Source: a virus
Taxonomy: Duplodnaviria > Caudoviricetes
Virus record (IMG/VR): IMGVR_UViG_3300044656_000027
Span: 32,001 to 96,000 of that record
Direction: 5' to 3' (one strand)
Length of the DNA: 64,000 nucleotides
Position 1 is the first letter of the stretch, and each line of letters begins with the position of its first letter. The notes below the pieces were generated by a model. The model did not search any database. It was given only the letters and a program-made list of their open reading frames with translations, and had not been told where the DNA came from. The position numbers and the translations under genes were made by a program. Shown one piece after another: positions 1 through 64,000 of the stretch.

Positions 1-202
1 CTGGGAACCTTCCTGCCTTTGCCCGCTTCGCTGACACGTAGTGGTTAGTAAAGTTCTCTACGAAATTGCGCGCATTCGCGAGAGCCATCCTCCCAGTAGG
101 GTGCGGATGACTGTAGTCATCGAAACGCATTCCCCTGAACTTGATAGGGATTCGTGCACGGTCCCACTTGTTGACATAGAAATCATGGGGCATCTGATCC
201 AT
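1..202 (-). CDS. N-terminal part of probable DnaC/IstB-like ATPase (helicase loader), truncated by window edge
   Basis: Own translation MDQMPHDFYVNKWDRARIPIKFRGMRFDDY...; GGAG RBS; the IP.KF...FDDY motif is typical of DnaC-like N-termini; Walker A not in window. Confidence 0.55.
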   Translation of the reverse strand, partial: MDQMPHDFYVNKWDRARIPIKFRGMRFDDYSHPHPTGRMALANARNFVENFTNHYVSAKRAKAGRFP

Positions 203-560
203 ACTTCTCCATCCACTCCTTTTCAAGTGCTGCCCACTTGTCCTGTGGGGTAACTTCGTTGAGCTTAGCATGGATCTGTTCCAAGCGATAGAGGAAGTCC
301 TGCCAACCAGGATTCTTCCCGCGCAGCTCGGGATCGTCCATATACAGATCAATACAACTCTTGATCGTGTCAGAGTCTACCTTACCCTTCCAGCGATTGA
401 ACTGTGCTGCAAGAGCTGTAAGGTTTACCATACCGAACCCAGACCATATGGCTCTATCCAACTTCATCTTGAAGTATTTTGCAAGAGCCATTCCACTAAA
501 CGAAACTACGGGGATCTCCTCTTCTGGAGACCCCCATAGTTCCTTGTATAAATCACTCAC
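183..560 (-). CDS. hypothetical protein (possible replication-associated protein)
   Basis: ORF track 183..572; GTG at 560 overlaps upstream stop (GTGAGTGA coupling). Confidence 0.6.
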   Translation of the reverse strand: MSDLYKELWGSPEEEIPVVSFSGMALAKYFKMKLDRAIWSGFGMVNLTALAAQFNRWKGKVDSDTIKSCIDLYMDDPELRGKNPGWQDFLYRLEQIHAKLNEVTPQDKWAALEKEWMEKYGSDAP

Positions 561-657
561 CAGGATTACCACCTAGTACGATAAACACTCCAGCAAGCAA
601 ACACGCTGCGATGATACACATCGCGAATGGGAACAGAAGTCCCATGACTATCATCAT
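553..657 (-). CDS. 34-aa membrane microprotein
   Basis: Not in ORF track: MMIVMGLLFPFAMCIIAACLLAGVFIVLGGNPGE; TAATG coupling upstream and overlap with next gene. Confidence 0.6.
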   Translation of the reverse strand: MMIVMGLLFPFAMCIIAACLLAGVFIVLGGNPGE

Positions 658-902
658 TACTTGTCCTTACTATGAACGGGTCGCGCACGGCAAGTCAGAC
701 CAGTGGCAAGGCCATCCTCATAGAGGACAAAGAAGCCCTTGAGAATAGTCTCCCAAGTGAGAACACCATCAACAGCAAAGGCATCCATATAGTCTGACAT
801 ACCGCATTCCTTGGCATAAGGAACTGTATCATACAGCTCGTTACCGGGAAATCCTTCCCAAGTCTCGTGCCGAATCTCCCAGACGAAATCTTCCTTAGCC
901 AT
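657..902 (-). CDS. hypothetical protein
   Basis: ORF; start MAKEDF overlapping stop of upstream gene. Confidence 0.65.
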   Translation of the reverse strand: MAKEDFVWEIRHETWEGFPGNELYDTVPYAKECGMSDYMDAFAVDGVLTWETILKGFFVLYEDGLATGLTCRARPVHSKDK

Positions 903-1284
903 TCTGCTTAGCCCTCTCAATCATGCGCTCAAGGTAGTGCTTGGCCTTCTCAAGATCCTCAACACCATTCTTGTCTGGTGCTCGCAGGATGTACTTTATG
1001 GCGTTACCCGCATAAAAGTCAAGCCCATACTCATCAATGATGTCCCAAGGCATGATCTTGTGCTTGGTGTAATGGTCTCCACCAACCTGCTTCTTATCCT
1101 GAGTTTCTGGCATACCAATTATCCATCCGTAGTCTTCGAAGTCTGAATGAGTAATCCAAGATGTTGAATAGGACTTACCCTTTATGCGCATCCAAATGGA
1201 CTGAACACTAGTTTCATAAACTTCGTAAAACTTATCAGGATCAGTAGGATGCCAAATGATATCTCCCACCTTTGGCTCAGCCAT
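895..1284 (-). CDS. DUF3310 (T7 gp1.7-like nucleotide kinase) domain protein
   Basis: QVGGDHY...GLDFYAGNAIKYILRAPDKNGVEDLEKAKHYLE signature; start MAEPK with GGAGG RBS. Confidence 0.8.
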   Translation of the reverse strand: MAEPKVGDIIWHPTDPDKFYEVYETSVQSIWMRIKGKSYSTSWITHSDFEDYGWIIGMPETQDKKQVGGDHYTKHKIMPWDIIDEYGLDFYAGNAIKYILRAPDKNGVEDLEKAKHYLERMIERAKQNG

Positions 1285-2488
1285 TACGAATGTCCTCCAC
1301 AAGTGCGGCGTAAGTACGAATAGTCCGAGAGAACGCGTCACCCATAGCAGCGATGTCCTCTCCAAGCTGCATAACCAGCTCGTTACGAGTAGACTCTACA
1401 GCCTTCGGAGCGTTCTTGGCAACATCCGCCCAGATATCCTCAGACGAAACCACAGACAGGTTCTCGGGCATACCCTTGGCAGCACCCAGAGACTTCGGCA
1501 TCGGTCGCTCAAGAGCCACAGTGGCCTTAAGCTTAGTCTCAACCAGCTTGATCTCTTCGTCTACCTCAGCCTGAGTCATGACACCCATGTCAACAACAGT
1601 CTTACGCTGCTCAGGAGACAGACGATCCACGGTGGAGTGCTTGATTAGTTCAGCAGCACTCCAGAAATCCCTCTCGTCCATACCACAGTGCTCGCAGAAC
1701 GAACCATCCTTCCCATTCTCGTCGTCAAACCACACAAACTTGTGCTTGTGTGCAGGGTCCTTCGCAACTGCGTCAGAGATAAGCTTGTCGAGCCCTGCAA
1801 GGGGCTTCTCAGGCTCCTTCACAGGCTCAGCGGGCTTCTTTGCCACAGTCTTCTTTGCAGCCGTCTTACGGGGCGCTGCGGCCTTCTTAGCAGGCTTGGC
1901 AGCAGCCTTCTCCTCCGCTTCCTTCTTAGCGAATTCAGCCTCAAGCTTCTCACGCTTGATTCGGTCGTCAGTGGACTCGTAGTTGGGGAACGTGTCACCC
2001 ATGACCTCAGAGTTCAGAGTCTTGAGCCACGTGTAATTCTTTGCCTCGCACAGGATCTCAAGATCAGACATGGAGCTGTCACCCTGAGTGTAGATGGAAT
2101 CTTCGTTGTAGTGCATGAGGAAGACAGTCTCGTGACCATCCTTCTCCAGCTCAAGCAGTCGAGAGAAAGCCTTCTCCAGAGTCTCACGCTCGTTGTCAGA
2201 GACCTCAATGTCCGGAAGACCAGAGAGTTCCTTGGTCATAGGCTTGCCCTTGGTCTGAAAGACCTGAACATCCGCATCAACATCAATAGCCCAGTCCACC
2301 ATGAAGCGCATACCCGGAGAGGGCTTGTCCATGATCGGGAAGATGATGGTAACCTCTCGACTCTCCACCGAATTGGCAGCGTCAACAGGACCGAAGACCC
2401 AATCGTCCAGCTCTGCACGCAGGTTGCGCTTGTCCACAGGACCAGTACCCGTGACCATAATGGCGACAGGCTTAGTAAAGTCTCGCAT
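1277..2488 (-). CDS. hypothetical protein with Ala/Lys-rich linker and small Zn-binding motif
   Basis: 403-aa ORF with RBS; KKAAAPRKTAAKK linker; HKHKF...CEHC. Confidence 0.75.
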   Translation of the reverse strand: MRDFTKPVAIMVTGTGPVDKRNLRAELDDWVFGPVDAANSVESREVTIIFPIMDKPSPGMRFMVDWAIDVDADVQVFQTKGKPMTKELSGLPDIEVSDNERETLEKAFSRLLELEKDGHETVFLMHYNEDSIYTQGDSSMSDLEILCEAKNYTWLKTLNSEVMGDTFPNYESTDDRIKREKLEAEFAKKEAEEKAAAKPAKKAAAPRKTAAKKTVAKKPAEPVKEPEKPLAGLDKLISDAVAKDPAHKHKFVWFDDENGKDGSFCEHCGMDERDFWSAAELIKHSTVDRLSPEQRKTVVDMGVMTQAEVDEEIKLVETKLKATVALERPMPKSLGAAKGMPENLSVVSSEDIWADVAKNAPKAVESTRNELVMQLGEDIAAMGDAFSRTIRTYAALVEDIRNG

Positions 2489-2506
2489 GTAAATTCCCTT
2501 CGTTCG

Positions 2507-2773
2507 TTATGGCAACGGAGGTACCTTAGATTGGTACTTCGGTTGCTTCTGCCTCTTCGTTCGTTTCGGTGTCACCGTGGCGACGAGAAGAACTATGACA
2601 CAGGGAGCCAGTGTTGTCAACACAATCACTGGACAGAACCAGAGACCTAGCGACATCAGTGGGATCGCGAAGAAGTGTATCACCCAGTCTGGTAGTTCTG
2701 GGAACGATGTGTTAATGTAAGCCCACAGGTATGCGAGAGCCATGCCAACGAGTATCACGTGTATTAGAATCAT
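2507..2773 (-). CDS. small membrane protein
   Basis: Two to three hydrophobic segments, basic C-terminus; TAGCAT -10 box 6 nt before ATG (leaderless). Confidence 0.7.
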   Translation of the reverse strand: MILIHVILVGMALAYLWAYINTSFPELPDWVIHFFAIPLMSLGLWFCPVIVLTTLAPCVIVLLVATVTPKRTKRQKQPKYQSKVPPLP

Positions 2774-2791
2774 GAGGGGATGCTACCACAC

Positions 2792-2820
2792 TTGACAGCC
2801 GTTGGGTACCCTGCTACCCT
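2792..2820 (+). promoter_or_regulatory. sigma70/HrdB-like promoter TTGACA-N17-TACCCT
   Basis: Exact hexamers and 17-nt spacer; same pair recurs at 53523-53551 and 63223-63251. Confidence 0.55.
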
Positions 2821-2840
2821 AATCTTTAATATATGTATAT

Positions 2841-2880
2841 AAAGAAAAAGAGAGATATAGAAATTCTATATCTCTCTTTA
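2841..2880 (-). terminator. intrinsic terminator ending the morphogenesis operon
   Basis: Inverted repeat AAAGAGAGATATAGAA/TTCTATATCTCTCTTT with T-run on minus strand, just after 2886 stop. Confidence 0.65.
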
Positions 2881-2885
2881 ACTAT

Positions 2886-5294
2886 TTATGGAGTTATTGG
2901 TTGAGCAAATTGTAGATTATAAGTAGATCCTAAAGGCATTACAGAAGGTAGAGCTACATTCAATCTGTTTATCTTATTGGTGTAGTTCTTGTAGTAGTAG
3001 GATCTACCAGCATTAGCACTAGCTCCAGATTCCCAGAGGTAATCATTAGTGGCTGTATTTCCATCAAAGAAACTACCTGCGGTAGTAGATTCTTCCAACA
3101 GAATATCGTCTACCCAGAAAGAGAAGTTCTGTCCTGCTCCTATGTAGTCAATGTAGTTCACATAGAAGTACAATCCCATGTCTGGTAATCCATTAAACGG
3201 AACTGTGAATGTTCCAGAAATCTGAGTCCATCCATTAACAGTGTTACCTGCGGACTTCGCAGCATTTGTACTTACAGCGGATACACCATTACCAGAGGCG
3301 GCAAAGTTCTGATCAAGACAATTCATGAATACATCTGGACAGTTAGCGCCTTGCTTTACCCATGCTGAAATCGTATAGGTGTGTCCTACCTTTAGTCCTT
3401 GGATCACAGGAATAGCTCCACCAGATAATCTGAATGGAGTTCCGAATCCCATCTGGGAATTAGATCCTCCACTGAATGTACCTGAGGCTGTAACGAAGGT
3501 CATCTTTGCAGAGCCCAAAGAGTTATAGCCTGTGGTCCCATCCCATGAAAGTGTTGCTGGGCTAGGAGACCCTGTGGTATTTGTATTTACTGCGGAATAG
3601 TAATTAATGTTTGTATTGAATCCGCCATTCCATACATAATTCACACGATCAGCCTTGATATTGATATTCAAAGTATTTGGCTGATTGAAGGTTGTCGGTA
3701 CATCCAAGTTATAAACATCTGCGCCCACTACAGAGTGGCCACTGATGTAAACCGTTTCCACCAAGTTAGACGGATTAGCGATGAAAGGAACTACAGCTAC
3801 CCATGCTGTATTAGTTGGCGCGAACTGTGGAATGGTTGCGGCTGTTTGCCAAACTCCTCCACCAGGATGCGTCATGATGGAGTAAGATGCCACACCGCTT
3901 GTTGGGCTGTTCGTAATATTGAAGTTGGCATCGTAATAAATTAACTGCGCATACCAAGTGGTATTCGCTCTAGTTGTAGACAGAGATACATATCCTACGA
4001 ACTCTTCATAAATAGTTCCATTGTGTCTTACTGGAATCAATCCCACGGTGGATGGATACGGATAGTATCCATTGTACGCTCCACCGTTAATCGATACCGG
4101 AGAGCTGCTACTGGTTAGCGCACCTGAATACTGACCGCTCAATACTGTAGTAGTTGAACGAGTCAATGTCTGCGTACCTGGTCCAGGAACAAAGTACGTT
4201 CCGTTTACATAATTGGATACGTTAGCTGTATATCTATTACTAAACCCTGGAGTGAATTCCATCTGCGCATTAGCAATGAAGTTATTGGAGGTCTCAGGAT
4301 TAGTCATGGAGTAAGTTCCTAGAGCCACACGTGCTACTGGGAAGTACGAACCATCACGATAAGCAGTAGGTACGACATACGTATTGTTTGTGCGTCCCCA
4401 GGAAGTAACTGGATTAGATACAGGAACAGTAACCGGCTGCTGATATCCGCCAGTCTGAGTAGTGATCAGAGGATCAATGGGTGTGCTACCACTGGCTAGT
4501 TGGCTGTAAGAGAAGTCAGTTAAACCGCCCTCAGGCAGCCCTAGAGTGGCTGTGAACTTGGCAGCGACGTTGAACTTGTTAGTGGTTCTCGCAGCCAGCG
4601 AGAAGGGCACTGTAGCGCTTCCTAGACCCCATGCAGAGGCAGTGTTAACCGTCTTGGCAGAAAGCTGGAGAGTAGTACCTGGCAGATTTACATTAGAGAT
4701 GTAAGCATTCTGTCCAGAATTCTCACTGCCCGTGAATCCTGCAAAGAACATAACGGTTACATTTGTGGCGTCCCAAGAATAGGGAACATTACCTAGCTCT
4801 GTCCATGTGGAACCATCTGGTGAGGTATCGAAGTGGAATAGAATTCCATCATTACGAATACGCCAGAAGGCATGGGACGTAGGATTGTATGCAGGCATTG
4901 CAGAGCTTGGATAAACAATGTTGTTATTGTTTGATCCGAATGCGGAGAATACACCCTGTGGTCCTACAGCCATTTCTACATAGTTAATCGCGTCAAACTT
5001 AACCACAAGGGCAGTCTGAATATTACCCCCACCAAATGGGGCAGGGGTAACCTTTGCAAAGAAGCTGTCGTAAGAAATGTCGTAGCCCGAAGCACCCACA
5101 TAGCTAGGTGTAGAGGTGGCTTGTACGTAGCTGGCTCCAACGATTGGATCGAAGCCATAGGTACCGCTTACTGTATTCCATTGAGGATTCAGTAATTCGA
5201 AGGTACCACCATAGCCTCCCTGACCGAATTGGAAAGCTCCAAAACCGTCAGGGAGGAATACATCAATAAGTGTATGTGCTTTTGGTGTCGCCAT
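2886..5294 (-). CDS. tail fibre / minor tail protein with carbohydrate-binding-like (CBM_4_9-type) modules
   Basis: 802 aa, Gly/Ser/Thr/aromatic-rich; NYVWNGGFN...GHTYTISAWVK...WTQISGTFT...WVDDILLE pattern; last gene of tail operon. Confidence 0.7.
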   Translation of the reverse strand: MATPKAHTLIDVFLPDGFGAFQFGQGGYGGTFELLNPQWNTVSGTYGFDPIVGASYVQATSTPSYVGASGYDISYDSFFAKVTPAPFGGGNIQTALVVKFDAINYVEMAVGPQGVFSAFGSNNNNIVYPSSAMPAYNPTSHAFWRIRNDGILFHFDTSPDGSTWTELGNVPYSWDATNVTVMFFAGFTGSENSGQNAYISNVNLPGTTLQLSAKTVNTASAWGLGSATVPFSLAARTTNKFNVAAKFTATLGLPEGGLTDFSYSQLASGSTPIDPLITTQTGGYQQPVTVPVSNPVTSWGRTNNTYVVPTAYRDGSYFPVARVALGTYSMTNPETSNNFIANAQMEFTPGFSNRYTANVSNYVNGTYFVPGPGTQTLTRSTTTVLSGQYSGALTSSSSPVSINGGAYNGYYPYPSTVGLIPVRHNGTIYEEFVGYVSLSTTRANTTWYAQLIYYDANFNITNSPTSGVASYSIMTHPGGGVWQTAATIPQFAPTNTAWVAVVPFIANPSNLVETVYISGHSVVGADVYNLDVPTTFNQPNTLNINIKADRVNYVWNGGFNTNINYYSAVNTNTTGSPSPATLSWDGTTGYNSLGSAKMTFVTASGTFSGGSNSQMGFGTPFRLSGGAIPVIQGLKVGHTYTISAWVKQGANCPDVFMNCLDQNFAASGNGVSAVSTNAAKSAGNTVNGWTQISGTFTVPFNGLPDMGLYFYVNYIDYIGAGQNFSFWVDDILLEESTTAGSFFDGNTATNDYLWESGASANAGRSYYYKNYTNKINRLNVALPSVMPLGSTYNLQFAQPITP

Positions 5295-7670
5295 TTACAA
5301 TGCTCCTGTTGCTGAATACTTCTGAATAAGTCCGAACTGATTACCGGAGGTAGGACCAGTAGTTCCACCAGGATTCAGAGGAATCCATGTTCCCAAGCCG
5401 TCTCTGGCGTATGCATACACAAATACAACGTTGTTCGCTGCCACAAGGACCACCATGCGGTCACCAGTCTTCAAGCGTGACCAGGTGGCCATGGAGGTTT
5501 CTACTCCAGCCACTACCTTCCATAATGTAGTTCTTGTAGCGTACCAGAAGTTGTTAGCATCTACCCATGCGAATACAATTCCATGAGTCTTGTGTGCCGT
5601 ATCTACAAAGTCATTTGCGAAAGTTACACAGTAAAGACCTTGCTGTGCTCCGACTCCACCGTTATTCAGTAACGCATAACTGTACGTAGTGGTACCTACG
5701 ATAGACTGGTTAGCCGCAGCCATACCATACTTGGTGTACCAAGCACCGTTAGTCAAAGGCGTCTGAGCCCATGCACTAGAGTTTGCCAAGCTGTAATTAA
5801 GCAGGGCAGGCTCAGATGTCTGACCTAGACTAGCTACATCATTCTGGAATCTAGCGGTAAGGCCAACACCAATAGCAAAGACGTTTCCTCCACCTTGGAT
5901 AACATTTCTGGCCTGGTTAACAGAGCCGTCATAGAACAGCACGCTAGAGCTAGCTGTTGACGCTCCCTGAGCATTGGTGGACTTAGCCAAGTATGCAGAG
6001 ACATTGAGCATTTGCTGTACTGGACCAATGCAAATCCAATACTTAGTGGAATAGTAGTATCCAGAGGGCTGCTGATTGATGTGATTCAAAGCGGCTTGAT
6101 AAAGAATACCCTGATACTGAACCTGCTGACCTGCTACATAAGAAATAGTGGAACCCCAGGATACAGGTTGAATGAGTGGAGCTCCATCCTTAATATAGTT
6201 CGGCTGATCTGTTACAAGCGGTGCTGAATACTGGAAGGGTCTCCAATAAGCTTCATTAGTTCCAGGCGTAATAGCTCCTGCTGTTGTAGCAGGACCAGAT
6301 GCCTTAACGCACTGATAATAAATGCTGTTCAAAACTACATAATTATTGATCACATAGTTTGTACCGTTAGTCCATGTTGGTGTAGTAATTGAACTGGCAG
6401 AGTAGAAGGTCAATCCTGGTTGCGCTGAATTCGGTACAGCAGCGAGAGCATTCATAGTGTTATTACCAGGAACGGAAGGATTAGGTAGTCCCGTTGCAAT
6501 TCCGTTATAGGTAACAGCAATTGTAGAACTTGCAGCCCAAGTGGAATAGTGTGTGGTAGTTGGATTGTACAGCGTCGTGGTATCGAACGTTTGTATCTGT
6601 ACCTGCCACCAAGTATTACTGGAGTTAGTTCCAGTAGGAGCCTGAGCAGTACCGGTTGCCTGTACCAAACACTTGTAGTTGTAGTTTCCATACTGAACAA
6701 GTGCGTTCACCTGATAAGTGGTATTCGCATTCCATGTTGGATTCAGCGGATGCAGGAAGTTAGCCTGATCAGCAGAGACATACAGGTTGGAGGTCTCTGT
6801 GATAGTAGAATCCCATCCTGTAAGCTGCGCTACAAGGTTGTGAATGGACTGTGGTTCTCCACGTAGCTGATAGTTCGTCGTAGCTGTCTTAACGCGCTGA
6901 CGACGCTGCTGTGGCGTTGCCATGTAATCGGTAGCAAGACCCAACTGCTGCCCAAGAATATCTAGATCGGTAGCAGATACTACGTCTGGATTATTCAGGT
7001 TAAGGAAACTGTCGTATCTATTCTTCAAGGTATCCAAACCAAATCCCAGAACGTTCAAGTAGTTCTGTAGAGAAGGATTGTCTACTGCTGTATTGCCGAA
7101 AGTATCGGACCCCGCAATCTTATATGGTTGTGGGGTTCTGTTGTATAGCTGATTACCATAACCCTCATTGGCGAGAGCCAGGTTGGCAGCATATCCAGCA
7201 GGATTCCAGGTAGGCACATATGGACCCGTGGCCCACCACACACCACCCTGAACAGGCGTGTTGTTAGTGTTGGATGCCTGCAAGCTGGTCCAGTATTGTC
7301 CATTGTAAAGAACCTGATAGTTCGCAGGGTAAGTAGTTCCGGAATTCCATGCTGGCGCTTCGGCAGACAGGAAGATCGCGTAGTAATAGATCAGTCCGGG
7401 TGTCAAGCCAGTATCGTCATAAGACTTCTGAATCGTAGACGGAGTGAACTGCTGTAGCAGTGTTCCGTCTAATGGAGTAGTCGGATAACCATACTGGCTA
7501 CGAACCAGCTGCATGTACTTCCAGGAAGTTGCATTGGGGGCATTCCACGATAGCGTGATCTCCCCATAGTCTGCCTGTGTTGCAGTGAAGGGAGTTACGC
7601 TGTAGTCAATTGGCTGTGAGTATCCATAGAACGGAATTCCATAGATATCAACACCAAATCCTTGGCTCAT
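5295..7670 (-). CDS. baseplate wedge/tail protein (P2 gpI-like) with four CBM5/12-like repeats
   Basis: LDILGQQLG...QRRQRVK...YQLRG...LTGW gpI-like core; W....Y...V.Y.G..Y repeats. Confidence 0.75.
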   Translation of the reverse strand: MSQGFGVDIYGIPFYGYSQPIDYSVTPFTATQADYGEITLSWNAPNATSWKYMQLVRSQYGYPTTPLDGTLLQQFTPSTIQKSYDDTGLTPGLIYYYAIFLSAEAPAWNSGTTYPANYQVLYNGQYWTSLQASNTNNTPVQGGVWWATGPYVPTWNPAGYAANLALANEGYGNQLYNRTPQPYKIAGSDTFGNTAVDNPSLQNYLNVLGFGLDTLKNRYDSFLNLNNPDVVSATDLDILGQQLGLATDYMATPQQRRQRVKTATTNYQLRGEPQSIHNLVAQLTGWDSTITETSNLYVSADQANFLHPLNPTWNANTTYQVNALVQYGNYNYKCLVQATGTAQAPTGTNSSNTWWQVQIQTFDTTTLYNPTTTHYSTWAASSTIAVTYNGIATGLPNPSVPGNNTMNALAAVPNSAQPGLTFYSASSITTPTWTNGTNYVINNYVVLNSIYYQCVKASGPATTAGAITPGTNEAYWRPFQYSAPLVTDQPNYIKDGAPLIQPVSWGSTISYVAGQQVQYQGILYQAALNHINQQPSGYYYSTKYWICIGPVQQMLNVSAYLAKSTNAQGASTASSSVLFYDGSVNQARNVIQGGGNVFAIGVGLTARFQNDVASLGQTSEPALLNYSLANSSAWAQTPLTNGAWYTKYGMAAANQSIVGTTTYSYALLNNGGVGAQQGLYCVTFANDFVDTAHKTHGIVFAWVDANNFWYATRTTLWKVVAGVETSMATWSRLKTGDRMVVLVAANNVVFVYAYARDGLGTWIPLNPGGTTGPTSGNQFGLIQKYSATGAL

Positions 7671-7680
7671 GCGTTACTCC

Positions 7681-8358
7681 TTATAGGTTGTTAACAGTAG
7701 GTGCATCACGCTCGTAGGTGATAGACATGAATGCGGTTGCAGTAATTCCAGTAGTTAAGCAGTTCTGGTATGCCTGCATATTGACGGAGACTCCCTTGGT
7801 CCACGGGAAGGTAAGGGATGCGGCCTGGTGATTAGAACGCTGCCAACCCTGTGGGAAGAAGCCAATAGTGTCTACAATCTCCCAGTTCTGTCCAGCCTGT
7901 AGAGCCTTAATGCCAAGAGCACCAGAGCGATCGAAAGCAGGTTGCTGGTTATCAGCGGGAAGATTGTCCGCATGCCATCTGATATAAATATCAAAGCGGT
8001 ACACACCTGTTCTTGGACATGTAAGGTTTGGACCGCCTGTAAACATTCCGTGAGTGTCCCAGGTCACAGCAGACCAGTTCATTGTCTTTGACTGGTTGTA
8101 AGGAACTACTACATTGTGCAGGTGTGCATTTACATAAGGCTTCGATACCCCTTGGCGCACAGCAGTAATTCTATTACTAACTGAGGACCACTTGTTAACT
8201 TTGCCGTCAATGGTGTCCCACATTGGATTAGGACCCAGTGTGTTTTCCAGTGCGGTTACTTCATCATAAAGAACATTGACATCGGCTGCGTCTACGATAT
8301 TCGTAAAGTCCGTTCTGTAATTGAACTTCTTTATCGCTGCCGGATAAATCGCTACCAT
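7681..8358 (-). CDS. virion structural protein (baseplate region)
   Basis: YPAAI...NIVDAADVN.L..EV.ALE..LG N-terminal motif common in tail proteins; position in operon. Confidence 0.6.
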   Translation of the reverse strand: MVAIYPAAIKKFNYRTDFTNIVDAADVNVLYDEVTALENTLGPNPMWDTIDGKVNKWSSVSNRITAVRQGVSKPYVNAHLHNVVVPYNQSKTMNWSAVTWDTHGMFTGGPNLTCPRTGVYRFDIYIRWHADNLPADNQQPAFDRSGALGIKALQAGQNWEIVDTIGFFPQGWQRSNHQAASLTFPWTKGVSVNMQAYQNCLTTGITATAFMSITYERDAPTVNNL

Positions 8359-8367
8359 TAGGACTCC

Positions 8368-9903
8368 TTAGAATGGTGAGGCGCTGACGTTTACTACGAT
8401 AGTACCAGCGCTAGGTAGCTCATTCGGACGAAGGAGAATATCATTTGCACCAGTCTGAGAGGTGGCATCGTTTCTTACTAGCAGAGGAATATTCACATAC
8501 TGTACGCCTGGAATATTGTACAGAGCTGAGTAGAAAGCAGACAATGGAACACGTGCTCCAAGTGTTGCGTTCGCAGTAGAGAATAGATTCTGAATAGCCT
8601 GAACGGCTGCCGTCTGAATTGTTGAAGGTGTGTAGCGAGAACTACAAGTAATAACTACAGGTGAAGAGTTGTTGCCTACGTTAATTGGGATCAATGAACA
8701 TGGGGCAGCAGCCACTACAGTTCCCGCCAATGCTCTCGCTTGTAGATATGTGGTTACAGAATCCAAGATAGCCTGAGTAGGAATAGTGTTTCCTGTAGCA
8801 GCCACATAGCAGGTCACATTGGAATAGCTGTTAGCCACTGCGTTGGCCTGTGAGACAGCCGGAAGAGCCAGAGCAAGGTTTCCATAGTCCTGTAGCGTTA
8901 CGGCTCTCTGCTGGGCTGTGAAGCTCTTTGGTGCGTTGACTCTGATGTGGTCGATGGTTTCTGCGTTCGCTCCACCAGTCGTCTGGGAAGATCCAGAGAT
9001 GGTGATACCTAGGATTGGGGAAGCGATATCCACAATAGAGTTAGCGGTCAAGTTACCAATGGTTCCTCCACCCACACGATAGTTCGCATAGATAGCAAGA
9101 CCAGCAGGAGGGATGAACCCATTAATACCATCACCAAACTGAATCGTTACTACACCATTGGCGTTCGTAGAATCAGACCAAGCAAGATCAGATCCTAGAG
9201 AGGACTGTAGAGAATTCACCTGGTTCCATGGGACGATTGGATCTGATCCTGGAGTAGCAGGGTAGTTTGGATTCTGTACATAGATAGTGATAGAGCTCTG
9301 GATAACAGGATTGTTAGCCAGGTTGAATGTTTGTAGCGGAGCACCCGTAGAAGTACCCAGTAACTCTGTAGTAATAGAGGTAGGTGTGCTAGTTGAATTT
9401 CCGATAGTGAATACAGCAGAACCCTGAGTCACACCCTGAATAACGGGGATAGCAAGAGTTCCACCATTACCAGGAACAGTACCCGTAGCAGTAGTTTCGA
9501 ATACAAGTGGACCATTCAAGCTGGTGATGTAGTTAGTAGTTACCTGCGTAGCAGCCGGAACAACTACAGCGGCCCCACCAGGATTGGTTTGGAAAGTTAC
9601 TGTACCCGTAGCGGCTAAAGCTGGTCCCGGAGTATATCCGAGTAACTGAGCTAATAGGATTACAGACTCTAGTTGAGTAGCAGTACCAATATATGACTCT
9701 CCTACAATGCGATCACCGTAGTAGCTCAAGACATCAAGCTCTCGCGCCAAAGACTCCAAGAGCATGACTTCAAGAGCGCCTGGATTCTGATTGGTCCATT
9801 CAGGGAACGCCACCTTGGCGTACGCCATCATGGCATTGAGAAAGCCTGTGTAGTCCTTCCCGGTGTAATCAATAGCGGGAACTCCCGCACTAACTTGCGC
9901 CAT
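8368..9903 (-). CDS. baseplate J-like wedge protein
   Basis: IDYTGKDY, FPEWT, QFGDG..G.IP, YRVGGG..GN, RAVT.QDY motifs. Confidence 0.92.
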   Translation of the reverse strand: MAQVSAGVPAIDYTGKDYTGFLNAMMAYAKVAFPEWTNQNPGALEVMLLESLARELDVLSYYGDRIVGESYIGTATQLESVILLAQLLGYTPGPALAATGTVTFQTNPGGAAVVVPAATQVTTNYITSLNGPLVFETTATGTVPGNGGTLAIPVIQGVTQGSAVFTIGNSTSTPTSITTELLGTSTGAPLQTFNLANNPVIQSSITIYVQNPNYPATPGSDPIVPWNQVNSLQSSLGSDLAWSDSTNANGVVTIQFGDGINGFIPPAGLAIYANYRVGGGTIGNLTANSIVDIASPILGITISGSSQTTGGANAETIDHIRVNAPKSFTAQQRAVTLQDYGNLALALPAVSQANAVANSYSNVTCYVAATGNTIPTQAILDSVTTYLQARALAGTVVAAAPCSLIPINVGNNSSPVVITCSSRYTPSTIQTAAVQAIQNLFSTANATLGARVPLSAFYSALYNIPGVQYVNIPLLVRNDATSQTGANDILLRPNELPSAGTIVVNVSASPF

Positions 9904-10309
9904 TTAGTGTTACCTCCGTAACGGTTCCTCCAACCTCTACGGTCACCATGTGAGCCACAGAGCTAGTACGTGAAGCCTGGAGAATTGGTTGATAGTTTAC
10001 ATTGATGGAGGCAGACCCTCCGCCACTGTCCTGTACGTTTTGTGTCACGGAGACAGCCTTGATACCTGGCTCATATCTGGTGAGCTGAGCATCAACCAAG
10101 GTAGCCAGGTTAGAAGAGATTACATCGTTGCTAGGAGCAAAGAGCATCTGAGACAAAGGAAGCCCCAAGCCAGCACGCATAGCGCGCCCGCCTTGTTCGG
10201 TGGACACGAGTGCATTTACTCTCTGAGCTACCTGAGTATCAGGATCAGATTCCGTAGATACCGCTCCGTTCTGGAGAACTGTAAACGGTATTGTCATTTG
10301 AATTCCCAT
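9890..10309 (-). CDS. baseplate wedge protein (T4 gp25/GpW-like)
   Basis: PF...G.V....D......LVST..G.RAM...G...LF...RYEP.I pattern; start refined to MGIQM. Confidence 0.8.
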   Translation of the reverse strand: MGIQMTIPFTVLQNGAVSTESDPDTQVAQRVNALVSTEQGGRAMRAGLGLPLSQMLFAPSNDVISSNLATLVDAQLTRYEPGIKAVSVTQNVQDSGGGSASINVNYQPILQASRTSSVAHMVTVEVGGTVTEVTLNGAS

Positions 10310-10323
10310 AGCTATATTATCCC

Positions 10324-11076
10324 TTAGATTTGGTACGTGATATTCACGTTCATGACGGAACCAGCCACCCAAGAATACGCAGGAGTACCAGGAGTTACCC
10401 AACCAATGTCAGTCTGTCGAATAGCGAATACAGTCATATTGTTGCTGTTAGGTCCCAGCCAGGTATTGAGTGGATGCCAGGCATTACCACCAGTAGGATT
10501 GTATCTGCCATTACCAACCCAGCCGAAGTTTCCGTTAGGCACATTAGTGGAAGTAAACGGAATAGTTACAGTGATATTTCCCGTTCCAAGAGAAGTACCT
10601 GTTCCACCAATCAGCATAGCGGAAACAAATACAGTTCGTCCACTAAGCTGATAGTAACCTTGTGCGGTAAAACCAGTTCCTAGAGCAGACAGCCCAGACC
10701 ATGTTGGCGTGTAAGAGTACCAAGGAGTATACACAGACTGCCAGGCTGTCCCATCATATACTTCCAAATCATTGATATCAGTTGCAAAAGCTAGCTGTCC
10801 CGCATATGGCGTAGCTGGCAAAGTAGAGGATGTCACCGTTGCTGGCACAGCCTGATTGGTAAAGTACACAGGCTTGGTAATGTCCCCACCACTGAAAGCA
10901 ACCCAAACTGTAGAACCCACAGGAGGAATTGGCTCTTGAGGATTAGCCGGTTCGGCAGAACGAATCTCTGCGGTACCTGCAATTTGTGGACACTGGACCC
11001 TGATCAAACCCTTATTTGTTGGATCAGTATTACTAGTTACCAGTGATCTATATAGTGCATCATACTTAGGTTGCAT
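10324..11076 (-). CDS. baseplate spike (gp5/gpV OB-fold) with C-terminal extension
   Basis: YRSLVTSNTDP...GLIRVQCP...P.VG..VWVAFSGGD..KPVY. Confidence 0.85.
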   Translation of the reverse strand: MQPKYDALYRSLVTSNTDPTNKGLIRVQCPQIAGTAEIRSAEPANPQEPIPPVGSTVWVAFSGGDITKPVYFTNQAVPATVTSSTLPATPYAGQLAFATDINDLEVYDGTAWQSVYTPWYSYTPTWSGLSALGTGFTAQGYYQLSGRTVFVSAMLIGGTGTSLGTGNITVTIPFTSTNVPNGNFGWVGNGRYNPTGGNAWHPLNTWLGPNSNNMTVFAIRQTDIGWVTPGTPAYSWVAGSVMNVNITYQI

Positions 11077-12298
11077 AGATATTTGCTCCCATGTTACTTG
11101 AGACCCATACGCCGCCAATGAGCTTGGCAGGTACAGTCTGTGTTACGGAGGATGTTTCGGACAGTGCAGAATTCAATGTCGTGTAAACCTGATCTCTGCC
11201 CAAGCAAGTATACATTCTATAGTCTGCATTCTGCGGAACAAAACCAGGGAGCGGCATGGTCAGGCAATGCTCTACTTCTTCCACAATCCATGTACCCGCC
11301 TCGTTCTGTGGCAGAGCATTTCCAACTAGGTTCACGAGAGTATTTGGTTTTACTCGCGCGTCTCCATATAACTCAGCCTTAGCAGTATTCCAATATAGAT
11401 TTCTGTTGAAGTCCGCTTGAGCCTTCTGGCTTGCTTCGTAGTAAGACTCGGCAGGATGCTCATTGTAATACTGAGTAATTACTGGAGCAATGGTAGAGGA
11501 GTCAGTAGCGGAGACCGTTAGATTAGGACTGACCTGCGCCTGAGTAATCTGATTGGTTCTAGGATTCAGACCAACCACGTTACGGCTAGCGGAGATTCCA
11601 CCATCAGGAGTGATCGTTCCTACGACTGGCTGAAAGTCTCTGATGGTATCCCATACACCTGGCAGATTGTGTGACCAGAACTCTGGGATATTTCTGATGT
11701 TCCCTCTGTCGAGAATGAGATTAGGATTTACGAAATATAGATCAGTGTTGTCTACATAGAACTTGTAACCGATTTCATGTGCCAACTGGTTGAGGAACAT
11801 GAAGTCAGAAGAGTTCTGGAGACGATACTGAATGGCCGCAGGGTAGGAATGGATGATGGAACGCATACCATTCTTGATCGCGATGTTACCTGCGATTGTA
11901 GAAGGACTAGTGTTCTTCCATGCGATATTACGGGTACTCTGCATTACCTGAGAACTACCAATGATCGTGTACTGAACAGTAGTAGTTGTCAGGTTGTTGT
12001 ACCCGATGTCCTTACCCGTTCTGATCAACTTGTAGGAAGCTGTGTATCCCACGAAGGAAGACAGAAAGTGTGGACGCATCCCATAGTTGATCTGGATAGG
12101 AGTATGCTCCGGTAGATACTGCCAAGAGTTGTTCTTGGCGTTCTGCAAGTATTCACCCACATACATAACATCCAGAAAAGCAACAGCGTGAGCGTTGGTC
12201 TTCTGGATGATACGCACCTTAGGCGTGTACTGTGTGAGCTGCGTGTTTCCGTTATAGAACACCTCAAAGTACGGTACGGAAGGTAAGTTACTAAGCAC
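11066..12298 (-). CDS. baseplate hub (gp27/GpD/VgrG-like)
   Basis: QNSSDFMFLNQLAHEIGY, GDARVKP..LV...G.W.V.EVEH motifs; between tail X-like and spike genes. Confidence 0.8.
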   Translation of the reverse strand: MLSNLPSVPYFEVFYNGNTQLTQYTPKVRIIQKTNAHAVAFLDVMYVGEYLQNAKNNSWQYLPEHTPIQINYGMRPHFLSSFVGYTASYKLIRTGKDIGYNNLTTTTVQYTIIGSSQVMQSTRNIAWKNTSPSTIAGNIAIKNGMRSIIHSYPAAIQYRLQNSSDFMFLNQLAHEIGYKFYVDNTDLYFVNPNLILDRGNIRNIPEFWSHNLPGVWDTIRDFQPVVGTITPDGGISASRNVVGLNPRTNQITQAQVSPNLTVSATDSSTIAPVITQYYNEHPAESYYEASQKAQADFNRNLYWNTAKAELYGDARVKPNTLVNLVGNALPQNEAGTWIVEEVEHCLTMPLPGFVPQNADYRMYTCLGRDQVYTTLNSALSETSSVTQTVPAKLIGGVWVSSNMGANIYAT

Positions 12299-12572
12299 GT
12301 GGCACTCTTATCTGTTGTCCGGGCTGAACGGAATTCCAGAATAGAACTTCCGGATTCGCGTTAGCAATTCTCCACCACTGAGTTTCGTCTCCGTATGCAG
12401 AGAAGGCAAGATATTCTATTTGATCCCCAACCTTCCATGTGTAGATAGAGACGTTATACGTTACAGCTTGATCTACAGGTTCAATGATAATCGTAGGCTT
12501 CACTACGCCATTGCTTCCCTGGATAGCCACTACCGTGTTGTCGGCATAGCGACTGAATGGACTAATAGCCAC
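12291..12572 (-). CDS. LysM/tail X-like baseplate protein
   Basis: GD....LA...YGDETQWWRIANANP...PGQQIRVP; GTG start with AGGAG RBS. Confidence 0.85.
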   Translation of the reverse strand: MAISPFSRYADNTVVAIQGSNGVVKPTIIIEPVDQAVTYNVSIYTWKVGDQIEYLAFSAYGDETQWWRIANANPEVLFWNSVQPGQQIRVPRA

Positions 12573-12580
12573 GATAACTC

Positions 12581-13387
12581 CTATCCTACAGGGTTGAGCA
12601 AATTGGAATCGGTGATTGGAAGGATATTGAATTGAATATCGATACCACATCTCTGAGGGACCATTGCCGAAGTAAAGTGTGTCCACGTTACGTCAAAGCC
12701 AGTAATGAAACCATAGTAGGACAGTGACCACTGGTTGGTGGCTCCAAAGAACAGGTGGACAGGCTGCACAGACATTGGTCCTGCTTGCACAGTTACATTA
12801 GCTGATGCCTGAGCACCACCCGTACCAGCTCCGGTAGATGCAGTAGACGTAGCAGGAGCGTTAATACCTAAGAGGTTGTACATAGCTTCTACGTCTACAC
12901 GGACCCCATACTTACCGGCGTCAGTGCTGGCGTATCCACTATCCCATAGTTCAAAAGTTCTGTCGAACAATAGAGAGAATCCTAATGTTGCATTAAGAGG
13001 AACCTTGAACGCCCCGGGATCTCCCTGTACTCGATACTGAGATGGGAGTGGCGTATTGTTCAGGTCCAAGTTACGGGACTCAGCAATAGTGGAAGGATTG
13101 TATAGGAAGTTCACCTGGCGAATAATGCTATGTGTTTCCTTAGCTCCACTAGTAAGGGGAGCCAAGTCAGTAATGAGTCTTCCTCTTTGGAGATTGCCTC
13201 CAGAGTTATATCCGAAACCACTAGCCAAGGGGGGATCAACAGATCGGTTGGTCCCCGCCTTGTAGCTATTGGTTATATTCAAAATGTTTGGGTGGAACGG
13301 GGGATTACTAAAGATAGTAGTCCCCGGCGTTCCTGATAAAGCAGGATACGGAGTACCCTGAATTGGTGCATTAACTGGTGTTGACAT
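12581..13387 (-). CDS. tail tube initiator-like baseplate protein
   Basis: FLYNPSTI, FSLLFDRT, VTWTHFT..MVPQRC motifs; follows tape measure. Confidence 0.65.
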   Translation of the reverse strand: MSTPVNAPIQGTPYPALSGTPGTTIFSNPPFHPNILNITNSYKAGTNRSVDPPLASGFGYNSGGNLQRGRLITDLAPLTSGAKETHSIIRQVNFLYNPSTIAESRNLDLNNTPLPSQYRVQGDPGAFKVPLNATLGFSLLFDRTFELWDSGYASTDAGKYGVRVDVEAMYNLLGINAPATSTASTGAGTGGAQASANVTVQAGPMSVQPVHLFFGATNQWSLSYYGFITGFDVTWTHFTSAMVPQRCGIDIQFNILPITDSNLLNPVG

Positions 13388-16300
13388 TAGACTCCGACCT
13401 GTATGTTCTTTACTCGGGTGTACTCTTCGATTGCGTCAACGATAAGCTTACCAGTCGCCTTAGCTTCTGTTGGCGTACCAGAGTATCCCTCAGGTAGGTT
13501 TACATTTATATTGCCAATTGAGATGGTGCCGCCATTTCCACGAGAGCTAAGTCCTGGATTGAACTGGTTGTTCATAAGTACCTGACGAATTGATTCAGCC
13601 TGCTGAGCAGGAATGATCATCTCGCCCTTGTGGACAATAGCTTGCTGATCCTTATCAATGTTGTAAGCACCAGCAGCATACCAATTGTTCTTCTGGTGGA
13701 AGGACCATGCCTTAGTTGGATCTCCATAGCGGTCAGCAATGTAACCCATCATCCACTGGAGCTGTGTGTCTCCGTTGGTCTGCCAATCCTTACCAGCGCT
13801 AGCCATCTTGGAACCTGGTAGAGCCTGAGGAATTCCATAGGCCCCAGAGCTTGGGTTGGTAGCGTGGACATCCCAGCCAGACTCAGACATGACCAAAGCA
13901 TTGAAGTCATCCCACTCATTACCCCAACCCCTTGCATTAAGAAGCTGCTTGGCGTATGCCTGTAGAGACGCCTTGTCGTTTTGCCCATTACCAGTAGGTA
14001 TGTTTCCTGCACCCGCAGTTGCTCCCGTAGAAGCAGCAGATCCAGTAGAAGATCCAGCAACTACAGAAGTTCCGGCTGTTGAGGTAAGAGCAGCCATTAA
14101 GTTCTGCAACTCTGATGTGCCACCATATGCTCCACCATCTCCACCAGCACCCGGCATGCTGCCTAGAGTTTGTGGAGTCACCTGGTTGTTGGCTGACTGT
14201 CCTGTGCTGGTGTTGTTCAGGAATCTACCAGCATTGGTGAACTCACCAGGGTTCTTAGCGCGAATACGAACATCAGCACCAGTGTGCGGAGCCTCAATGA
14301 TCTGTCCGCCACCAATATCCATAACAACGTGGTGAGCAGGATTACCAACGAATAGCAAGTCACCAGGAAGAGTGTTGTTCAGATCAACACGCTGAGATGC
14401 AGACTGCTGGTCAGCAGCAACACGAGGAATCTTTACACCCGCCTGACCGTAAGCCCACTGAGTAAGACCAGAGCAGTCAAAGCCAACTCCAGGTGTTTCT
14501 CCACCCCAAACGTATGGAACACCAAGTTCTTTCTTAGCGAAACCAATAACAGTTCCCGCGCTTACTCCCATATTGGAAGCACCATTACCAGGAGTATTAC
14601 CTACTACAGAAGAGGAACCTCCACCAGAACGTCCAGTGGTTCCAGATCCTCGGTGAGTTGCGATGAAGTTATTAATCCACGCGTCTCTCTTCTTTTGATC
14701 CTTCCACCCAATCGGAGAGTTCAGACCGTATTGGTACTGGGACATGAAGTCTTCGAAGTTGCCCTTTGTCCAATCTGCTGGTCGAGGGATCTTGGAGAAT
14801 GGAATGTTCTTGGAGTGGTTGTACATCCAATCCCAGGTAACACGCTGAGTTGTATCTCCTGCACCAGCAGCAGCTAACAAAGTAAGACCAACTGGATTAG
14901 CAGCGGTCATAGCTGCTTCGGTTCCACCCGCAGCCGTAAGTCCGGGTTCCATAGACGTGATGTTGTAAGCGCCACCAGGACCGGGGGTCCCACCAATTGG
15001 ACCTGTTGGAAGTCCACGGCTAGCCGCCGCAGCGCCACCAGAACCAAACCCCATGTTCTTCATAAGCCCTGACAGGCTTCCTAAGCCACCGAAAAGTTTC
15101 ATGGCACCGAAGAGTCCGGCACCCATTCCAAAGGCTCCTGAGAAGCCACTGAGAGCGTTTGAGATAGGTGCTGCGATTCCAGCAGAAGTACCAACAAGCT
15201 TGTCCAATCCAGTGGTCTTCATCAAATCAGTAAGGGCCTGACTGAACTTGTTAACTACATCTGTTGTGTTCTTGAAGGCTGTAGCCATGGATTCATTGAT
15301 ATCTTCCTGGCGGTTCATTCTTGTGGAGTTCAAGTTACGTTGAGCTTCAAAGGCAGACTGGCCAACCCCAATGGACTTAAGCTGATTGCGTGCTGCTAAG
15401 CCTGCCTTGGAATTGGAGGACGCTTGATTCATCAGAGAGACATACTGGCTCTGGGACATTCCCTTGTTCTGAGCAAGAACCATTCCTTGTAGGTATCCCA
15501 TGTACTCTTGCTGAGTTTGTCCACTCCAACCCATCTGCGCACCAAGACTTCTCAAGGTTGTAGCCAAGGAACCGTTTTGAGTTATGGACTTACCAAATCC
15601 TTGAGAGGTGATCTTCTGATTTCCAAAGACATAACTATACAGACTTTGAGCAACATCTCCTACGTTCTGAGTATTGGGATTAATGTTCAGTCCGAATGCT
15701 TGTCCCATCATAATGCTTCGTGCAGAGAACGTCTGCTGTGCAGTAGTAGCCGCAGTGCTGAAACCTAGAGTTGGGTTAGCATATGCAAAACCACCAACAG
15801 CACTCATCTGCTGACGGTAGTAAGCATTCTGAGAACCATTAGCATTCATCGAAGGACCGAAAGTGTACTGCCCCGTGTACTGACCCTTGTAAAGATCCTG
15901 TGCGGATAGTGCTCCATAGGATTGCTGCATTGCATAACGCGCGGCATTGTTGATATTTGCTTGGGTTACATTACCAGCAAGTTGAGAAGCCTGGACACCG
16001 TAGTAATCCTGCTGCATCATGCCAGCCATGTTCTTGTTACCGTAATCAGCCGCAGCCGTTCCAATGGCAGCTAGAGCAGCAAATCCAGCAGACAGGCGAG
16101 ATCCAGAACCCAAAGCACCAAAGCTTCCGCCCCCACCATTAGCATTGCGGTTAAGCATTCCTCCAAGAGTGAACTTACCGCCGCCCCCATTAGCGGAGTA
16201 GTTAGCGCGATTAGATGACGAGTTCCAATTGTAGGAGCTAGTAGATCCAGTGGCACGGTTGTTGGAGCTGGTCAGTGCATTCATCGCACCAGCCAACTTC

Positions 16301-16410
16301 TCCACATTCATATTCAGTTTATCGATTTTGGCATCTAATGAATCAACCGCCTGTTGAAGACCATTGGTCCCCAACAAGCGGCTGGCTCCGATGTTGTTTT
16401 CCTCAGCCAC
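13387..16410 (-). CDS. tape measure protein with NlpC/P60 peptidase and lytic transglycosylase domains
   Basis: 1007 aa helical N-half; LGVPYVWGG...FDCSGL...HV; ESGW...ATNPSSGAYGIPQALP...YIADRYG. Confidence 0.9.
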   Translation of the reverse strand: MAEENNIGASRLLGTNGLQQAVDSLDAKIDKLNMNVEKLAGAMNALTSSNNRATGSTSSYNWNSSSNRANYSANGGGGKFTLGGMLNRNANGGGGSFGALGSGSRLSAGFAALAAIGTAAADYGNKNMAGMMQQDYYGVQASQLAGNVTQANINNAARYAMQQSYGALSAQDLYKGQYTGQYTFGPSMNANGSQNAYYRQQMSAVGGFAYANPTLGFSTAATTAQQTFSARSIMMGQAFGLNINPNTQNVGDVAQSLYSYVFGNQKITSQGFGKSITQNGSLATTLRSLGAQMGWSGQTQQEYMGYLQGMVLAQNKGMSQSQYVSLMNQASSNSKAGLAARNQLKSIGVGQSAFEAQRNLNSTRMNRQEDINESMATAFKNTTDVVNKFSQALTDLMKTTGLDKLVGTSAGIAAPISNALSGFSGAFGMGAGLFGAMKLFGGLGSLSGLMKNMGFGSGGAAAASRGLPTGPIGGTPGPGGAYNITSMEPGLTAAGGTEAAMTAANPVGLTLLAAAGAGDTTQRVTWDWMYNHSKNIPFSKIPRPADWTKGNFEDFMSQYQYGLNSPIGWKDQKKRDAWINNFIATHRGSGTTGRSGGGSSSVVGNTPGNGASNMGVSAGTVIGFAKKELGVPYVWGGETPGVGFDCSGLTQWAYGQAGVKIPRVAADQQSASQRVDLNNTLPGDLLFVGNPAHHVVMDIGGGQIIEAPHTGADVRIRAKNPGEFTNAGRFLNNTSTGQSANNQVTPQTLGSMPGAGGDGGAYGGTSELQNLMAALTSTAGTSVVAGSSTGSAASTGATAGAGNIPTGNGQNDKASLQAYAKQLLNARGWGNEWDDFNALVMSESGWDVHATNPSSGAYGIPQALPGSKMASAGKDWQTNGDTQLQWMMGYIADRYGDPTKAWSFHQKNNWYAAGAYNIDKDQQAIVHKGEMIIPAQQAESIRQVLMNNQFNPGLSSRGNGGTISIGNINVNLPEGYSGTPTEAKATGKLIVDAIEEYTRVKNIQVGV

Positions 16411-16431
16411 TTGGTCTCCTATGTTAAGTCG

Positions 16432-16692
16432 TTACCTTCCATTATACCTAAATGGCTTTCCGCTGAAAGTAACTCCCTGACCAATAGAGCCAGTGACGAC
16501 CTGAGGCGCGTTATTCTGTTGGTGCATTCTCTGGTATTTCTGTTCCAATTCCCAGAGCACTCTGTTAACCCAATGTAGGCGTTCTCTTCTATTAAGTCTT
16601 TTAATATCGGAGAGTGGCCAATTGTAATTATCTACTAATTGTTCATAATCTTTATAGAGTAATTCTAAATTAGATACCGCGAAATAGGGCAC
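16432..16692 (-). CDS. tail/baseplate assembly chaperone, downstream ORF (T4 gp51-like; possibly frameshift-expressed)
   Basis: LYKDYEQLV..YNWPLSDIKRL.RRER..W motif; overlaps upstream chaperone in +1 frame, no clear RBS. Confidence 0.7.
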   Translation of the reverse strand: MPYFAVSNLELLYKDYEQLVDNYNWPLSDIKRLNRRERLHWVNRVLWELEQKYQRMHQQNNAPQVVTGSIGQGVTFSGKPFRYNGR

Positions 16693-17542
16693 CCACGCTT
16701 AGAGGAATGGTTAGCTCCCCTTCGCAACTTGGGCAAGAACCTGAGACCTCATCATAGCGAGGACCAGGATTGATGTTGTAAATGAAATCCTGTACAGCTC
16801 TGCGGTCAGCTAGACCTAGCTTCTTCACATCATTCAACCCGTTGCATGGAGTCTCATTGCCTGTAGCGTCTACGAAAGACAGAATGCAATGGGCAAGAGT
16901 TACCGTATTCATTTCGGGAATGGTCAGTGGCTTCTTGAAAAGCTCCGTCTGTAGAGCACCCGTAGGCAGAGTAATACGAGCCTTGCGACCCTTACGCAGG
17001 TCAACAACATATTCTCTCTGCTCTGGATCTTCCAGCTTACGTACTGGGATATCAGAGAGATTAAGCTGGAGATCATTAGCCTCACCACAGTGAGGACACT
17101 CAAGACCATTAAGCTCAAAGTCTTCTCCGAAGGTAGCACGACGAATACCAAGGATCAGCATGTCTAGGTCTCCCTGTAGCATGCCGTCCAGAATGGCTGG
17201 AGTGGCCTTTACATCGCCGATCGATACCACGCCGCACTGGAGTAGCGTGCTGATGAACTTAGCAGGGTTAGGAGCCTGTCTGGCCTTTGCCAACAACTCT
17301 TCATGCTCTCCAGTAAGTTCCTGTACCTCAGCGTCCTGAAGAACTTCTCCGTCATCTGCTACAAGTCCACCAGGAAGCTGGACATAACATTCTGGATATG
17401 GCTCGATGACAGGGGCAGATTGCGGAGTAAGAGAACTCAGTACCTTCTTAGTCAATGCATTAAGGTCTGATGTTTCTGCCGTGTGAATCTGCCCCTGATC
17501 ATCATCAAAGGACATACTGTATTGTGGCTTCTCGTATTCCAT
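16670..17542 (-). CDS. tail/baseplate assembly chaperone (T4 gp26-like, CxxC)
   Basis: GD...LILGIRRATFG, CPHC and CPSC; between tube and tape measure. Confidence 0.75.
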   Translation of the reverse strand: MEYEKPQYSMSFDDDQGQIHTAETSDLNALTKKVLSSLTPQSAPVIEPYPECYVQLPGGLVADDGEVLQDAEVQELTGEHEELLAKARQAPNPAKFISTLLQCGVVSIGDVKATPAILDGMLQGDLDMLILGIRRATFGEDFELNGLECPHCGEANDLQLNLSDIPVRKLEDPEQREYVVDLRKGRKARITLPTGALQTELFKKPLTIPEMNTVTLAHCILSFVDATGNETPCNGLNDVKKLGLADRRAVQDFIYNINPGPRYDEVSGSCPSCEGELTIPLSVGALFRGI

Positions 17543-17580
17543 TTAAACTTCCTTTAGTAGTTCGATTTCAGACTAGCTCT

Positions 17581-18156
17581 TTAGAATGATACTCCATTTA
17601 GGCCCGTCTTAGAAGCGAGCTTGAAGTCGAATCCTTCGTGTGCCAAGGACATCTGCTGCATAAGAACTGCATTAGCTCCAGCGTCCAAGTCAGAGAAGGC
17701 GATGCTTGTTGGCCATGCGTTGTACACACGATAGATTGCCTTTACAGGAACCTGTGGTGTAGTAACAGGGTGATCAAGAACCATGATGTCAACCGTTGCG
17801 CGGAAGTCCGCACCTGGGAAACCGGTTCCTGTTCCCTGCATAACAGCGAACAATTCCTGCATCCATTGCCATAATGGACCAGAGCCGACAGCTACTCCTT
17901 GGCTCAACGTGATCGGGGCGAAGTCGCTCTGACCAGGCATCTTCTGAGTTGTCGTGTTCATTCCACCCTCACGGTACGGAATTACTTCCGTCGTGATGTT
18001 TAGTCCACTGACTGTCATGAATCCTAGGTTAGCGAAGCCGCTAATCTTAGGGTGCATGATATTTACGTTGAACTTAAAGTTTCTCAACGGATCAGTGGCA
18101 AGGTGGGCAATAGAGGGAGTCGCCTTTAGGATTGGCGCATTACCTACTGTAGCCAT
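17581..18156 (-). CDS. tail tube protein (T4 gp19 family)
   Basis: DPLRNFKF, GF..VSGL...TEVIPYREGG......KMPG, NAWP......LDA motifs. Confidence 0.95.
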   Translation of the reverse strand: MATVGNAPILKATPSIAHLATDPLRNFKFNVNIMHPKISGFANLGFMTVSGLNITTEVIPYREGGMNTTTQKMPGQSDFAPITLSQGVAVGSGPLWQWMQELFAVMQGTGTGFPGADFRATVDIMVLDHPVTTPQVPVKAIYRVYNAWPTSIAFSDLDAGANAVLMQQMSLAHEGFDFKLASKTGLNGVSF

Positions 18157-18169
18157 TTATCTATTCTCC

Positions 18170-20089
18170 TTAGGCTGAGGTGGTTGTGGAAGCAGCCATC
18201 TGGTTGATGTTAATGACGATGAACTCAGCAGGTGTATTCAAGGCAATACCAACCTGAACGTGAACTTCACCAGCGGCGATTGTGGTTGGGGTATTTACTC
18301 CAGAGTCACACTGTACGTAGTAAGCCTGCTGTGGAGTGTCACCCTGTAGAACTCCTGCCTGCCAAATTCCCTGTAGGTACTGAGCAACTACAGCAGACAG
18401 GCGAGCCCATAGCTGAGAGTTGTTGTTCTCGAATACCGCGAACTGAGTCAGGTTGTTCAAGTTGTAGGTGATGTTCAACAGCGTACGCTCAATAGATACA
18501 TAACGTGTTGGAAGATTTGTCAGGGTAGTACGTGCACCCATTACGCAATATCCATAGGAAGCTACGTTACGAATTACGTTGATACCCTGAACATTCAGTG
18601 TATCCAGGTTGGAGTTCTGGAATGTTAATTCTGTAGAAGCCACACGAAGAAGTGGAATGGTTACACCAGCAGGGGACTTCTGTACTCCGTAGAGAGCATC
18701 AGTCTGGCTGATCAAACCAAGTACAGCGCCACCAGGAGGCAGCGTACGCGTAGCACCAGGAGTCGTAGAGATTGGATCAGGTACATTCAACCAAGGACCA
18801 TAGATAGCGGCTCCAGAAGTCAATGGTGAGATTGAGTTGGAACCAACCACCATAGACAGGTAGTTGTTAACTGTGGAAGTTTCGTTAGGCGTTACACCAT
18901 CAGATCCAATTACTGCCTGAGGAGTATCCACAACCACAAACATGTTCGGAGTTGAGGAGGTGTAAGCAAGTAGAGGATTCAGTGTAGAGGTGGAACTGAT
19001 TCCTGGGAAGTTGATATCAAGCGTTCCCTGGATTGTTCCAAGCTGTTGTACCGCAGTTAGTAGAGAAGGTGAAGCTACACCATCAGAACCAGATGCCAGT
19101 GCTACACCGCTTTGAGCTTGTGGCGTCATAGCAGAGGTCCATGTGGTGTATGTTCCTAGGTCAACTGCACGAATGTACTTAGATCCCAGAAGTGTGGAGT
19201 TGATCATAGATACAGCGTATCTTTGGTCAGTGCGGTTCATGGACATATCTAGGAAACGCTCTACGATTGTGGCGTCTGTAGTTCCACCGTAGTGGACAAT
19301 TAAGTTGAAGCGCCCGGCTCCAGTGTTGGAGTCAACGATGTCAACGTAGATATTGTTTCCCCACGCACCAGCGGATACACAAGAAAGCTTTAGGATTGGA
19401 ACTGGAGTACCTGTGGTGTTGTACAGAGGAATAGCACCAAGAGGTGTGTAGGAACCATTGTCAGTAAAGGTTAAGGTTCCTGCTGCTACAGAGCTGAGCT
19501 TCAATGGTGTAGCAAGCGGTCCACCAGTAGTCAGGTTACGACGGTAGATGTTGTAACCCGTAATGGTTCCAGAGGTGGCAGTCCATGTCAGTACAACGTT
19601 GTTCGTGTTGGAAAGAGTCTGATTAGCCACAGCAGTTGCAACTACAGAGCCATTGGTCTCTCCACCAGCAGTGGTAGCTGTTACGGTGTACTCGTAAGTG
19701 TAAGAAGGAGTTACAGTTCCACCCGGAGTAGCTACAAGGTTAGTAGGCGGAAGAACAGCGCCAGCTCCAGCCTCACGGTCATTCATGGTTAGCGTTGCAG
19801 TTACAGCGTCAGAAGCAGTAGCGCGAACTACATAGCACTGGTTACCGTTGTTCTGGAAGTACTGCCATACCGCAAAAGGCAAGTAGTTGGTAGAGCTGGA
19901 AGCAGTAGCGTTTCCGAATCCACCAAAGAGGTTCTGGAAGTCATTCCAGCTCTTTAGAAGGGTAGGGGTGGTTGGTCCCTGTGTGTGAACTCCGACGAAG
20001 GCAGCGGTAGATTGTCCGGGTGATGTACTCCCCGTTGTAATCGGAGTCAAGAGCGTATTAACATATACGCCTGGACGAGAGTAAGGCAT
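18170..20089 (-). CDS. contractile tail sheath protein
   Basis: YSRPGVYV, TAAFVG...GP, PPGG.V.G, GARTT....RYV, VFENN...LW, PAEFIVI. Confidence 0.95.
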   Translation of the reverse strand: MPYSRPGVYVNTLLTPITTGSTSPGQSTAAFVGVHTQGPTTPTLLKSWNDFQNLFGGFGNATASSSTNYLPFAVWQYFQNNGNQCYVVRATASDAVTATLTMNDREAGAGAVLPPTNLVATPGGTVTPSYTYEYTVTATTAGGETNGSVVATAVANQTLSNTNNVVLTWTATSGTITGYNIYRRNLTTGGPLATPLKLSSVAAGTLTFTDNGSYTPLGAIPLYNTTGTPVPILKLSCVSAGAWGNNIYVDIVDSNTGAGRFNLIVHYGGTTDATIVERFLDMSMNRTDQRYAVSMINSTLLGSKYIRAVDLGTYTTWTSAMTPQAQSGVALASGSDGVASPSLLTAVQQLGTIQGTLDINFPGISSTSTLNPLLAYTSSTPNMFVVVDTPQAVIGSDGVTPNETSTVNNYLSMVVGSNSISPLTSGAAIYGPWLNVPDPISTTPGATRTLPPGGAVLGLISQTDALYGVQKSPAGVTIPLLRVASTELTFQNSNLDTLNVQGINVIRNVASYGYCVMGARTTLTNLPTRYVSIERTLLNITYNLNNLTQFAVFENNNSQLWARLSAVVAQYLQGIWQAGVLQGDTPQQAYYVQCDSGVNTPTTIAAGEVHVQVGIALNTPAEFIVININQMAASTTTSA

Positions 20090-20099
20090 TTAATATCTC

Positions 20100-20720
20100 C
20101 TAGTTTTGAGGCGGCAGGACAGTAATGTTGTTAACTGTCTTCTGGACCTGGTAGTAGGTATCGATCTCTACTGGCAATAGTTCAGTAGATACACGAACAG
20201 TGTATACATTGTGGAACAATCTCTTGCCATCGGCATCATGAGTGTTCTGTCTTTCTGGACCTGCCATCAGATCCATTCTGCGCACCGTGCCATCTTCGGG
20301 TATAGCTAGATAGCCATGACGTACGCTGAGGAAATCCGGACCGGACAATATTGCTGTAAGCAAAGTAGAGTGCTTATTGTTCTGGGATAGGACTTCTATT
20401 TGATAATCAATATTATACGGGATTGGCGTGAAAGCCCAGTACGGGCTATTAGTCACATCTAGATTACCATCATTGATCCATTGTGTGAAATTCTCCGGAG
20501 TATATGGTAATTGGTACCAACCTGACCCAGCTCTCTCTGCATCGAATGAGAGCCCAACATTACAGATAACGATGGATGGGTAGGTCAGGTTGACTAGTTC
20601 AACATCGGGGTCCAACCAAATAGCTTGGACTGGTCTACCCGTGTCTGGCGCGTTCACGTCCGGTACTACTAGGTTGGAGAACTTGTCCTTCATTGCTCTG
20701 TCTTCATTGAAGATAAACAT
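20100..20720 (-). CDS. tail terminator / sheath stabiliser-like protein
   Basis: YP.I......D.ER...PIPYNIDYQI motif; immediately upstream of sheath. Confidence 0.6.
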   Translation of the reverse strand: MFIFNEDRAMKDKFSNLVVPDVNAPDTGRPVQAIWLDPDVELVNLTYPSIVICNVGLSFDAERAGSGWYQLPYTPENFTQWINDGNLDVTNSPYWAFTPIPYNIDYQIEVLSQNNKHSTLLTAILSGPDFLSVRHGYLAIPEDGTVRRMDLMAGPERQNTHDADGKRLFHNVYTVRVSTELLPVEIDTYYQVQKTVNNITVLPPQN

Positions 20721-20736
20721 TGTTCTCCTTTAGGGA

Positions 20737-21012
20737 TTAGTAATTAGCAGAAACGTCAGTTTCAGTCTCAGTTATAAATTCTACTTGGAATAAGCTTAGA
20801 TGCGCACCAGTTCCATAAAGGCTTACCCAGTTAAAACTAGTTAAGTCAGCCTTTATAGCAGAGATCATTCTATTGAGTTGCGTAGATGTAGCAGAATATT
20901 GATTGATGTATATACCAACATTTTCTACTATACTGCCAGAACCGTCTTGTACCTGATATCCAATTAGATATACTGGATAATCAAATGTCTGACCATTTCT
21001 AAATAGAGACAT
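20737..21012 (-). CDS. hypothetical (possible fibre chaperone)
   Basis: AT-rich 91-aa ORF directly after fibre gene; start MSLFRN. Confidence 0.55.
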   Translation of the reverse strand: MSLFRNGQTFDYPVYLIGYQVQDGSGSIVENVGIYINQYSATSTQLNRMISAIKADLTSFNWVSLYGTGAHLSLFQVEFITETETDVSANY

Positions 21013-21013
21013 A

Positions 21014-23296
21014 TTAAGCCATTCTTCTAATGTCCCCACCCAACAAGCTTACAGTCTGAGCAGAACTCAGGTTGATCTGTACAGCTAGAGCAGATGTGGA
21101 CGTGGTTACGATGGTGACTGGTGCGCTTGATGTGATCAAGAATGGGGTAAGAGCACCTGTAGTTGATGAAGTTCCGATCTGGAATTCCAGAACACCTACA
21201 GCAGAAGTAGTGCTTCGGATGTTTACTACTCCTCTAAACGCAAATGGATACGTCAGAGAAGCAGTTAGAGAAGGAGCAGTACCTATAGTTGCCAACGCTG
21301 TACCTGCCCAGTACAATCCAAAGCCCATTGTAGTGGCCGTGGAGTTCGTAGTGATTGTTCCATATCCATTAATCTCGTATACAGCACCAGCAATAGCATC
21401 GTTAGCAGGAACATTGAAGGTGTATAACGCCTGCAAACCTGTAGTAGTTACGGAGGCCGTAGCCGTTACCTGGTTTGCTAGACCCGCCTCAGTAAGAACA
21501 AGACCATTTGAATTACGTGTCTTTAAGTTTCCACCTTGGCTATACAGCAAACCTCCACCAGTAGGATTGGTAGTTGGAACAGTCGTAGCGTTAGCTAGCT
21601 TAAGCTCACCAACACCATTATCTCCCAGATCCGTAGCCGTACCTACAAGAAGGTTGGGCTGAGCATAGAACACAGTTGCCGCTGCACGGCCCGTAAAGGC
21701 ATCTCTGGCGGCCGATCCTGACCCGTAAGCCTGAGAACCATCTCCGAGCAGTCTGTATCGGTCAAACGTGTCCGCACCGTTTACGTTGCTGGAGATAATA
21801 GTGTTTCCTACAACTGTTGGCTGCGAGGCAATCAGACCGTTGGTAATGATGGCGTTACCTGAGGCAGGCAGGAATCTAGTGGTAGTAGCAAAGGTGTACT
21901 GACCGCTGGTTGCCTCTAGCACTCCCAAGGGGGAATTAGTAAACCAGTTGGTAGAAGAAGCACCAGTTCCACCAAACGCACAGTTGAATACACGAACAGG
22001 AGCAGAAGCCGGGAAGTTGATAGTCTGCTGAACTCCAGCTACACCAGTGGAAACAATAGGAGAATCGAAACGACATCCACTGATGTACCCATTGGAAGAA
22101 CCAGACCAGTTGATGTCATAGTTCGTACCCGTTGCACCAGCACCAGAAGTGGAGAAGAACACGTCAGTGAAGTGAACTACAGCACCAGTACCCGTAATGG
22201 CAGCGCCATGTGTCTGGTTGTTGATGAAGCGCAAGGTATTGAAGCGAAGCTGTGTAGCTCCACCTGTTACATTCAAACCAATAAGACCCTGCTGAATAAC
22301 TCCACCATTGAGCTGAACGTTTTGCGGAGAACCATTGGGTCCGTCCTCAATCAATACACAGTTACCCGTGCTTGGTCCGAGACCGTCGAAGTTCTTGATG
22401 AACTGCGCTGCACAGTTTCCCTTAATGTGGAGTGACGCACCAGTTCCCAAAGAAGTCCAGACCAGGTTGTTGCTAGTCAGAACATCCCAAGAGTCTTCGA
22501 TGTGAATACCGTCAAGGTTGGCAGAAGCTCCCGTGGTGACACCACCAGAGATGATCTCGTTGTTCAGAATGAAGGAGTTGACAGCGAAACCTGATGCAGT
22601 GTTTCCGATGAATCTAATTCCCCCAGCAGAAGAGCGGATGATGTTGTGGGAGATCATCGTTCCGTCAGGGTTGTTGCTTGTTCCAGTTCCACCAATGATG
22701 TTGACTGCCCAACCGTTAATGAACCAGAACACACAACGAGAAACCTTACCTCTACGAACCGAGTTGACTTGGATAGCATCAGCCACAGGGTTGCTGGTGG
22801 TCGTAGAGTTGTTTCCCTGGATAGTCAAGTCAGTAACTTCACAGGTATTGGCTGTGATGTTGAAGACGGTAGAACCCGCGAAGGATGTACCAATAGTAAT
22901 CTTGGCGGCTTCGGCCCCAGCACCCATAATCTTGGTGCCCACATTGGAGACCGTTACGGCTGAGCTGTTGAACAGGTAGTTACCTGGTGGAACGTATACA
23001 GTTCCTCCCGCAGTGGCAGCATTACACGCAGCCTGGAAGGCAGCAGTGTCATCAGCGACACCATTACCTAAAGCGCCATAGTCCTTGACGTTGTAGTTGT
23101 TTACACCAGAGACGGCACCTGAGGAGATACCTAGATTCTGTCTGGCGAGAGGAACGTTAGTCAGGTCAGATAGATTGTTGGCAGCCTGTAGAGAGGACGC
23201 AATGGCACCAGTAGTATTCGCGTCCAATTGCGCCAAGATGGTATTAAGAGGTGCGTCCCAGTTAAGGGTTCCTCTTGCGATAGGAGTAATAGCCAT
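21014..23296 (-). CDS. fibre/spike protein with pectate-lyase-like beta-helix (putative depolymerase)
   Basis: NVKDYGALGNGVADDTAAFQAA...VYVPPGNY followed by beta-helix repeats. Confidence 0.85.
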   Translation of the reverse strand: MAITPIARGTLNWDAPLNTILAQLDANTTGAIASSLQAANNLSDLTNVPLARQNLGISSGAVSGVNNYNVKDYGALGNGVADDTAAFQAACNAATAGGTVYVPPGNYLFNSSAVTVSNVGTKIMGAGAEAAKITIGTSFAGSTVFNITANTCEVTDLTIQGNNSTTTSNPVADAIQVNSVRRGKVSRCVFWFINGWAVNIIGGTGTSNNPDGTMISHNIIRSSAGGIRFIGNTASGFAVNSFILNNEIISGGVTTGASANLDGIHIEDSWDVLTSNNLVWTSLGTGASLHIKGNCAAQFIKNFDGLGPSTGNCVLIEDGPNGSPQNVQLNGGVIQQGLIGLNVTGGATQLRFNTLRFINNQTHGAAITGTGAVVHFTDVFFSTSGAGATGTNYDINWSGSSNGYISGCRFDSPIVSTGVAGVQQTINFPASAPVRVFNCAFGGTGASSTNWFTNSPLGVLEATSGQYTFATTTRFLPASGNAIITNGLIASQPTVVGNTIISSNVNGADTFDRYRLLGDGSQAYGSGSAARDAFTGRAAATVFYAQPNLLVGTATDLGDNGVGELKLANATTVPTTNPTGGGLLYSQGGNLKTRNSNGLVLTEAGLANQVTATASVTTTGLQALYTFNVPANDAIAGAVYEINGYGTITTNSTATTMGFGLYWAGTALATIGTAPSLTASLTYPFAFRGVVNIRSTTSAVGVLEFQIGTSSTTGALTPFLITSSAPVTIVTTSTSALAVQINLSSAQTVSLLGGDIRRMA

Positions 23297-23305
23297 TAAA
23301 ACCTC

Positions 23306-25198
23306 TTATACAGTAAACCACTTAGTAGTATTGCCCCCGCCAGGAACAACCTTTACGTGCTGGTATTGGGTGGTTAGGGAAACAGTTGCAGCACCATCAA
23401 TAGTATCTCCTGCGTGTGCCGCAACGGTTACTGCGTTAGCGGTACTGTCGATCTTCTTAACTGTATACGTATTAGGAGTCCACGCTGCTGGAATCAATGT
23501 AATGGTTACAGGTCCAGCAGTAGCATCAACTAGGATCGTGTCATCTACTACGCTAACCGTGTAGTTAGCAGTCTTCGTAACGATCGGATAAGCACTCTGA
23601 CCATTGATGATCTTCAAACCTGTAGGGGAAGTTGTCACGTTGGCCACGGTGTACAGACCGGTCAGCTTGATAGTTCCCAAACAAGACTGCAAAGCTGCGC
23701 CACTTTGTCTGTCTACGAATGTAGGTGCACCAGCTTCAGTGTCTAGTTGAACAATGTCAATGAACGGACCAATACCAGCGGAACCCGCACCGAAAACATT
23801 CATGACATTAGTGCAAGCCTCAATGGAAAGCTGGGCTGCATAGAAAGCGTGTGTGGCACCAACTCCACCAAAGTAAGCCCCCGTTGGACAGTAACCAGAC
23901 CAGCAGTAAAGGATACGTGCTGAATCAATAACTGTGTGTTCAGTAGCCAGGAATCCGAAGGTGTACCCACCGTGACAGGTCAGGTTGCGAACCTCACACA
24001 GGTCATTGTTTCCATTGGCAGGCATAAGCCAACCGATAACCACACCGTTAGCCAGTAGTCCACCGACATTAAGCTCGTTGGATGGAACAGTCCCCGTGGT
24101 TCCATATCCGAAATCAATTAGAGTGCAGTTGGACATTCCACTCATGTCTCCCGCGCTGTATCCGATTCCATAAGCCGTGTACGCAGTAAGGATAGACATG
24201 TTGGTGAAGGTCACACCCATGTTGCTGAATACACCAGGGCTGACCCCATATCCACCTGGCTGAGACGGACCACCAATAACACACGCATTTCCGTTGTTAT
24301 TGATAGCAGTATTCTGTGCAGCAACGCTGGCAAAGGAACCGAAGGATACCCAGGTAGATCCAGAGAACTGTGGAATAGTCTGCTGCCAGTGCTCAAGCAG
24401 TGCACCGTTTCCAATTCCACGGAATGTGATGTTGGACTTGTTTCCAGTGGTTACAACAGGTGGCAAGTAAAGCTGAGCGTTCCCATTGTGGGAGGTGTTA
24501 AGCGGGCCAGCGATTACATAGAACAGCTTAGAGGGTGCAGGAGTGAATACCTCAGCGGCACCGTGCGATGCTGCGTAGCTCACAGCATTATTAATCGCCG
24601 TCTGAATAGCTAAAGTGTCGTCTGTTCCCCAGAAGAAGTTAACATTGGAAACTGTGGTAGACGCAGTAGCGCTAACGACAATTTGATTTGCGCTGTTAAC
24701 CGTAGTAATAGTTCCGGTCAAAACATACTGTGCTGTTGTGCCTGCCTTGTGGAGCATGAAGCTCTTGCCTTGGTCCGCAACAGTGAATGAACCTCCAGTG
24801 AAATTAATGACATTCTGTCCGGAGGTCATAGAGGCGGTACCAATGATCTGTCCATCACCGACAGCACCATAGGACTGAACGTTAAACTGATCTGTGCGCG
24901 CTGGGGCAAACGCACTAGCGGAAGCTGTTGCAGCGGTTCCTAGACCTAGGTTCGTACGTGCGGTGGATACATTGGTCAAGTCACTCAAGTTATTGGCTGC
25001 AACAAGGCTTCCAGGCGTTCCTGTGGTCCATGCGGCGGTAGCTGTACCTGTGGCAGCGAGAACTTGTCCAACCGCTGGTGCATTTGTGACAGAGACACCG
25101 TTGATTTGCCCTGTTTGAGCGTCTAGGTACAGCAAAGCATTATTCAGGGTCACATCCCAGCCGGGCTGCCCTGCTGTTGGTAATACAAATCCTGTCAT
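23306..25198 (-). CDS. second fibre/spike protein with pectate-lyase-3-type N-terminal motif
   Basis: FNVQSYGAVGDG...TDDTLAIQTAIN; shares ANNLSDLTNV..AR.NLG module with the adjacent fibre. Confidence 0.8.
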   Translation of the reverse strand: MTGFVLPTAGQPGWDVTLNNALLYLDAQTGQINGVSVTNAPAVGQVLAATGTATAAWTTGTPGSLVAANNLSDLTNVSTARTNLGLGTAATASASAFAPARTDQFNVQSYGAVGDGQIIGTASMTSGQNVINFTGGSFTVADQGKSFMLHKAGTTAQYVLTGTITTVNSANQIVVSATASTTVSNVNFFWGTDDTLAIQTAINNAVSYAASHGAAEVFTPAPSKLFYVIAGPLNTSHNGNAQLYLPPVVTTGNKSNITFRGIGNGALLEHWQQTIPQFSGSTWVSFGSFASVAAQNTAINNNGNACVIGGPSQPGGYGVSPGVFSNMGVTFTNMSILTAYTAYGIGYSAGDMSGMSNCTLIDFGYGTTGTVPSNELNVGGLLANGVVIGWLMPANGNNDLCEVRNLTCHGGYTFGFLATEHTVIDSARILYCWSGYCPTGAYFGGVGATHAFYAAQLSIEACTNVMNVFGAGSAGIGPFIDIVQLDTEAGAPTFVDRQSGAALQSCLGTIKLTGLYTVANVTTSPTGLKIINGQSAYPIVTKTANYTVSVVDDTILVDATAGPVTITLIPAAWTPNTYTVKKIDSTANAVTVAAHAGDTIDGAATVSLTTQYQHVKVVPGGGNTTKWFTV

Positions 25199-25207
25199 TT
25201 AAATTCC

Positions 25208-25987
25208 TTATGAGGTAGGTTGGTAGCCACCATAGCCACCCGCACCATATAGCCCAGAGCCATACGTACCGATTGGATATTGTAGATAGGCTCCATTCAA
25301 TCGGGGAGTTACCTGAGCCAACTGCTTAGCAAAATTAGCCGCAGGGGCAGGAGTCTTGTAAGTCAGTGGATAAACGTTCTGGCCTACATTAACTGGATCG
25401 TACTTGGCTACGTTTAGGTTCCACTGCTGCTCAAAGTTATCACCAGACTGAGATACATGAGGGATAGCGTACTGAGCGAATTGAACATCATTGACCATTT
25501 CACTAGGCTTTACCTGTGTAGCGTCAACAGCAACAATGATATCTCGCTGCTGGATCTGACCAAGGATCTGGAAGCTCGTTACTCTGAATACTTTACCATC
25601 ATAAACGAATCTATCCTTTAGGTAATTCTGAGTATTGATATCCATATTATTCAGACCAAGGCGCTTTAGCTGGTCGAAAGACATAGTGACATGGGCTCTG
25701 TCGTTGGAATAGAAACCATACTCAGTATTGTCGTTGTCACCCTCAACGTGGATGACATGGAGAGCGGGAATTAATCCCTGCTCAAAGTAAATACGCCCAA
25801 GGGGGGAGTCAGCTTCTCCATAGACGGGATCTACAGAGGACTGATCATAAGCGAATCTGTAGTAGTAGATTTGGTCGCCTGTCCATCTCTGCCAATCACG
25901 AAGACCCCCATAGATAGAGCCTGTCTCGAAATCGACAGAGAAGCGACCACCTTTCCAACCAGCACGGTCAATCAAGGGAATCACCAC
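25208..25987 (-). CDS. head closure / neck protein
   Basis: DPVYGE...DRFVYDGKVFRV; follows adaptor; start refined to GTG to avoid long overlap. Confidence 0.6.
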   Translation of the reverse strand: MVIPLIDRAGWKGGRFSVDFETGSIYGGLRDWQRWTGDQIYYYRFAYDQSSVDPVYGEADSPLGRIYFEQGLIPALHVIHVEGDNDNTEYGFYSNDRAHVTMSFDQLKRLGLNNMDINTQNYLKDRFVYDGKVFRVTSFQILGQIQQRDIIVAVDATQVKPSEMVNDVQFAQYAIPHVSQSGDNFEQQWNLNVAKYDPVNVGQNVYPLTYKTPAPAANFAKQLAQVTPRLNGAYLQYPIGTYGSGLYGAGGYGGYQPTS

Positions 25988-26024
25988 ACTCTTTCTATGA
26001 GGGTCTTCAAGTAGGATGGGGAGG

Positions 26025-26849
26025 TTATAGACCCCACATCCCTCCATAAATCGGGCTTTGTATATTTGATTCGTCTTCGTCTCTTGTAGAGATCGGAGGC
26101 AACTGACGGCGTGGTAGCTCGTAGTCGTCGTACTCTCTGTCTTCGAAGATCGGTACCAGACGGTTTGTGGTCTTGGATACGCGACGAATCTTAGATACTT
26201 CGATTGCGTCAAGTCCTACATTCAGCATTGCACAGAGATGGTTGTATCTCTCGGTCATTCCGTCAATCTGCTCACGGAGCTGCTGATAACGCTGGCTACG
26301 GGGCACTGTAGTCCCGTCAGCGGAGGAGATGTCAATATCTGTGGAAGCGTCCGTTGCAAGCGCCCAGAGGGCATCTATGGACGCTCTGATGGCCACTAGG
26401 GACTCTTCTATCGGAGGAAGGTTTGATAGATCCATAGGGACACGTACGTACTTGATAAATCCGTTATTGTCCTTGAATCTCGTCTCCACGTAACGCCCGT
26501 TGGTGTGCTGGAGAACTGCTCCATTGATGAACTGCGTTAGCTCATCATCAGAGAACATTCCACCTGCTTGCCCAGAAACTACTAAGGTGTCTCCCTGAGG
26601 CAAGGGTGAGGATGGTCCTTGTAGATAGACTCTTCCCTCTTGGGTGTTCAATGTGTAGTCCGTATTAAGGACCAGCACGATTGGAGACTGGTTGTGAATC
26701 CATGTGATAGTGACATTCCATACATTGAAATCAGTCAAGTCATACGTGGAGACCATTCCCGTACCCAAGAAAGTGTTTGAGAACGGGGCTCCAGTATCAC
26801 CTAACTCCATGCGGACTCTGTTAATGATGTCCTGAGTAGTGAAACCCAT
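26025..26849 (-). CDS. head-tail adaptor / neck protein
   Basis: RVRMELGD...FSDDELTQFI motif; downstream of capsid. Confidence 0.65.
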   Translation of the reverse strand: MGFTTQDIINRVRMELGDTGAPFSNTFLGTGMVSTYDLTDFNVWNVTITWIHNQSPIVLVLNTDYTLNTQEGRVYLQGPSSPLPQGDTLVVSGQAGGMFSDDELTQFINGAVLQHTNGRYVETRFKDNNGFIKYVRVPMDLSNLPPIEESLVAIRASIDALWALATDASTDIDISSADGTTVPRSQRYQQLREQIDGMTERYNHLCAMLNVGLDAIEVSKIRRVSKTTNRLVPIFEDREYDDYELPRRQLPPISTRDEDESNIQSPIYGGMWGL

Positions 26850-26857
26850 GGCACCCC

Positions 26858-27310
26858 TTACTGTAGCGTGAAGGTCAGGTTACCAATTGGAATAGTGATT
26901 GACTGATTCTGTGGAGCCAGAATTGGGGTGTCCCACTGCCAAGTAAGGATAACCTCACCAGTAGTACCAGATGCAGCGTTTACCAGCGCACCAAATGTAG
27001 TGGCTGTACCCGAACCATTGGCAGAGGTGAAGACACCAAAGCTGACAAGGTTGGCGTTCTGAATCTGTGAGACTCCACCAGTAGGAGTAGTAGCAGACGT
27101 AAAGGTAACCACCTGACGGGAGTACCCAGTTGCTACTAACTCAGTAAGCTCAGAGAGCTGAGGATTAGTAGGGATCGCAGCAGTAGTTGTTGGGTCAGCA
27201 GTCAAAAGCATGATGTATGCAGTTGATGGAGGAGTCCAACCACCAAGAGAGGTACCTGTAATCCAGTTGAGAATAGCGCGATCCGTCGCGTCGGTGCAAT
27301 TACCTGCCAT
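26858..27310 (-). CDS. small virion structural protein
   Basis: YI.L.TADP...GYSRQ.V.F...N...V.F pattern seen in phage virion proteins. Confidence 0.6.
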   Translation of the reverse strand: MAGNCTDATDRAILNWITGTSLGGWTPPSTAYIMLLTADPTTTAAIPTNPQLSELTELVATGYSRQVVTFTSATTPTGGVSQIQNANLVSFGVFTSANGSGTATTFGALVNAASGTTGEVILTWQWDTPILAPQNQSITIPIGNLTFTLQ

Positions 27311-27321
27311 TAGTTAGTTCC

Positions 27322-27702
27322 TTATCTAACGTATCCACCAGTCCATAGCAATCCCTTTGACTCAAGGTGCTTCGCCAATTCTACAGGAACAACGTACTTA
27401 CGTCCCTCTTCGAAATTGTAATGCTTACCTGCGCCGAAAGTCATGGACTCTAGAGTGGTGTTTGGAATGATGGTACGAGTAGGAGCCTCAAGCTCAATGT
27501 CCTTAAGGACAGTTAGGTCATCCTCTACTGGCTGAACGATAGGACCGTTTGAGTAATCAACTGGAGTAGCCGCTTCTTCATCGCGGACCTCCTGCATCAT
27601 GGAGATTTCCTTGGCGCGCTCCTTTAGCGCTTCCTGGTTCTCCTTCTGTAGACGCTCAGTCTCAATACCGGTCAAGTCTCCTGCACGCTTACGTGGTGGC
27701 AT
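27322..27702 (-). CDS. hypothetical head-region protein
   Basis: 126-aa ORF with AGGAG RBS after capsid terminator. Confidence 0.7.
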   Translation of the reverse strand: MPPRKRAGDLTGIETERLQKENQEALKERAKEISMMQEVRDEEAATPVDYSNGPIVQPVEDDLTVLKDIELEAPTRTIIPNTTLESMTFGAGKHYNFEEGRKYVVPVELAKHLESKGLLWTGGYVR

Positions 27703-27748
27703 TCTGTTCTCCTAATAAGTCACGATTGTTAGTTAGATTATATCAAGA

Positions 27749-27787
27749 AGAAAAGCCCCGCCCGAATATAGAAGGCAGGGCTTTTCT
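27749..27787 (-). terminator. intrinsic terminator after major capsid gene
   Basis: AAAAGCCC...GGGCTTTT inverted repeat with T-rich tails. Confidence 0.75.
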
Positions 27788-27796
27788 AAACAAGAA

Positions 27797-28834
27797 TTAG
27801 TTGGTGGATGCGATAACCACAGAGATGTCTGTGATCAAACCAAGTCCCCAGATAGCGTACCACGCCAAGGCGTGCTCTCTTCCGAAATCTAGGATACCAC
27901 CATCACGCAATTCTACTGGAAGAGAAATAGCGTGACCGAATGCATTATCTCCAATAAAGATGGAGTCATAACGGTTAGCGGAACCATTACCAGTGGTTAC
28001 TCCACCAGTTGTAGTATCAGCGGTCCAACCAGTTCCGGCACCACCGACTACATTTCTAACCTGAGTAGTTTCGATAAATACTACGTCATTCAATCTACCA
28101 ATTTCACCAAGCATGAAATTCCCTGGGGCCGCATACTTAGTCATTTCGATAAATTGAGGATCGTTTCTCAACCAACGGCTCTGGTGAGGGTGTACGAAAC
28201 ATACATATGTCTCGCCCAAACGTGGAACATTCTTCGTAGCCAAAGTTTCTACGGCATCGAATACAACCTGAGAAGTCAAGTTGAAGTCACCAGTCATAGA
28301 AGCGTTAGAAGTACCAGGAGTACCGATGTTGTAGTAAACCTGGTTGTTAAGTGCGCCAGTGTCCTTCTGGTATCCGAAGATTTGTGAAGAAGCCTGTAGA
28401 AGAGTGTTACGTGCACTAACGTCTAGGTAGGTGGCCATGTTACGCCCTAGAAGACGAGAAGCAGAAGCCATAACGTCATCGAAGGAAGCGTTAAGCAATA
28501 GCTCAGAAACAGCAACAGCGAATCCCTGCTCAGCCACGGTGATGGAGAACTGAGAAGCTGTCAATGGAGCAGTCTGCATACGAATACCTTCAACAAGCTG
28601 GCTAGCCTGTCCTAGGTTATTGTAACGCATAAAGTTAATTGTGAGACCAGGAGTTACCCCGAGCTCAGTCTTCTTTACGGCAAATTGCTCGAATCTTAGA
28701 ATCGGCATTGCCTGGAAGAGGATTTCCTTTGACCATATGGTCTGAATTGCTGGGGATAGCGCGGTGCTACCACCAGGGTAGGAAGTAGGGGCACCAGAGA
28801 TATTCGGAGTACCCGTGATGGCTGATCCTGCCAT
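27797..28834 (-). CDS. major capsid protein (N4 gp56 / HK97-fold family)
   Basis: LRFEQFA, G.TINF.RY..L, L.EG, YVCFVHP, GEIGRL..VVFIET, DFGR. Confidence 0.92.
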   Translation of the reverse strand: MAGSAITGTPNISGAPTSYPGGSTALSPAIQTIWSKEILFQAMPILRFEQFAVKKTELGVTPGLTINFMRYNNLGQASQLVEGIRMQTAPLTASQFSITVAEQGFAVAVSELLLNASFDDVMASASRLLGRNMATYLDVSARNTLLQASSQIFGYQKDTGALNNQVYYNIGTPGTSNASMTGDFNLTSQVVFDAVETLATKNVPRLGETYVCFVHPHQSRWLRNDPQFIEMTKYAAPGNFMLGEIGRLNDVVFIETTQVRNVVGGAGTGWTADTTTGGVTTGNGSANRYDSIFIGDNAFGHAISLPVELRDGGILDFGREHALAWYAIWGLGLITDISVVIASTN

Positions 28835-28892
28835 ATTTAGTCCTTATCATTTGTATGGGCTAGGCACCAGCCGCCCAGAGATGTTCTTAAAC

Positions 28893-29708
28893 TTAGCCTA
28901 GGATGCCACGGTCACTAGCTGCTGTACGGGCAGCCATTCCCGACTCCTGGCGGAACTTCGCATACTCACTCATGGACATGTTTGCAATGTCCTGTGGGGA
29001 GAGCTGCTTCTGTCCCATAGCCCCGTCCATTGGACCAAGGGCGGTATATCCCGTAGCTGATACTCCACGCATCTGGGACATCTGTTGTTGTCTAGCCGCA
29101 GCCACTTCATCGGCAATGGACTGAGTAGCAATCTTTGCCTGTGCTATAGCGTTATCGATCTGTTCCTTAGTTTCACCTGTGATGAAGTTATGGAACTGCG
29201 GTGCGATCTCGTTAGAGTTAGCCGATAGTGCCTGGCTTCTGTACTCTACAAGTTCATTATATGCTCTTTCCTTGGCAAGTAGTGCACGCTCATTCTCGCG
29301 CTCCATCTGGAGCTGATTAAAGCGGGATTCCCAAGTCTCGTTGGTCTCCTTAAGCTTGGCCTCTAGGAGAGCCTTTGCAGACATCTCTTCTTCCTTTTTG
29401 GCCTTCTTAGCGGATTCCTTTTCCTGACGTTCACGCTCTAAGACGCTGAGCTCTTCCTGGCGCTGCTTCTGTAGATCCTGCAATAGCTTCTGAGAGCTAC
29501 TGAACTGCTCCTTTAGGGAAGTGATCTCACTGTATAGCTTATCCTTCTCCTGCTTGCGTGCTGCGGCGATATCTGCCTCAGTGAATGTACGCTCTCCCGT
29601 AGCTCCATGCTGGAATGCTACTGGGGAAGGAGCTGGACTCTGTGCGCCGTTGTCTGGGGTTGGAGACCCAATTGCCGCGTCCAAACCCGGTTGTACTGGA
29701 GTGCCCAT
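28893..29708 (-). CDS. capsid scaffolding protein
   Basis: Coiled-coil, FTEADI..ARKQEKDKLY, C-terminal NMSMSEYAK helix; between portal and capsid. Confidence 0.85.
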   Translation of the reverse strand: MGTPVQPGLDAAIGSPTPDNGAQSPAPSPVAFQHGATGERTFTEADIAAARKQEKDKLYSEITSLKEQFSSSQKLLQDLQKQRQEELSVLERERQEKESAKKAKKEEEMSAKALLEAKLKETNETWESRFNQLQMERENERALLAKERAYNELVEYRSQALSANSNEIAPQFHNFITGETKEQIDNAIAQAKIATQSIADEVAAARQQQMSQMRGVSATGYTALGPMDGAMGQKQLSPQDIANMSMSEYAKFRQESGMAARTAASDRGILG

Positions 29709-29775
29709 TATATTATCTCCTGAATTCTCACTGTAAGTTTTCCGAATATATCCCGAATGAATTAACTTCTAAGTC

Positions 29776-31497
29776 TTACTTATTATCGTCTGTAGGAAGC
29801 TGACGTGAACCTAGCTTCGTACCGTAAGCGTCGTTTACCATTGCTCTAAGAGCTTCCATGGAACCCGCACCATCCATAGCCTGTAGGTTAGGGCTGTTGT
29901 CGATGGTTCCTGGTCCTCCGCCTGTTGGCTTCGGATTACCCTCAGAATCTAGCTGAGGTTGTGCGTTCGGGTTAGGCTCTGATCCGTCAGGACCAGGCAT
30001 AAGCCCAGTGGTCTCAACCACAATGGAATCAATCTGTGCTCTCAGCATACGTAGAGCACCGTCACGAATTGCATCCTCGTGTAGTTCGTCGTAAATTTCC
30101 TGTAGCTTGTCGTCTGGGAATTGCTCTCCCAGGTCCTTAAGCGCACCGCGACGTGATTCCAGATCCAGATTCATCATTGCCATAATCTCATTCAGCTTGA
30201 CAAGTCTGTCTACTGGCAGTGGAGATGGCCATGTGATATCTGAGAAATAAACTAGAGGGTCATTAGGATCTAATACTGGAGGCTGACCCTCTTGCATAAT
30301 TCCTTCTGTATCAGGATTATACACTAATGCTTCCGGCTCGAAGATAAATAGAGTTCTTAAAGCTAACTCATTAATCTTCTGTAGTCCCTTACCATATTGT
30401 ATCTTCTTTAATTCGAACTTTTGGATAAGGGGGAAGAATTGAATTGCTAGAGCTACACCTGATGTATTTGAAATAGGCTGGCTCTGTCCAAGTGCAGACT
30501 CAGGTACTCCAGTCATCTCGTGCATAGCACGCTTGATGGTGTTCAGTACCTCTAGTGGCCACTGTAGGTCTACACCGTTCTCAAGGTTCTGTACAGATAC
30601 TTCCTTGTTTCCGATGGACCATACTCGGTTGGTACCCTTCTCAAGCTGAGATGGCTTGGCACCGATAACCACAGTAATGGGAGCTGCGTGGTAATTAACA
30701 ATGTCAGCAATGTCCGTAGCAGTTTCATTGTACTGACGATTAAGCGTAATCAAGTCCTGCACATCGGACATTCCCCAAGGAGATCCGGAAGCAGGGTGAT
30801 TAGCAATGTGAACGATAGGAATAACGCCAAGTACGTTTGGACGCTCGTCAATAAGCTCGTCATTTACATACTCGCGAATAACATCAGAACGAATCAACTC
30901 AGTGTATGTGTAAACACTTCTGGTTCCCTCTGTGTTGGTTCCCCAAAAGCGATACTTTAGTTTGAACTCTAGCAAACGGTCACGGTCGTGTGGGTGCCAA
31001 GTGGGGAAGCAGAATGCAGAGTTAAGCGGGAGGATACGTACTCTACCCTCATGCATATTTCCTGCGTTGTCTTCCCAAGCTGGTTCGTAGGCCACCTTGA
31101 TAAACGTATCTCCAGAGACACCACCTTGCTGACCCATCTCCCAGATTACGGACTTCATATTGTTATCCTGCTGCCAAATGCGCTTTAGCAGTGCAGGAAC
31201 AATGTGGTCGTATTCCTTAACGGTGTCGAATGTGATGCCTCTGGAGAAACAGAAGTTATTGATATAGTCAGCAAAAGCCTTGATGTAATTGAAGACAAGT
31301 TGTGGATCACCAAATTCACGACGGGTTCCCCAGTGATGTCCAAGATACCAAGCCCAGTATTCTGCATAGCGATTGAGTCTTGGTCCGTGCATTTCAAATT
31401 CTTCATCGGAAAGCTCAACTAGACCTAGTGGCGAAATTGCAATCGCTAGGTCTGAGGCTGCTGCTCTCATTGATGGAGAGTAGAAAGATGTTGACAT
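29776..31497 (-). CDS. portal protein (SPP1 gp6-like)
   Basis: GD.FIKV, N.LG.IPIVHI.N, GMSD, SGVAL motifs. Confidence 0.92.
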   Translation of the reverse strand: MSTSFYSPSMRAAASDLAIAISPLGLVELSDEEFEMHGPRLNRYAEYWAWYLGHHWGTRREFGDPQLVFNYIKAFADYINNFCFSRGITFDTVKEYDHIVPALLKRIWQQDNNMKSVIWEMGQQGGVSGDTFIKVAYEPAWEDNAGNMHEGRVRILPLNSAFCFPTWHPHDRDRLLEFKLKYRFWGTNTEGTRSVYTYTELIRSDVIREYVNDELIDERPNVLGVIPIVHIANHPASGSPWGMSDVQDLITLNRQYNETATDIADIVNYHAAPITVVIGAKPSQLEKGTNRVWSIGNKEVSVQNLENGVDLQWPLEVLNTIKRAMHEMTGVPESALGQSQPISNTSGVALAIQFFPLIQKFELKKIQYGKGLQKINELALRTLFIFEPEALVYNPDTEGIMQEGQPPVLDPNDPLVYFSDITWPSPLPVDRLVKLNEIMAMMNLDLESRRGALKDLGEQFPDDKLQEIYDELHEDAIRDGALRMLRAQIDSIVVETTGLMPGPDGSEPNPNAQPQLDSEGNPKPTGGGPGTIDNSPNLQAMDGAGSMEALRAMVNDAYGTKLGSRQLPTDDNK

Positions 31498-31611
31498 GGA
31501 ATCCCATTCTACGAATTAGTGTCTCTTGGTGTAAATCTTATCACATATTAGTATTCGGCCCAGAGTATCTGTAGGTTCCAAACCTGATTAGTATTTCCTG
31601 CTGCTGTGCTA

Positions 31612-31911
31612 TTAGACACCTACCTGCACAGTGAAGTTAGCTGCTGCTGCGGAAATAAGTCTTACATCAGTGCTGGAGGTAATTCCAGATCCAACCTGTG
31701 GACTGACCTTAGGATTGTTAACAGAGAGAGCGCTGTTAGCTGCAATGAAGAAACAGTCATCTCCTGCAATAGTTGGATCAATTCCATCAAAGCGAGCCCA
31801 CATATCTCCTGTGGATCTGTTCTCTACTTCAATGCCACGGAACCAACCGAAGGTGAGGCGCGATACTGTGTTTGCCACAGTCGTACCGCTAGTGATGTGT
31901 ACACCAGCCAT
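31612..31911 (-). CDS. small beta-rich virion protein, paralog 1
   Basis: SGT.VANTV...W...I.V.N....W..DG..PT..GDD pattern shared with 31921 and 32495. Confidence 0.7.
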   Translation of the reverse strand: MAGVHITSGTTVANTVSRLTFGWFRGIEVENRSTGDMWARFDGIDPTIAGDDCFFIAANSALSVNNPKVSPQVGSGITSSTDVRLISAAAANFTVQVGV

Positions 31912-31920
31912 AGTTACTCC

Positions 31921-32259
31921 TTAGGAAGCATATACAGTGAAAGGAATGGCTGTATCAGATACAAGCAATACGCTAGTACCGTTTACGCTTCGGGTAATTG
32001 GTTCCTGAGTCAGGACACCATTCGGGAATGTCACAGCCTGTCCGGGAAGCACAGGATAGCTGTCATCTGTGTCTGTAGGAGAAGACGGATTCCAAATCTT
32101 AGGGTTATTACCGTCTGTACGGAGCCAGATGGTTCCTGTCGTTCCTCTGTGAATGACTGTGATGTTTGCAAAATACTGAGGGAAGTTCACAGGATATACA
32201 ACCTGATTGGTTACTATACTCGCTGTGAGAGTATCTGAGTGTGATCTACTTGCAGCCAT
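31921..32259 (-). CDS. small beta-rich virion protein, paralog 2
   Basis: ITV...GT.GTIW.RTDG..P...DD pattern. Confidence 0.7.
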   Translation of the reverse strand: MAASRSHSDTLTASIVTNQVVYPVNFPQYFANITVIHRGTTGTIWLRTDGNNPKIWNPSSPTDTDDSYPVLPGQAVTFPNGVLTQEPITRSVNGTSVLLVSDTAIPFTVYAS

Positions 32260-32266
32260 AGCTTTC

Positions 32267-32485
32267 CTATCTCATGTTAACGACCGCAGTAGTTTGGTCT
32301 AGAGGATACTTTACTGGAGACGCACCAGGTATCTGTCCTCCGCTGTATCCGAATTCGTTGAGCAGATGAGCATGCATTTGTGCGTCAGCATTAGATTGAC
32401 CGGGAATAGGAACGAACATGTAGTCGCCGCTATTCCCGGTCAGCTCTTCATATGCGGCGGTACGTCTATTATGAAATACCGTCAT
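32267..32485 (-). CDS. hypothetical protein
   Basis: 72-aa ORF in tightly packed operon. Confidence 0.65.
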   Translation of the reverse strand: MTVFHNRRTAAYEELTGNSGDYMFVPIPGQSNADAQMHAHLLNEFGYSGGQIPGASPVKYPLDQTTAVVNMR

Positions 32486-32494
32486 TAATCAACC

Positions 32495-32890
32495 TTAGGC
32501 TAGAACAGTTGCAGCACCAGGGCTGTTGGACAGTTCAATATTATAGGTTGGTGGATTGGTAGCAAATGTACCAATCAAAGACACCTTGGTCTGTGCAGTT
32601 GTAAACGCTGGCACAGCAGATGGGTCAGTTGCAGCAGGAGTAGTTGCGGACAACTCGGCAGCTGGCAATAGGTTCTTTAGAACTGCGGTAACAGAACCGG
32701 TTGCTGGTACAGAGATTGCAGTGCAGTCTGCTCCACCAACGGTTGGGGTAGATCCATCAACGGTTGCATAAACAATACCAGCAGTACCAGTACCGTTAAG
32801 GGTGATGGATACCCACTTCTGCCAAGAAGTTAAAGTATTTGCGGCCACAGTGTTAGACACAAGAGTACCGCTAACTGCGTGTACAGCCAT
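32495..32890 (-). CDS. small beta-rich virion protein, paralog 3
   Basis: SGTLVSNTV...VYATVDGSTPTVGGADC. Confidence 0.7.
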   Translation of the reverse strand: MAVHAVSGTLVSNTVAANTLTSWQKWVSITLNGTGTAGIVYATVDGSTPTVGGADCTAISVPATGSVTAVLKNLLPAAELSATTPAATDPSAVPAFTTAQTKVSLIGTFATNPPTYNIELSNSPGAATVLA

Positions 32891-32914
32891 ATTTCACGTC
32901 CAATAATAGAAGGA

Positions 32915-33187
32915 TTACTTAGCGGCTGAGTCCACTGCGGCATCCGCAGAATCAACAACCTTATCAACAGTGTCCACATCAGAACGCAGGGTATCTGCGA
33001 CCTTCTCTACGTGAGAGGCAGCGTCGTGGACCTTAGAAGCAATGTCCGCCTTTACAACGTCCTCAATTGGGGACTGGTGTACGCGCTGGAAAATTGCCTC
33101 AAGCTTTAGAGTCAGAGCGTGAAGGTCACCCTCCACCTTTCCCTTGACATCTGCAAGCTTCTTCTCTACATCAGCAAATACGCTCAT
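32915..33187 (-). CDS. hypothetical helical protein
   Basis: 90-aa ORF with AAGGA RBS. Confidence 0.7.
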   Translation of the reverse strand: MSVFADVEKKLADVKGKVEGDLHALTLKLEAIFQRVHQSPIEDVVKADIASKVHDAASHVEKVADTLRSDVDTVDKVVDSADAAVDSAAK

Positions 33188-33196
33188 TGTTATTCC

Positions 33197-33403
33197 TTAA
33201 GAGTTTCGTGCGACAGAGGCATTGAAATGCATGACCGCTTCATCTAACTTTGTAATTGCAGAGGATAATTCTCTGCTTGCCGGGGCGTGTTCGTCCATCC
33301 ACAAAGCGAACTCTAAGGCTCTTGAACGTGCCTCCTCATAGAGAAGACCCTGTTCCGGTGTAGCAGGATGGAAAGTAAATCTATTCTGGATATCGCTGTT
33401 CAT
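33197..33403 (-). CDS. Acb2/Tad1-like helical hairpin protein (putative cyclic-nucleotide sponge)
   Basis: NRFTFHP...RELSSAITKLDEAVMHFNASVAR matches family pattern RE.SLA.TKLEEA.MWAN..IAR. Confidence 0.7.
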   Translation of the reverse strand: MNSDIQNRFTFHPATPEQGLLYEEARSRALEFALWMDEHAPASRELSSAITKLDEAVMHFNASVARNS

Positions 33404-33427
33404 ATTATGCTCCGAATGGTTTTGGAA

Positions 33428-33865
33428 TTAGTCAGTTACGATAGCACCGTGTAGACGCTCGTAACGACCACCGGAGCGAGATACTTGCTCAAATCTCTTT
33501 GCTGCATTGGAGTCAACCTGTACTCCATGCATAAACTCACCATTCATACCAGCAGAGTCAATCCATGCAGCAGAACCAACGTGAGCACGCTCACGAAGGG
33601 TCTCAGCAGCAGGCTTGATGAATACTGGTAGATTGTGGTTTGGCTTGCCGGGAGCTGTGCGATAACCCTGCATTGCGCCAAGTTGGAAATCGTTAGGTAC
33701 ATCTGTATCTGTAGCGATTCCTTCCTCAAAGCGCAGAGGTCCACGACGCTCGCTATTAACGGCTGCCTTGCCCTCATAATTGACCGCTCCACGGTCTCTT
33801 TCTGGGAATCTAGGAGTAGGCGCTAGATTGGTTACGCGGCCTGCTTCCTGGTACATTTCTGCCAT
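33428..33865 (-). CDS. hypothetical protein (head region)
   Basis: 145-aa ORF with AAGGA RBS between terminase and portal. Confidence 0.7.
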   Translation of the reverse strand: MAEMYQEAGRVTNLAPTPRFPERDRGAVNYEGKAAVNSERRGPLRFEEGIATDTDVPNDFQLGAMQGYRTAPGKPNHNLPVFIKPAAETLRERAHVGSAAWIDSAGMNGEFMHGVQVDSNAAKRFEQVSRSGGRYERLHGAIVTD

Positions 33866-33907
33866 ATGGTTTCCTTAAGTCAGATATCTACTAGATATGA
33901 TACCGCA

Positions 33908-35485
33908 TTACGATCTGCGTCTATCATAGAACGGATTATTGCTGACTTCGATCTCCTCTTGTACTGACTCAGGAATGATACTGAGTGCAATAGCCAGAGA
34001 GTCACAATAGTCATCGTGAGCATTGGCTTCCTTCGGAGCCTCAGCCAACATGTATGGTCCTTCAAACTTCACCTGTAGGTCAGACATTTGCTGGATGAAG
34101 TTACGGTATGTACGCAGAGAACGTGTCTTAGCGTGAGCGGGCCAACCGATCTTGCCTCTATCGATTACTTCACGAAGGTACTTCCAACGATCAGACTGTG
34201 CCTGTCGCTGTGAGGATACATCGATAATTTCTATATGAGGCAATAATACCCTAAGTCTGTCAACAACTAGGTCACCCATTCCACCTGAGTCAACTCCAAT
34301 TGCGAATACATTGTATTTCGAAACGAATTCAACAATTCGGTGATACTGTGTTTCCCAATCTTGTCCCTGTAAATCAAGCCAATTAAGAACTCGGCAATTG
34401 TAATATCCGAATTCATCTCTGTGCTCCCAGTCAACAAACATAGCTGTGACAATAGTGGAGTCGATCTTACGTGCAGGGTCAATTCCAATAACGATAGGAG
34501 TAGTGTAGTAAGCCTTCACTGTCTCCATAGTCTTATCTCCAAGCTCATCAAGGCGCTCGGAGGTGGTAAACATTCCCTGTTCCAGAAGCCACATGAGGCG
34601 GTAGGACAGCTTGAATTCGTCTGAGTCGTAACCCATACGCAGCATGTCTCCCGCTACAGCCTTCTCATACTTCTTATTCCACTTGGATACTTCCCTGTAG
34701 TCAGCTTCGTAGTGGTTGGTACGAGCTCCGCGCTTAGTGGCATTACGCTTGTTCTGCTGAATCTGTCGGTAGAAAACACCCTTCTCATACGTGGGTGTTC
34801 CAGTCATGATGAAGGTACCGGCAGTAGAAGCAAGCATCGGGCGAATTGACTTGTCAACAACTCTCTGGTCGGCAACCTGTGCCTCATCCAAAAGAGCGAT
34901 GTGATAAGTCTTACCTTCAATAGATGCGCGAGGGTGAGCTGTCTGCCTGCGTACTAGAGAGCCACACTTCTCTAACTTGATCTCAGCTCCCTTACCCTTG
35001 ATACGATCATCAATACCAGGGTCCAGAAGAATTGCTTGCGCGCGCTCGGATGTCAGCATGGACACGATACGGCTAAAGAGGGTCTTAGCCATGTCGTCAA
35101 CGGGTGCGAAGGCTCCTACCCATACGCCTTCCTTGAAAGAGTCCAGAAGGTCTGCGTAGCGCTCCAGCTTCGCTAATCTGGGAAGCATGATCATCATCGT
35201 AGCAATGGCAGCCGATACTGTCTCAGTCTTGCCGCTCTGACGGCTAAAAAGGGCTGTCACAGTCGCGTTGTCGTTGATGATGACCGATTCCATGATGCGC
35301 GCTGCAAAGGGTCTCTGATAGCCATACAGAGGGTGTCCTGACAGCTCGTCGGCAAAGATCAGCAGCTTCTCCACCAAGAGATCCACGGATGCCTGAGACA
35401 TCGGGTCTAGTTCGATCTTGGTGGAGTTGAGGGCTTCCAGCTCTTCGGTTGTTAAATCTTCATACGTTTCGTCGTACATTGTCAT
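33908..35485 (-). CDS. terL: terminase large subunit
   Basis: Walker A SRQSGKT, Walker B LLDEAQ, TGTP, IGIDPA nuclease, HDDYCDS; start refined to MTMYD with AGGAG RBS. Confidence 0.93.
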   Translation of the reverse strand: MTMYDETYEDLTTEELEALNSTKIELDPMSQASVDLLVEKLLIFADELSGHPLYGYQRPFAARIMESVIINDNATVTALFSRQSGKTETVSAAIATMMIMLPRLAKLERYADLLDSFKEGVWVGAFAPVDDMAKTLFSRIVSMLTSERAQAILLDPGIDDRIKGKGAEIKLEKCGSLVRRQTAHPRASIEGKTYHIALLDEAQVADQRVVDKSIRPMLASTAGTFIMTGTPTYEKGVFYRQIQQNKRNATKRGARTNHYEADYREVSKWNKKYEKAVAGDMLRMGYDSDEFKLSYRLMWLLEQGMFTTSERLDELGDKTMETVKAYYTTPIVIGIDPARKIDSTIVTAMFVDWEHRDEFGYYNCRVLNWLDLQGQDWETQYHRIVEFVSKYNVFAIGVDSGGMGDLVVDRLRVLLPHIEIIDVSSQRQAQSDRWKYLREVIDRGKIGWPAHAKTRSLRTYRNFIQQMSDLQVKFEGPYMLAEAPKEANAHDDYCDSLAIALSIIPESVQEEIEVSNNPFYDRRRS

Positions 35486-35524
35486 GTCGTTCTCCTGATC
35501 AATATCTCGTTCCTCCATTGTACC

Positions 35525-35553
35525 TTGACAAAGGGTTGACCCTGCGGTACGTT
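35525..35553 (+). promoter_or_regulatory. sigma70/HrdB-like promoter for the lone plus-strand gene
   Basis: TTGACA-N17-TACGTT, 35 nt upstream of ATG 35588. Confidence 0.6.
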
Positions 35554-35587
35554 GGTGGTACCACAACTAAACACCAAGGAGATCATC

Positions 35588-35836
35588 ATGGACGAGTTCG
35601 ACCCTTTCGAGCAGATGTCTCAGCACGATCACTCTGGGGAGTTCATGAGACCCTTCGTGGGTGGAATGGTAGGCGGCTTCATTGGCCACCAGCTCTCCAA
35701 GACACGGTTGGGTCAGCGATTCGAGAACAGCCGCATCGTCGGTTGGATCATTGGTCTGATACTGCTCGGAGTTGCCGGGTACGCTGCATTCTGTTGCGTA
35801 GTCTTTCTAGGCTTCCTGATTCACGCGTTCCTCTAA
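35588..35836 (+). CDS. small membrane protein, opposite strand to operon
   Basis: AAGGAG RBS, own promoter, glycine-zipper segment plus C-terminal TM helix. Confidence 0.75.
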   Translation: MDEFDPFEQMSQHDHSGEFMRPFVGGMVGGFIGHQLSKTRLGQRFENSRIVGWIIGLILLGVAGYAAFCCVVFLGFLIHAFL

Positions 35837-36076
35837 GACTTGGATAGCAGCCAGCAATGATACTGCCCCTTGTCTCATATCCTCTAGATGCATAAGAGCC
35901 TGAGCCGGATCACTTCGGTTCAGGTTCTTTTGCGTTTCACGCATGTTCTGGCCAATGCCTGTGATCGTATTGTCAGCCCAACGAATGACTTCTCCTGTGG
36001 TGATGTTGCGAAGTCTGCTGACCACCTTACGTCTGATCTTGTCTCTGGGATTCTCATCCCTCTTGAAAATACTCAT
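35807..36076 (-). CDS. hypothetical protein
   Basis: 89 aa, ATGA-coupled to upstream gene. Confidence 0.7.
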   Translation of the reverse strand: MSIFKRDENPRDKIRRKVVSRLRNITTGEVIRWADNTITGIGQNMRETQKNLNRSDPAQALMHLEDMRQGAVSLLAAIQVLEERVNQEA

Positions 36077-36459
36077 AGGTCCAATACCTCTATTAGTGTC
36101 TCTTGTTGATCTGCGGAAAATTGCTTCTTGATAAGGTTTCTGCGGATGTGCACTTTCTCTGCTTCTGTAAACTCTTCATCGGTCATCTGACGGCCTTGCA
36201 TGGCGTCGATGAGCATCTGTTCCTCTGTGCGGTCAGTCGTGTGCCAGCGCCCCACTACAAGCCCGTATGGGGTCAGTGGGAGGTGGAGGATCAGTGAGTT
36301 GGACCAGCGGAACGGTTCCTCTGTCTCGTGAGAAGGAAAACGATGAGCAACAGAGGATAGAGGCTTCAATCGGATACTGTGCCAGAAGTAATCCTTGAGT
36401 CGGGGTAGTAGCTTGACTATGCGCGGATAGTCTGTCATTTCGTGAGTCGTATAGTGCAT
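36073..36459 (-). CDS. hypothetical protein
   Basis: 128-aa ORF in operon. Confidence 0.65.
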   Translation of the reverse strand: MHYTTHEMTDYPRIVKLLPRLKDYFWHSIRLKPLSSVAHRFPSHETEEPFRWSNSLILHLPLTPYGLVVGRWHTTDRTEEQMLIDAMQGRQMTDEEFTEAEKVHIRRNLIKKQFSADQQETLIEVLDL

Positions 36460-36460
36460 T

Positions 36461-36964
36461 CTAGTAAATACCTCTTGAGTACGGATAATTGTTCAATGTG
36501 CTGTTGATGTATCGGCCGGGTGACTGAGCACGCTGAAACTTCCACCATACTGACGGAGGTACCTGGTAATAGGTGTAGATTTCTCCTTCACGGAATTGAA
36601 TACGTAAAGTCATGGACTTCTCGTCATATCCGGCTCGTAGAGTTCTAGGTCTACCAGGATTGATGGTCGGGGTTGGATCGTATGGCAGAAGTTCATCGAG
36701 ATCCCCATTAATAGCCATAGCAATGGCATTCTGCATATAGTCATCAGTTAAGTCCTCTGCGCGTTGGCGAATCTGAGGAAGTTCAAACATTGACTGCTGA
36801 CTACGTAAAGGGACTCGACCGATACTGTCTCGCGTATTATATCGGTTATCCCCAGTGTATTGCTTATCCTGATCTGCACGATTTAGAAATACGTCATCCC
36901 AAGCACCCGCACGACGTGTTGTACGTTGCGGTGTAATTCTTGATGATGCCTTACGTCTCGCCAT
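36461..36964 (-). CDS. KTSC domain protein
   Basis: AGYD.....L.IQF..G..Y.YYQVP..VW..F..A.SPGRYIN. Confidence 0.85.
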   Translation of the reverse strand: MARRKASSRITPQRTTRRAGAWDDVFLNRADQDKQYTGDNRYNTRDSIGRVPLRSQQSMFELPQIRQRAEDLTDDYMQNAIAMAINGDLDELLPYDPTPTINPGRPRTLRAGYDEKSMTLRIQFREGEIYTYYQVPPSVWWKFQRAQSPGRYINSTLNNYPYSRGIY

Positions 36965-36981
36965 AATTTGCTCCTAAATAC

Positions 36982-37021
36982 AGAAAAGCCCCTACCAGTA
37001 TATAGGCAGGGGCTTTCTTTT
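36982..37021 (-). terminator. intrinsic terminator
   Basis: AAAGCCCCT...AGGGGCTTT, same design as 27749. Confidence 0.7.
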
Positions 37022-37211
37022 ACTCGTCTACTGGCTCATCCTCTTCAATCCAGAGACCATAGCCTGCACGGTAAAGGTCTGGATCAACCCCACCCTTTCG
37101 CTGCTGCTCTGGATCAGGAAGCTGATCCTTTGTGAATGTCTGTCCTACTGCGCCAGGATCTTCAATCCAAGCGCTCTGAGACTGTGCTGTCCAGCCATGA
37201 TTAGTATCCAT
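37020..37211 (-). CDS. hypothetical protein
   Basis: 63-aa ORF overlapping upstream gene end. Confidence 0.55.
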   Translation of the reverse strand: MDTNHGWTAQSQSAWIEDPGAVGQTFTKDQLPDPEQQRKGGVDPDLYRAGYGLWIEEDEPVDE

Positions 37212-37434
37212 CTACTGTCCTTTGCTGTTGTACTGTCCAGCCAGGAGTGATGTCTTCCGGCTGATTGTGAGGACAAGCATAACCCTCATAAATATGCACT
37301 CCATCATGGAAGACACATACGTCTACGTCCATAGGGAGATACTGTCCTGCATGAGAGCCAGTGTGGAAGGTCCAGCTTTCTTCCTCCCACACTTCGCCTT
37401 CGTCCCAAACTGGATGATTAAACTGTACGCTCAT
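37201..37434 (-). CDS. hypothetical protein
   Basis: 77-aa ORF in operon. Confidence 0.55.
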   Translation of the reverse strand: MSVQFNHPVWDEGEVWEEESWTFHTGSHAGQYLPMDVDVCVFHDGVHIYEGYACPHNQPEDITPGWTVQQQRTVDGY

Positions 37435-37840
37435 GGATAAAACTCAAATCTGGTGGGGAATAGGTGGGAGGCTTTAGAACCTTCCCAAGCTCATTTCTAT
37501 GAACCTCTCCATCATCCCATACCTTTGACATATTTGAGTTATGTACTGCTTCAAATACCTTATCCAAGGGGATCTGAAACTCATCAGCAGTTCCATACAC
37601 TACGTATAGTAGGTCAGCAAGCTCCTTAGCCAGATGCTCCTTGGACTTCTTGTAGTTGTCCCATTCATCTAACGTATGCCAATTACTATCAACAGTCTTA
37701 AGAGCCTCTATCGTCTCCTCAAATTCCTCAGTAATAAGAGCAATTCGACGCTTGGTTCTATCCGCATGTATATCCTGATATTGCTCAGGAGAGAAAGTCA
37801 CATGGAATATACGGACATCATTTTGTGGAGTATATGTCAT
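37418..37840 (-). CDS. MazG-like nucleoside triphosphate pyrophosphohydrolase
   Basis: LITEE..E...KELADLLYVVYG...VH.SNMSK...GKVLKPP.Y.PPDL. Confidence 0.88.
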   Translation of the reverse strand: MTYTPQNDVRIFHVTFSPEQYQDIHADRTKRRIALITEEFEETIEALKTVDSNWHTLDEWDNYKKSKEHLAKELADLLYVVYGTADEFQIPLDKVFEAVHNSNMSKVWDDGEVHRNELGKVLKPPTYSPPDLSFIHERTV

Positions 37841-38976
37841 CAGTATTCCACACCATCCACAGAGAATCGGCCATCCTGAACAGTAATGAGACGCGGGTAA
37901 ACACGGTCACCATGAACCTCAAGAATTCCGAATGCCTGCTGCCAGTTAGCCGCAACACCCTTCTTCTTCAGATAGTCAGCCTTGGTAAGATCCATGAAGT
38001 GTCCAACCTCAAGACCATAACGGGTGTCACGGATCTTGCCGTTGTAACCAGTGGACTCAGAAGTGACTCCAGCACGGTGGGTGTGACCACAAACAACGTT
38101 GGCACCGAACTTGTTCTTAGCCAGGTTGAATGCGGTACGTCCAGCGATACTGTTCAAAGATCCCTCATCACCATGCGCCATAAGCCAGGGCTTATCAATT
38201 CCAGGTGTAAGTTCAACGACCTCATCACGGATGAACTCCACATCGTACTCATCGAATCCAGCGAGATATTCGATGTTAAGTTCGTCGTCCATGAGGGATG
38301 CAAGTCCAGCGGCACAACCTTCGATGTAAAGTTCCAGCCTGTCATCGTGGTTGGAGCGGACGATTCGGAATCGTCCATCGAAGACGTTTCGAATGTCTCG
38401 AAGAATTGACTTAGCAGTGCGGAAGCCTCCTGCAAGGTCTCCTGCGTACTCAGTCTTCTTTCCGCGTACCCATCGAGAAATCTCTGTGGAATCCGTAAAG
38501 TCACCAACCTGTCCCAACTCTGTAGGCTCGAAGTCCCCAAGGAACTTGACGAACTTGTCAACCAACTCCTGATCGTGCAGTGGAGCCTGAACGTCTGGCA
38601 TGATGACAATCGTGTTCGCCTTACGCGTAGAAAGCAGGATCGGAGATACTGCCTTCTCTGGAGCAGGGTTAGTGGTATTCACCGTAATTGTCTTGCTGGT
38701 GTTTCCCAGTAGCCCATAAGGATCAGTTATCGGGAATGGCTCAAACGGATTATACTTCTTCAGTTCATTCAGACGACGCAGCGTCTCTGCATGCGCAGGC
38801 TCTACCGTCTTCTTGCGCCACGTACGAATCAGCTTCTCACTGACCTTGTAGCCCCACTCCGCAAGCATCATGGATGCTCGTGCTCGGCTGACATCCTCAT
38901 CGTCCAGAAGAGTCCAGATGTCATCGTGAATGTTCGCCAGAGCGTCAAGCTCCTTGAAACTTGTGATGTGCTTCAA
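37840..38976 (-). CDS. calcineurin-like metallophosphoesterase
   Basis: PDVQ, GDFTD, SNHD, HGD, GHTH motifs. Confidence 0.88.
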   Translation of the reverse strand: MKHITSFKELDALANIHDDIWTLLDDEDVSRARASMMLAEWGYKVSEKLIRTWRKKTVEPAHAETLRRLNELKKYNPFEPFPITDPYGLLGNTSKTITVNTTNPAPEKAVSPILLSTRKANTIVIMPDVQAPLHDQELVDKFVKFLGDFEPTELGQVGDFTDSTEISRWVRGKKTEYAGDLAGGFRTAKSILRDIRNVFDGRFRIVRSNHDDRLELYIEGCAAGLASLMDDELNIEYLAGFDEYDVEFIRDEVVELTPGIDKPWLMAHGDEGSLNSIAGRTAFNLAKNKFGANVVCGHTHRAGVTSESTGYNGKIRDTRYGLEVGHFMDLTKADYLKKKGVAANWQQAFGILEVHGDRVYPRLITVQDGRFSVDGVEY

Positions 38977-39041
38977 CTTGCCTCCTTAAAAAGAAACTGC
39001 ATAGTGTAGTACATCCTACACTATGCATCTTCTGTTGTCTA

Positions 39042-39458
39042 CTACTTGTGCTTCATTACAAGATCCACAATGGCAATACCAAGGGGAATCATGACCATGG
39101 ACACCAGCCAGCGGAACTGTGCTTTCTTTGCATCCAAGAATTCCTTAAAAGTCTTCTTACGATCGTCCGTTTCACTCGCTAACGCTGCTGTTAATTCGTG
39201 TCTTAATGCTGTAAGCGCTTCTCTTAGTTCATTGTGCACTCGCGCAATATCAGTCTCGTTGTCGTCAATCTTCTCGTTGATGCCTTGCATTTGAATTTCT
39301 GTAACGCGCTTATCTGCACGATATTCAGTTAGAGTCAAGAGCTTGTCCAGACGAGTGTAAATGTCCGCAAATCTTGCATCGACGCTTCTTTGCAAACCGT
39401 CCAACTCCCTCTGAACTGCCCCTGACCAGTTGTTCTCTGGCTGTGTAGTCATGGTCAA
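39042..39458 (-). CDS. coiled-coil protein with C-terminal TM helix (holin-like candidate)
   Basis: Heptad-rich body, C-terminal WLVSMVMIPLGIAIV. Confidence 0.6.
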   Translation of the reverse strand: MTMTTQPENNWSGAVQRELDGLQRSVDARFADIYTRLDKLLTLTEYRADKRVTEIQMQGINEKIDDNETDIARVHNELREALTALRHELTAALASETDDRKKTFKEFLDAKKAQFRWLVSMVMIPLGIAIVDLVMKHK

Positions 39459-39602
39459 CTCGCTTGGGGCTCGATATTTACGGGGGAAATGTAGCTCAGC
39501 CTCCCGTATTAGTTCTGCAAGTGAGTGTCCCTTTTATGAGTGGTGGCCTAGCTATCGTCTTTTAAGGATAGCATAGACCACCACTTGATTGACCACGCTC
39601 AG

Positions 39603-40739
39603 TTACTCTGCGGTAGGCTTGATGATATCCCAAATTGTACTTGAAATATCCTTACCATCTAGCAAAAGAAACATAATTCCAGGGTGCGTAAGGTTTGCGT
39701 CCTTGACTGCAAGAGCAAAATCCTTACGAGTAAAATCTCTAGGAAGAGAGCTTACGATGCCGTCATAAAACAAAGTCTTCAAGATGAAGACCTTACGGTC
39801 ATAGTGATCCTGCAATTCCTTGTAAGTCTCCTGCAACCACGCGTGCCACTCATCCGGAACGATCTCAAGCAAGTCCGCAAGAGTCTTACCATCCTTCATG
39901 TTCTCCCAGACGCGCCGCTTGGTCAAACCTGTGACAACACGGTGCAGAGCAACGTAATCATCCTGCTTCACCTTGATACGGTAGTCAAGGTTCGGAAAGT
40001 AGACCACGTAACCCTCTGCATTAGCCCGTGGAGGGCACTCCAGCGCCTCTCTAAGCGTCTTGTAGGGAAAGACCTTGGTCTGCTCCCCATACCACTCGTA
40101 TTGGCTCGGAGAGAGCCGTACAAGCCCTGTGGAAAGGTTACGCGCACCTAGCCACGTAAGTCCCTTACGGTCACCGTAGTTGACGACGATTCGGTTCTCA
40201 GGGTAGATGATCTCTACCATGTATGTCCAGTTAGGATCAAGCAGACCTGTGTGCTGCTCCGCAAGCTTGCGCCCCATTACAGCCTGATCCGAATCGTAGG
40301 AACCCCGAGTGATAAGGGTCCACTTAGGCTCCCAAGGAGCGTAGTAAACAGCCGGAACAGAACGAACTGGGGTAGGGTCATGCCATCGGTCCTCAGGGAA
40401 CTGCTGGTTGTAACAGAAGAGGATACCAAGAGACCCGTCCATCTTGTCAGAGACGTGGACTGGCTCATCCATAAGCTGCTTGTCATCCTCAGACAGGTTC
40501 ATGAACTTGTCGAAAGGACGAGCCAGGACATTCCAGTTCTCATCAATTACAAGACCACGGCACTGCTTAGTTACCTCGTTCCACAGGTTATCGAACTGCG
40601 CCTTCTCGGTATACCCCAAAATTCTAAAAGTCTTCTTGTGCAAGTAGCTTACTTCAAGAGTAAACTCATTAACCCGAATATACTTCTCTCGAACCATTTG
40701 ACGGTAAAGATCCATATCCATCAAGTCCCAGAGCTTCAC
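39603..40739 (-). CDS. RNA ligase (T4 Rnl1-like)
   Basis: CRGLV, ARPFDKF.N, motif I KMDGSLG, TRGS, EII.P.NRIVV.Y, EGYVV, RIKVK; GTG start after GAGGAGG. Confidence 0.9.
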   Translation of the reverse strand: MKLWDLMDMDLYRQMVREKYIRVNEFTLEVSYLHKKTFRILGYTEKAQFDNLWNEVTKQCRGLVIDENWNVLARPFDKFMNLSEDDKQLMDEPVHVSDKMDGSLGILFCYNQQFPEDRWHDPTPVRSVPAVYYAPWEPKWTLITRGSYDSDQAVMGRKLAEQHTGLLDPNWTYMVEIIYPENRIVVNYGDRKGLTWLGARNLSTGLVRLSPSQYEWYGEQTKVFPYKTLREALECPPRANAEGYVVYFPNLDYRIKVKQDDYVALHRVVTGLTKRRVWENMKDGKTLADLLEIVPDEWHAWLQETYKELQDHYDRKVFILKTLFYDGIVSSLPRDFTRKDFALAVKDANLTHPGIMFLLLDGKDISSTIWDIIKPTAE

Positions 40740-41151
40740 GATTTGCCTCCTCCTCATAGGTTTCTAGAATCTCACGCGCCCAAGCTACCAGGTCTTCAAC
40801 CCTTTGTCCAAGAGGTTGCTTAGTTACCCAAAGTTCTAGATTTTCAAGACGATTGTCGTCTCGTACGCCATTCTTATGGTGCACATTCTCCCCTTTTCGA
40901 AGGGGTCTGTCAAGGTGTCTAGACATCACTAGCACATGCTCTAAAATAGTTCCATTTGCTTGTGCATTTGGATGTTCAGGAGCGTATACACGTCTATAAC
41001 CTTGCTCAGTAGTTGTGCCAGCTCCGTTAGCCGCACGTCGTCTCACGGGGCGTAGTTCTTGACCTTTAGACTGTTGCCAATAGTGTGCCCCACACAGTCC
41101 GCGTCCTGTCACTTTGCCTCCACAATCAGGGAAGCTGCATGTCTTCTTCAT
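40669..41151 (-). CDS. HNH homing endonuclease
   Basis: N-terminal C..C...C..H, EHVLVM...VHHKNGVRDDNRLENLELW. Confidence 0.9.
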   Translation of the reverse strand: MKKTCSFPDCGGKVTGRGLCGAHYWQQSKGQELRPVRRRAANGAGTTTEQGYRRVYAPEHPNAQANGTILEHVLVMSRHLDRPLRKGENVHHKNGVRDDNRLENLELWVTKQPLGQRVEDLVAWAREILETYEEEANREALGLDGYGSLPSNGSREVYSG

Positions 41152-41158
41152 AAACTTA

Positions 41159-41188
41159 ATTGTAGCATAGTTTAGATTCTAGTGTAAA
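41159..41188 (-). promoter_or_regulatory. leaderless promoter of HNH gene
   Basis: TTTACA-N18-TACAAT with extended TG, 7 nt to ATG. Confidence 0.55.
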
Positions 41189-41219
41189 AGAAAACCCCTG
41201 TCAAGAGACAGAGGCTTTC
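41186..41219 (-). terminator. terminator at 3' end of tRNA array
   Basis: AAAGCCTCTGTC...GACAGGGGTTTTCTTTT. Confidence 0.65.
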
Positions 41220-41226
41220 AGTGGAG

Positions 41227-41308
41227 TGGGTAGAGAGGGACTTGAACCCCCAGATCCGAAGAACGGGTTTTACAGACCCGCGCGCTACCAATTACGCTTT
41301 ACCTACCC
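41227..41308 (-). tRNA. tRNA-Tyr(GTA)
   Basis: Cloverleaf; CGGGT-CTGTAAA-ACCCG; long variable arm. Confidence 0.9.
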
Positions 41309-41309
41309 A

Positions 41310-41384
41310 TGGGGTGACCAACGGGGATCGAACCCGCGATACTTGAGTCACAGTCAAGCGTGTTACCGCTACACCATGGCCACC
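41310..41384 (-). tRNA. tRNA-His(GTG), G-1 and CCA encoded
   Basis: CTTGA-CTGTGAC-TCAAG. Confidence 0.92.
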
Positions 41385-41393
41385 ATGTGAAAG

Positions 41394-41464
41394 AGGGAAG
41401 CTAGGGACTCGAACCCTAAATGGCGGGGACACAATCCGCTATGTTACCGTTACATTAGCGACCC
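41394..41464 (-). tRNA. degenerate tRNA-like gene, GTG anticodon
   Basis: D and T arms intact; two acceptor mismatches; loop TTGTGTC. Confidence 0.55.
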
Positions 41465-41470
41465 ATAGAC

Positions 41471-41500
41471 ACTATATCGGATTGGAACAGTAAGTGTCAA
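41471..41500 (-). promoter_or_regulatory. internal tRNA-array promoter
   Basis: TTGACA-N18-TATAGT just upstream of 41464. Confidence 0.6.
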
Positions 41501-41501
41501 G

Positions 41502-41573
41502 TACGAACACCAAGAATTGAACTTGAAATTAGACTTTATCAGAGTCTCGTGATAACCGTTTCACCATGCTCGC
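41502..41573 (-). tRNA. tRNA-Ile(GAT)
   Basis: AGACT-CTGATAA-AGTCT. Confidence 0.85.
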
Positions 41574-41578
41574 ATTAT

Positions 41579-41887
41579 TTAAATATCCTCTAGCATGCGC
41601 TTAATGAAGCTCTTTGGCTTAGCTCCAACTGCATACTTAATGATACTGCCTTCGCGGAACAAAAGCAAGGTTGGTATAGATGAGATGTCGTACTTCTTAG
41701 TGAGGTTAGGATTCTCATCTGCGTTTACCTTGATGACCTTGAGCCAGTCGTTCTCTTCTGAGATAGACTCTAGCACAGGTGCCATCATCTTGCAAGGACC
41801 ACACCACTCAGCCCAGAAGTCAACTAATACGTACTTGTTATCAGCAATTACTGAATCGAATGTTATTTCTGATACTGCCTGCATCAT
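41579..41887 (-). CDS. trxA: thioredoxin
   Basis: LVDFWAEWCGPCK...SIPTL. Confidence 0.95.
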   Translation of the reverse strand: MMQAVSEITFDSVIADNKYVLVDFWAEWCGPCKMMAPVLESISEENDWLKVIKVNADENPNLTKKYDISSIPTLLLFREGSIIKYAVGAKPKSFIKRMLEDI

Positions 41888-41899
41888 CTCTCCTTTACG

Positions 41900-41972
41900 T
41901 AGGGCATAGAGGAATTGAACCTCTTATCGTTGGGATATAAGCCCACTGCATCGACCGTTATGCTAATGCCCC
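41900..41972 (-). tRNA. tRNA-Ile(TAT)
   Basis: TGGG-CTTATAT-CCCA; acceptor GGGGCAT/ATGCCCT. Confidence 0.8.
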
Positions 41973-42084
41973 AAAGCCCTGTCGCACATTCTCCGACTCT
42001 CTATGTAACCTCATTCGGACTACTGTGAGACTTCTCTACTAACCCTCGTTACACAGGGTGTTTGATGGCTCGGACTAGCCAAAG

Positions 42085-42168
42085 CGGAGGATGAGGGATT
42101 CGAACCCCCACGGCTTTTACACCGTATTGTTTTCAAGACAACTCCACGCCACCGATGTTAGATCCTCC
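42085..42168 (-). tRNA. tRNA-Ser(TGA)
   Basis: GTTGT-CTTGAAA-ACAAT; long variable arm; weak D arm. Confidence 0.8.
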
Positions 42169-42214
42169 ATGTGATAAGCCTTTTGGTTAGTAGGGCGCTT
42201 ATCTAATCCCTAAG

Positions 42215-42302
42215 CGGAGATAGAGGGATTCGAACCCTCGGGGCGATTTGAATACCCGCTGCCTTTCCAAGACAGTGCACTAGACCTCTATGCGATATCT
42301 CC
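42215..42302 (-). tRNA. tRNA-Ser(GGA)
   Basis: CTGTC-TTGGAAA-GGCAG; long variable arm. Confidence 0.88.
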
Positions 42303-42311
42303 ATTATTTAA

Positions 42312-42416
42312 TTAGCGTGGATCAGGATTCTTTGTTCCACACTTTGGGCAATACAGATTTCTCTTATCAGAAGGCATATAGCACTTTGGACAATAGAAGA
42401 TACTTCCACCAGACAT
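42312..42416 (-). CDS. 34-aa zinc-ribbon microprotein
   Basis: MSGGSIFYCPKCYMPSDKRNLYCPKCGTKNPDPR; TAATG-coupled. Confidence 0.75.
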   Translation of the reverse strand: MSGGSIFYCPKCYMPSDKRNLYCPKCGTKNPDPR

Positions 42417-42499
42417 TATCGTGCCACCTTGCAGTTATAGCAGTGACCGTACTTGTCCATGTTGATGTGACCACAATACTTACACTTCCAAAAGCTCAC
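42416..42499 (-). CDS. 27-aa RanBP2-type zinc-finger microprotein
   Basis: MSFWKCKYCGHINMDKYGHCYNCKVAR; GTGA-coupled. Confidence 0.75.
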   Translation of the reverse strand: MSFWKCKYCGHINMDKYGHCYNCKVAR

Positions 42500-42588
42500 T
42501 TTGGCTTACCCTTCATCCATCGACAGTGCCAGCACTTTGCTTTTGCTTCATTGTTGTACGAGCCGCAGTTATTGCATTTCCAACCCAT
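42496..42588 (-). CDS. 30-aa RanBP2-type zinc-finger microprotein
   Basis: MGWKCNNCGSYNNEAKAKCWHCRWMKGKPK; GGAGG RBS. Confidence 0.8.
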   Translation of the reverse strand: MGWKCNNCGSYNNEAKAKCWHCRWMKGKPK

Positions 42589-42601
42589 AATATCCTCCAA
42601 G

Positions 42602-42681
42602 CGGAAGGAGGAGGATTCGAACCCCCAGCTATTCACTGAACGGTTTAGCAAACCGTCTGCCAGACCCCTGACTCACCTTCC
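42602..42681 (-). tRNA. tRNA-Ser(GCT)
   Basis: ACGGT-TTGCTAA-ACCGT. Confidence 0.82.
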
Positions 42682-42685
42682 AAAG

Positions 42686-42762
42686 AGCGCAGCAGGAGAA
42701 TCGAACTCCAAACCAATCGCTTTGCAGGCGATCCCCAGACCATCCGAGTTAGGACACTGCGC
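42686..42762 (-). tRNA. tRNA-Cys(GCA), atypical enlarged D region
   Basis: ATCGC-CTGCAAA-GCGAT; U73. Confidence 0.75.
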
Positions 42763-42767
42763 ATAAG

Positions 42768-42847
42768 TGGAGCTGCGGGGATTCGAACCCCGGTGCTGAT
42801 AACTTCCGACATGCGGTTTTAATCACCAGACGAAACCAACCAGCCCC
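42768..42847 (-). ncRNA. mini-tmRNA: tRNA-like domain only
   Basis: GGGGCTG-GTTGGTTTCGTC 5' end, G3:U70, A73, canonical T arm, short helix 2 capped by GCATGTCG; no tag reading frame. Confidence 0.75.
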
Positions 42848-42944
42848 ATTGTGTCTGGCCTCATACGGGCTATTACCAGACTTGAAGTGCCCAGAGCCCG
42901 CACTTAGGGCTACTGTCCCGTAAAGGAATCTCGTCAGATTCCAG

Positions 42945-43015
42945 TACCCAGTGAGGGAATCGAACCCCCGCATGTGGTGTGTAAAACCACTGGTCTCCCA
43001 TTAACCTAACCGGGC
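42945..43015 (-). tRNA. tRNA-Val(TAC)
   Basis: GTGGT-TTTACAC-ACCAC. Confidence 0.88.
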
Positions 43016-43047
43016 AGGTAGAAGAACCGAAGTTCTTCTAGTATAGC

Positions 43048-43254
43048 TTAACTGCGATAGGCGATAAAGTCAACCGGCACGCTTTCCTCAACTCCATCGT
43101 GCCATCTGACATCTACGCAAGTGGTTCCCATCCAGTCGTACTCAGGGCAAAGAGTAACGCCTGAGTGATTACGACGAGAACCATTCCTACCAACAACATT
43201 GATCCCTCGGAAGTTGGAAGGTGCTTCCTTCTTCTTACGACCAAACAGACCCAC
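43048..43254 (-). CDS. hypothetical protein
   Basis: 68 aa, GGGGG RBS, GTG start. Confidence 0.65.
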   Translation of the reverse strand: MGLFGRKKKEAPSNFRGINVVGRNGSRRNHSGVTLCPEYDWMGTTCVDVRWHDGVEESVPVDFIAYRS

Positions 43255-43286
43255 TGTGTTCCCCTTCGTTAGTTGGTGTGTCTATC

Positions 43287-43565
43287 TTAGACCAGGTAGG
43301 ACCAAGTGTCAACACTACCGTCAGTGCGCTTGAGGCTAATGGATCGATTGACCTCACCCTCCTCAAACGTCCAAGCCATCAGACGCAGGTGGTACTCAGT
43401 GTCAAGGTGCTGGGGAAGACCCATCTCCTCAAGCTCACACAGAGCCTCCATCGTCTTAGCCACGTTGTAAGCGGCAACGGCAAAGCTCTCAACAGGAACC
43501 GTAGAGCTCTTCTTAAAGCCGTCCTTGGACTCGACATCAATAGTGAGTGTAGCCATTTTGTGCAT
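43287..43565 (-). CDS. hypothetical protein
   Basis: 92-aa ORF between tRNAs. Confidence 0.65.
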   Translation of the reverse strand: MHKMATLTIDVESKDGFKKSSTVPVESFAVAAYNVAKTMEALCELEEMGLPQHLDTEYHLRLMAWTFEEGEVNRSISLKRTDGSVDTWSYLV

Positions 43566-43587
43566 CCCTTCGATTGATACTATGACG

Positions 43588-43660
43588 TACCCTAGACAGG
43601 ATTCGAACCTGCATTGAACAGCTTAGAAGGCTGGTGAGTTATCCGTTACTCTACTAGGGC
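43588..43660 (-). tRNA. tRNA-Arg(TCT)
   Basis: CAGC-CTTCTAA-GCTG. Confidence 0.88.
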
Positions 43661-43687
43661 AAGAGGGACCGAAGTCCCGGATACTGC

Positions 43688-44242
43688 TTAGTCCCACCAC
43701 ATAGCCTTAGCATATAGTGGATTCTCTTCTATGTCAACGTCCCACCAGTTATCAACCTCAGCCCAACGCCAGATCGTTCCCCAGTCGTCGTATCCATTAG
43801 GTACTTCGATAGCAGAATTTGGATCAGTGTCAGCATGGTGTCCCATGTAGTTAATAGCCTGCTTGAGTTGCTGCTTGACGTTGTGTCTGCGAGCCTGACT
43901 TACAGCCTTCTTAGCGCCGTGTCGTGGCCAACCGTAGCCTATATCAGTTGCGTAGTATTTGCAACCATCACGCCAACGATTGTGCGTATGTGTCATTGGC
44001 TCATCAATATTACAAGGAACTTCCTCAGTCCAACGATCCCAGACGTGAACGGATTCTTGACGCTCTGGAATCTTGTAGTAACGCATTTCATCCCAATCCC
44101 AAACATACTTGGAAGGGATGGTAGTTACATCCGTACGAACATACTCTCTTCGATGACGCAGATGATTATGGACAGCCTCACGGCGTTCCTTAGAGTCATT
44201 AGAGCGAACCCAGTAAGGACGATCCTTGCGAGTGCGGGACAT
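43688..44242 (-). CDS. hypothetical basic protein (MSRT-x-K N-terminus)
   Basis: 184 aa, AAGGAG RBS. Confidence 0.75.
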   Translation of the reverse strand: MSRTRKDRPYWVRSNDSKERREAVHNHLRHRREYVRTDVTTIPSKYVWDWDEMRYYKIPERQESVHVWDRWTEEVPCNIDEPMTHTHNRWRDGCKYYATDIGYGWPRHGAKKAVSQARRHNVKQQLKQAINYMGHHADTDPNSAIEVPNGYDDWGTIWRWAEVDNWWDVDIEENPLYAKAMWWD

Positions 44243-44353
44243 ATTTACTCCCTTGTTAGTGCTAAAGCAAATGCCAGTATTTAGAGGAACTGGCTGGCCT
44301 CCCGTTCATTGAGACTTTCTAGGGTGTGTTTCAGAACGGCTTAGATATCCCTG

Positions 44354-44429
44354 CACGGATGACAGGAGTTGAACCTGCATGTGTCCTTTAACCTTTCTAC
44401 GCGTTCGTAGCGCGAGGGTATACATCCGC
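44354..44429 (-). tRNA. atypical rewired tRNA-Arg(ACG)-like RNA
   Basis: Acceptor GCGGATG/CATCCGT and T arm intact, no D arm; CGCG-CTACGAA-CGCG hairpin followed by long linker with TAAAGG. Confidence 0.65.
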
Positions 44430-44840
44430 ATTAAGTTGCCACCAATTAAACTGTCTGGCAGTTCTGTATCTGTGACATTTGACACAACGAATATCGCACT
44501 TAGCGATCTCAGTTTGTAAAACTTCTAAACTAAGCTTTCGCTTAATACCATCCGCTATATTAAAACTTTTGGTTTCTGGATCTCGATGATCAAAGTCCAG
44601 AAGGACTATATCAGACTCGCCACAATCTATACAGGGATTCTGATCATAGTAATTTACTAAGTAAGTTCTAACCTTTACTAGGTACTTCTCATCATTACGC
44701 CGTGCCTTAGCCAAGTAGCTTTGCTTATTAGCTTGATAATGCTCACGAGTATACTTACGATGACAAGGCTTACACATTGCACTCTTAGTTGCGAACTCTT
44801 CTTTGGCCAACTCTTGGTTGCACCTACTACATGTTTTCAT
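44397..44840 (-). CDS. HNH homing endonuclease
   Basis: CSRC...CKPC; CIDCGE.D...LDFDH.D....EIAKCDIRC..CHR. Confidence 0.88.
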   Translation of the reverse strand: MKTCSRCNQELAKEEFATKSAMCKPCHRKYTREHYQANKQSYLAKARRNDEKYLVKVRTYLVNYYDQNPCIDCGESDIVLLDFDHRDPETKSFNIADGIKRKLSLEVLQTEIAKCDIRCVKCHRYRTARQFNWWQLNADVYPRATNA

Positions 44841-44860
44841 GCTACTAATTATAGCATAGG

Positions 44861-44898
44861 TTCGTAGGCAAGTGCTCTATCCGTTGAGCTATAGCACC
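44861..44898 (-). pseudogene. 5' half of conventional tRNA-Arg(ACG), truncated after the anticodon loop
   Basis: GGTGCTATAGCTCAACGGATAGAGCACTTGCCTACGAA then unrelated HNH promoter sequence. Confidence 0.75.
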
Positions 44899-44906
44899 AT
44901 ACTTTG

Positions 44907-45410
44907 TTACTTCTTTAAACTTAGCAGATAATCTCTTATAGCACCAGGACTTGTCAAGTATGCTGGCTTGTTAGACAGCTTGGAACCCGCCAAATCGTAA
45001 TCCTCAGCACAGAGTTGAGAGCAGATCAAGTGCTTGCTGTTAAGAACTCTAGCAGAGATCCAAGGAAGAGGCAAGTGCAGTCTCTTCGTGAAAATCGCAA
45101 AGTAATCCAGGAAACTGTATGGTGTGCCAATCTGATTGGTTGCTAGAGTAACGATAGTCACTCTTTGCTGAGCTGTCAAATCAATCAGACCAGAGGACCA
45201 CAGGATCTCTCGTCCATCGTACTTCGACAAGTTAGTTCTGATAGCACCACCAGGTTGAGCTTCTACGATCTCACCATTACCAATGTAAATGAAGGCATGC
45301 TCATAGTTGGAGAAGCCATCTCCGTTAAGCCACTGGCCTAAGCGAATCAGCTTGCCCACAGTACCGTTGATACTTACTAAGCCTACATCACCTGGTAATA
45401 GTTCCGCCAC
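44907..45410 (-). CDS. permuted papain-like NlpC/P60 (YiiX/YaeF-like) amidase
   Basis: PGD...HAFIY.GNG.IVEA...IGTPY...ICSQL. Confidence 0.82.
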   Translation of the reverse strand: MAELLPGDVGLVSINGTVGKLIRLGQWLNGDGFSNYEHAFIYIGNGEIVEAQPGGAIRTNLSKYDGREILWSSGLIDLTAQQRVTIVTLATNQIGTPYSFLDYFAIFTKRLHLPLPWISARVLNSKHLICSQLCAEDYDLAGSKLSNKPAYLTSPGAIRDYLLSLKK

Positions 45411-45540
45411 TACACTTCTCCTTGTGCTTAAAGAATGCTTTCTCTGCTTCACCCTCAGAGTCAAATGGACCCTCAGAATGCCTACCAGTAGCGCACTCGT
45501 GAGTAAACTTCCACTTACCTGGTCTATGTTGAATGACCAT
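45388..45540 (-). CDS. 50-aa hypothetical protein
   Basis: MVIQHRPGKW..., GGAGG RBS right after tRNA-Lys. Confidence 0.6.
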   Translation of the reverse strand: MVIQHRPGKWKFTHECATGRHSEGPFDSEGEAEKAFFKHKEKCSGGTITR

Positions 45541-45555
45541 CTTTCCTCCTTTACG

Positions 45556-45628
45556 TACCCCCAGTGGGACTCGAACCCACACCACGCGGATTAAAAGTCC
45601 GCTGCATTAACCGTTGTGCTATAGGGGC
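45556..45628 (-). tRNA. tRNA-Lys(TTT)
   Basis: GCGGA-CTTTTAA-TCCGC. Confidence 0.92.
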
Positions 45629-45652
45629 ATAGGGCCGAAGCCCTCTTTCGAA

Positions 45653-46087
45653 TTACTTACCAGTGCCAGCCTGAGCAGTAATGGTAGGAATACCACCCTG
45701 ACCAGAAGGAACGTAAACAACAGTGTTGTTCTTGCCAGACTCAGCGATACGCTCAAGAGCCTGAGTCATCTCGTACTGAACGTAGATGGGAGTCAGAGTC
45801 TTAGCGATCTCATCCTGAGCCTCACGGACACCAATGGCGTCCTGGAGACGAATCTCAGCCTGCTGCTTAGCAATCTGAACTCGCTGCGCCTGATTCTGGA
45901 TCTCAATGTTAGAGACCTCAACCTGGTTATTCGCAGCAATAATATTCGCCTGAGCCTTGTTCTTAGCATCCTGGATATTCTGGTATCGACCAAAAGCCTG
46001 GAAACCCGCAATGGCACCCATGAAGATACCGATTACAAGAGCCAGACCAAGAATCGCAGCAACACCCTTGCCCAGAATCTCAGACAT
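45653..46087 (-). CDS. membrane-anchored coiled-coil protein (SPFH/band-7 C-terminal-like)
   Basis: N-terminal TM, AEIR..AIG..AQ..I..TLTP.Y.QY...VVYVP...GIP. Confidence 0.7.
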   Translation of the reverse strand: MSEILGKGVAAILGLALVIGIFMGAIAGFQAFGRYQNIQDAKNKAQANIIAANNQVEVSNIEIQNQAQRVQIAKQQAEIRLQDAIGVREAQDEIAKTLTPIYVQYEMTQALERIAESGKNNTVVYVPSGQGGIPTITAQAGTGK

Positions 46088-46136
46088 TTAGTTATTCTCC
46101 TTCTTAATACTCCGAGTACCGATCTAATGATCGGAG

Positions 46137-46210
46137 AGCCCACTATGGGATTCGAACCCATGACCTCTTCATTACCAATGAAGTGCTCTGCCAGGCTGAG
46201 CTAAGAGGGC
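46137..46210 (-). tRNA. tRNA-Thr(GGT)
   Basis: CTTCA-TTGGTAA-TGAAG. Confidence 0.92.
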
Positions 46211-46317
46211 AAAACAAGATTGAGATCGGGACGCCGAACTTGTCACTTCCCAGCGATACTGCCTGCATACAGTTCAATCTCTGGAACTCATCTAAGCGCT
46301 TAGAGTGTTGTTCGTTG

Positions 46318-46389
46318 TACTCCGCCAGGGACTTGAACCCTGATCCATGGATTAAGAGTCCATTGCATCACCATTAATGCTTGCGAAGC
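46318..46389 (-). tRNA. tRNA-Lys(CTT)
   Basis: ATGGA-CTCTTAA-TCCAT. Confidence 0.88.
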
Positions 46390-46418
46390 ATAAGGCTCCT
46401 ATTGGAGCCCGTTTTACG

Positions 46419-46724
46419 TTACTTACCAAAGAGCCAACGTGCAAGACCCTTTGTCTCTCGATAAGGCTCGTTCTCCTGGTATCCTCCACCGAAAGTGCTC
46501 TCATACGCAAGACGCTCAGCAGAAACCTGTGCGTGACCCTCAGGAGTTAAAGGGGTACCACGAGAGAACTCCTTGCGCATACCGTCCTTGGAGGTATACT
46601 CGTTCACCTTGAAGTTAGGTGCTGGAGTATCGGAACCATCGTCCTTAAGATACTTATCGTAATAAGCATCGTAATGAACTCCGAGCTTCTTCTGCTCCTT
46701 AGGCGTAAGCCACTTCTCAGGCAT
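46419..46724 (-). CDS. hypothetical protein
   Basis: 101 aa, GGAGG RBS. Confidence 0.7.
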   Translation of the reverse strand: MPEKWLTPKEQKKLGVHYDAYYDKYLKDDGSDTPAPNFKVNEYTSKDGMRKEFSRGTPLTPEGHAQVSAERLAYESTFGGGYQENEPYRETKGLARWLFGK

Positions 46725-46758
46725 AAGGTTTTGCCTCCCTTATATTGGTTATAAAACG

Positions 46759-46830
46759 TGGAGCCACGGGGAATCGAACCCCGAACTTCGGATTGCAAAA
46801 CCGATGTGTTTCCGTTAGCACCATGGCCCC
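46759..46830 (-). tRNA. tRNA-Ala(TGC)
   Basis: G3:U70; loop TTTGCAA. Confidence 0.9.
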
Positions 46831-46892
46831 AGTGTTCTCATCTAGTGTACCACACTCTAGATGAAATAAAAAGCCCAACTTAATGGGCTAAG

Positions 46893-46964
46893 CTCTCACA
46901 GCTGGATTCGAACCAACAACCTTGGAGTTAACAGCTCCCTGCTCTGCCATTGAGCTATGCGAGA
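46893..46964 (-). tRNA. tRNA-Asn(GTT)
   Basis: GGAG-CTGTTAA-CTCC. Confidence 0.9.
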
Positions 46965-47035
46965 ATAAGCCTCAACCACTAGGGAAGAGGTGGTGTATGT
47001 TGTTTATCTTAGCAAACTCTCGTTAGAGAGTCAAG

Positions 47036-47106
47036 CAGGCCACCCAGGAGTCGAACCCGGCCGAATTGGGTTGGAACCAATCATGCTTCCGATACATCAG
47101 TGGCCT
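47036..47106 (-). tRNA. tRNA-Trp(CCA)
   Basis: ATTGG-TTCCAAC-CCAAT. Confidence 0.88.
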
Positions 47107-47152
47107 ATATGGTTCCGTTGTTTCCCACGCACAACGGTTTCCTAAAAGCTCG

Positions 47153-47225
47153 TAGCGCCCGTCGGATTCGAACCGACACTGATTAGTTCCTAAGACTAAT
47201 GCCTCTGCCATTGGGCTAGAGCGCC
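47153..47225 (-). tRNA. tRNA-Leu(TAG), short variable arm
   Basis: TTAGT-CTTAGGA-ACTAA. Confidence 0.88.
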
Positions 47226-47265
47226 ATACGCACTCAGTGGCCAAAGCGGGTGAGTGCTTGTGTTA

Positions 47266-47709
47266 CTAGCTTATCAGATTATGAACGTAATGGGAAGCTT
47301 CATAGTCTGACGCTGATGCATTGTGGATGCCTCCGTGTCCTCTGTGGTGCTTAGCACACAGGAACATGAAGTTCTCTTCTGATTCTACCCAAGCGCCCAC
47401 TTCATTAGGATCAGAGATCCCAGGGAAGTCCTGCTCTAGGTACTTCAAGTCTACACCCTGCTGCATGCTGAATTCAACATGGCTGTGGTGTAGCTCCAGA
47501 CCTCCAGCACACTCGGAAGTATCTCCGCCACGACGTAATGCGAATTCGCATACAGCGTCCTTGACGTGAGTCTTACGATAGTGCTCAAAGTCACGATAAT
47601 GTGGATCATCCTTTCTAGCTGGATGAGCCGGAAATGCTACTGTGTAATGCTTAGTTTCAGCTTGTGTATGCGCTTCTACTACCTTACCCATACTGGCCCT
47701 ATCTGTCAA
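47266..47709 (-). CDS. hypothetical protein with HNH-like Cys/His pattern
   Basis: C...C...LELHH...N...LCAKHH.....IH. Confidence 0.65.
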   Translation of the reverse strand: MTDRASMGKVVEAHTQAETKHYTVAFPAHPARKDDPHYRDFEHYRKTHVKDAVCEFALRRGGDTSECAGGLELHHSHVEFSMQQGVDLKYLEQDFPGISDPNEVGAWVESEENFMFLCAKHHRGHGGIHNASASDYEASHYVHNLIS

Positions 47710-48287
47710 TAGCCCTTAGGTGGGCGTGTTGGATCAAATTGCTGAACCTTGGCAGCTAGGTCATGTCCATCTCTGGATACTCCATAGAACTGTACCACAT
47801 AGTTCATAGCCGCACAAGTGTTGGCTACGGCATCGTAAATGTCATATGACGTTCCAAGTTGGTGATACTTTGCAAAGGTTGGTGGAATACATTGTAGAAC
47901 ACCACGAGAACAATTTGCAGGATGACCATCAGCAACGATAGGTCCAGTAGCGTTTAGATCATAAGTGTTTACTGCGTTAAAGTCATAACTGCTTTCACGG
48001 TTGGCCGCAGTAACAAGTCCAGTCTTCCAATAACTCTGTGCTGTCGGATCAGTAATAGACATGATCTCGAATACCTTTGGCAGCACAGTAGAGGTAAAGG
48101 ATACAGAGTTGTCTACTAGGCCGTAACTAACAGCACCTACACTAATAGGAGAAGGTGTAAATCCAGTGTCTACTGATATTTCGATACTGTTCTTAGTCAG
48201 CTTAGTCTTAGTTGTTATACCGTTAACAGTAATAATTGCAGTGGCCCCAAGAGGCAATGTGCCGGATGTAAATAAGTGCTCTATCAT
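47706..48287 (-). CDS. lytic transglycosylase (SLT) domain protein
   Basis: RESS...AVN..D.N...SRGVLQ.IPPTF..YH...IYD.VAN..AA.NY...YG. Confidence 0.85.
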   Translation of the reverse strand: MIEHLFTSGTLPLGATAIITVNGITTKTKLTKNSIEISVDTGFTPSPISVGAVSYGLVDNSVSFTSTVLPKVFEIMSITDPTAQSYWKTGLVTAANRESSYDFNAVNTYDLNATGPIVADGHPANCSRGVLQCIPPTFAKYHQLGTSYDIYDAVANTCAAMNYVVQFYGVSRDGHDLAAKVQQFDPTRPPKGY

Positions 48288-48288
48288 A

Positions 48289-48633
48289 TTATTCCAATTC
48301 AGTAATCGGTATCCAGCCCTTGCCCTCACGGCCCTCTACTAGAAGGTTACGAGGCTCCATGTCTCTGGCTACTCTGTCTTCAACCTTCTCAAGCCCATGA
48401 AGGGTCCTGTGTGTCCATATGCGGAACTTTGAGGACTCTGCCATACGTCTGAATGCCAAACGCTTGTTGATCAGCTGAGAGCGCTCCTCACGGCTTTCAC
48501 CTACAGCACCGGAAGGCTTATGAATTACTCTTACGCCCGTTTCGCGCTTATTCTGATTCTGACCACCCTTTCCTCCTGAACGGAAGGTTTGGACCTCACA
48601 ATCATGAATAGTCACGCTAAATGCTTTTTCCAT
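48289..48633 (-). CDS. stand-alone GGQ peptide chain release factor domain (RF-1/ArfB/PrfH-like)
   Basis: [26 protein letters not shown]......ERSQ..NK..A. Confidence 0.9.
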
Positions 48634-48634
48634 G

Positions 48635-48708
48635 TAGTCCTACTCGGATTCGAACCGAGAACCTTCACATTTTGAGTGTGACGCCTCTGCCAATTGGGCT
48701 ACAGGACC
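48635..48708 (-). tRNA. tRNA-Leu(CAA), short variable arm
   Basis: TCACA-CTCAAAA-TGTGA. Confidence 0.88.
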
Positions 48709-48761
48709 ATTTCTGCCCCCGATGGGCCTTGTGCACTGGAATTTCCAGGATCGGGGTAAAG

Positions 48762-48835
48762 TAGTCCTTGTCGGACTCGAACCGACACCTGAACAGGGTT
48801 TAAGCCTGTTGCCTCTTCCATTGGGCTAAAGGACC
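48762..48835 (-). tRNA. tRNA-Leu(TAA), short variable arm
   Basis: ACAGG-CTTAAAC-CCTGT. Confidence 0.88.
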
Positions 48836-48843
48836 ATAATGTG

Positions 48844-48914
48844 AGCCCTGCGAAGGAATTGAACCCTCATTTGCGCATTACGAAAGCGCTGTTCTGCCGT
48901 TTAACTAGCAGGGC
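48844..48914 (-). tRNA. tRNA-Thr(CGT)
   Basis: GCGC(T)-TTCGTAA-(T)GCGC. Confidence 0.85.
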
Positions 48915-48915
48915 A

Positions 48916-49081
48916 ATGTGGATAGTTGGATTCGATGATTACCAACAAGGCATTTCCTACGTCATACAGTAAATACCTACCATCCCTTTGGGTGCTACCC
49001 AAGACCGCTAAGTCAGGATGTGCGTTCGACCCATAGGCGAGTCTTTTCCGCCATATCCGGTCAGCATGATCAGTGCCGACT
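48916..49081 (-). ncRNA. candidate structured ncRNA between two tRNA-Thr genes
   Basis: Six or more short helices visible; no convincing ORF seen. Confidence 0.35.
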
Positions 49082-49084
49082 TTG

Positions 49085-49157
49085 AGCCCCCAGTCGGATT
49101 CGAACCGACGACCTACGCTTTACAAGAGCGTTGCTCTGGCCTCTGAGCTATAAGGGC
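49085..49157 (-). tRNA. tRNA-Thr(TGT)
   Basis: ACGCT-CTTGTAA-AGCGT. Confidence 0.92.
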
Positions 49158-49199
49158 ATAGGGAGTCTCCGGAAGGAGGAAACAGAGACTCCCAGTATA

Positions 49200-49493
49200 T
49201 TAGGCAGTTCCCGTAGCGGTAACTACCCAGTCTGTGTTTGCGTTCAGAGTAAAGTCAATTGGCTTGCTGAACGCGTTACCAGTTAGGTAAACAGTCCAAA
49301 GACCGTCAGTAGCACCAGCACCAGGAGCGTTAACTGCCTGCTGAATTGACGCAACTGTTGGATATCCCAGTCCAGAACCAGACGCAGGAGCGGTTTGCAC
49401 GTAGCAGTGACCATCTGCGGCTGCTGCAAGAACAACCTGAGTACCCACAGTCAAAGCATTAACTCTGATTGGAGCATTGTAAGTAATTGCCAT
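49200..49493 (-). CDS. hypothetical virion-like small protein
   Basis: MAITYNAP..., Ala/Gly/Thr-rich, composition like structural genes. Confidence 0.65.
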   Translation of the reverse strand: MAITYNAPIRVNALTVGTQVVLAAAADGHCYVQTAPASGSGLGYPTVASIQQAVNAPGAGATDGLWTVYLTGNAFSKPIDFTLNANTDWVVTATGTA

Positions 49494-49562
49494 AAGTGGC
49501 ACCTTTCATGAAAGGGATTGAGCGCTATAGCATTCTCAATAATATCATGAAAGATTATTGTG

Positions 49563-49636
49563 CACCGAAGACGAGATTTGAACCCGCAAATACCCAGCTT
49601 GAAAGGCTGGTGACTCTACCATTCGTCCACTCCGGC
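49563..49636 (-). tRNA. tRNA-Glu(TTC)
   Basis: CCAGC-CTTTCAA-GCTGG. Confidence 0.88.
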
Positions 49637-49644
49637 AAGCGCAG

Positions 49645-49783
49645 AGATGACACCAACCCCTGCGGTTATTACATAGTATTTAATAGGCAGCCTATCTCTT
49701 TTCGGCTAGCGGGAGGACAGGTAGCCCTTTAGCTCAGGCTTCCAACTCTTCCTTTATCCCTAGAGACCTATTATGGTGTCTTA
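49645..49783 (-). ncRNA. candidate structured ncRNA between two tRNA-Glu genes
   Basis: Closing helix GACACCA/TGGTGTC, inner TAATAGG/CCTATTA and hairpins. Confidence 0.35.
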
Positions 49784-49785
49784 CG

Positions 49786-49859
49786 TACTCCGTACGGGAT
49801 TCGAACCCGTATTCTCCCGGTTGAGAGCCGGGTGAGATGTCCTATTACTCTAACGGAGC
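49786..49859 (-). tRNA. tRNA-Glu(CTC)
   Basis: CCCGG-CTCTCAA-CCGGG. Confidence 0.88.
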
Positions 49860-49905
49860 ATACATCTCCTTGGTTGGCGAAGGAGATGGTTCCTCAATGT
49901 ACGCG

Positions 49906-49978
49906 CGCCCCTGACGGGATTCGAACCCGCCCTTGCACCTTGACAGGGTACCGTGCTACTCCCATACACTACAGGGGC
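49906..49978 (-). tRNA. tRNA-Asp(GTC)
   Basis: GTACC-CTGTCAA-GGTGC. Confidence 0.9.
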
Positions 49979-49984
49979 TTTTAT

Positions 49985-50443
49985 TTACACCATCTTAAAA
50001 GCTGCCGTACGCATGGCTTCTGCGAACTCCGTGTCAGGAAGTTTCTTGGCGTCTTGTGGTGCTTCTACATTACCAGTGAACACATCGTATGTCAACTCAC
50101 GTGTGTACTTGTTAGCGATCTTCTCCATCTGAACATACATGTCATTCAGCATGTTCATCATGTCGTTCTGCGCTCTCTGTGATAGAGACCTTATACCATC
50201 CTGGCGTCCTCTGTCAACAGCAGCCTTGGTGTCCGCAGCAAACTCAGGTGTGTGAATTAGCGCGTCATTTTCGTTGTAGAGCTCTCGAATCTTCTTCTCA
50301 GTCTCAGATAGCTTCTGACGTAGCGTAAGCGCCTCAGACTGCCATCTAGCCATGCCTAAGCGTGCTTCCTCAAGCTCCCACTTGGTGTCCTTGAGTTCAT
50401 CTGACACAAGGGACAACGCGTTTCTAATTGCGGACTTCTTCAT
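49985..50443 (-). CDS. coiled-coil hypothetical protein
   Basis: 152 aa, AGGAG RBS. Confidence 0.7.
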   Translation of the reverse strand: MKKSAIRNALSLVSDELKDTKWELEEARLGMARWQSEALTLRQKLSETEKKIRELYNENDALIHTPEFAADTKAAVDRGRQDGIRSLSQRAQNDMMNMLNDMYVQMEKIANKYTRELTYDVFTGNVEAPQDAKKLPDTEFAEAMRTAAFKMV

Positions 50444-50527
50444 TATATTCTCCTAGTTATTATCACAATGTAGTGACAGTATATCAGAGAATAGAAAAAG
50501 CCCCTGTAATACAACAGGGGCCTTAAG

Positions 50528-50818
50528 TTACTCAGCAGGCCAAGTAATGTTTGGTCGTTGAAACTTAACTCTGCCATTTCTTACAATGGCACGTTCAATA
50601 TCTGGGGATTCCTCACCATAGCGAATCATAATCAGATACTTATCTGGATACTGGTACGCGATCTGCTGTAAATCCTCGTCCCAGTTATACCACTTAGCGC
50701 TATACATGCAACCATCGTCATCCCAAGACGGACCATAATTGCCTGTATTAGCAGCAAGGACATCCTTAATATCAGGAATGTCCGTGTCTACAGTTTCAAA
50801 ATTTGAGTAATATCCCAT
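50528..50818 (-). CDS. hypothetical protein
   Basis: MGYYSNF...AKWY.W..D...YP......GEE; GGAGG RBS; hairpin terminator 50492-50524 follows. Confidence 0.75.
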   Translation of the reverse strand: MGYYSNFETVDTDIPDIKDVLAANTGNYGPSWDDDGCMYSAKWYNWDEDLQQIAYQYPDKYLIMIRYGEESPDIERAIVRNGRVKFQRPNITWPAE

Positions 50819-50941
50819 TCTTACCTCCTACGTAAGTGGTCTTCCCGTAGTCAGTGTGCACCTGACTTTTCCCGTACGTTCCTGCTGCTAGCTAGCGTTC
50901 ACGTCTGTAGAGTGTTGTATCCCAGTTAAGGGACGGGGGCG

Positions 50942-51012
50942 CTGGGGCGCAGAGATTCGAACTCCGATAGGCTGATCCAAAGTCAGCAGTCCTGCCATTA
51001 GACGAAACCCCA
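50942..51012 (-). tRNA. tRNA-Gln(TTG)
   Basis: GCTGA-CTTTGGA-TCAGC. Confidence 0.88.
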
Positions 51013-51028
51013 TTAAATTTGCTGCAAG

Positions 51029-51099
51029 CTCCCCGACATGGATTCGAACCACGATTTCTTCGTCCAGAGCGAAGCGTGCTGCCCTTACACCATCAGGGA
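51029..51099 (-). tRNA. tRNA-Gln(CTG)
   Basis: CTTCG-CTCTGGA-CGAAG. Confidence 0.9.
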
Positions 51100-51137
51100 A
51101 TAAGTGCCCTGCTATTGCTAGCTGTTTATGGGCTAAG

Positions 51138-51210
51138 TACCGTATAGGAGACTCGAACTCCTTCGTTCACTTTGGAAGAGTGACATGCTGCCATTAAACA
51201 TCAATACGGC
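51138..51210 (-). tRNA. tRNA-Gly(TCC)
   Basis: TCACT-CTTCCAA-AGTGA. Confidence 0.88.
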
Positions 51211-51287
51211 ATTGCTTGTAGTCAGGCGGTTCTTTCAGGTTCTACAAGCTCCTCTGTCGCTACATATCGCAGCAACCGCCAGGAAAC

Positions 51288-51683
51288 TTAGTAATCGTCG
51301 TGAGATTCGTCTTCATCCCATTCAGGAACACACCAACCGCAATCACACCAGTCTTCGTAGTATTCCTCTTCCTCTTCGTCCTCATAACCAATCAAAGTTA
51401 CTACAGGACCCGCAGAGGTTACATCTACGTCAACAATACGGTCAGAACCATCCTGAACCTCAGCAGATACTCCCCAACCCGTTTCAGAACCATATTCAGC
51501 CTTCATAAGCTCCTCAATGAGGATACGAGTCAGATATGGAGTATCGTACTTGCGATTAAGTGCTCTTCCGACGCTTAGACCTGTCATAACCATTGCTGGC
51601 AGGTCCGACCCATTCCAGTGAGTGTAAATGTACACACCTGGACGATTTCCTTCATGAATGTATACGTTAGCTCTATCTCCCAT
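51288..51683 (-). CDS. hypothetical protein with acidic tail
   Basis: MGDRANV...VYIYTHW.G motif; leaderless start. Confidence 0.75.
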   Translation of the reverse strand: MGDRANVYIHEGNRPGVYIYTHWNGSDLPAMVMTGLSVGRALNRKYDTPYLTRILIEELMKAEYGSETGWGVSAEVQDGSDRIVDVDVTSAGPVVTLIGYEDEEEEEYYEDWCDCGWCVPEWDEDESHDDY

Positions 51684-51690
51684 GTGAGAG

Positions 51691-51719
51691 ACTGTACTAC
51701 ATTCACTTGAAGATGTCAA
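51691..51719 (-). promoter_or_regulatory. leaderless promoter
   Basis: TTGACA-N17-TACAGT, 7 nt to ATG 51683. Confidence 0.65.
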
Positions 51720-51720
51720 G

Positions 51721-51804
51721 TGGTAGCGGAGGCGGGATTTGAACCTCTTTGTGCGATCTCTAGCTTATGAGGCTAGCGAGATGACCTAGCTTCTCTACTC
51801 CGCG
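51721..51804 (-). tRNA. initiator-like tRNA-Met(CAT) with T-stem insertion, CCA encoded
   Basis: C1:U72 mismatch, CTAGC-CTCATAA-GCTAG, extra ACAAAG in T stem. Confidence 0.7.
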
Positions 51805-51806
51805 AG

Positions 51807-51878
51807 TACCGGGAGTGGGAATCGAACCCACGACGACAAGGTTATGAATCTTGCGTTCTACCATTGAACTATCCCGGC
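51807..51878 (-). tRNA. tRNA-Met(CAT)
   Basis: CAAG(A)-TTCATAA-(C)CTTG. Confidence 0.85.
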
Positions 51879-51888
51879 AAAAGATATG

Positions 51889-51961
51889 TGCCGCCTGTAG
51901 GACTCGAACCTACGACCTGTCGGGCTTCAACCGACCGCTCTTCCAACTGAGCTAAAGCGGC
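51889..51961 (-). tRNA. tRNA-Phe(GAA)
   Basis: GTCGG-TTGAAGC-CCGAC. Confidence 0.92.
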
Positions 51962-52035
51962 AATACGAGTAATTACTATGTTTAGTACCCTAGTCCATTA
52001 TATTTAGCGGTATTTACTAGTCTATTACTCAAACT

Positions 52036-52110
52036 TGGTCGTCTTTGTGGGGCTGGACCCACTCCTCTGCCCTCCCACGGACAGTGTGCAACCGGTTACA
52101 CCATTAGACG
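52036..52110 (-). tRNA. atypical tRNA-Pro-like gene (8-nt anticodon loop, non-canonical T loop, CCA encoded)
   Basis: C1-G72, A73, CTGTC-CGTGGGAG-GGCAG, T loop TCCAGC. Confidence 0.55.
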
Positions 52111-52115
52111 ATAAG

Positions 52116-52187
52116 TCGGGTACCGGGGAATCGAACCCCGTTTATCCTGATCCCAAATCAGGCGGATTACCATCTTCCTCGTACCCG
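52116..52187 (-). tRNA. tRNA-Pro(TGG)
   Basis: CCTGA-TTTGGGA-TCAGG. Confidence 0.88.
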
Positions 52188-52244
52188 AGGGCTCATAGGA
52201 CGGAAGGGAAACATCCTATGAGCTTTTCGAAAGGAGGCAAGATC

Positions 52245-52273
52245 AGTATAACTCATCTTCTTCCTTAATGCAA
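52245..52273 (-). promoter_or_regulatory. promoter at head of tRNA array
   Basis: TTGCAT-N17-TATACT, followed by hairpin 52192-52224. Confidence 0.55.
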
Positions 52274-52274
52274 A

Positions 52275-52412
52275 TCAAGTCTTACGATACTGCTTAACGT
52301 GCTTATCGCACATCTTGCGCCATTCTCCTTTGAACCATACTAGCTCAGCCGCCTTGTTATGGCAAGCTCTGAACCAGCATTGCTTACCGACTGGATAGTA
52401 TTTAAAAGGCAT
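52275..52412 (-). CDS. 45-aa Cys/His microprotein
   Basis: Not in track: MPFKYYPVGKQCWFRACHNKAAELVWFKGEWRKMCDKHVKQYRKT. Confidence 0.55.
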   Translation of the reverse strand: MPFKYYPVGKQCWFRACHNKAAELVWFKGEWRKMCDKHVKQYRKT

Positions 52413-52415
52413 GAC

Positions 52416-52640
52416 TTACAGTAGCACGGTCGCCACATCGTTGTCAACGTGTGCGATAAGGATCTCACCAGAACGCAAGCTTAGTCTGATACCGATTTCG
52501 TCCTTGGTGGGCTCTACGTGCTCCCATACTATATTCCAGCCGCCTTGCTTGTCAAGCTGTTCCTCTGTGACGTACAGATGACCACCAAGTTGCTTGATAG
52601 CCGCTACAAGCATTCTAGCTAACTGTTGCTCCGTTGTCAC
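52416..52640 (-). CDS. hypothetical protein
   Basis: 74-aa ORF in operon. Confidence 0.6.
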   Translation of the reverse strand: MTTEQQLARMLVAAIKQLGGHLYVTEEQLDKQGGWNIVWEHVEPTKDEIGIRLSLRSGEILIAHVDNDVATVLL

Positions 52641-52827
52641 GCTTGCTCATCTCCCGAACTGTGCGGTTAAGGTGTTCGTTGGCCTCTAAGACCTCTGAGA
52701 AATGGCTCTGTGCCGCCTTACAGGCGATTTGAGCTACCTCATGGACGAATGTGTTCTCGTCTGGAGTATAGGGCTTTAGAGAGGCTGTCAGAGCATCTAG
52801 GATCTCTGTGAATAGTTCGTTCTTCAT
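52615..52827 (-). CDS. hypothetical protein
   Basis: 70-aa ORF in operon. Confidence 0.6.
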   Translation of the reverse strand: MKNELFTEILDALTASLKPYTPDENTFVHEVAQIACKAAQSHFSEVLEANEHLNRTVREMSKRDNGATVS

Positions 52828-52828
52828 A

Positions 52829-53017
52829 TTAAAGCTCCGGGTATCTCAACTTCTCGTCATCCGGAACCTCAAGGTTGTCAACTAGCTTCTCAAGCACAGT
52901 TCGGATGTAAACGGTAATTCCTAAGCCAAGCTTATCTGCTTCCTTCTGCAAACGCTCAAGAGTGTTCTTGTGCAACCGCAGAGAGCGGGATACCATGGCC
53001 TTGCTTTCCTGACTCAT
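52829..53017 (-). CDS. ribbon-helix-helix (CopG-like) DNA-binding protein
   Basis: SRSLRL....LERLQKEADKLGL..TVYIR.VLE. Confidence 0.75.
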   Translation of the reverse strand: MSQESKAMVSRSLRLHKNTLERLQKEADKLGLGITVYIRTVLEKLVDNLEVPDDEKLRYPEL

Positions 53018-53032
53018 TCTTCTCCTATCGAT

Positions 53033-53497
53033 TTATGAGGTTGGTGCAGGAAGAGCAAGTGTAGCACAGATTACCAGAGCTACTGCAACGATTGAGACAG
53101 CGAATGTCTGTACCAGAGCAGTCTTCCAACCCAGATCCTCCTTCTTCATGTACGCTACCACAAAGGTCATACCAATGTAAATACCAACAGCAGACCAGAG
53201 GGCTACTGTTCCTCCTATGAACGCAAAAGGTATCACAGGAGCGAAACAGCCTATAGCAGTAAAGATACCCATATAAGTAGCAGAACGTAGTCTAGTTCTC
53301 TTGGGTATAGACTTATCTGAGGATAGATATTCTCCTAGTCCCATAGAGATAGCTGAACTAACAGCTAATCCTATACAAGTAACAAAGACTAGTACATGAG
53401 AGAAAGCTAATAGAGGGATTAATACTCCTAGTAAAGAAGTTAATCCATCAAACATTCCAAATATAGAAGGCTTAAGTAAGTCTTTATCTATCTTCAT
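53033..53497 (-). CDS. VIT1/CCC1 family metal (Fe/Mn) transporter-like protein
   Basis: IFGMFDGL...G....A.SMGLGEYLS...G...PVIPF; start refined to MKIDK (the track's TTG is the -35 box). Confidence 0.82.
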   Translation of the reverse strand: MKIDKDLLKPSIFGMFDGLTSLLGVLIPLLAFSHVLVFVTCIGLAVSSAISMGLGEYLSSDKSIPKRTRLRSATYMGIFTAIGCFAPVIPFAFIGGTVALWSAVGIYIGMTFVVAYMKKEDLGWKTALVQTFAVSIVAVALVICATLALPAPTS

Positions 53498-53522
53498 AAC
53501 TATCTTTCTAATATAAATATTA

Positions 53523-53585
53523 AGGGTAGCAGAGAGTGGTACATCTGTCAAGTCCTTGACTTTGTACTACGATCTCTGGTAGAGT
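53523..53585. promoter_or_regulatory. back-to-back divergent promoters at strand switch
   Basis: Minus TTGACA-N17-TACCCT (53551-53523); plus TTGACT-N18-TAGAGT (53556-53585). Confidence 0.65.
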
Positions 53586-53635
53586 CTACCTAACGGGGGA
53601 AGTGGTGGGGGTACACCAATGATAGAAGGTCAACA

Positions 53636-53827
53636 ATGGCTCTTGGTAACTATCGTAGCGTAGAAGATTGCAGCTACGGAAAGATTGGTCCTTGTCTCTT
53701 GAAGAGTCATCCTCAAGAGCATAAGCTAGAGGCTACATGCCTTAATGCTATGTCTGGTTTCTTCTACAATCAGGGCAATTTCGGAAAGACATTCCAGCAA
53801 TTCTTGGATGCAGTAAGAAAGAAGTAA
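53636..53827 (+). CDS. hypothetical protein
   Basis: First ORF of plus-strand operon. Confidence 0.6.
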   Translation: MALGNYRSVEDCSYGKIGPCLLKSHPQEHKLEATCLNAMSGFFYNQGNFGKTFQQFLDAVRKK

Positions 53828-53829
53828 TA

Positions 53830-54249
53830 ATGGAACGCTTGGGACAGAAGAACCAAAGCTCCTATTATTCTAAACCGATTACACGGATACACGCTGACTT
53901 CAACGGTATCTGTGCTTTATGCGGTGGATATGTGGAGCTTAAGGATGCATCCCGAGACCATATCATCCCTCGCTCAGAAGGCGGGGGTAATGGCCGGGAT
54001 AACATTCAATTAACGCACAAGAAGTGCAATAACCTAAAGGGTAACGTCGTTTACCCGAAGAATTGGCAAGAACAGCTCCAGCGGGAGATGGTGATCCCAC
54101 AGGGATATCGCTGCCGTTACTGTGAAATGCCGATTACCAATCAGCATAAGAAGCACAAGTGGGTAGTCAAGGTTATGAGCCATAAGGGTCATGTAGAGGC
54201 GCTGCACTCTTGGTGTAACGAAGAGAGGATCAAGTATGGTAAGCGTTGA
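53830..54249 (+). CDS. HNH endonuclease
   Basis: CALCG...DHIIPRSEGG.....N.QLTH..CN..KG. Confidence 0.85.
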   Translation: MERLGQKNQSSYYSKPITRIHADFNGICALCGGYVELKDASRDHIIPRSEGGGNGRDNIQLTHKKCNNLKGNVVYPKNWQEQLQREMVIPQGYRCRYCEMPITNQHKKHKWVVKVMSHKGHVEALHSWCNEERIKYGKR

Positions 54250-54427
54250 TGAAATTCGCAATATGACCATGTCCGAGTATGCTATTTGGCGCAATACTGT
54301 GCTTATTCCTACTGGAGACTATACAGAAATCAAAGATTATGATTATTATCGTGAATTGTATGTCACCACAGGAGACTGGCGCTATTTCTATTCAATGCTA
54401 GAGAAAGTAGACCCAAATGGCTGGTAA
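54236..54427 (+). CDS. 63-aa protein with scaffold C-terminus-like N-terminal helix
   Basis: EIRNMTMSEYAIWR vs scaffold DIANMSMSEYAKFR. Confidence 0.7.
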   Translation: MVSVDEIRNMTMSEYAIWRNTVLIPTGDYTEIKDYDYYRELYVTTGDWRYFYSMLEKVDPNGW

Positions 54428-54956
54428 TACGCCAATAATGCTATTAGACGTTGACGGACCACTTAATCCTTATGCGGCTAAGGCAAATAAGCGTCCAGAG
54501 GGCTATACAGTCCATAGAATGACTCCAACCGGCTGGGAAGACAATCCTTTGCACGTTTGGCTCAATCATTCAATGGGTGCGCAGCTAAAAAGCCTTGGAT
54601 ATGAGATTATTTGGGCTACAACTTGGGCTAAGGATGCCAACGAGTGGATTTCTCCGCACATTGGCCTTCCTACGGACCTAGAGTGCATCGAATGGGGTCC
54701 ACATGGAGCAGAGATCGAGCAACCGGGTCTTAGAAAGCTCTATTGGAAGACTCCGCAGATCGCAGCCTGGATGCATGAGCATTATCCGGATCGTCCGTTC
54801 ATTTGGGTGGATGATGAGGCTTTCAAGAAGGATGAGAAATATTTGAAGTCAAAGCTAGGCCAGCCTTTGAAGGTTTTCACCATTAATCCTGCAAAGGGCA
54901 TTGATGATGACGATTTAAAGGACTTCAAGGACTGGAAGGACGATTTGGGTGGCTAG
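54417..54956 (+). CDS. HAD-family phosphatase (Swiss-army-knife RNA-repair-like HAD)
   Basis: LLDVDGPLNP, IIWATTW, WK, FIWVDD. Confidence 0.82.
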   Translation: MAGNTPIMLLDVDGPLNPYAAKANKRPEGYTVHRMTPTGWEDNPLHVWLNHSMGAQLKSLGYEIIWATTWAKDANEWISPHIGLPTDLECIEWGPHGAEIEQPGLRKLYWKTPQIAAWMHEHYPDRPFIWVDDEAFKKDEKYLKSKLGQPLKVFTINPAKGIDDDDLKDFKDWKDDLGG

Positions 54957-55140
54957 ATTCAGTGAGGAGGAGGTATTTACCCTCCTCCTTCTGGTTAATT
55001 ACGAGAAGAATCAGGTTTTGGACAACTCTCGGGAAGCTTACGTGCCTGAATATGTTGGCCATTTGACTAATCTCGGTGAAAAGTTGAACAGATATTACGA
55101 TAAGCACTATCCAGAGGACGAATACGATGGCGGACATTGA
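54949..55140 (+). CDS. hypothetical protein
   Basis: Coupled ORF. Confidence 0.6.
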   Translation: MARFSEEEVFTLLLLVNYEKNQVLDNSREAYVPEYVGHLTNLGEKLNRYYDKHYPEDEYDGGH

Positions 55141-55315
55141 CAGAAGAGCCTTTAGAAGTTTCACTTACCGCAAATGTCGTGCGGAATGGGACGCTGAGAA
55201 GGGTTTGTGGGTTACAGCAGACCCAAATGGCCATCATTTGATCAGTTCTTCTGACAAAGACGGCATTAAGAGTTATCTCGATGATTATTTGGAGGTATAT
55301 TATGAGCTTGTTTAA
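55127..55315 (+). CDS. small beta-beta-beta-alpha protein, paralog A
   Basis: FTYRK...W.....W.....G....S...GIKSYLD. Confidence 0.65.
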   Translation: MADIDRRAFRSFTYRKCRAEWDAEKGLWVTADPNGHHLISSSDKDGIKSYLDDYLEVYYELV

Positions 55316-55466
55316 CAAGGACGCGTTTAACTACAAGGGTTATAGCATTTACAAGGACCCTGAGAACGGTAAATGGATAATCCGTAAGGGTGGCCGCTAT
55401 GGTGTAAACGTCGATCAGGCGGATAGTAAGGACCAGGCCAAGCGTATTGTGGATAACTTGACGTAA
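55302..55466 (+). CDS. small beta-beta-beta-alpha protein, paralog B
   Basis: FNYKGYSI.....GKW....G....ADS..QAKRIVD; GGAGG RBS. Confidence 0.7.
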   Translation: MSLFNKDAFNYKGYSIYKDPENGKWIIRKGGRYGVNVDQADSKDQAKRIVDNLT

Positions 55467-55500
55467 ATTGGACTTATAAATCAAAGGATCGGAAGAGGCA

Positions 55501-55668
55501 ATGAGAAAGCCGGATATCCATTACAGAGGTTTTACTATGTCGTGGAACGAATATCAAGGTTACTGGGCTATCTATAAGGATGGCGAGAGTATGTCCTGGA
55601 AGTCAAAGCCTAATGAAGCTGACGCCAAGAGGGCAATCGATAAGTATTTGAAGGGTGAAGACGACTGA
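55501..55668 (+). CDS. small beta-beta-beta-alpha protein, paralog C
   Basis: Not in track: MRKPDIHYRGFTMSWNEYQGYWAIYKDG...DAKRAIDKYLKGEDD; TGATG-coupled to next gene. Confidence 0.7.
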   Translation: MRKPDIHYRGFTMSWNEYQGYWAIYKDGESMSWKSKPNEADAKRAIDKYLKGEDD

Positions 55669-56276
55669 TGAAGTATTTTATTGACACCGAGTTCCTTGAG
55701 AACGGCATTACTATTAAGCCGATCTCTATTGGAATCGTCCGAGAGGACGGCGAAGAGTATTATGCCGTTAATTCAGACCTTAGTTTGATGGAAAGAGCCT
55801 ATGAACACCCATGGCTCAATAAGAATGTCCTGTGTCATCTTCCGCTTTTCGTGGATTATGATGGTGATCTGGTCTGGGATCAGTCCCACGAGGACTTCAA
55901 GAACGTAAAGTCTCTTGCACAGATCGCGGATGATGTGAAGTATTTCATTAGCCAGGACGCTCAGCCAGAGCTCTGGTACTACTATGGTGCTTATGCCCAC
56001 GTTGTTCTTGCCCAGTTGTTCGGGACTATGGTACATATGCCTATGGGTATCCCACAGTGGGGACATGAGCTGATGCAGGAGATTGAGAAGGAGCGTGGAT
56101 TCACCCCCAAGGCGCAGCTTGAAGGGGCTCACAACGCTCTAGCAGACGCTCGGTGGACCAAGAGCGTATATGACGACATTGAGCACCGGAGAATGGCTTC
56201 TGCGGTCATGGGTGGAAAGGCTCTTCCTATTCCTGCTTTTCCAACCGCAAACCCCGGAAGAACACGAATGTGGTAG
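55668..56276 (+). CDS. DEDDh 3'-5' exoribonuclease (Rv2179c/DUF5051-like)
   Basis: FIDTEF...ISIGIV.EDG.EYYAV...QLFG.M..P...HNALADARW. Confidence 0.85.
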   Translation: MKYFIDTEFLENGITIKPISIGIVREDGEEYYAVNSDLSLMERAYEHPWLNKNVLCHLPLFVDYDGDLVWDQSHEDFKNVKSLAQIADDVKYFISQDAQPELWYYYGAYAHVVLAQLFGTMVHMPMGIPQWGHELMQEIEKERGFTPKAQLEGAHNALADARWTKSVYDDIEHRRMASAVMGGKALPIPAFPTANPGRTRMW

Positions 56277-56464
56277 ACGAAATAGAAGAGGAAAACATGG
56301 GTTACAAGGACAAAGGTAGACCTGAGCGTCTACAAGGTAAAGCTAATCCAAAGAAGGTCATGGTGGCGTGTAACCAGTGTATTCAGGGTTACCACGACGA
56401 ATGTCTGGGACTGGCAGCCAACTATGAGCTAAAGTGTCTGTGCGCATGGAATAAGCATAAGTAA
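56270..56464 (+). CDS. small Cys-rich protein
   Basis: C..C...H..C....C.C. Confidence 0.6.
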   Translation: MVDEIEEENMGYKDKGRPERLQGKANPKKVMVACNQCIQGYHDECLGLAANYELKCLCAWNKHK

Positions 56465-56721
56465 TGTACATAAAGCGAACAGTGAAAAACTGGCTGCTCG
56501 GGGGAACCGTTTGTAGAAACTGCTGGCGGTTCCCTTTCGCTTGTACACATATGCCCTGGACTAGAAAGCAGCGTAAAGAAATAACAGCCAAAGTAGCTAA
56601 AGATGGTCCTATGTTTCTCAGGGATGAGAATGGGCAGGCTTATCACAACCCTGCTTGGTTTTATGGAGATGATAGCCCTATTAAAGTTAGAAAGATGAGG
56701 AAACGTGAGCTGGGTGAATAA
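56464..56721 (+). CDS. hypothetical protein
   Basis: TAATG-coupled ORF. Confidence 0.6.
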   Translation: MYIKRTVKNWLLGGTVCRNCWRFPFACTHMPWTRKQRKEITAKVAKDGPMFLRDENGQAYHNPAWFYGDDSPIKVRKMRKRELGE

Positions 56722-57034
56722 CGCTGTAGTCTTCTACGGTATGGAAGAGAAGTACCGCATGGAAGAGGTCAATGACTATCTCCTTGAGCACGACCACAGA
56801 CAGCAGCAATTCCGTATGGGCGACGACTGGTACGGCGGAGTCAAGTTCATGGAAGGCCACGTGTGGGGAGCAGCATTCAACTATGTCAGCTTCGATACGG
56901 TTATGGAAGCCCTCCAAAGTGCCAAGTGGAGATATCCAGAGAAGGTCATTCTCGTCTGGAAGGGTCAAGATGACTTTGAGTGGCGCGTATATAAACTCGG
57001 AGACGAAGAGATCGTGGAAGAGTATTGGAGATAG
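56705..57034 (+). CDS. hypothetical protein
   Basis: GG.K.ME..VW.AAFNY...W.YPE.V motif. Confidence 0.7.
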   Translation: MSWVNNAVVFYGMEEKYRMEEVNDYLLEHDHRQQQFRMGDDWYGGVKFMEGHVWGAAFNYVSFDTVMEALQSAKWRYPEKVILVWKGQDDFEWRVYKLGDEEIVEEYWR

Positions 57035-57327
57035 TTATGTGCGGATTATGCAGTGACTATGTAGACTCCTGTGAGATCTGTAAAGAGCTAAGGCAGTCCA
57101 AGAGAAATGTAAACTTTTATATCTTAGATAACTTTTGTGATCATCTCGCTGAGAAATGGGGAACCAGAAGTGCCTCTATGTACTATCACGTACAGTACGA
57201 CCACGGCTGGGAATTCAAGGACGGTTCAGCGTACACATGTGAGGATGAGTGCCTTGAAAATGAGTGGTGGACATACGAAGAACTTGATAGGGTAATTCAG
57301 TCGATACGAAAGGAATACGAGGATTAA
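57025..57327 (+). CDS. hypothetical Cys-rich protein
   Basis: 100-aa ORF in operon. Confidence 0.6.
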   Translation: MEIVMCGLCSDYVDSCEICKELRQSKRNVNFYILDNFCDHLAEKWGTRSASMYYHVQYDHGWEFKDGSAYTCEDECLENEWWTYEELDRVIQSIRKEYED

Positions 57328-57529
57328 TGCCGGATAAGCGTGGAGAGAATCCCGTATACAAGAACTACTACACAGGGGATATAACAAGTGGGGAAGACCG
57401 ACACAGGAGAGATACGTAAAGCGGTTCGCAGAGTATCTTGACTATGAGGTAGTCTTTCTAGAGGACGGGCTCGTAACTATAACCCTTCCAAAGGCAGAAG
57501 GACGTAAATACACCTTTAAGAGGTACTAA
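57327..57529 (+). pseudogene. frameshifted small gene (one base short near codon 4)
   Basis: TAATG couplings at both ends; 203-nt span; long open frame AWRESRIQELL...TFKRY lacks an in-frame start. Confidence 0.5.
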
Positions 57530-57843
57530 TGGCAACTATCACATCTCTCACCAATCCCGATCTATTCCAGAACGCACAAGTACTCCCATCGGGCTTTATC
57601 TATGTACTGAGCCAGACATCCAACACCTATGCTTTCGGAATAAAGCAGCCTCTCTATCAGATCAGCATCGTCCGACAGAGCGACTCGGCGACGGTAAACG
57701 GAACTCCTTTCTATCCCTCCGATGCTTATCCAGATGCACAGACAATGATCACAGATGAATGTGATAACGTCTACGGCCCGTGGCAGACAGCATTCAACCA
57801 AGACGCAATGACAACGGCAGCAAAAGCCCTAATTGGTTTTTAA
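57529..57843 (+). CDS. hypothetical protein
   Basis: GAGG RBS, 104 aa. Confidence 0.7.
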   Translation: MATITSLTNPDLFQNAQVLPSGFIYVLSQTSNTYAFGIKQPLYQISIVRQSDSATVNGTPFYPSDAYPDAQTMITDECDNVYGPWQTAFNQDAMTTAAKALIGF

Positions 57844-57851
57844 GGAGAACT

Positions 57852-57995
57852 ATGGCTAAGAACGGCAAGGCAGAAGTAATAAACGGATGGACCATCAGTC
57901 AGTCCAATGGATACTGGCAGGCGGTAAAGAATGGCGTAGTCGGCTTTACAAGTGACAGCTACAACGTAGTAGTCGAATGGGCCAATAGAAGCTAA
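57852..57995 (+). CDS. 47-aa hypothetical protein
   Basis: AAGGAG RBS, MAKNGK... Confidence 0.65.
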   Translation: MAKNGKAEVINGWTISQSNGYWQAVKNGVVGFTSDSYNVVVEWANRS

Positions 57996-58039
57996 TAAAG
58001 AAAGACCCCCAATCCTAATCGGAAAGGGGGTCTTTCTTA
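57996..58039. terminator. bidirectional terminator between convergent genes
   Basis: AAGAAAGACCCCC...GGGGGTCTTTCTT. Confidence 0.8.
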
Positions 58040-58043
58040 TGTA

Positions 58044-58229
58044 TTACTTCGGTGGATTCAAAACGATCCAGTAACGGCGCTTGATAGAGACAACGGTAAG
58101 TGTGTATCCAAGCTTTCGGTGAGTATCAAACTTACCAGCGTTCCAAGGTCCCATGTACTTCTGCATCAGAACCTTCCAAGCCTCATCAGCACTATCAAAG
58201 GACTCCAACCCTACTTGTTCTTTCTTCAC
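58044..58229 (-). CDS. hypothetical protein
   Basis: GGAGGAG RBS, GTG start, ends at terminator. Confidence 0.65.
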   Translation of the reverse strand: MKKEQVGLESFDSADEAWKVLMQKYMGPWNAGKFDTHRKLGYTLTVVSIKRRYWIVLNPPK

Positions 58230-58270
58230 GTTGCTCCTCCCCTAGTTGGTGGTACGAGTCTACATGACCT

Positions 58271-58398
58271 CCGATACTGCGTCAAGTCCCCGGATACTGT
58301 ACTACGTAAAAATCATGAAGTCCATTCGTTTTACCGATACTGCTTCCAAATTAAAGATACTGTACTACGCGAAAAGTTGTAACTCTATTCGTTTTATC
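58271..58398. repeat. two imperfect 63-bp tandem units, each with two GATACTG boxes
   Basis: GATACTG at 58273, 58293, 58336, 58356; shared GATACTGTACTACG and ATTCGTTTTA. Confidence 0.75.
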
Positions 58399-58885
58399 AG
58401 GGGCCCCTTCCTACGTGCTCGAATCTTTTAAAGGTAGGGGGGTCTGTATTTCAACGAACTAACAACGGAATTCGTTGTCCTTCTCTAGGCCAACTAAACG
58501 AAATCCGCATAGTTAGGGCACATATTAGAGGGAATTAGTGGTGAATAGGCTCTGGAGTGCAATTACACACCATATTCGGGCATGAATAGGGGGATACTGC
58601 AATTCGTGGGCTATGTAGGGATCTATTCGTGTTGCCTGATATAGGACCAGGGGGAGGCTTAGATCAGTTGGTGCTCTGTATGTCAATCCATACTCATGGG
58701 TAATATAGAGCAGCACTCACAGTGATAACGGACATATGGTCTGGTATGGCGTCTATGGTGCATGGGTGTGAGTTGACATGTCATCCATGGGCAACCATTG
58801 CAGGTCAGAGGGCATACCAGTAGTGGTCTAGACAACATGGTCTGAGATTGGTCTAGTGGTCTATACCTCTACGGAGAGTGAAAAT

Positions 58886-58967
58886 CCTCTGTAAGCCACG
58901 ATCTCCCCTGTGTTGGATAGGGAGGACCAGAGAGGCTAAACGATCTCATTAGAGAGCCGTACAGAGC
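58886..58967. repeat. intergenic element related to 60214/61911/62546 repeats
   Basis: CTCTGTA...ACGATCTCATTAGAGAGCCGTACAGAG with inverted ends. Confidence 0.5.
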
Positions 58968-59241
58968 TTTTTGACGTATCTCTGTAGTGTGTGTTATACG
59001 CGTGTGCGTGTGTATGTTGAGCCCGTAGGTGTCATCCATGCTTCCCCCGCCGATTCCCTTCCCCCGCCTTCCCCGCTTGGGTGCCCGCCTGTGCGTTGGG
59101 CGCGCGGTTATCTCATGTGCCATGAGCCTGTGTCAAGAGAGTAGGACTGTCTTTTATGTCACACGAGAAATGGCGTTTGGAGTGTCAGGCATAGGGCAGG
59201 ATGGAGGCACAACGACAGAGCAACGCGAGAGGGCAGGGATC

Positions 59242-60216
59242 ATGATCAACGCGCTTGAGATGATGCAGACCACGCTTCCCGTTCAGTTCAACCGTTCCAA
59301 GATCATCCACGCTGGCACGGGTGAGGATGGCCACACGCTCTGTGGCCGTTCGGGAGGTTGGCAGGGGGGCTACTACGGTGAGCCCGTGATGATCACGTGC
59401 AAGCGTTGCCTTTCCATCAGTGAGCGTGTGGCGCGTGAGGCCAACACTGGGGAGATGATCAAGGAGTCTGACGCGCGTATCGCTGACGCCACACGTGGTG
59501 AGGTGACCGCTCCTAGCGTCGTCATGGACGTTGCCCCATGGGATGGTGAGAACGGTCCCGATCTTGCCAACCTGGATGAGTTCCCGCGTGACTGCTACTT
59601 CGGCGACACGGCCGATGTGGTGGGAGTGTTCTTCGACTACGTGGGGAACGTGGAGGGTGTCTGTGCTCGCCATGCCGCACTGGTTCAGCGTCCCGTGACC
59701 ATGTTCCCCGAGGACGCGGGTTTTCACGAGACAGATGTCTATGACCACATTCCGTTTGGCCGCATGCAGGTGGCTACCGTCTTCACTGAGTTCGCGGGTG
59801 AGCCTGTGAACCCTGACTTTCGTCAGCTTCGCCCGTTCAAGCCGATTCCGGGCATGTCGGATGAGTCCTCGTTCCACGCGGTCATTGACATGGCGCGTGC
59901 TGGTGAGTGCAACGCGTACCGCCTGCCCGATGGCACATGGGTGCTGGCTCATGTCACGGGTGAGGGTGAGGTGTTGGCGTGCTGGCTGATCGGTGACGCT
60001 CCCTTGGCTCCCTACGTCGTAGAGGGACGCGTCATGATCAAGATCCCCGGACTCAAGGGGGTTGAGCTTGACGAAGGGACGGAACAGTTCGTCATCACGC
60101 CTGGTTACTCGGACCTCTCGGACTGCGCGCACATGACCTCTATTAAGCGGTACGGGCGACGTAACCCGAACGTTCGCGTCACTCATCTCCGGTACATCGG
60201 TCTGTTGAACCGCTAG
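59242..60216 (+). CDS. hypothetical multi-module protein with Zn-finger-like motif
   Basis: GC-rich coding; H...TLCG...TCKRC; start refined to MINALE. Confidence 0.7.
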   Translation: MINALEMMQTTLPVQFNRSKIIHAGTGEDGHTLCGRSGGWQGGYYGEPVMITCKRCLSISERVAREANTGEMIKESDARIADATRGEVTAPSVVMDVAPWDGENGPDLANLDEFPRDCYFGDTADVVGVFFDYVGNVEGVCARHAALVQRPVTMFPEDAGFHETDVYDHIPFGRMQVATVFTEFAGEPVNPDFRQLRPFKPIPGMSDESSFHAVIDMARAGECNAYRLPDGTWVLAHVTGEGEVLACWLIGDAPLAPYVVEGRVMIKIPGLKGVELDEGTEQFVITPGYSDLSDCAHMTSIKRYGRRNPNVRVTHLRYIGLLNR

Positions 60217-60314
60217 GAAGCCCTGTAAGGGGGTATAGAGCGTCTGTACCCCCTTCCTAGGTCATAGTTATCCAACCAACCTGAATGATCTTGTCTGAGA
60301 GGCTTACAGCCATG
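60214..60314 (+). repeat. conserved intergenic element copy A
   Basis: TAGGAAGC..GGGGGT hairpin..CCTAGG..TCCAACCA..TGAA.GATCTTGT..GAGAGGC.TACAGCCATG. Confidence 0.75.
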
Positions 60315-60803
60315 CGCTCTGTCTACGCCTACACGTCCCACACGTACACGCTCACCTACGTCACTGAGTCAAGGAAGGTGTTTGAGTACACCAACATGAG
60401 CCGTTCGTGGGTGGCAGACCGACTCAAGATCGTTAAGGCCATGATTGAAGAGGGTTACGTCACTGGCTACACGCTGAACCACAAGGCCACCCACGTGGAG
60501 CCTTACGAGACTGACATCTGCTACGGCTGCAAGGCGCGTCCGTCCCTGTGGGACATGGACTGTGACGGTCCCTACGCGACCGCTCAATGTGGCGAGTGCG
60601 ATTGGTGGGCATGCGTCAACGCGCGTGAGCTGGTGTGGTGTAAGGCCATGCTGACCGCGTGGAGGAACGGAGCGTGTGACTACGTGTCCGACACCATTTC
60701 CTACGTGTGTGCCCGTTACGTGTGGCTCACTGAGGGGCACCAACCTGCGAACGACAACTTCCGTGCTCCGAGCGTGGTTTGGGAAGTGGCTAACCGGTTC
60801 TAA
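60312..60803 (+). CDS. hypothetical Cys-containing protein
   Basis: Start MRSVY after GAGAGG RBS in the repeat. Confidence 0.7.
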   Translation: MRSVYAYTSHTYTLTYVTESRKVFEYTNMSRSWVADRLKIVKAMIEEGYVTGYTLNHKATHVEPYETDICYGCKARPSLWDMDCDGPYATAQCGECDWWACVNARELVWCKAMLTAWRNGACDYVSDTISYVCARYVWLTEGHQPANDNFRAPSVVWEVANRF

Positions 60804-60884
60804 CCATCTTCTTACCGTGTGGGGGTCTTGACACTGAGACCCCCACATAAGAGGGTGTGAACGTTGGCAGTCACGAGAGGGGAA

Positions 60885-61913
60885 ATGATCATGATCACTG
60901 GAGCTCGCAAGGGTGGCGCAGTTCGCCACTACGCGCACAGTGCAGACGCGCACAGCCTGTGCGGCCGGTACATGATCCCTGGCATGGGTGAGGCTCTTCG
61001 TGACTGCCGTTCGTGCGTGCGTATCGGCAAGCTTGTTGGACAGGGTGCCAACGATCTTGAGCTGTTGGCCGCTACTCGTTACAACGGCAACGTTGCTCAC
61101 GTGCGTGAGGTAATCGCTAAGCCGCTCACGTCCTCCCGTCGCTCGTTCCTTCGTGAGATCTTGCGAGACACGTCCGGTGACCTTGACCCCGCTTGCCGTG
61201 CGCTTTACATCCTGTGGCTTGAGTACGCGCCGAATGCCGGTATCGACGCGGGCATGTACGCGGACCCTAAGCGTGTCTCTCGCTCTAACCCGAATGCGGG
61301 AATGATCGATCCGAAGAACGCTCGTCCGGCGCGTTCCATTCTCACGGACAATCAGCGCAACGCGCTCATCCGCATGAGCAACTTTGAGAATTCCCTCATT
61401 GCGCAGATTCGAGAGGCAGAGGGCAACGAGATTCCGGAGTTGTCTCCGGTCGGGGATGAGTTCTTCGCAAAGCTCGCCAATCGCACTGAGATTGACAAGG
61501 CTTTCACCACGATTTCCGCGAGCATTGACAAGCTCAAGGCGCGGTTGTCTGAGGTGAAGCGCGCCGCTCGTGTGGCCGCACCTGTTGCCCCTAAGGCTGC
61601 ATTCAAGGCAGGCGAAATGGTCAAGGGTGGCGTTTACGAAATGGATGGTGAGCTTTACCGCTACGCCATTGCACAGCGCTCCGGTTACGCCTACGCACTC
61701 AAGTGGAATGGCAGTGAATGGGATTACGACAGTGCGCGTGGCATTGTCCGCAAGCTCACTCCCGAAATGGCTATCAGTGCGGAGCGCGCTAAGGAATTTG
61801 GCCACACGCACCACTGCTGTGTCTTCTGCTCTCGCCCGCTGAACGACCCGCGTAGCGAGGATGCCGGTTACGGCTCCACCTGTGCGGACAACTATGGTCT
61901 TCCTTGGGGCTAG
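60885..61913 (+). CDS. DUF6011-type C-terminal Zn-finger protein
   Basis: C..C.RPL.D..S...GYG..CA; N-terminal H...SLCG...C..C. Confidence 0.75.
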   Translation: MIMITGARKGGAVRHYAHSADAHSLCGRYMIPGMGEALRDCRSCVRIGKLVGQGANDLELLAATRYNGNVAHVREVIAKPLTSSRRSFLREILRDTSGDLDPACRALYILWLEYAPNAGIDAGMYADPKRVSRSNPNAGMIDPKNARPARSILTDNQRNALIRMSNFENSLIAQIREAEGNEIPELSPVGDEFFAKLANRTEIDKAFTTISASIDKLKARLSEVKRAARVAAPVAPKAAFKAGEMVKGGVYEMDGELYRYAIAQRSGYAYALKWNGSEWDYDSARGIVRKLTPEMAISAERAKEFGHTHHCCVFCSRPLNDPRSEDAGYGSTCADNYGLPWG

Positions 61914-62011
61914 GAAGCTCTCCAGGGGGTCTAGGACACGCTTAGACCCCCTGCCCTAGGCAGTCAGTCCAACCACCATGAACGATCTTGTTAGAGAGGC
62001 ATACAGCCATG
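61911..62011 (+). repeat. conserved intergenic element copy B
   Basis: Collinear with copy A over about 100 bp. Confidence 0.75.
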
Positions 62012-62548
62012 ATCAACATTCTTGACGCTGCGATCACTGAGGCTCAGGACCGTGCACGGGAGGCTCAACGCGCAGCGCTTGGCAGTAGCAGTCTCATTCT
62101 GCGAGAGGCACGAGACCGCGCAGAGGATGAGTTTCACGCGCTGCTCACCTGCGCGGGTTACACCTTCCCGCACACGGACGCAGACGACAACGACGTGATG
62201 GTGTGGGACTACCACATGCGCGGAGTGTGGAGCTTCACTATCAACGACGCTCAGGCGTACGTCAGTTGGAACGGCTCAGGTCTGTGGTCATACGTGATCA
62301 TTGACATTTCCGCGCCTGGCACGCTCATGCGTGATGAGATCATGGAAATCGGGGAGCGTGTTGGTGATGGTTTGCTGCCCAGTTGGGCGCGTGGTCCTCT
62401 CGGGATTATCGCGTACAAAGCGGCTGACCATGACATGAGCATTGCCCAGGCCAACGAGGGTGAGCCGTACGAGGATTACGATGCGGTTGACGTGTCGTAT
62501 GACTACGACGATTACGACTTGCCGGACACGGGTTACTACGGCTACTAG
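62009..62548 (+). CDS. hypothetical protein
   Basis: Start MINIL after repeat RBS; acidic tail. Confidence 0.7.
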   Translation: MINILDAAITEAQDRAREAQRAALGSSSLILREARDRAEDEFHALLTCAGYTFPHTDADDNDVMVWDYHMRGVWSFTINDAQAYVSWNGSGLWSYVIIDISAPGTLMRDEIMEIGERVGDGLLPSWARGPLGIIAYKAADHDMSIAQANEGEPYEDYDAVDVSYDYDDYDLPDTGYYGY

Positions 62549-62651
62549 AGCCTGTCTCTTCTGGGGCACTGAGAGGCTGTGAGAGAGCCCTTCAGTACCT
62601 CAGTGGACACAGGGTCCAGACACCACAATTGATCTTGTTAGAGGTGCCATT

Positions 62652-62840
62652 ATGGAGCGTTACCAATGTCCTGGATGTGATTACGTGGTTCCGTGGCAGG
62701 GTCTTACGTGGGATCAAGAGACACAGCACGGGAAATGCCCTACCGGACATGCTGTCTGGCGTATCCGCGACACTGACCATGTGTCTGGCTATTCGTATTG
62801 GTTCCTTACCGATTTCATCATGGTCATTACGGAGGGGTAA
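62652..62840 (+). CDS. small Zn-ribbon protein
   Basis: CPGC...CPTGH; preceded by GATCTTGTTAGAGG. Confidence 0.65.
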   Translation: MERYQCPGCDYVVPWQGLTWDQETQHGKCPTGHAVWRIRDTDHVSGYSYWFLTDFIMVITEG

Positions 62841-63121
62841 TGTTCAAGAGTGCAGAACGCAAAGAGCGTAAGGCATTCTCTGACATCATCAGTGGTTTGG
62901 GAGATGTCAGAGCTACCGAGAGGTTTACTGTTCAGCTCTTCACCATAGGTGGACAGACAATGACTGTCTATGGGATGACCAGAGAGGAATTGGACAAGCT
63001 CCAAATTCTCTACGCGAATAAGAAAAAGCGTGGTATTTACTACTACGTTCTGAATAAGAAAGAGACTCAGATTGATCTGAGTATGGTTACCTCTATTCAT
63101 GCAGAATATGAGGAGAATTAG
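62840..63121 (+). CDS. hypothetical protein
   Basis: TAATG-coupled, GGAGG RBS, MFKSAE. Confidence 0.65.
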   Translation: MFKSAERKERKAFSDIISGLGDVRATERFTVQLFTIGGQTMTVYGMTREELDKLQILYANKKKRGIYYYVLNKKETQIDLSMVTSIHAEYEEN

Positions 63122-63251
63122 TAATTAATATTAAAGAGAAATAGTCACAGTAATACTAGATTATTTCTCTTTAATATTAGATATTAATTCTAATTAATAT
63201 CTATATAGTATATAAATACTAGAGGGTACACCCTGGATTGGAGTCTGTCAA
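63115..63251 (-). promoter_or_regulatory. AT-rich island with two inverted repeats and an antisense TTGACA-N17-TACCCT promoter
   Basis: AATATTAAAGAGAAATA/TATTTCTCTTTAATATT; GATATTAATT/AATTAATATC. Confidence 0.55.
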
Positions 63252-63560
63252 GTGCCTAGCTTTACCCTGAATCTTCCTGGTATTGTCCGTGTGGAAGACA
63301 CTCACACGTACAAGGGACACCCTGCTACCGTGCTTTACATTTTCGATCAAGCGGTAGCCTATTTCGTTGGTAAGGATAATTACCTTTCCAATCAGGATTG
63401 GGAGGAATGCATTCAATTGCATCTCGCCCGATTCTTTGCGGAAAAGGTAATGGAGCGATTCCCAGACGAGTGGGTAAGTGAGCACCCTTCTGGACGTGAA
63501 TTGTATTCTCAGCGCCCCCGTACTATTGAATTCATCGAAGAGAGGCCAGACAGTGAGTAA
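63252..63560 (+). CDS. hypothetical protein
   Basis: 102-aa ORF. Confidence 0.6.
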   Translation: MPSFTLNLPGIVRVEDTHTYKGHPATVLYIFDQAVAYFVGKDNYLSNQDWEECIQLHLARFFAEKVMERFPDEWVSEHPSGRELYSQRPRTIEFIEERPDSE

Positions 63561-63777
63561 GCTTGGTGACATTCCCGTTCCCGTTATGCTTACGCGTGAT
63601 CAAGTGCGTTTGATCCGTGGCATGATCTACACCGTTACTCATGATGGGGCAATCAGTATTCCCCTGTTTGATGAGTTGCGGCCTATTCTGGACAATGCAG
63701 AGGACACAGCCACTGTGGAGCACGCTAAGCGGCGTACGCCTGTCGTTGCTTGGTTGGCGACCACGCATAAGGAGTAA
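63553..63777 (+). CDS. hypothetical protein
   Basis: GTG start MSKLGD with GAGG RBS overlapping upstream stop. Confidence 0.6.
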   Translation: MSKLGDIPVPVMLTRDQVRLIRGMIYTVTHDGAISIPLFDELRPILDNAEDTATVEHAKRRTPVVAWLATTHKE

Positions 63778-63779
63778 TC

Positions 63780-64000
63780 ATGATCTCTGTCAGTAGTCAC
63801 AGAGAATCCCTTACTCTGTCATTGGAGGAGTGGGACACGTACCCTGTGGAGATAGCCAACAAGCGCGGGAGCAATTGGGTAACCATCACCCGTGTGGAGC
63901 TCAGCTATTCCATTGGAGTGATCAAGGGTCCCAAGCGAGTGACAGTGCACATTCATGGTTGGTACATGGGTGATGCTCGGAAAGTGTGTGAGTGCACCAA
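63780..64000 (+). CDS. hypothetical protein, truncated by window edge
   Basis: AAGGAG RBS, MISVSSHRESL..., open to end. Confidence 0.6.
   Translation, partial: MISVSSHRESLTLSLEEWDTYPVEIANKRGSNWVTITRVELSYSIGVIKGPKRVTVHIHGWYMGDARKVCECT

Follow-up and report, generated by a model that had tools for sequence, protein, structure and literature searches.

A translation-support island of probably separable modules in an actinobacterial phage: TLD-only tmRNA, stand-alone GGQ protein, complete tRNA set and RNA repair enzymes

Phage T4 Pnkp and Rnl1 repair tRNA against the anticodon nuclease PrrC. A tmRNA consisting only of the tRNA-like domain (TLD) is present in the 60-kb temperate phage DS6A, and a similar molecule has been described to inhibit tmRNA in E. 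coli (PMC4131195, PMC11915505). The tmRNAs of jakobid and oomycete mitochondria that lack the mRNA module, and the CDS-less forms of plastids, are likewise natural tmRNAs cut down to the TLD (as cited in PMC11915505 and PMC7050145); they still co-occur with SmpB, implying that they help to rescue ribosomes without adding a tag. In the bacterial PrfH-RtcB2 rescue-and-repair operon, a GGQ factor is genomically linked to an RNA ligase (PMC9304027, PMC9223846, PMC12829566). Stand-alone GGQ domains also occur as ArfB (YaeJ) and ICT1, and actinophages encode proteins annotated as RF-1 peptide chain release factor (ScottMcG gp204 in cluster C, Nanosmite gp140, and WXIN), for which the literature searched yielded no functional study.

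The window analysed here (64,000 nt; positions 32,001 to 96,000 of IMG/VR record IMGVR_UViG_3300044656_000027) belongs to the complete 111-kb genome of an actinobacterial (Streptomyces-type), soil-type phage. All components listed in a first-pass annotation were confirmed in it: 32 tRNAs, a TLD-only tmRNA (mini-tmRNA), a GGQ protein, Rnl1, a HAD phosphatase and an Rv2179c-type DEDDh exoribonuclease (Table 1). Each is of a known kind, and it is rather likely that the mini-tmRNA, the GGQ protein and the repair enzymes are independent modules and not parts of one two-step rescue machine. The best reading, which we regard as probable, is a translation-support island whose modules would act in parallel, the mini-tmRNA competing with host tmRNA via host SmpB. 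What the modules may do in the phage, and how it may benefit, we infer from the identities of the components, the structure and covariation of the RNA, the selection acting on its alanine identity elements and the pattern of co-occurrence, together with the published inhibition of tmRNA by a DS6A-type TLD in E. coli and the T4 Pnkp/Rnl1 pathway.

Table 1. Features of the locus (window coordinates unless marked as genome)
Feature	Position	Strand	Evidence or context
T4 Rnl1-type RNA ligase, 384 aa	39603..40757	-	RNA_lig_T4_1 7.6e-15, full model; phrog_562 1.3e-65
HNH endonuclease ORF	40669..41151	-	Pfam HNH_3 1e-07; between last tRNA (Tyr) and Rnl1
tRNA array, 32 genes, all 20 amino acids	41226..52187	-	ARAGORN; Rfam; order matches relative G016
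TLD-only mini-tmRNA	42765..42847	-	Rfam tmRNA RF00023, 58.2 bits vs gathering score 47
Weak tRNA-like element	44354..44429	-	Rfam tRNA 27.1 bits, below gathering score 29
Stand-alone GGQ (RF-1 domain) peptidyl-tRNA hydrolase, 114 aa, phrog_3122	48289..48633	-	PF00472 4.3e-16; phrog_3122 2.6e-42
HAD-superfamily phosphatase, 179 aa, HAD_SAK_2 'Swiss-army-knife RNA repair' type	54417..54956	+	PF18143 5.1e-11
DEDDh 3'-5' exoribonuclease, Rv2179c family, 202 aa	55668..56276	+	PF16473 2.3e-12; phrog_2259 8.5e-46
T4-type Pnkp (kinase + HAD_PNKP)	genome 29914-30801, 1.2-2.1 kb before window start		phrog_505 4.6e-90

The RF00023 match of the mini-tmRNA spans model positions 1–374 with ~290 positions deleted, which leaves the tRNA-like domain only. 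The mature RNA (~42768–42847, 80 nt) is followed by C-U-U in place of CCA; it is located 97 nt downstream of tRNA-Val and 2 nt upstream of tRNA-Cys. It contains G3:U70 and A73, the D-loop analogue typical of tmRNAs, a P2a-like helix of 7 bp and a T arm; a tag ORF and pseudoknots are absent. Two scans of viral contigs yielded at least ~120 mini loci each, including 93 unique sequences among the first-scan matches listed; 94 of the 119 loci among the matches listed have tRNA-free surroundings. In all 85 sequences compared, the acceptor and T-stem pairs that the search left unconstrained are Watson-Crick or GU, drawn from 4–6 pair types; P2a pairs 4–6 are paired in 84 of them. With the acceptor stem left free in the search, G3:U70 was found in 111 and A73 in all 113 of the minis among the matches listed, so alanine charging is, on this sequence evidence, under selection in the class, and the phage mini-tmRNA is very likely alanine-charged. 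The earlier proposal that the mini-tmRNA accepts the nascent chain thus gains the charging it requires, but its coupling to the GGQ protein is unsupported (see below).

The CDS-less tmRNA of DS6A (JN698994, 28478–28560) aligns with the window copy over its full length. Both are phage-borne RNAs of ~80 nt with G3:U70, A73, the D-loop analogue, a short hairpin-closed P2a and a T arm, and both lack the tag ORF and pseudoknots. However, the DS6A mini was not seen within a tRNA array, whereas the window copy lies inside one, and at its G.A/A.G helix base the latter has GUC/GCAC, the rarer variant. The organellar forms are inherited vertically and use SmpB of the same organism, whereas the phage would borrow that of its host.

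A genome search found neither an SmpB gene nor a CCA-adding enzyme gene in the phage, and the mini-tmRNA would therefore depend on host factors. We propose that it is transcribed and processed together with the adjoining tRNAs, that its CCA end is completed by host enzymes and alanine added by host AlaRS, and that, since the phage encodes no SmpB, it would bind that of the host. Most likely it competes with host tmRNA through host SmpB; with both SmpB and stalled ribosomes contested, nascent chains made during infection would carry no ssrA degradation tag and at most one added alanine. The strictly conserved alanylation determinants argue for a role of the mini beyond titrating SmpB, which counts against a pure competitor. 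It may itself accept the nascent chain, which something must then release.

The GGQ protein lacks codon-recognition domains and a basic ArfB-type tail. Over 3100 homologues are conserved with it along the whole length, and the best fold matches of its AF2 model (pLDDT 80.6) are to domain 3 of RF1, RF2 and PrfH. Like ArfB and ICT1, it is a stand-alone GGQ domain that would work without codon recognition, but their basic C-terminal tail, which probes the empty mRNA channel, is missing: the last 45 residues are of mixed charge and modelled as helices and a beta-hairpin, and in sequence and fold domain 3 of RF1, RF2 and PrfH resembles the protein more closely than ArfB or ICT1 does. The actinophage RF-1 proteins mentioned above belong to the same phrog_3122 family (55–69% full-length identity, 110–120 aa, same GGQ motif). 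Homologues occur in 258 phage records, among them mycobacteriophages of clusters C and M that carry full tmRNAs; cluster C phages and Nanosmite carry a full-length tmRNA and WXIN none, and, unlike the window phage, none of them has a mini. The family is thus found with full-length tag-coding tmRNAs, without tmRNA, or, in some phages, adjoining RtcB. As a bare release-factor catalytic domain, the protein could hydrolyse peptidyl-tRNA on stalled ribosomes or split large subunits, and would act as an independent rescue factor; no part of it that could sense the state of the ribosome is visible, so a partner may be required.

The RNA repair function previously assigned to Rnl1 and a phosphatase is sound, and is strengthened by a genuine Pnkp accompanying the ligase. 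Rnl1 contains the nucleotidyl-transferase motif I KMDG. Like T4, the phage encodes both a full-length Pnkp (kinase and HAD phosphatase) and a ligase of the Rnl1 type; as differences from the T4 system, the two genes lie ~41 kb apart and are accompanied by a complete tRNA set. Together they would heal and seal tRNAs cleaved by host anticodon nucleases. Since a full T4-type Pnkp is encoded, the HAD_SAK_2 protein (DVDG motif, no PHROG match) is not needed as the 3'-phosphatase. The Rv2179c-like protein matches PDB 6s0m/4oke at 5e-22, with its DTEF and H..D motifs aligned. Both enzymes are candidate accessory RNA-end enzymes, and the exoribonuclease plausibly trims the 3' trailers of CCA-less tRNAs and the mini-tmRNA.

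An alternative, which we consider unlikely, is that the GGQ protein and phage RNA ligases form a release-and-repair pair analogous to PrfH-RtcB2, to which the mini-tmRNA is unrelated: the GGQ protein would free ribosomes blocked by tRNA or rRNA that nucleases have damaged, and Rnl1/Pnkp, or RtcB in other phages, would reseal the RNA. There is precedent in PrfH-RtcB (PMC9304027, PMC9223846, PMC6514570), PrfH ranks near the top when the GGQ protein is matched by sequence or by fold, and some phage homologues directly adjoin RtcB (45–704 nt away on the same strand at five loci, L133, L136, L140, L142 and L155, of at least two lineages), while at L130 and L131 GGQ, Rnl1 and Pnkp lie inside 8 kb. 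RNA ligases were found in 16/50 GGQ-bearing but only 3/50 mini-bearing records (Fisher p = 0.0017), a difference confounded by record length and lineage and not significant among complete records (10/22 vs 2/12, p = 0.14). Such a ligase is absent from more than half of the complete GGQ phages. In the window phage the ligase is Rnl1 and, unlike RtcB2, is not adjacent to the GGQ gene, which lies 7.5 kb from it and ~50 kb from Pnkp. The domain 2/4-like part by which PrfH senses the damaged decoding centre is missing from the phage protein, and the complete syntenic relative G016 keeps Rnl1 (54–56% identity) without GGQ.

The central claim of the first-pass annotation, a dedicated two-step, tag-free rescue in which alanylated mini-tmRNA with host SmpB takes the stalled chain and the phage GGQ protein then hydrolyses it, appears improbable. 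Its logic is clear: the TLD-only RNA provides neither a resume codon nor a stop codon after transfer, so a codon-independent hydrolase would be required; alanine identity is strictly conserved across the mini class; both genes lie within one array on the same strand; and at least four other large phages (G033, G045, G060 and G094) have both. However, co-occurrence, which the annotation had itself named as the check, is largely absent. A GGQ domain was found in 2/50 mini-bearing viral records, many metagenomic records being fragments, so that absences in incomplete ones are weak evidence, and in 2 of the 12 complete ones. DS6A, the type example of the mini, has no GGQ gene in its genome, and G016 has none either, although it keeps the mini (orthologous to the window copy) at the orthologous position, the tRNA order and Rnl1. 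Conversely, a GGQ gene is mostly accompanied by a full-length, tag-coding tmRNA or by none at all: among 50 GGQ-bearing records, ~10–11 have a full-length tmRNA, 2 a clear mini and the rest none; among the 22 complete ones the counts are 7–8, 2 and 12. The two genes never adjoin (5–32 kb apart in phages with both; 5.4 kb here, and 9.3 and 31.6 kb elsewhere where both positions are known), and the GGQ protein has no tail or domain able to sense an empty mRNA channel. Nevertheless, the share of records with both mini and GGQ (4% overall, 17% among the complete) is far above chance for two rare genes among 2.9 million viral contigs, so the two may act in facultative synergy in large phages.

That the mini has no function of its own, being either what is left of a phage tmRNA that was once full-length or an attachment-site fragment, is strongly disfavoured and barely credible: full-length tmRNAs do occur in related large actinophages and ARAGORN did not call the mini, but more than 100 distinct minis are of uniform size (mostly 78–80 nt), each of their helices shows compensatory changes and their identity elements do not vary, the syntenic position is conserved in G016 despite ~70% genome identity, the presence of both 5' and 3' halves argues against an att fragment, and no integrase was found among the conserved neighbours of minis.

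Under the preferred reading of parallel modules, the tRNA array, which is interrupted by small ORFs, would give decoding capacity and spare copies. Rnl1 had been described as directly downstream of it, but the HNH ORF, probably a homing endonuclease outside any rescue function, sits between. The Rfam gathering score is reached by 28 of the 32 tRNAs. Inspection of the 3' ends showed an encoded CCA in 2/32, nearly all of the genes stopping at discriminator + C, a format common to the mini-tmRNA and the array tRNAs. The earlier count of ~34 tRNA or tRNA-like genes for 20 amino acids agrees with the 32 ARAGORN tRNAs, the weak tRNA-like element bringing the total to ~34; at the syntenic spot of this element, G016 has a normal tRNA-Arg(acg) (L029:3023–3096).

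All of the parts listed for this region in the first-pass annotation were recovered with ARAGORN, Rfam, Pfam, PHROG and PDB, namely the tRNA set, a TLD-only tmRNA (a tRNA-like domain without a tag frame, hereafter mini-tmRNA), a GGQ domain, an Rnl1 RNA ligase, a HAD phosphatase and a DEDDh exoribonuclease. Rnl1 had also been placed directly downstream of the tRNA array, a position that did not hold, as an HNH endonuclease ORF intervenes. The window (bases 32001-96000, GC content ~48%) belongs to a source record of 111,289 bp that has direct terminal repeats and a completeness rating of 100%. Since a megablast of the tRNA array against cultured phages matched Streptomyces phages alone, and these just at individual tRNA genes, and the protein relatives are mostly from actinophages, the host can only be inferred; it would be actinobacterial, probably Streptomyces.

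Features of the translation region and its surroundings (window coordinates unless marked genome; G016 is a complete syntenic relative and L029 its locus)
Feature	Coordinates	Strand	Basis or remark
Pnkp, 295-aa ORF	genome 29914-30801 (1.2-2.1 kb before window start)		phrog_505, 4.6e-90 over 1-295
Rnl1 RNA ligase	39603-40757	-	Pfam RNA_lig_T4_1, 7.6e-15, full model 1-227; KMDG motif
HNH endonuclease ORF	40669-41151	-	separates Rnl1 from tRNA array
tRNA array, 32 genes, all 20 amino acids	41226-52187	-	ARAGORN
Mini-tmRNA	42765-42847	-	Rfam RF00023, 58.2 bits (gathering score 47)
Weak tRNA-like element	44354-44429	-	27.1 bits, sub-threshold; syntenic slot holds a normal tRNA-Arg(acg) in G016 (L029:3023-3096)
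HNH endonuclease ORF	47266-47709	-	
GGQ/RF-1 domain protein, 114 aa	48289-48633	-	Pfam RF-1, 4.3e-16; phrog_3122
HNH endonuclease ORF	53830-54249	+	
HAD_SAK_2 phosphatase	54417-54956	+	Pfam, 5.1e-11, model 2-137 of 139; DVDG at residues 11-14
Rv2179c-type DEDDh exoribonuclease	55668-56276	+	Pfam, 2.3e-12; PDB 6s0m/4oke, 5e-22

The mini-tmRNA is flanked by tRNA-Cys (at 2 nt) and tRNA-Val (at 97 nt). In its alignment to RF00023, model positions 1-37 are joined straight to the last ~50, with ~290 positions deleted. It has the tRNA-like domain of tmRNA, retaining a 7-bp acceptor stem with G3:U70, the discriminator A73, a perfect T arm, a stemless D-loop analogue (GGUUUCG), a 7-bp P2a-like helix and a small hairpin. 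The mRNA-like domain (resume codon, tag frame and stop) is absent, only 39 nt separating the T arm from the D-loop analogue, and the 80 nt leave no room for pseudoknots PK1-PK4, which are likewise missing. Single-sequence folding gave an inner helix that differed in part, at a modest z-score (-2.46), and the comparative structure was preferred. ARAGORN, run on the window, called neither a tmRNA nor a tag at this position; it also misses the full-length tmRNA of phage Nanosmite.

Mycobacteriophage DS6A was already known to have a TLD-only tmRNA, and a molecule similar to the DS6A TLD reportedly inhibits tmRNA strongly in E. coli, where titration of SmpB may be the cause (PMC4131195; PMC11915505). 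In the DS6A genome the unannotated copy lies at 28478-28560, and it aligns with the mini-tmRNA of the window. The window copy falls within the DS6A-type class, whose phage-encoded members of ~75-85 nt combine an acceptor stem and GGxUUCGxC with a P2a-like helix (G.A base), a small hairpin, GGAC/GCAC and a T arm. A search of viral contigs with a TLD pattern that allowed an insert of 20-50 nt gave at least 119 viral loci, with 93 unique sequences among the matches listed, mostly of 78-80 nt. As a MAFFT alignment of 85 unique sequences misplaced their 5' ends, an anchor-based script was used to count pairs. Those positions of the acceptor and T stems that the pattern left free were paired in all 85, with 4-6 pair types, pairs 4-6 of P2a were formed in 84/85, and the tmRNA-specific G.A/A.G base of P2a was kept. 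A second pattern, in which the acceptor stem was left wholly unconstrained, gave 113 unique sequences among the matches listed, including 50 that the first pattern had not yielded. All 113 carry A73 and 111 carry G3:U70, whereas pairs 4-6 varied freely. Because the two identity elements persist in a search that did not constrain the acceptor, alanine charging of the class appears to be under selection, which goes beyond, and would argue against, a purely passive SmpB sponge. The base following A73 is almost always C across the class, even where CCA is not encoded.

In uncultured phages TLD-only tmRNAs are common, but they escape annotation because ARAGORN misses them. Most stand apart from tRNA genes: among the matches listed, 94/119 loci have no tRNA, and about 8 lie in big arrays like the present one. 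Clustering of the ORFs within 3 kb of these 119 loci identified neither an integrase, SmpB nor a GGQ protein as a conserved partner; the recurrent neighbours were only lineage-specific structural (head) genes encoding portal, prohead protease and capsid. One phage lineage, represented by about 20 viral loci (L122:5430-5508, L008 and L073 among them), has the mini-tmRNA within its head-gene module, where it is flanked by the genes for the prohead protease and the major capsid protein and has no tRNA in its vicinity.

The GGQ protein corresponds to the catalytic domain of RF1/RF2, and its GGQ motif is invariant in 33 homologues. Domains 1 and 2/4, the latter with the PxT/SPF codon-recognition motif, are absent, the Pfam match covering model positions 5-67 only. 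The AlphaFold model (pLDDT 80.6) is a single small compact domain, for which a fold search returned domain 3 of RF1/RF2, mtRF1 and PrfH as the best matches, with ArfB-type proteins, ICT1 and C12orf65 scoring low. Whereas ArfB and ICT1 bind the vacant mRNA channel through a basic C-terminal tail, the GGQ protein has no such tail; its C-terminal region is of mixed charge and predicted to be structured. The family comprises more than 3100 small proteins conserved end to end, and in 258 phage records its members go under the SEA-PHAGES label 'RF-1 peptide chain release factor'. This phage GGQ-only family is large, and sometimes occurs in an operon-like pair with RtcB.

In a rival, less likely reading of its role, by analogy with the PrfH-RtcB2 pair of bacteria (PMC9304027, PMC9223846, PMC6514570), the GGQ protein might act as a partner of an RNA ligase. 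At five GGQ loci on viral contigs, from at least two lineages (L133, L136, L140, L142 and L155), RtcB is encoded 45-704 nt from the GGQ gene on the same strand, an arrangement that is the counterpart of bacterial prfH-rtcB with a GGQ-only protein, and two further GGQ loci have Rnl1 and Pnkp within 8 kb. An Rnl1 or RtcB ligase was present in 16/50 GGQ-bearing records vs 3/50 mini-tmRNA-bearing records (Fisher p = 0.0017), but the association was not significant among complete records (10/22 vs 2/12, p = 0.14). Furthermore, PrfH consists of a GGQ domain and a domain 2/4-like sensor and its gene lies beside rtcB, whereas the phage protein lacks the sensor domain. RtcB was not found in the examined flanks of the GGQ gene of the window, and Rnl1 is 7.5 kb off.

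The first-pass annotation had proposed a two-step, tag-free rescue, in which the mini-tmRNA accepts the chain and the GGQ protein releases it; such a system would be expected to show in the co-occurrence of the two genes. An RF-1 domain was encoded in 2/50 mini-tmRNA-bearing records (2/12 among those at least 90% complete). In the opposite direction, 50 long GGQ-bearing records, 22 of them complete, were examined: full-length tmRNA (81-105 bits, 310-440 nt) was found in about 10-11, clear mini-tmRNAs (82 nt, 46-47 bits) in 2, doubtful ones in a few and none in the remainder, the complete records comprising 7-8 with full tmRNA, 2 with a mini-tmRNA and 12 with none. Individual phages illustrate the combinations: Nanosmite carries full tmRNA, RtcB and GGQ; WXIN has GGQ without a tmRNA; DS6A has a mini-tmRNA without GGQ. 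The closest comparison is G016, a complete genome of 112,476 bp that is collinear with the present phage (65-77% nucleotide identity over 20 kb), with an identical tRNA order, the mini-tmRNA in the same slot between tRNA-Val and tRNA-Ser(gct), and an Rnl1 ortholog of 54-56% identity; neither profile nor protein search found a GGQ protein in it. In phages with both genes, the distance between them is 5.4 kb (present phage), 9.3 kb or 31.6 kb. Given the low co-occurrence in both directions, the GGQ-less G016 and DS6A, and the wide spacing, the mini-tmRNA and GGQ do not form an obligate pair. They nevertheless occur together far more often than two independent rare genes would, an excess mostly explained by both residing in large, translation-gene-rich actinophages, and a facultative synergy is conceivable. 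A dedicated route in this lineage, or in the minority of large phages with both genes, in which an alanine-charged mini-tmRNA takes stalled ribosomes from host tmRNA and adds one Ala without a degradation tag before the GGQ factor hydrolyses the peptidyl-mini-tmRNA, would constitute a phage-private, tag-free ribosome rescue, and we consider it improbable.

The region is probably better read as a set of parallel modules, with the mini-tmRNA competing with host tmRNA and GGQ serving as an independent hydrolase. The enzymes of RNA repair conform to known types. Pnkp combines a P-loop kinase (AAA_33, 3.5e-15) with a HAD 3'-phosphatase (HAD_PNKP, 7.6e-47), as does T4 Pnkp. Rnl1 has the KxDG lysine and C-terminal domain of T4 Rnl1, the phrog_562 match extending to residue 382; its assignment is based on Pfam, PHROG and motif I, and phmmer against PDB gave no sequence match. 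The HAD_SAK_2 protein has the HAD fold and the DxD nucleophile motif, and the exoribonuclease is Rv2179c-like, its DTEF and H-x4-D motifs aligning with those of 6s0m/4oke. In T4, Pnkp and Rnl1 repair nuclease-cut tRNAs. The 3' ends of 30/32 tRNA genes and of the mini-tmRNA consist of the discriminator and C followed by non-CA bases, so that CCA is not encoded, and neither SmpB nor a CCA-adding enzyme was found in the phage genome. Under the parallel-module reading, i) the tRNAs would supply decoding, ii) Pnkp and Rnl1 would mend cut tRNAs in the T4 manner, iii) the exonuclease may trim CCA-less trailers, iv) the mini-tmRNA would be processed together with the tRNAs, after which host enzymes would add its CCA and charge it with alanine, v) bound by host SmpB, it would compete with host tmRNA, whereby chains stalled in infection would escape the ssrA degron, and vi) release of the chain would be left to any available codon-independent hydrolase, a host factor in most phages, with the GGQ protein as an extra, independent one.

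Every component has a precedent, in the DS6A mini-tmRNA, actinophage RF-1 proteins, T4 Pnkp and Rnl1, and phage tRNA arrays, and the locus contributes another member rather than a new principle. The strict selection on alanine identity turns the fate of the mini-tmRNA after alanine transfer into a concrete experimental question. If it blocks ssrA tagging in infection, it would be a simple, portable off-switch for trans-translation and also a counter-measure against host defences that cut mRNA or tRNA.

Several other elements lie in or near the array. The weak tRNA-like element probably represents an Arg tRNA that has degenerated or been rearranged. The three HNH endonuclease ORFs are dispersed in and beside the array, and are likely homing endonucleases that contribute to its shuffling. 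At 48915-49080(-), exactly between tRNA-Thr(cgt) and tRNA-Thr(tgt), the manA RNA motif (RF01745) is matched over its full model (1-192) at just below threshold (52.6 bits, E 5e-13; gathering score 55.2). Three genes, at 41579-41887(-), 53033-53551(-) and 44907-45464(-), have no obvious link to translation. They encode a thioredoxin (2e-29), whose gene is inside the array, and, nearby, a membrane protein of the VIT1 family (iron/manganese transporter-like) and a protein resembling crotonase (phrog_1128).

Follow-up and report, generated by a model that had tools for sequence, protein, structure and literature searches.

Zinc-ribbon microproteins of phages form a large class that has no assigned function. 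Among cultured phages, the Streptomyces phages Alone3, LuckySocke (gp58 in both), GiJojo (gp50) and pSt2308 each carry one gene for a zinc-ribbon microprotein of 47–49 aa between tRNA-His and tRNA-Tyr, and BRock holds a divergent 40-aa finger (gp168) in the same His–Tyr slot, where it is mislabelled ‘RNA ligase’. The finger gene of this slot has a dN/dS of 0.08–0.19, and Alone3 gp58 passes the Pfam family Zn_Ribbon_1 with 33.5 bits. In Alone3, GiJojo and BRock, which were scanned whole, the slot gene is the sole match to C-x2-C-G-x2-N-x6-C-x2-C in each genome.

At the level of predicted fold, the comparison leads to fingers of the RanBP2/NZF type, which are domains of large eukaryotic proteins (Nup153, RanBP2, ZRANB2, Npl4, TRABID and TAB2), whereas the fingers described here are stand-alone peptides of a bacterial virus. 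The partners of the eukaryotic fingers (Ran, ubiquitin and spliceosomal RNA) are, to our knowledge, absent from the host of this phage.

We analysed a window of 64,000 nt, bases 32001–96000 of an IMG/VR virus record that measures 111,289 bp and has direct repeats at its termini; all coordinates below refer to the window. It encodes three adjacent zinc-ribbon microproteins, very probably real genes, between two tRNA-Ser genes of a tRNA and RNA-repair island.

Three overlapping ORFs between two tRNA-Ser genes

A 1007-aa protein encoded in the window shows ∼43% identity to proteins of BRock, Alone3, LuckySocke, GiJojo and pSt2308, which makes this soil-type, uncultured phage a distant relative of these Streptomyces phages. 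Its tRNA array comprises 32 tRNA genes, all on the minus strand, with protein genes for a thioredoxin, an Rnl1-type RNA ligase, an HNH endonuclease and an RF-1-domain protein amid the tRNAs. Several further ORFs in the array belong to no family, and a tmRNA-like element is also present in the island.

Within this array, three overlapping minus-strand ORFs of 30, 27 and 34 aa take up 277 of the 298 nt between tRNA-Ser(gct) and tRNA-Ser(gga). The positions and sizes given for them in the preliminary description proved accurate, as did the ribosome-binding site and both junctions. The Shine–Dalgarno sequence GGAGGA starts 2 nt past the 3′ end of tRNA-Ser(gct), ORF1 and ORF2 share a GTGA overlap, and ORF2 and ORF3 a TAATG overlap. 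Moreover, an SD-like AAGGG precedes ORF2 with a 9-nt spacer and AAGGTGG precedes ORF3 with a 7-nt spacer, and 9 nt separate the ORF3 stop from the 5′ end of the tRNA-Ser(gga) that follows. With stop/start overlaps, SD-like sequences, a single coding strand and no terminator-like site, the trio would, by its sequence, be classed as a translationally coupled operon. A 51-aa version of ORF1 from a TTG start was rejected as not credible, its first 17 codons lying within tRNA-Ser(gct).

The three peptides are basic (pI 9.1–9.6, net charge +3.5 to +5.5) and have in common a Cys4 core, CxxC-x10-CxxC. ORF1 reads W3-x-C5-x2-C8-G-x2-N12-x6-C19-x2-C22, the corresponding stretch of ORF2 spans W4 to C23, and the motif of ORF3 is C-P-K-C-x10-C-P-K-C-G.

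Table 1. Coordinates of the trio and of other features in the window.
Feature	Position	Strand	Basis and remarks
1007-aa protein	13387..16410		compared with proteins of five cultured phages
tRNA array	41226..52187	-	ARAGORN
tRNA-Ser(gga)	42214..42302	-	ARAGORN; Rfam tRNA 52.7 bits
ORF3	42312..42416	-	ATG 42416 to TAA 42312; 34 aa; pI 9.1
ORF2	42416..42499	-	GTG 42499 to TAA 42416; 27 aa; pI 9.1
ORF1	42496..42588	-	ATG 42588 to TGA 42496; 30 aa; pI 9.6
Shine–Dalgarno GGAGGA	42593..42598	-	sequence; 4 nt 5′ of the ORF1 ATG
tRNA-Ser(gct)	42601..42681	-	ARAGORN; Rfam tRNA-clan match 42603–42681; no encoded CCA
Spacer replaced in a near-identical assembly	42850..42952		103 nt; 73-nt tRNA-like cassette in its place
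Sigma-70-like promoter match TTGACA-17-TAAGAT	43284..43312	-	consensus match only
Second promoter-like match	43709..43737	-	upstream of the trio

Evidence that the ORFs are genes

The whole 111,289-bp genome was screened for ORFs with two CxxC pairs 6–20 residues apart. Four such ORFs are shorter than 100 aa, namely the adjacent trio and one 61-aa ORF elsewhere in the genome, and first-order random genomes yielded a mean of 1.3 short (<100 aa) frames of this kind. Furthermore, the back-translated pattern C-x2-C-G-x2-N-x6-C-x2-C has two matches genome-wide, both in the trio, and none in the reversed control. The Cys4 pattern of the trio exceeds chance. Likewise, the N-termini MGWKC (ORF1) and MSFWKC (ORF2) match the architecture M-x(0-2)-W-K-C of stand-alone phage fingers, other members of which begin with MIWKC, MWKC, MTGWKC or MRGWKC.

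Two Logan assemblies contain the locus. One (L168) is identical to the window, and the second (L169), with 99.7% identity across 3.5 kb, has three differences within the trio (42559, 42482 and 42470), all of them at synonymous third positions, in a Ser codon of ORF1 and in a Cys and a Gly codon of ORF2. Purifying selection on the trio itself is read from these three substitutions only, all in the same direction. ORF3 is called as a gene in the Logan assemblies, and a variant of it (P0002) on a 111,309-bp Logan contig of sample SRR23978794 differs by S2A and S5T only, both outside the Cys core.

The contrary reading, that the three frames are open by chance, within a non-coding spacer between tRNAs or within a structured RNA, and yield no protein, draws on the small size of the ORFs, all three of which are under the usual gene-calling lengths, and on the lack of ORF1 and ORF2 among the 15 billion proteins of one collection. 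Genes this short are routinely missed, as the uncatalogued ORF1 and ORF2 and the mislabelled BRock homologue illustrate. Against chance stand three consecutive complete Cys4 ribbons bearing an extended family consensus that is found nowhere else in the genome nor in the reversed control, the synonymous-only variation and the confident structural models presented below. We also rejected a structured RNA as the alternative to genes, since the Rfam scan gave no match within the trio and its predicted RNA folding was no better than that of shuffled sequences (z = −0.42). We regard this reading as close to refuted.

Fold and family of the peptides

ORF1 and ORF2 conform exactly to the RanBP2 consensus W-x-C-x(2,4)-C-x3-N-x6-C-x2-C, as had been proposed for the spacing W-x-C-x2-C-x3-N-x6-C-x2-C, and ORF3 has neither the W-x-C nor the Asn at the conserved position. 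In searches of Pfam, none of the three ORFs matched PF00641 (Zn_ribbon_RanBP; gathering threshold 27 bits), even with the cut-off relaxed to E ≤ 10. Matches of the trio to Pfam were sub-threshold throughout and concerned generic zinc-ribbon and rubredoxin-like families. For ORF3 they were Zn_Ribbon_1 (PF13240, 20.4 bits against a cut-off of 27), Zn_ribbon_3 (PF13248, 19.6 against 25) and DZR (PF12773, 20.0 against 27.3), and the generic zinc-ribbon families scored lower with ORF1 and ORF2. Similarly, NCBIfam gave nothing near its cut-offs for the trio, and the search of the ESM Atlas returned scores of at most 0.90, to unnamed or generic zinc-ribbon clusters. ORF2 matches PHROG 17317, a family of 31 positions with no assigned function, at E = 1.5e-4.

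Structure prediction with AF2 gave a model of ORF1 with a pLDDT of 90.9, using an alignment of 19 short W-K-C fingers (alignment A2), and a model of ORF3 with a pLDDT of 83.4, using 8 sequences. When both models were compared with the PDB by Foldseek, the top matches were almost all RanBP2/NZF fingers, with TM values of 0.7–0.86, rmsd of 0.4–2 Å and probabilities of 0.9–0.99, the accompanying E-values exceeding 0.1 on account of a domain of only ∼27 residues. Across the two models these matches comprise Nup153, RanBP2, TRABID, ZRANB2, RBM5 and TAB2; the top matches of ORF1 are the Nup153, TRABID and ZRANB2 fingers (TM 0.76–0.86), and the ORF3 model also matches the ArnA finger besides those of RanBP2 type. 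In parallel, ORF2 alone, searched by phmmer against the PDB, matched the Npl4 NZF (E = 0.0026) and then MDM2 and ZRANB2. The profile of alignment A2 matched archaeal L40e (E = 2.3e-4), the Sulfolobus ArnA finger (5.6e-4) and the Npl4 NZF, within a range of 2e-4 to 1e-3.

ORF1 and ORF2 are thus predicted to be RanBP2/NZF-like at the level of motif and modelled fold, and not at HMM level, and ORF3 is a generic zinc ribbon. The RanBP2-type label put forward earlier holds for the motif, the Npl4 NZF match and the predicted fold, and fails for PF00641.

Binding of ssRNA or of protein partners, which the preliminary description had mentioned for some such fingers, cannot be carried over to these peptides, and its suggestion that they bind tRNA, ribosomes or defence proteins is speculative. 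The ubiquitin-binding T-F dipeptide of the Npl4 NZF (C-T-F-m-N) is replaced by C-G-H-I-N in ORF2 and C-G-S-Y-N in ORF1. Likewise, the N-W-A-R-R of ZRANB2 (2k1p/3g9y), in which we take the aromatic residue and the two Arg that follow the invariant Asn to be the RNA-contact residues, is N-M-D-K-Y in ORF2 and N-N-E-A-K in ORF1. With both the ubiquitin- and the RNA-contact residues replaced, no ligand can be transferred by homology.

Distribution of the finger class among viruses

The back-translated pattern W-K-C-x2-C-G-x2-N-x6-C-x2-C was found in 85 viral contigs, nearly always within an ORF with a start codon. Members are either stand-alone peptides of 25–37 aa or N-terminal, C-terminal or internal modules of larger proteins, which include a ParB, membrane proteins and a minor-tail protein of 2078 aa; these fusions in larger viral proteins share no common functional theme. 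Eleven of 19 aligned short sequences (17 from IMG/VR with ORF1 and ORF2) match PF00641 at E ≤ 1, the best at 2e-6, a count that is partly circular, the pattern itself having selected the sequences.

The stand-alone fingers of IMG/VR have the same M-x(0-2)-W-K-C-x2-C-G-x2-N-x6-C-x2-C with a short basic tail as ORF1 and ORF2, although identity between the phage W-K-C microproteins and ORF1 amounts to only 30–43%. Their genes are mostly single, occasionally paired (L126 and L165), and lie away from tRNAs, whereas the window has three. An example in BFVD is a 38-aa ‘putative zinc-finger domain protein’ of Acinetobacter phage Loki. An operon of bare single fingers excised with tRNAs had been called unusual, which is too strong. 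Bare single fingers of this pattern are widespread in phage contigs, constitute a PHROG family and are annotated in cultured phages; they are uncharacterised, and the trio is a new example of them, not a new type of system.

ORF3 has a different distribution. Its type, CPKC-x10-CPKCG, was found in 66 contigs, mostly as inserts in proteins of ∼500 aa and rarely stand-alone. In a phmmer search of a library of 1.8 billion proteins, ORF3 recovered its own cluster, and the significant matches otherwise were nearly all multi-repeat ribbon proteins, with no single-finger orthologue found in that library. Scanning metagenomes for the ORF3 sequence F-Y-C-P-K-C-Y-M-P gave no match. Furthermore, blastn and tblastn searches of the trio against 50,697 GenBank phages revealed no close relative, the only matches being at E ∼0.05 for ORF1 (Salmonella jumbo phages) and E = 0.2 for ORF3.

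A further reading is that the three cistrons descend from a single three-finger protein, split by frameshifts and either decaying or still partly fused via −1 slippage. The four tandem W-K-C fingers seen in metagenome contigs all lie in polypeptides that join several fingers in frame through short linkers, certain viral proteins (in L103 and L121) carry at least two such fingers, the library matches of ORF3 outside its own cluster nearly all run through several repeats, and a −1 shift separates the frames at both junctions. On the other hand, each cistron has a separate start codon that precedes the first Cys by 1–8 residues, as in stand-alone members of the family, together with an SD-like sequence, and overlaps of 4 nt and 1 nt are those of ordinary translational coupling. 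The frames are intact, the near-identical relative shows synonymous changes only, and neither junction contains a canonical X XXY YYZ slippery heptamer. We consider a split protein improbable.

A tRNA lies within 1 kb of a single one of the 85 W-K-C loci. In addition, 80 thioredoxin loci were inspected, 34 of them with tRNAs, and none of the six small zinc ORFs found there is near a tRNA. By these counts, a general association of fingers with tRNAs across phages was ruled out.

The tRNA array in related phages

The trio is absent from the nearest relatives. In the syntenic slot of Alone3 the two tRNA-Ser genes are 5 nt apart, and the closest uncultured relative (L003; thioredoxin 60% identical) has a syntenic array that lacks the trio. 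The search of the closest uncultured relative (G001) turned up no finger of any kind. The empty Alone3 slot and the finger-less G001 mean that the trio is dispensable for the clade. Conversely, the tRNA-His and tRNA-Tyr genes of the window abut, with no finger between them. It had been expected that Cys spacing and frames would be conserved in relatives; this does not hold for the trio, and what recurs is the finger class, elsewhere in the array of the clade. In tblastn searches with ORF1–3, none of the cultured-phage fingers was recovered, the similarity being limited to the motif.

The assembly that differs by three synonymous changes in the trio also carries a rearranged array. Its 73-nt tRNA-like cassette replaces a 103-nt spacer only ∼260 nt upstream of the trio, and its tRNA-Val allele differs. 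The tRNA array is visibly mosaic even between phages that are 99.7% identical, and the finger microprotein is a recurrent, movable and dispensable resident of the tRNA island of this clade. The co-location of fingers and tRNAs here may reflect the array as a permissive insertion hotspot only.

Proposed expression and function

From established tRNA maturation, the tRNA array with the trio in it would be expected to be transcribed as a tRNA–mRNA precursor. The promoter-like match nearest upstream on the same strand (Table 1), identified by its sequence, is a candidate start of such a mixed transcript; a search of the minus strand for terminator-like sites from both promoter-like matches to the trio found none. 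Cleavage of RNase Z type after tRNA-Ser(gct), with its CCA-less end, and of RNase P before tRNA-Ser(gga) would together leave an mRNA of ∼300 nt whose 5′ end lies 2–4 nt before the strong Shine–Dalgarno sequence. ORF1 would then be initiated at GGAGGA, and ORF2 and ORF3 would be translated by stop/start coupling.

Each peptide may fold into a two-knuckle ribbon around one zinc ion and act as a small binder. Its target would most likely be RNA, or a protein that serves translation or RNA metabolism, during the time at which the island is expressed. Such a target is favoured by the basic charge of the peptides, by the location of fingers in this clade exclusively in the tRNA and RNA-repair island, and by the weak similarity to RNA-binding ribbons of the L40e type. 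The trio itself would represent a lineage-specific gain, or a relocation within a recombination-prone tRNA array. Taken as a whole, this account (real zinc-ribbon genes, tRNA–mRNA processing, a target in RNA or the translation apparatus, and lineage-specific gain or relocation) seems to us slightly likelier to be right than wrong.

With regard to the target, a protein-binding role in takeover or anti-defence is nearly as likely as one in RNA or translation. In its full form, the corresponding explanation holds that the microproteins are real and serve as host-takeover or anti-defence binders unrelated to tRNAs, the array being merely tolerant of insertions and expressed at the right time. It agrees with the occurrence of the finger class in many unrelated phages that have no tRNA neighbours, and with the nature of the trio as an accessory, lineage-specific insert in a mosaic array. 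Moreover, the solved RanBP2/NZF fingers mostly bind proteins (Ran, ubiquitin), and the ArnA finger binds ArnB, according to the titles of the PDB entries. It fits less well with the five cultured relatives, which keep their single finger gene in one constant tRNA slot and under strong purifying selection, and with the whole-genome scans of Alone3, GiJojo and BRock, in which no such finger lies outside the slot. Furthermore, strongly basic peptides suit nucleic-acid binding at least equally, and none matches a known anti-defence family. This explanation appears to us unlikely as it stands, if still well ahead of a split protein.

A more specific form of the account preferred here makes the fingers a dedicated part of a translation-takeover island, in which, much as zinc-ribbon ribosomal proteins do, they would bind to tRNAs or to the ribosome. 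They might protect or mark phage tRNAs against host anticodon nucleases, or re-tune ribosomes. If true, this would account for the retention of a finger gene within the array by Borockvirus-like phages, and for its expansion to three coupled genes in the present phage. We put it forward as a speculation that is probably wrong in this form.

If the fingers do act on tRNAs or ribosomes, phage tRNA arrays, in their emerging role as counter-defence and translation-takeover modules, would gain a protein component; if they do not, the fingers would be one more family of small host-takeover binders. The most useful lead lies in the culturable Streptomyces phages, in which a finger gene at a fixed slot, under strong purifying selection, offers a testable handle.

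Comparison with known zinc ribbons

The same C-x2-C-G-x2-N-x6-C-x2-C core as in the profile of the finger family is present in archaeal L40e and in the N-terminal finger of ArnA. These proteins, together with bL32, S27e and HVO_2753, are likewise small and basic, and the ribosomal ones among them bind RNA. The scores to L40e and ArnA are marginal and are driven by the Cys/Gly/Asn scaffold; the trio is devoid of flanking ribosomal-protein segments and gives no indication of ribosome association.

Compared with the fingers of the cultured phages, the window has three genes in a Ser–Ser slot and a W-x-C motif, whereas each cultured phage has one gene, in the His–Tyr slot, with F-C. The Alone3 group also has a conserved lysine/arginine-rich tail that is missing from the window peptides. 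In other respects the two sets are alike: the cultured-phage fingers and the trio have the same Cys spacing, are small and basic, and are encoded on the same strand between two tRNAs of the same tRNA and RNA-repair island.

RNA elements within the tRNA array

An 83-nt element flanked by tRNA-Val and tRNA-Cys scored 58.2 bits against the Rfam tmRNA model (RF00023), whose gathering score of 47 it thus exceeds, and ARAGORN made no call for it. Because the alignment covers model positions 1–374 with almost all of them deleted, the element is a tRNA-like domain alone, lacking the tag-coding part.

Comparison with a Logan contig carrying the same locus (L169) revealed that the 103-nt non-tRNA spacer at 42850–42952 is replaced there by a 73-nt tRNA, called by ARAGORN as tRNA-Ser(cga), and that the adjoining tRNA-Val(tac) differs at 15 positions, which amounts to a cassette-like exchange within the tRNA array of near-identical phages. 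Elsewhere in the array, a further tRNA-like match fell below the Rfam gathering score of 29, and no tRNA was called at this site by ARAGORN. Since relatives carry tRNA-Arg(acg) at the corresponding place, the match may represent a degenerate or rearranged tRNA.

Features identified in the window and in other loci
Feature	Location	Strand	Remarks
tmRNA-like element	window 42765-42847	minus	Rfam RF00023
Exchanged stretch	window 42850-43015; L169:1795-1946		contig otherwise 99.7% identical
tRNA-like match	window 44354-44429	minus	Rfam tRNA, 27.1 bits
RF-1-domain protein	window 48292-48633	minus	114 aa; Pfam RF-1, 59.3 bits
ORFs with shared peptide	window 43048-43254; L003:2996-3196 and 1379-2161
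W-K-C finger plus second Cys4 ORF	L126:5726-5896; L165:608-833; L085:772-1121	same strand
BRock gp168	L244:1566-1688 (NC_048650.1 95565-95687)		Cys4 zinc ribbon, 40 aa

Small proteins

Amid the tRNA-Leu genes of the array lies the RF-1-domain gene, whose product is a stand-alone predicted ArfB-like peptidyl-tRNA hydrolase domain. Several small tRNA-island ORFs, in this phage and in its closest uncultured relative (L003), share the peptide G-L-F-G-R-K-K-K or F-G-R-K-K-K at the N- or C-terminus.

In three other viral contigs (L126, L165 and L085), a W-K-C finger microprotein directly adjoins another small Cys4 ORF of different sequence; in one instance the lengths are 30 aa and then 25 aa. Dissimilar finger microproteins arranged in tandem thus recur outside this phage. 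In Streptomyces phage BRock, the zinc-ribbon microprotein gp168 is encoded between tRNA-Tyr and tRNA-His, and its RefSeq label, ‘RNA ligase’, is almost certainly an annotation error transferred from the adjoining Rnl1 gene.

Follow-up and report, generated by a model that had tools for sequence, protein, structure and literature searches.

A tag-less tmRNA reduced to its tRNA-like domain in the tRNA array of a 111-kb phage, and its relatives in other phages

The phage analysed here carries, on the minus strand at 42768-42847, an 80-nt RNA gene that corresponds to the tRNA-like domain (TLD) of tmRNA and has neither a tag frame nor pseudoknots; that this is a real, selected TLD-only tmRNA gene we regard as nearly certain. 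The window, a stretch of 64,000 nucleotides, covers bases 32001-96000 of IMG/VR record IMGVR_UViG_3300044656_000027, a genome of 111,289 bp with direct terminal repeats, rated 100% complete and with a GC content of 48.8%. Its DNA matches are single tRNAs of Streptomyces phages only; the phage represents a new lineage that probably infects Streptomyces or a related actinomycete. For the window alone the finding is confirmatory, of a kind already known from mycobacteriophage DS6A and little studied. The added value lies at the level of the family, in its breadth, the covariation of its fold, the conserved alanine identity and the lack of any phage SmpB or full-length tmRNA. As to function, we lean, by a small measure, towards a working tag-less mini-tmRNA of the DS6A type that would compete with the host's tmRNA and so lower ssrA tagging.

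Read 5' to 3', the RNA runs GGGGCUG, GUUGGUUUCGU, CUGGUGAU, UAAAA, CCG-CAUGU-CGG, AA, GUUAUCAG, CAC, CGGGG-UUCGAAU-CCCCG, CAGCUCC and A, from G1 at 42847 to the discriminator A73 at 42768, just as the minus strand had been read in the preliminary description, the descriptive items of which all hold. The 5' strand of the acceptor stem (GGGGCUG, 42841-42847, minus strand as are all parts of the element) forms seven of seven pairs with CAGCUCC (42769-42775), among them G3:U70. It is followed by a stemless, tmRNA-type D loop (GUUGGUUUCGU, 42830-42840), seen both in the read and in the Rfam alignment, while the linker CAC and a T arm with five of five stem pairs (CGGGG-UUCGAAU-CCCCG) occupy 42776-42795. 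Only 34 nt (42796-42829) separate the D loop from that linker, and in the per-sequence fold they make a single helix 2 (CUGGUGAU with GUUAUCAG; 8 pairs, 3 of them G-U) around UAAAA, a cap and AA. The cap, CCG-CAUGU-CGG at 42806-42816, is a 3-bp hairpin that closes helix 2. The GCAUG motif that had been reported to follow helix 2 is present, but it is not loose sequence past that helix: it is the loop of the cap, the stem of which covaries. C74 is encoded at 42767, and C75 and A76 are absent from the DNA.

The Rfam tmRNA model RF00023, a check that had been proposed for the element, matches 42765-42847 end to end (model positions 1-374) at 58.2 bits (E 3e-20), where the gathering cut-off is 47 bits; scanned alone, the element scores 49.7 bits. 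Model positions 1-37 and about 328-374 are present, that is, the acceptor stem, the D loop, helix 2a with the base of 2b, and the T arm, and the 290 internal positions that hold PK1, the mRNA-like domain and PK2-4 are replaced by 2 nt. This agrees with the view of a tmRNA cut down to its tRNA-like domain. In this alignment there is no resume codon and no tag reading frame with its stop, and neither the alignment nor the fold contains pseudoknots PK1-PK4. The parts that mark a tmRNA-type TLD are there: an acceptor stem of 7 bp that includes G3:U70 and is followed by A73, a D loop without a stem, GGNUUCGAC, here in the variant UCGUC, and the T arm. Of the marks of a tRNA-Ala the element has the AlaRS identity elements G3:U70 and A73, and it has no D stem and no alanine-anticodon stem-loop; the anticodon loop had already been described as missing. 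ARAGORN calls neither a tRNA nor a tmRNA at 42768-42847, and in Rfam clan competition the tmRNA match is kept over the tRNA match. By minimum free energy alone the window copy would fold at -30.7 kcal/mol (z -2.2) with its D loop paired to helix 2, unlike the fold supported by covariation (-26.8 kcal/mol), which is the one adopted here.

The gene sits among 32 tRNAs that ARAGORN places in 41226-52187, all on the minus strand. Its upstream neighbour is tRNA-Val(UAC) (42944-43015), as it also is in Streptomyces phage pSt2308 and in the contig L010, and tRNA-Cys(GCA) (42685-42762) lies 5 nt downstream. A separate, ordinary tRNA-Ala(UGC), noticed at the outset, is found at 46758-46830 of the same array by both ARAGORN and Rfam, so the mini form is no substitute for a decoding tRNA-Ala. 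The ends of the mini-tmRNA match those of the 32 tRNAs: a leader ending in at, the discriminator, one C and a T-rich trailer, with no encoded CA. Nearly all of the 32 tRNA genes likewise have the discriminator and C74 and then a T-rich trailer without C75-A76, and a PF01743 search of the phage found no CCA-adding enzyme. The 96 nt between tRNA-Val and the mini-tmRNA (42848-42943, minus strand) lie outside the RNA gene and start with a clean 7-bp hairpin, GGAAUCU-GACG-AGAUUCC. A conserved element in this spacer, which is 85-96 nt long in the three syntenic phages (window, pSt2308, L010), was considered and rejected, its sequence being unconserved among them. Neither a promoter-like site in 42848-42943 nor a minus-strand terminator before tRNA-Cys was found, which is weak evidence. 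Taken together, the tRNA-type ends, the tRNA-Cys only 5 nt away and the lack of a promoter-like site or terminator suggest that the array yields this RNA in the way it yields its tRNAs. Most likely, to judge from this gene layout, it would be transcribed together with the neighbouring tRNAs and processed as they are, with host RNase P cutting at G1, trimming at the 3' end and the CCA completed by the host's CCA-adding enzyme.

Several other genes lie in or near the array. HNH endonucleases are encoded at 40669-41151, 44397-44840 and 47266-47709, and a further one on the plus strand at 53830-54249. Directly downstream of the tRNAs is an RNA ligase of the T4 Rnl1 type (39603-40757, minus strand), whose closest matches, at 38-40% identity, are the ligases of Streptomyces phage BRock and of BE-cluster phages, and after it comes a 378-aa protein (37840-38976, minus strand) with a weak metallophosphoesterase match; the two look like a tRNA-repair module. 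Phage pSt2308 has the same layout, tRNA-Tyr and then RNA ligase. In the 28-tRNA array of another contig that carries a mini-tmRNA (L024), ARAGORN reports at 1203-1277 a tRNA with the anticodon UCA ('tRNA-SeC'), which may be a UGA-reading tRNA of the suppressor type.

The absence of any tyrosine or serine integrase from the complete 111-kb genome bears on the possibility that the element is what remains of a tmRNA gene as an attachment site (attP), maintained at the DNA level so that the phage can integrate into the host's ssrA. Many actinophage tyrosine integrases do target tRNA or tmRNA genes (PMC10865867), and in a subgroup of carriers (IMG/VR contigs L018, L020, L026 and L028) a tyrosine integrase gene is found on the same strand as the mini-tmRNA, some 450 nt upstream. 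DS6A, however, integrates at tRNA-Lys-CTT and not at a tmRNA gene (PMC10865867), so that its element is not an attP. An attP would moreover need only the 3' part of its target, yet the 5' acceptor strand, the D loop and helix 2 are all present and covary as RNA pairs. We consider this explanation very improbable, and for the window's phage it is effectively refuted. In the same four contigs, a 393-aa protein homologous to gp36 of DS6A is encoded directly downstream on the opposite strand.

The window copy belongs to a large and cleanly defined family, with homologues in Streptomyces phages pSt2308 and Shaeky, in mycobacteriophage DS6A, in Stenotrophomonas phage Jojan60 and in at least 119 viral contigs of IMG/VR, so that hosts range from actinobacteria to Stenotrophomonas. 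The copies of pSt2308 and Shaeky were found by BLAST; both are 81-82 nt long and score above the Rfam tmRNA cut-off. That of pSt2308 is syntenic with the window's, in a tRNA array directly after tRNA-Val, and that of Shaeky, a 45.6-kb temperate phage, lies between tRNA-Phe and tRNA-Leu. The Jojan60 member (ON045087.1 37724-37804; L053:2501-2580), likewise found by BLAST, scores 86.8 bits, and it takes the family beyond the actinophages. Scans of IMG/VR with a stricter pattern gave 27 contigs and with a looser one at least 119; the first pattern fixed G7 and GC at 65-66, so acceptor stems of the Jojan60 type were missed by it. In 185,579 species genomes the stricter pattern matches only two short contigs, both from actinobacterial MAGs, and each of these MAGs has a normal full-length tmRNA elsewhere. 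Among the matches listed there are 88 distinct sequences, from contigs of 27-73% GC, with a length mode of 79 nt and 67 of the 88 at 78-80 nt, which gives the conserved length in relatives that had been named as a check. Longer variants of 86-95 nt (IMG/VR L027, L029, L079, L089, L113, L141 and L147) keep the TLD and have a larger insert in place of the CCN-CAYG-NGG cap, and in shorter ones of 66-69 nt (L071, L098, L100 and L101) helix 2 is closed directly.

Our family covariance model R1, built from 24 sequences with DS6A among them, gives members 56-96 bits against less than 29 for the best tRNA; the window copy scores 88.1 bits and that of DS6A 73.6. ARAGORN, in contrast, misses the family, calling none of the 26 loci tested, and GenBank records either leave the gene without annotation or place a spurious CDS on top of it. 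The copies in DS6A, pSt2308 and Shaeky are all unannotated there, as is that of Jojan60, which lies partly under the CDS of a 46-aa 'hypothetical protein'. The tag-less tmRNA of the DS6A type is thus much commoner in phages than has been catalogued. Members occur inside large tRNA arrays and also as the sole tRNA-like gene nearby, as in DS6A, from which it follows that the mini-tmRNA does not depend on a set of tRNAs. No full-length tmRNA was found in the window's genome, in DS6A or in any of 21 larger carrier genomes, each of which has exactly one tmRNA-type match, of 70-98 nt. SmpB is likewise absent from the window's genome and from all 21 of the other larger carriers, 10 of which are at least 90% complete.

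That the intact helices reflect selection and not decay, as first proposed, is borne out by the family. In an alignment-free check of each sequence the acceptor stem forms 7 of 7 pairs, the T stem 5 of 5, and helix 2 pairs though its sequence differs almost each time. Model-based alignments, whose counts lean towards structure because they are fitted to the model, agree with this check: 97.4% of the cells are paired over 26 sequences, with double-sided changes in 13 of 22 pairs, and 99.0% over 53 distinct sequences, with such changes in 15 of the 22 pairs (319 cells). Controls with slid partners gave 41-52% pairing, and over the 53 sequences none of 500 shuffles reached the observed value on four of five measures, while 10 of 500 did so on 'further standard pair types'. 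The acceptor stem is paired in 100% of the cells, with positions 5-7 covarying; double-sided changes are found in six of the seven helix-2 pairs and in the inner pair of the cap; four of the five T-stem pairs covary; and the cap stem itself occurs as CCG/CGG, CCC/GGG and CCA/UGG. When the three syntenic phages are aligned, conservation sets in precisely at G1.

These results leave a practically negligible probability for decay of a tmRNA into a pseudogene, for a deletion private to this phage or for an error of assembly. Nothing speaks for such an origin except the 290 missing positions of RF00023, and it is refuted by the recurrence of the 78-80 nt architecture in the 88 distinct sequences listed, as well as by the 99% pairing, the abundant compensatory changes, the sharp footprint of conservation and the lack of a full-length copy in any carrier. 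The syntenic pSt2308 and L010 carry the mini form after tRNA-Val and have no full-length tmRNA at that place, so the worry that a private deletion or a misassembly lay behind the window copy falls away. If the mini form had arisen when a single deletion joined the two GCAUG half-sites of helix 2, comparison with full-length actinobacterial tmRNAs and that of phage Sushi23 might show the join; no clean junction was found, as might be expected from a mini helix 2 that is shorter than helices 2a and 2b together.

The alanine identity pair requires separate treatment, in that the first two patterns forced GGGG...CUCCA and thereby fixed G3:U70. In a third scan any base was allowed at positions 3 and 70, and among the matches listed 86 of 90 distinct sequences have G3:U70, most exceptions resembling one-base register slips or single mutated copies; the pair is also present in the four members found without any pattern, those of DS6A, pSt2308, Shaeky and Jojan60. 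C74 is encoded in 86 of 88 distinct sequences, and the full CCA in only 15, again among the matches listed. The window copy is of a minority subtype with UCGUC in the D loop and CAC before the T arm (4 of the 90 sequences, against 58 of 90 with UCGAC and GAC, among the matches listed). This region, the D loop and the base of helix 2, is contacted by SmpB in structures of the TLD with SmpB, so the affinity of the window copy for SmpB may differ.

Identity as a tmRNA-type TLD, homology with the DS6A element, purifying selection on the fold and on the alanine pair, a phage without SmpB or full-length tmRNA, and a tRNA-like gene syntax are thus directly supported. From them we infer, for the window's RNA, expression, processing, charging, binding by SmpB and an effect on the host. 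It is known that AlaRS charges the TLD of tmRNA, that EF-Tu binds it like a tRNA and that SmpB takes the place of the anticodon arm (review PMC8012679). Host AlaRS would accordingly recognize G1-C72, G2-C71, G3:U70, G4-C69 and A73 of the mini-tmRNA and charge it with alanine, and host SmpB would bind by way of the tmRNA-type D loop, the T loop and helix 2a. With no resume codon, tag frame or pseudoknots the molecule could not complete trans-translation; it would instead compete with the host's tmRNA for SmpB, EF-Tu and stalled ribosomes, so that less ssrA tagging would take place during infection. The preliminary description had offered two roles for an alanyl-charged SmpB ligand, titration of SmpB or acceptance of stalled peptides with no degradation tag added, and the sequence prerequisites hold for both, namely the AlaRS identity elements, the tmRNA-type D loop, helix 2a and the lack of a phage SmpB. 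The titration idea is already in print for the DS6A homologue (PMC4131195, PMC11915505).

Hudson, Lau and Williams (2014) list 'Mycobacterium phage DS6A (TLD only)' and suggest that it titrates SmpB (PMC4131195). According to the accounts given there and in PMC11915505 of work by Mao et al. (2009), a DS6A-like TLD molecule strongly inhibits the tmRNA of E. coli, 'perhaps acting by titrating SmpB', and it is reported to do so whether it can be charged or not (PMC4131195); a 2025 paper on the tmRNA database also states that the DS6A form, expressed in E. coli, inhibits the endogenous tmRNA (PMC11915505). If inhibition is indifferent to charging (PMC4131195), a pure sponge leaves the strong conservation of the alanine identity pair unexplained. 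The conserved G3:U70 suggests that charging of the mini-tmRNA matters, and it keeps tag-free rescue in serious competition with the decoy model: together with SmpB and EF-Tu of the host, the alanylated mini-tmRNA would enter the stalled ribosome and accept the nascent chain, and the complex would be resolved without a degradation tag, either by a codon-independent hydrolase (a phage GGQ protein, host ArfB, or Pth after drop-off) or by repeated rounds of alanine addition. The retention of G3:U70 and of C74 at the frequencies given above points to a selected, chargeable 3' end that an SmpB sponge does not need, and tmRNAs without a CDS persist alongside SmpB in organelles, where they are thought to help with incomplete mRNAs (PMC11915505). 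On the other side, no release mechanism is known for a peptidyl-TLD, and the published test of the DS6A-like form, as later papers summarize it, reports inhibition of tmRNA and not rescue. We judge tag-free rescue possible but on balance doubtful.

A further point in favour of rescue is that the same array encodes, between two tRNA-Leu genes, a stand-alone GGQ (RF-1 domain) protein of 114 aa (48289-48633, minus strand). It matches PF00472 at 58.5 bits and phrog_3122 with E 2.6e-42 and has the GGQ motif; its match to the ArfB model is poor (22.5 bits against a cut-off of 100), and ArfB is less close to it than is domain 3 of RF1, RF2 and PrfH. The protein may hydrolyse peptidyl-tRNA independently of the codon, and it is a possible, though not an obligate, companion of the mini-tmRNA. 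It occurs, however, in only 3 of the 26 carrier genomes checked (2 of the 21 larger carriers), too rarely to be part of a general mechanism. That the mini-tmRNA is the core of a rescue run by the phage itself, with the chain released untagged (perhaps by the phage GGQ hydrolase) or with a short alanine tail, seems to us rather unlikely; if true, it would be a natural trans-translation without a message.

A separate template for the tag was also considered. A six-frame scan of the whole genome gave a single tag-like frame, where about 0.2 are expected by chance: PSGRLFALAA*, 10 codons at 54470-54502 on the minus strand, antisense within a plus-strand ORF. Its end, FALAA*, resembles the tag of the tmRNA of Streptomyces BE phages (ANSKFAFALAA*); there is no Rfam tmRNA signal around it in 52200-57000, and the frame is judged to be due to chance, so that a separate template is not supported. 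The search for an obligate protein partner ended in the same way, for in an all-against-all comparison no neighbour is universal or recurrent among the carriers. SmpB was found in 0 of 21 carriers, GGQ in 2 of 21, and the rare ligases Rnl1 in 1 of 23 and RtcB in 2 of 23.

This lack of a recurrent neighbour or companion also weighs against the possibility that the RNA is a decoy for some other host factor that reads tmRNA-like or tRNA-like shapes, such as RNase R or a defence nuclease with an SmpB-like domain, and so does its failure to explain why the AlaRS identity set as a whole is conserved, together with C74. What speaks for it is entirely indirect: the SmpB-like OB folds of the CoCoNuT defence systems are predicted to bind tmRNA-like RNA (PMC10542128), tmRNA fragments of about 90 nt associate with an anti-CRISPR protein and RNase R (PMC11662646), and this phage invests against RNA damage, with its Rnl1-type ligase beside the array. 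On balance we think this explanation improbable. Competition with the host's tmRNA keeps our slight preference, although what a phage would gain from blocking ribosome rescue is not obvious.

Tag-less phage tmRNAs are represented in print by one example, DS6A, and one heterologous test. Against that background, two of the results given above bear on mechanism: carriers have no SmpB or full-length tmRNA of their own, and the alanine identity pair is conserved when it is left free. The second suggests that the published 'SmpB sponge' reading may be incomplete. In one way or the other, as far as its sequence and conservation tell, the mini-tmRNA probably disturbs the tagging of unfinished proteins by the host or gets round it, and with cultured carriers in pSt2308, Shaeky, DS6A and Jojan60 the question is directly testable.

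The closest known system is DS6A itself, whose element (tmRNA Website tmID 11587) we located at JN698994.1 28478-28560. Like the window copy it is 80-83 nt long, with the same order of parts, a GGGG... acceptor stem that contains G3:U70 and is followed by A73, a stemless D loop and one helix 2, an A-rich stretch and a CCG-CAYG-CGG cap (AAAACCGCAYG(N)CGG is common to both), the linker CAC, the T arm, and a 3' end at which C74 but not the whole CCA is encoded. The two are carried by phages whose genomes encode neither a full-length tmRNA nor SmpB, and neither has a tag frame. They differ in setting: in DS6A, a temperate mycobacteriophage of 60 kb, the gene is a solitary one beside the DNA polymerase III beta gene, whereas the window's lies among 32 tRNAs of a 111-kb phage that lacks an integrase and is related to Streptomyces phages. 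The DS6A copy also has a longer D loop, CAAUGGUGGUCGAC, and other sequences in helix 2 and in acceptor pairs 5-7, and with 43.2 bits it falls below the Rfam cut-off that the window copy, with 58.2, exceeds.

The full-length tmRNAs of actinophages (Sushi23 and Pepperwood of the BE cluster, Bxz1 of cluster C) are also phage-borne, lie among tRNA genes in a neighbourhood of the same type and share the same TLD elements, but they are about 280 nt long, encode a tag (e.g. ANSKFAFALAA*) and match the Rfam model end to end at 89 bits, in contrast to the window copy with neither tag frame nor pseudoknots; those of the BE cluster, with their encoded tag, represent the opposite strategy to the mini-tmRNA. 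Among organelles, PMC11915505 mentions tmRNAs without a CDS in jakobid mitochondria (Jacob et al. 2004) and forms of about 65 bp in the plastids of Mallomonadaceae. These too are natural reductions to the tRNA-like domain with no tag frame, retained under selection with SmpB encoded elsewhere. They are, however, the sole tmRNA of their compartment, whereas the phage form comes in addition to an intact tmRNA of the host; the lineages are independent, and the comparison is one of descriptions. Finally, synthetic TLD constructs were made for co-crystals with SmpB (Gutmann et al. 2003 and Bessho et al. 2007, as cited in PMC8012679 and PMC10542128). They resemble the phage RNA in having an acceptor stem, D loop, T arm and a helix 2a closed by a short loop. 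Both sets of constructs reportedly bind SmpB. They are laboratory truncations, whereas a conserved CCN-CAYG-NGG cap and an A-rich internal loop are peculiar to the natural family.
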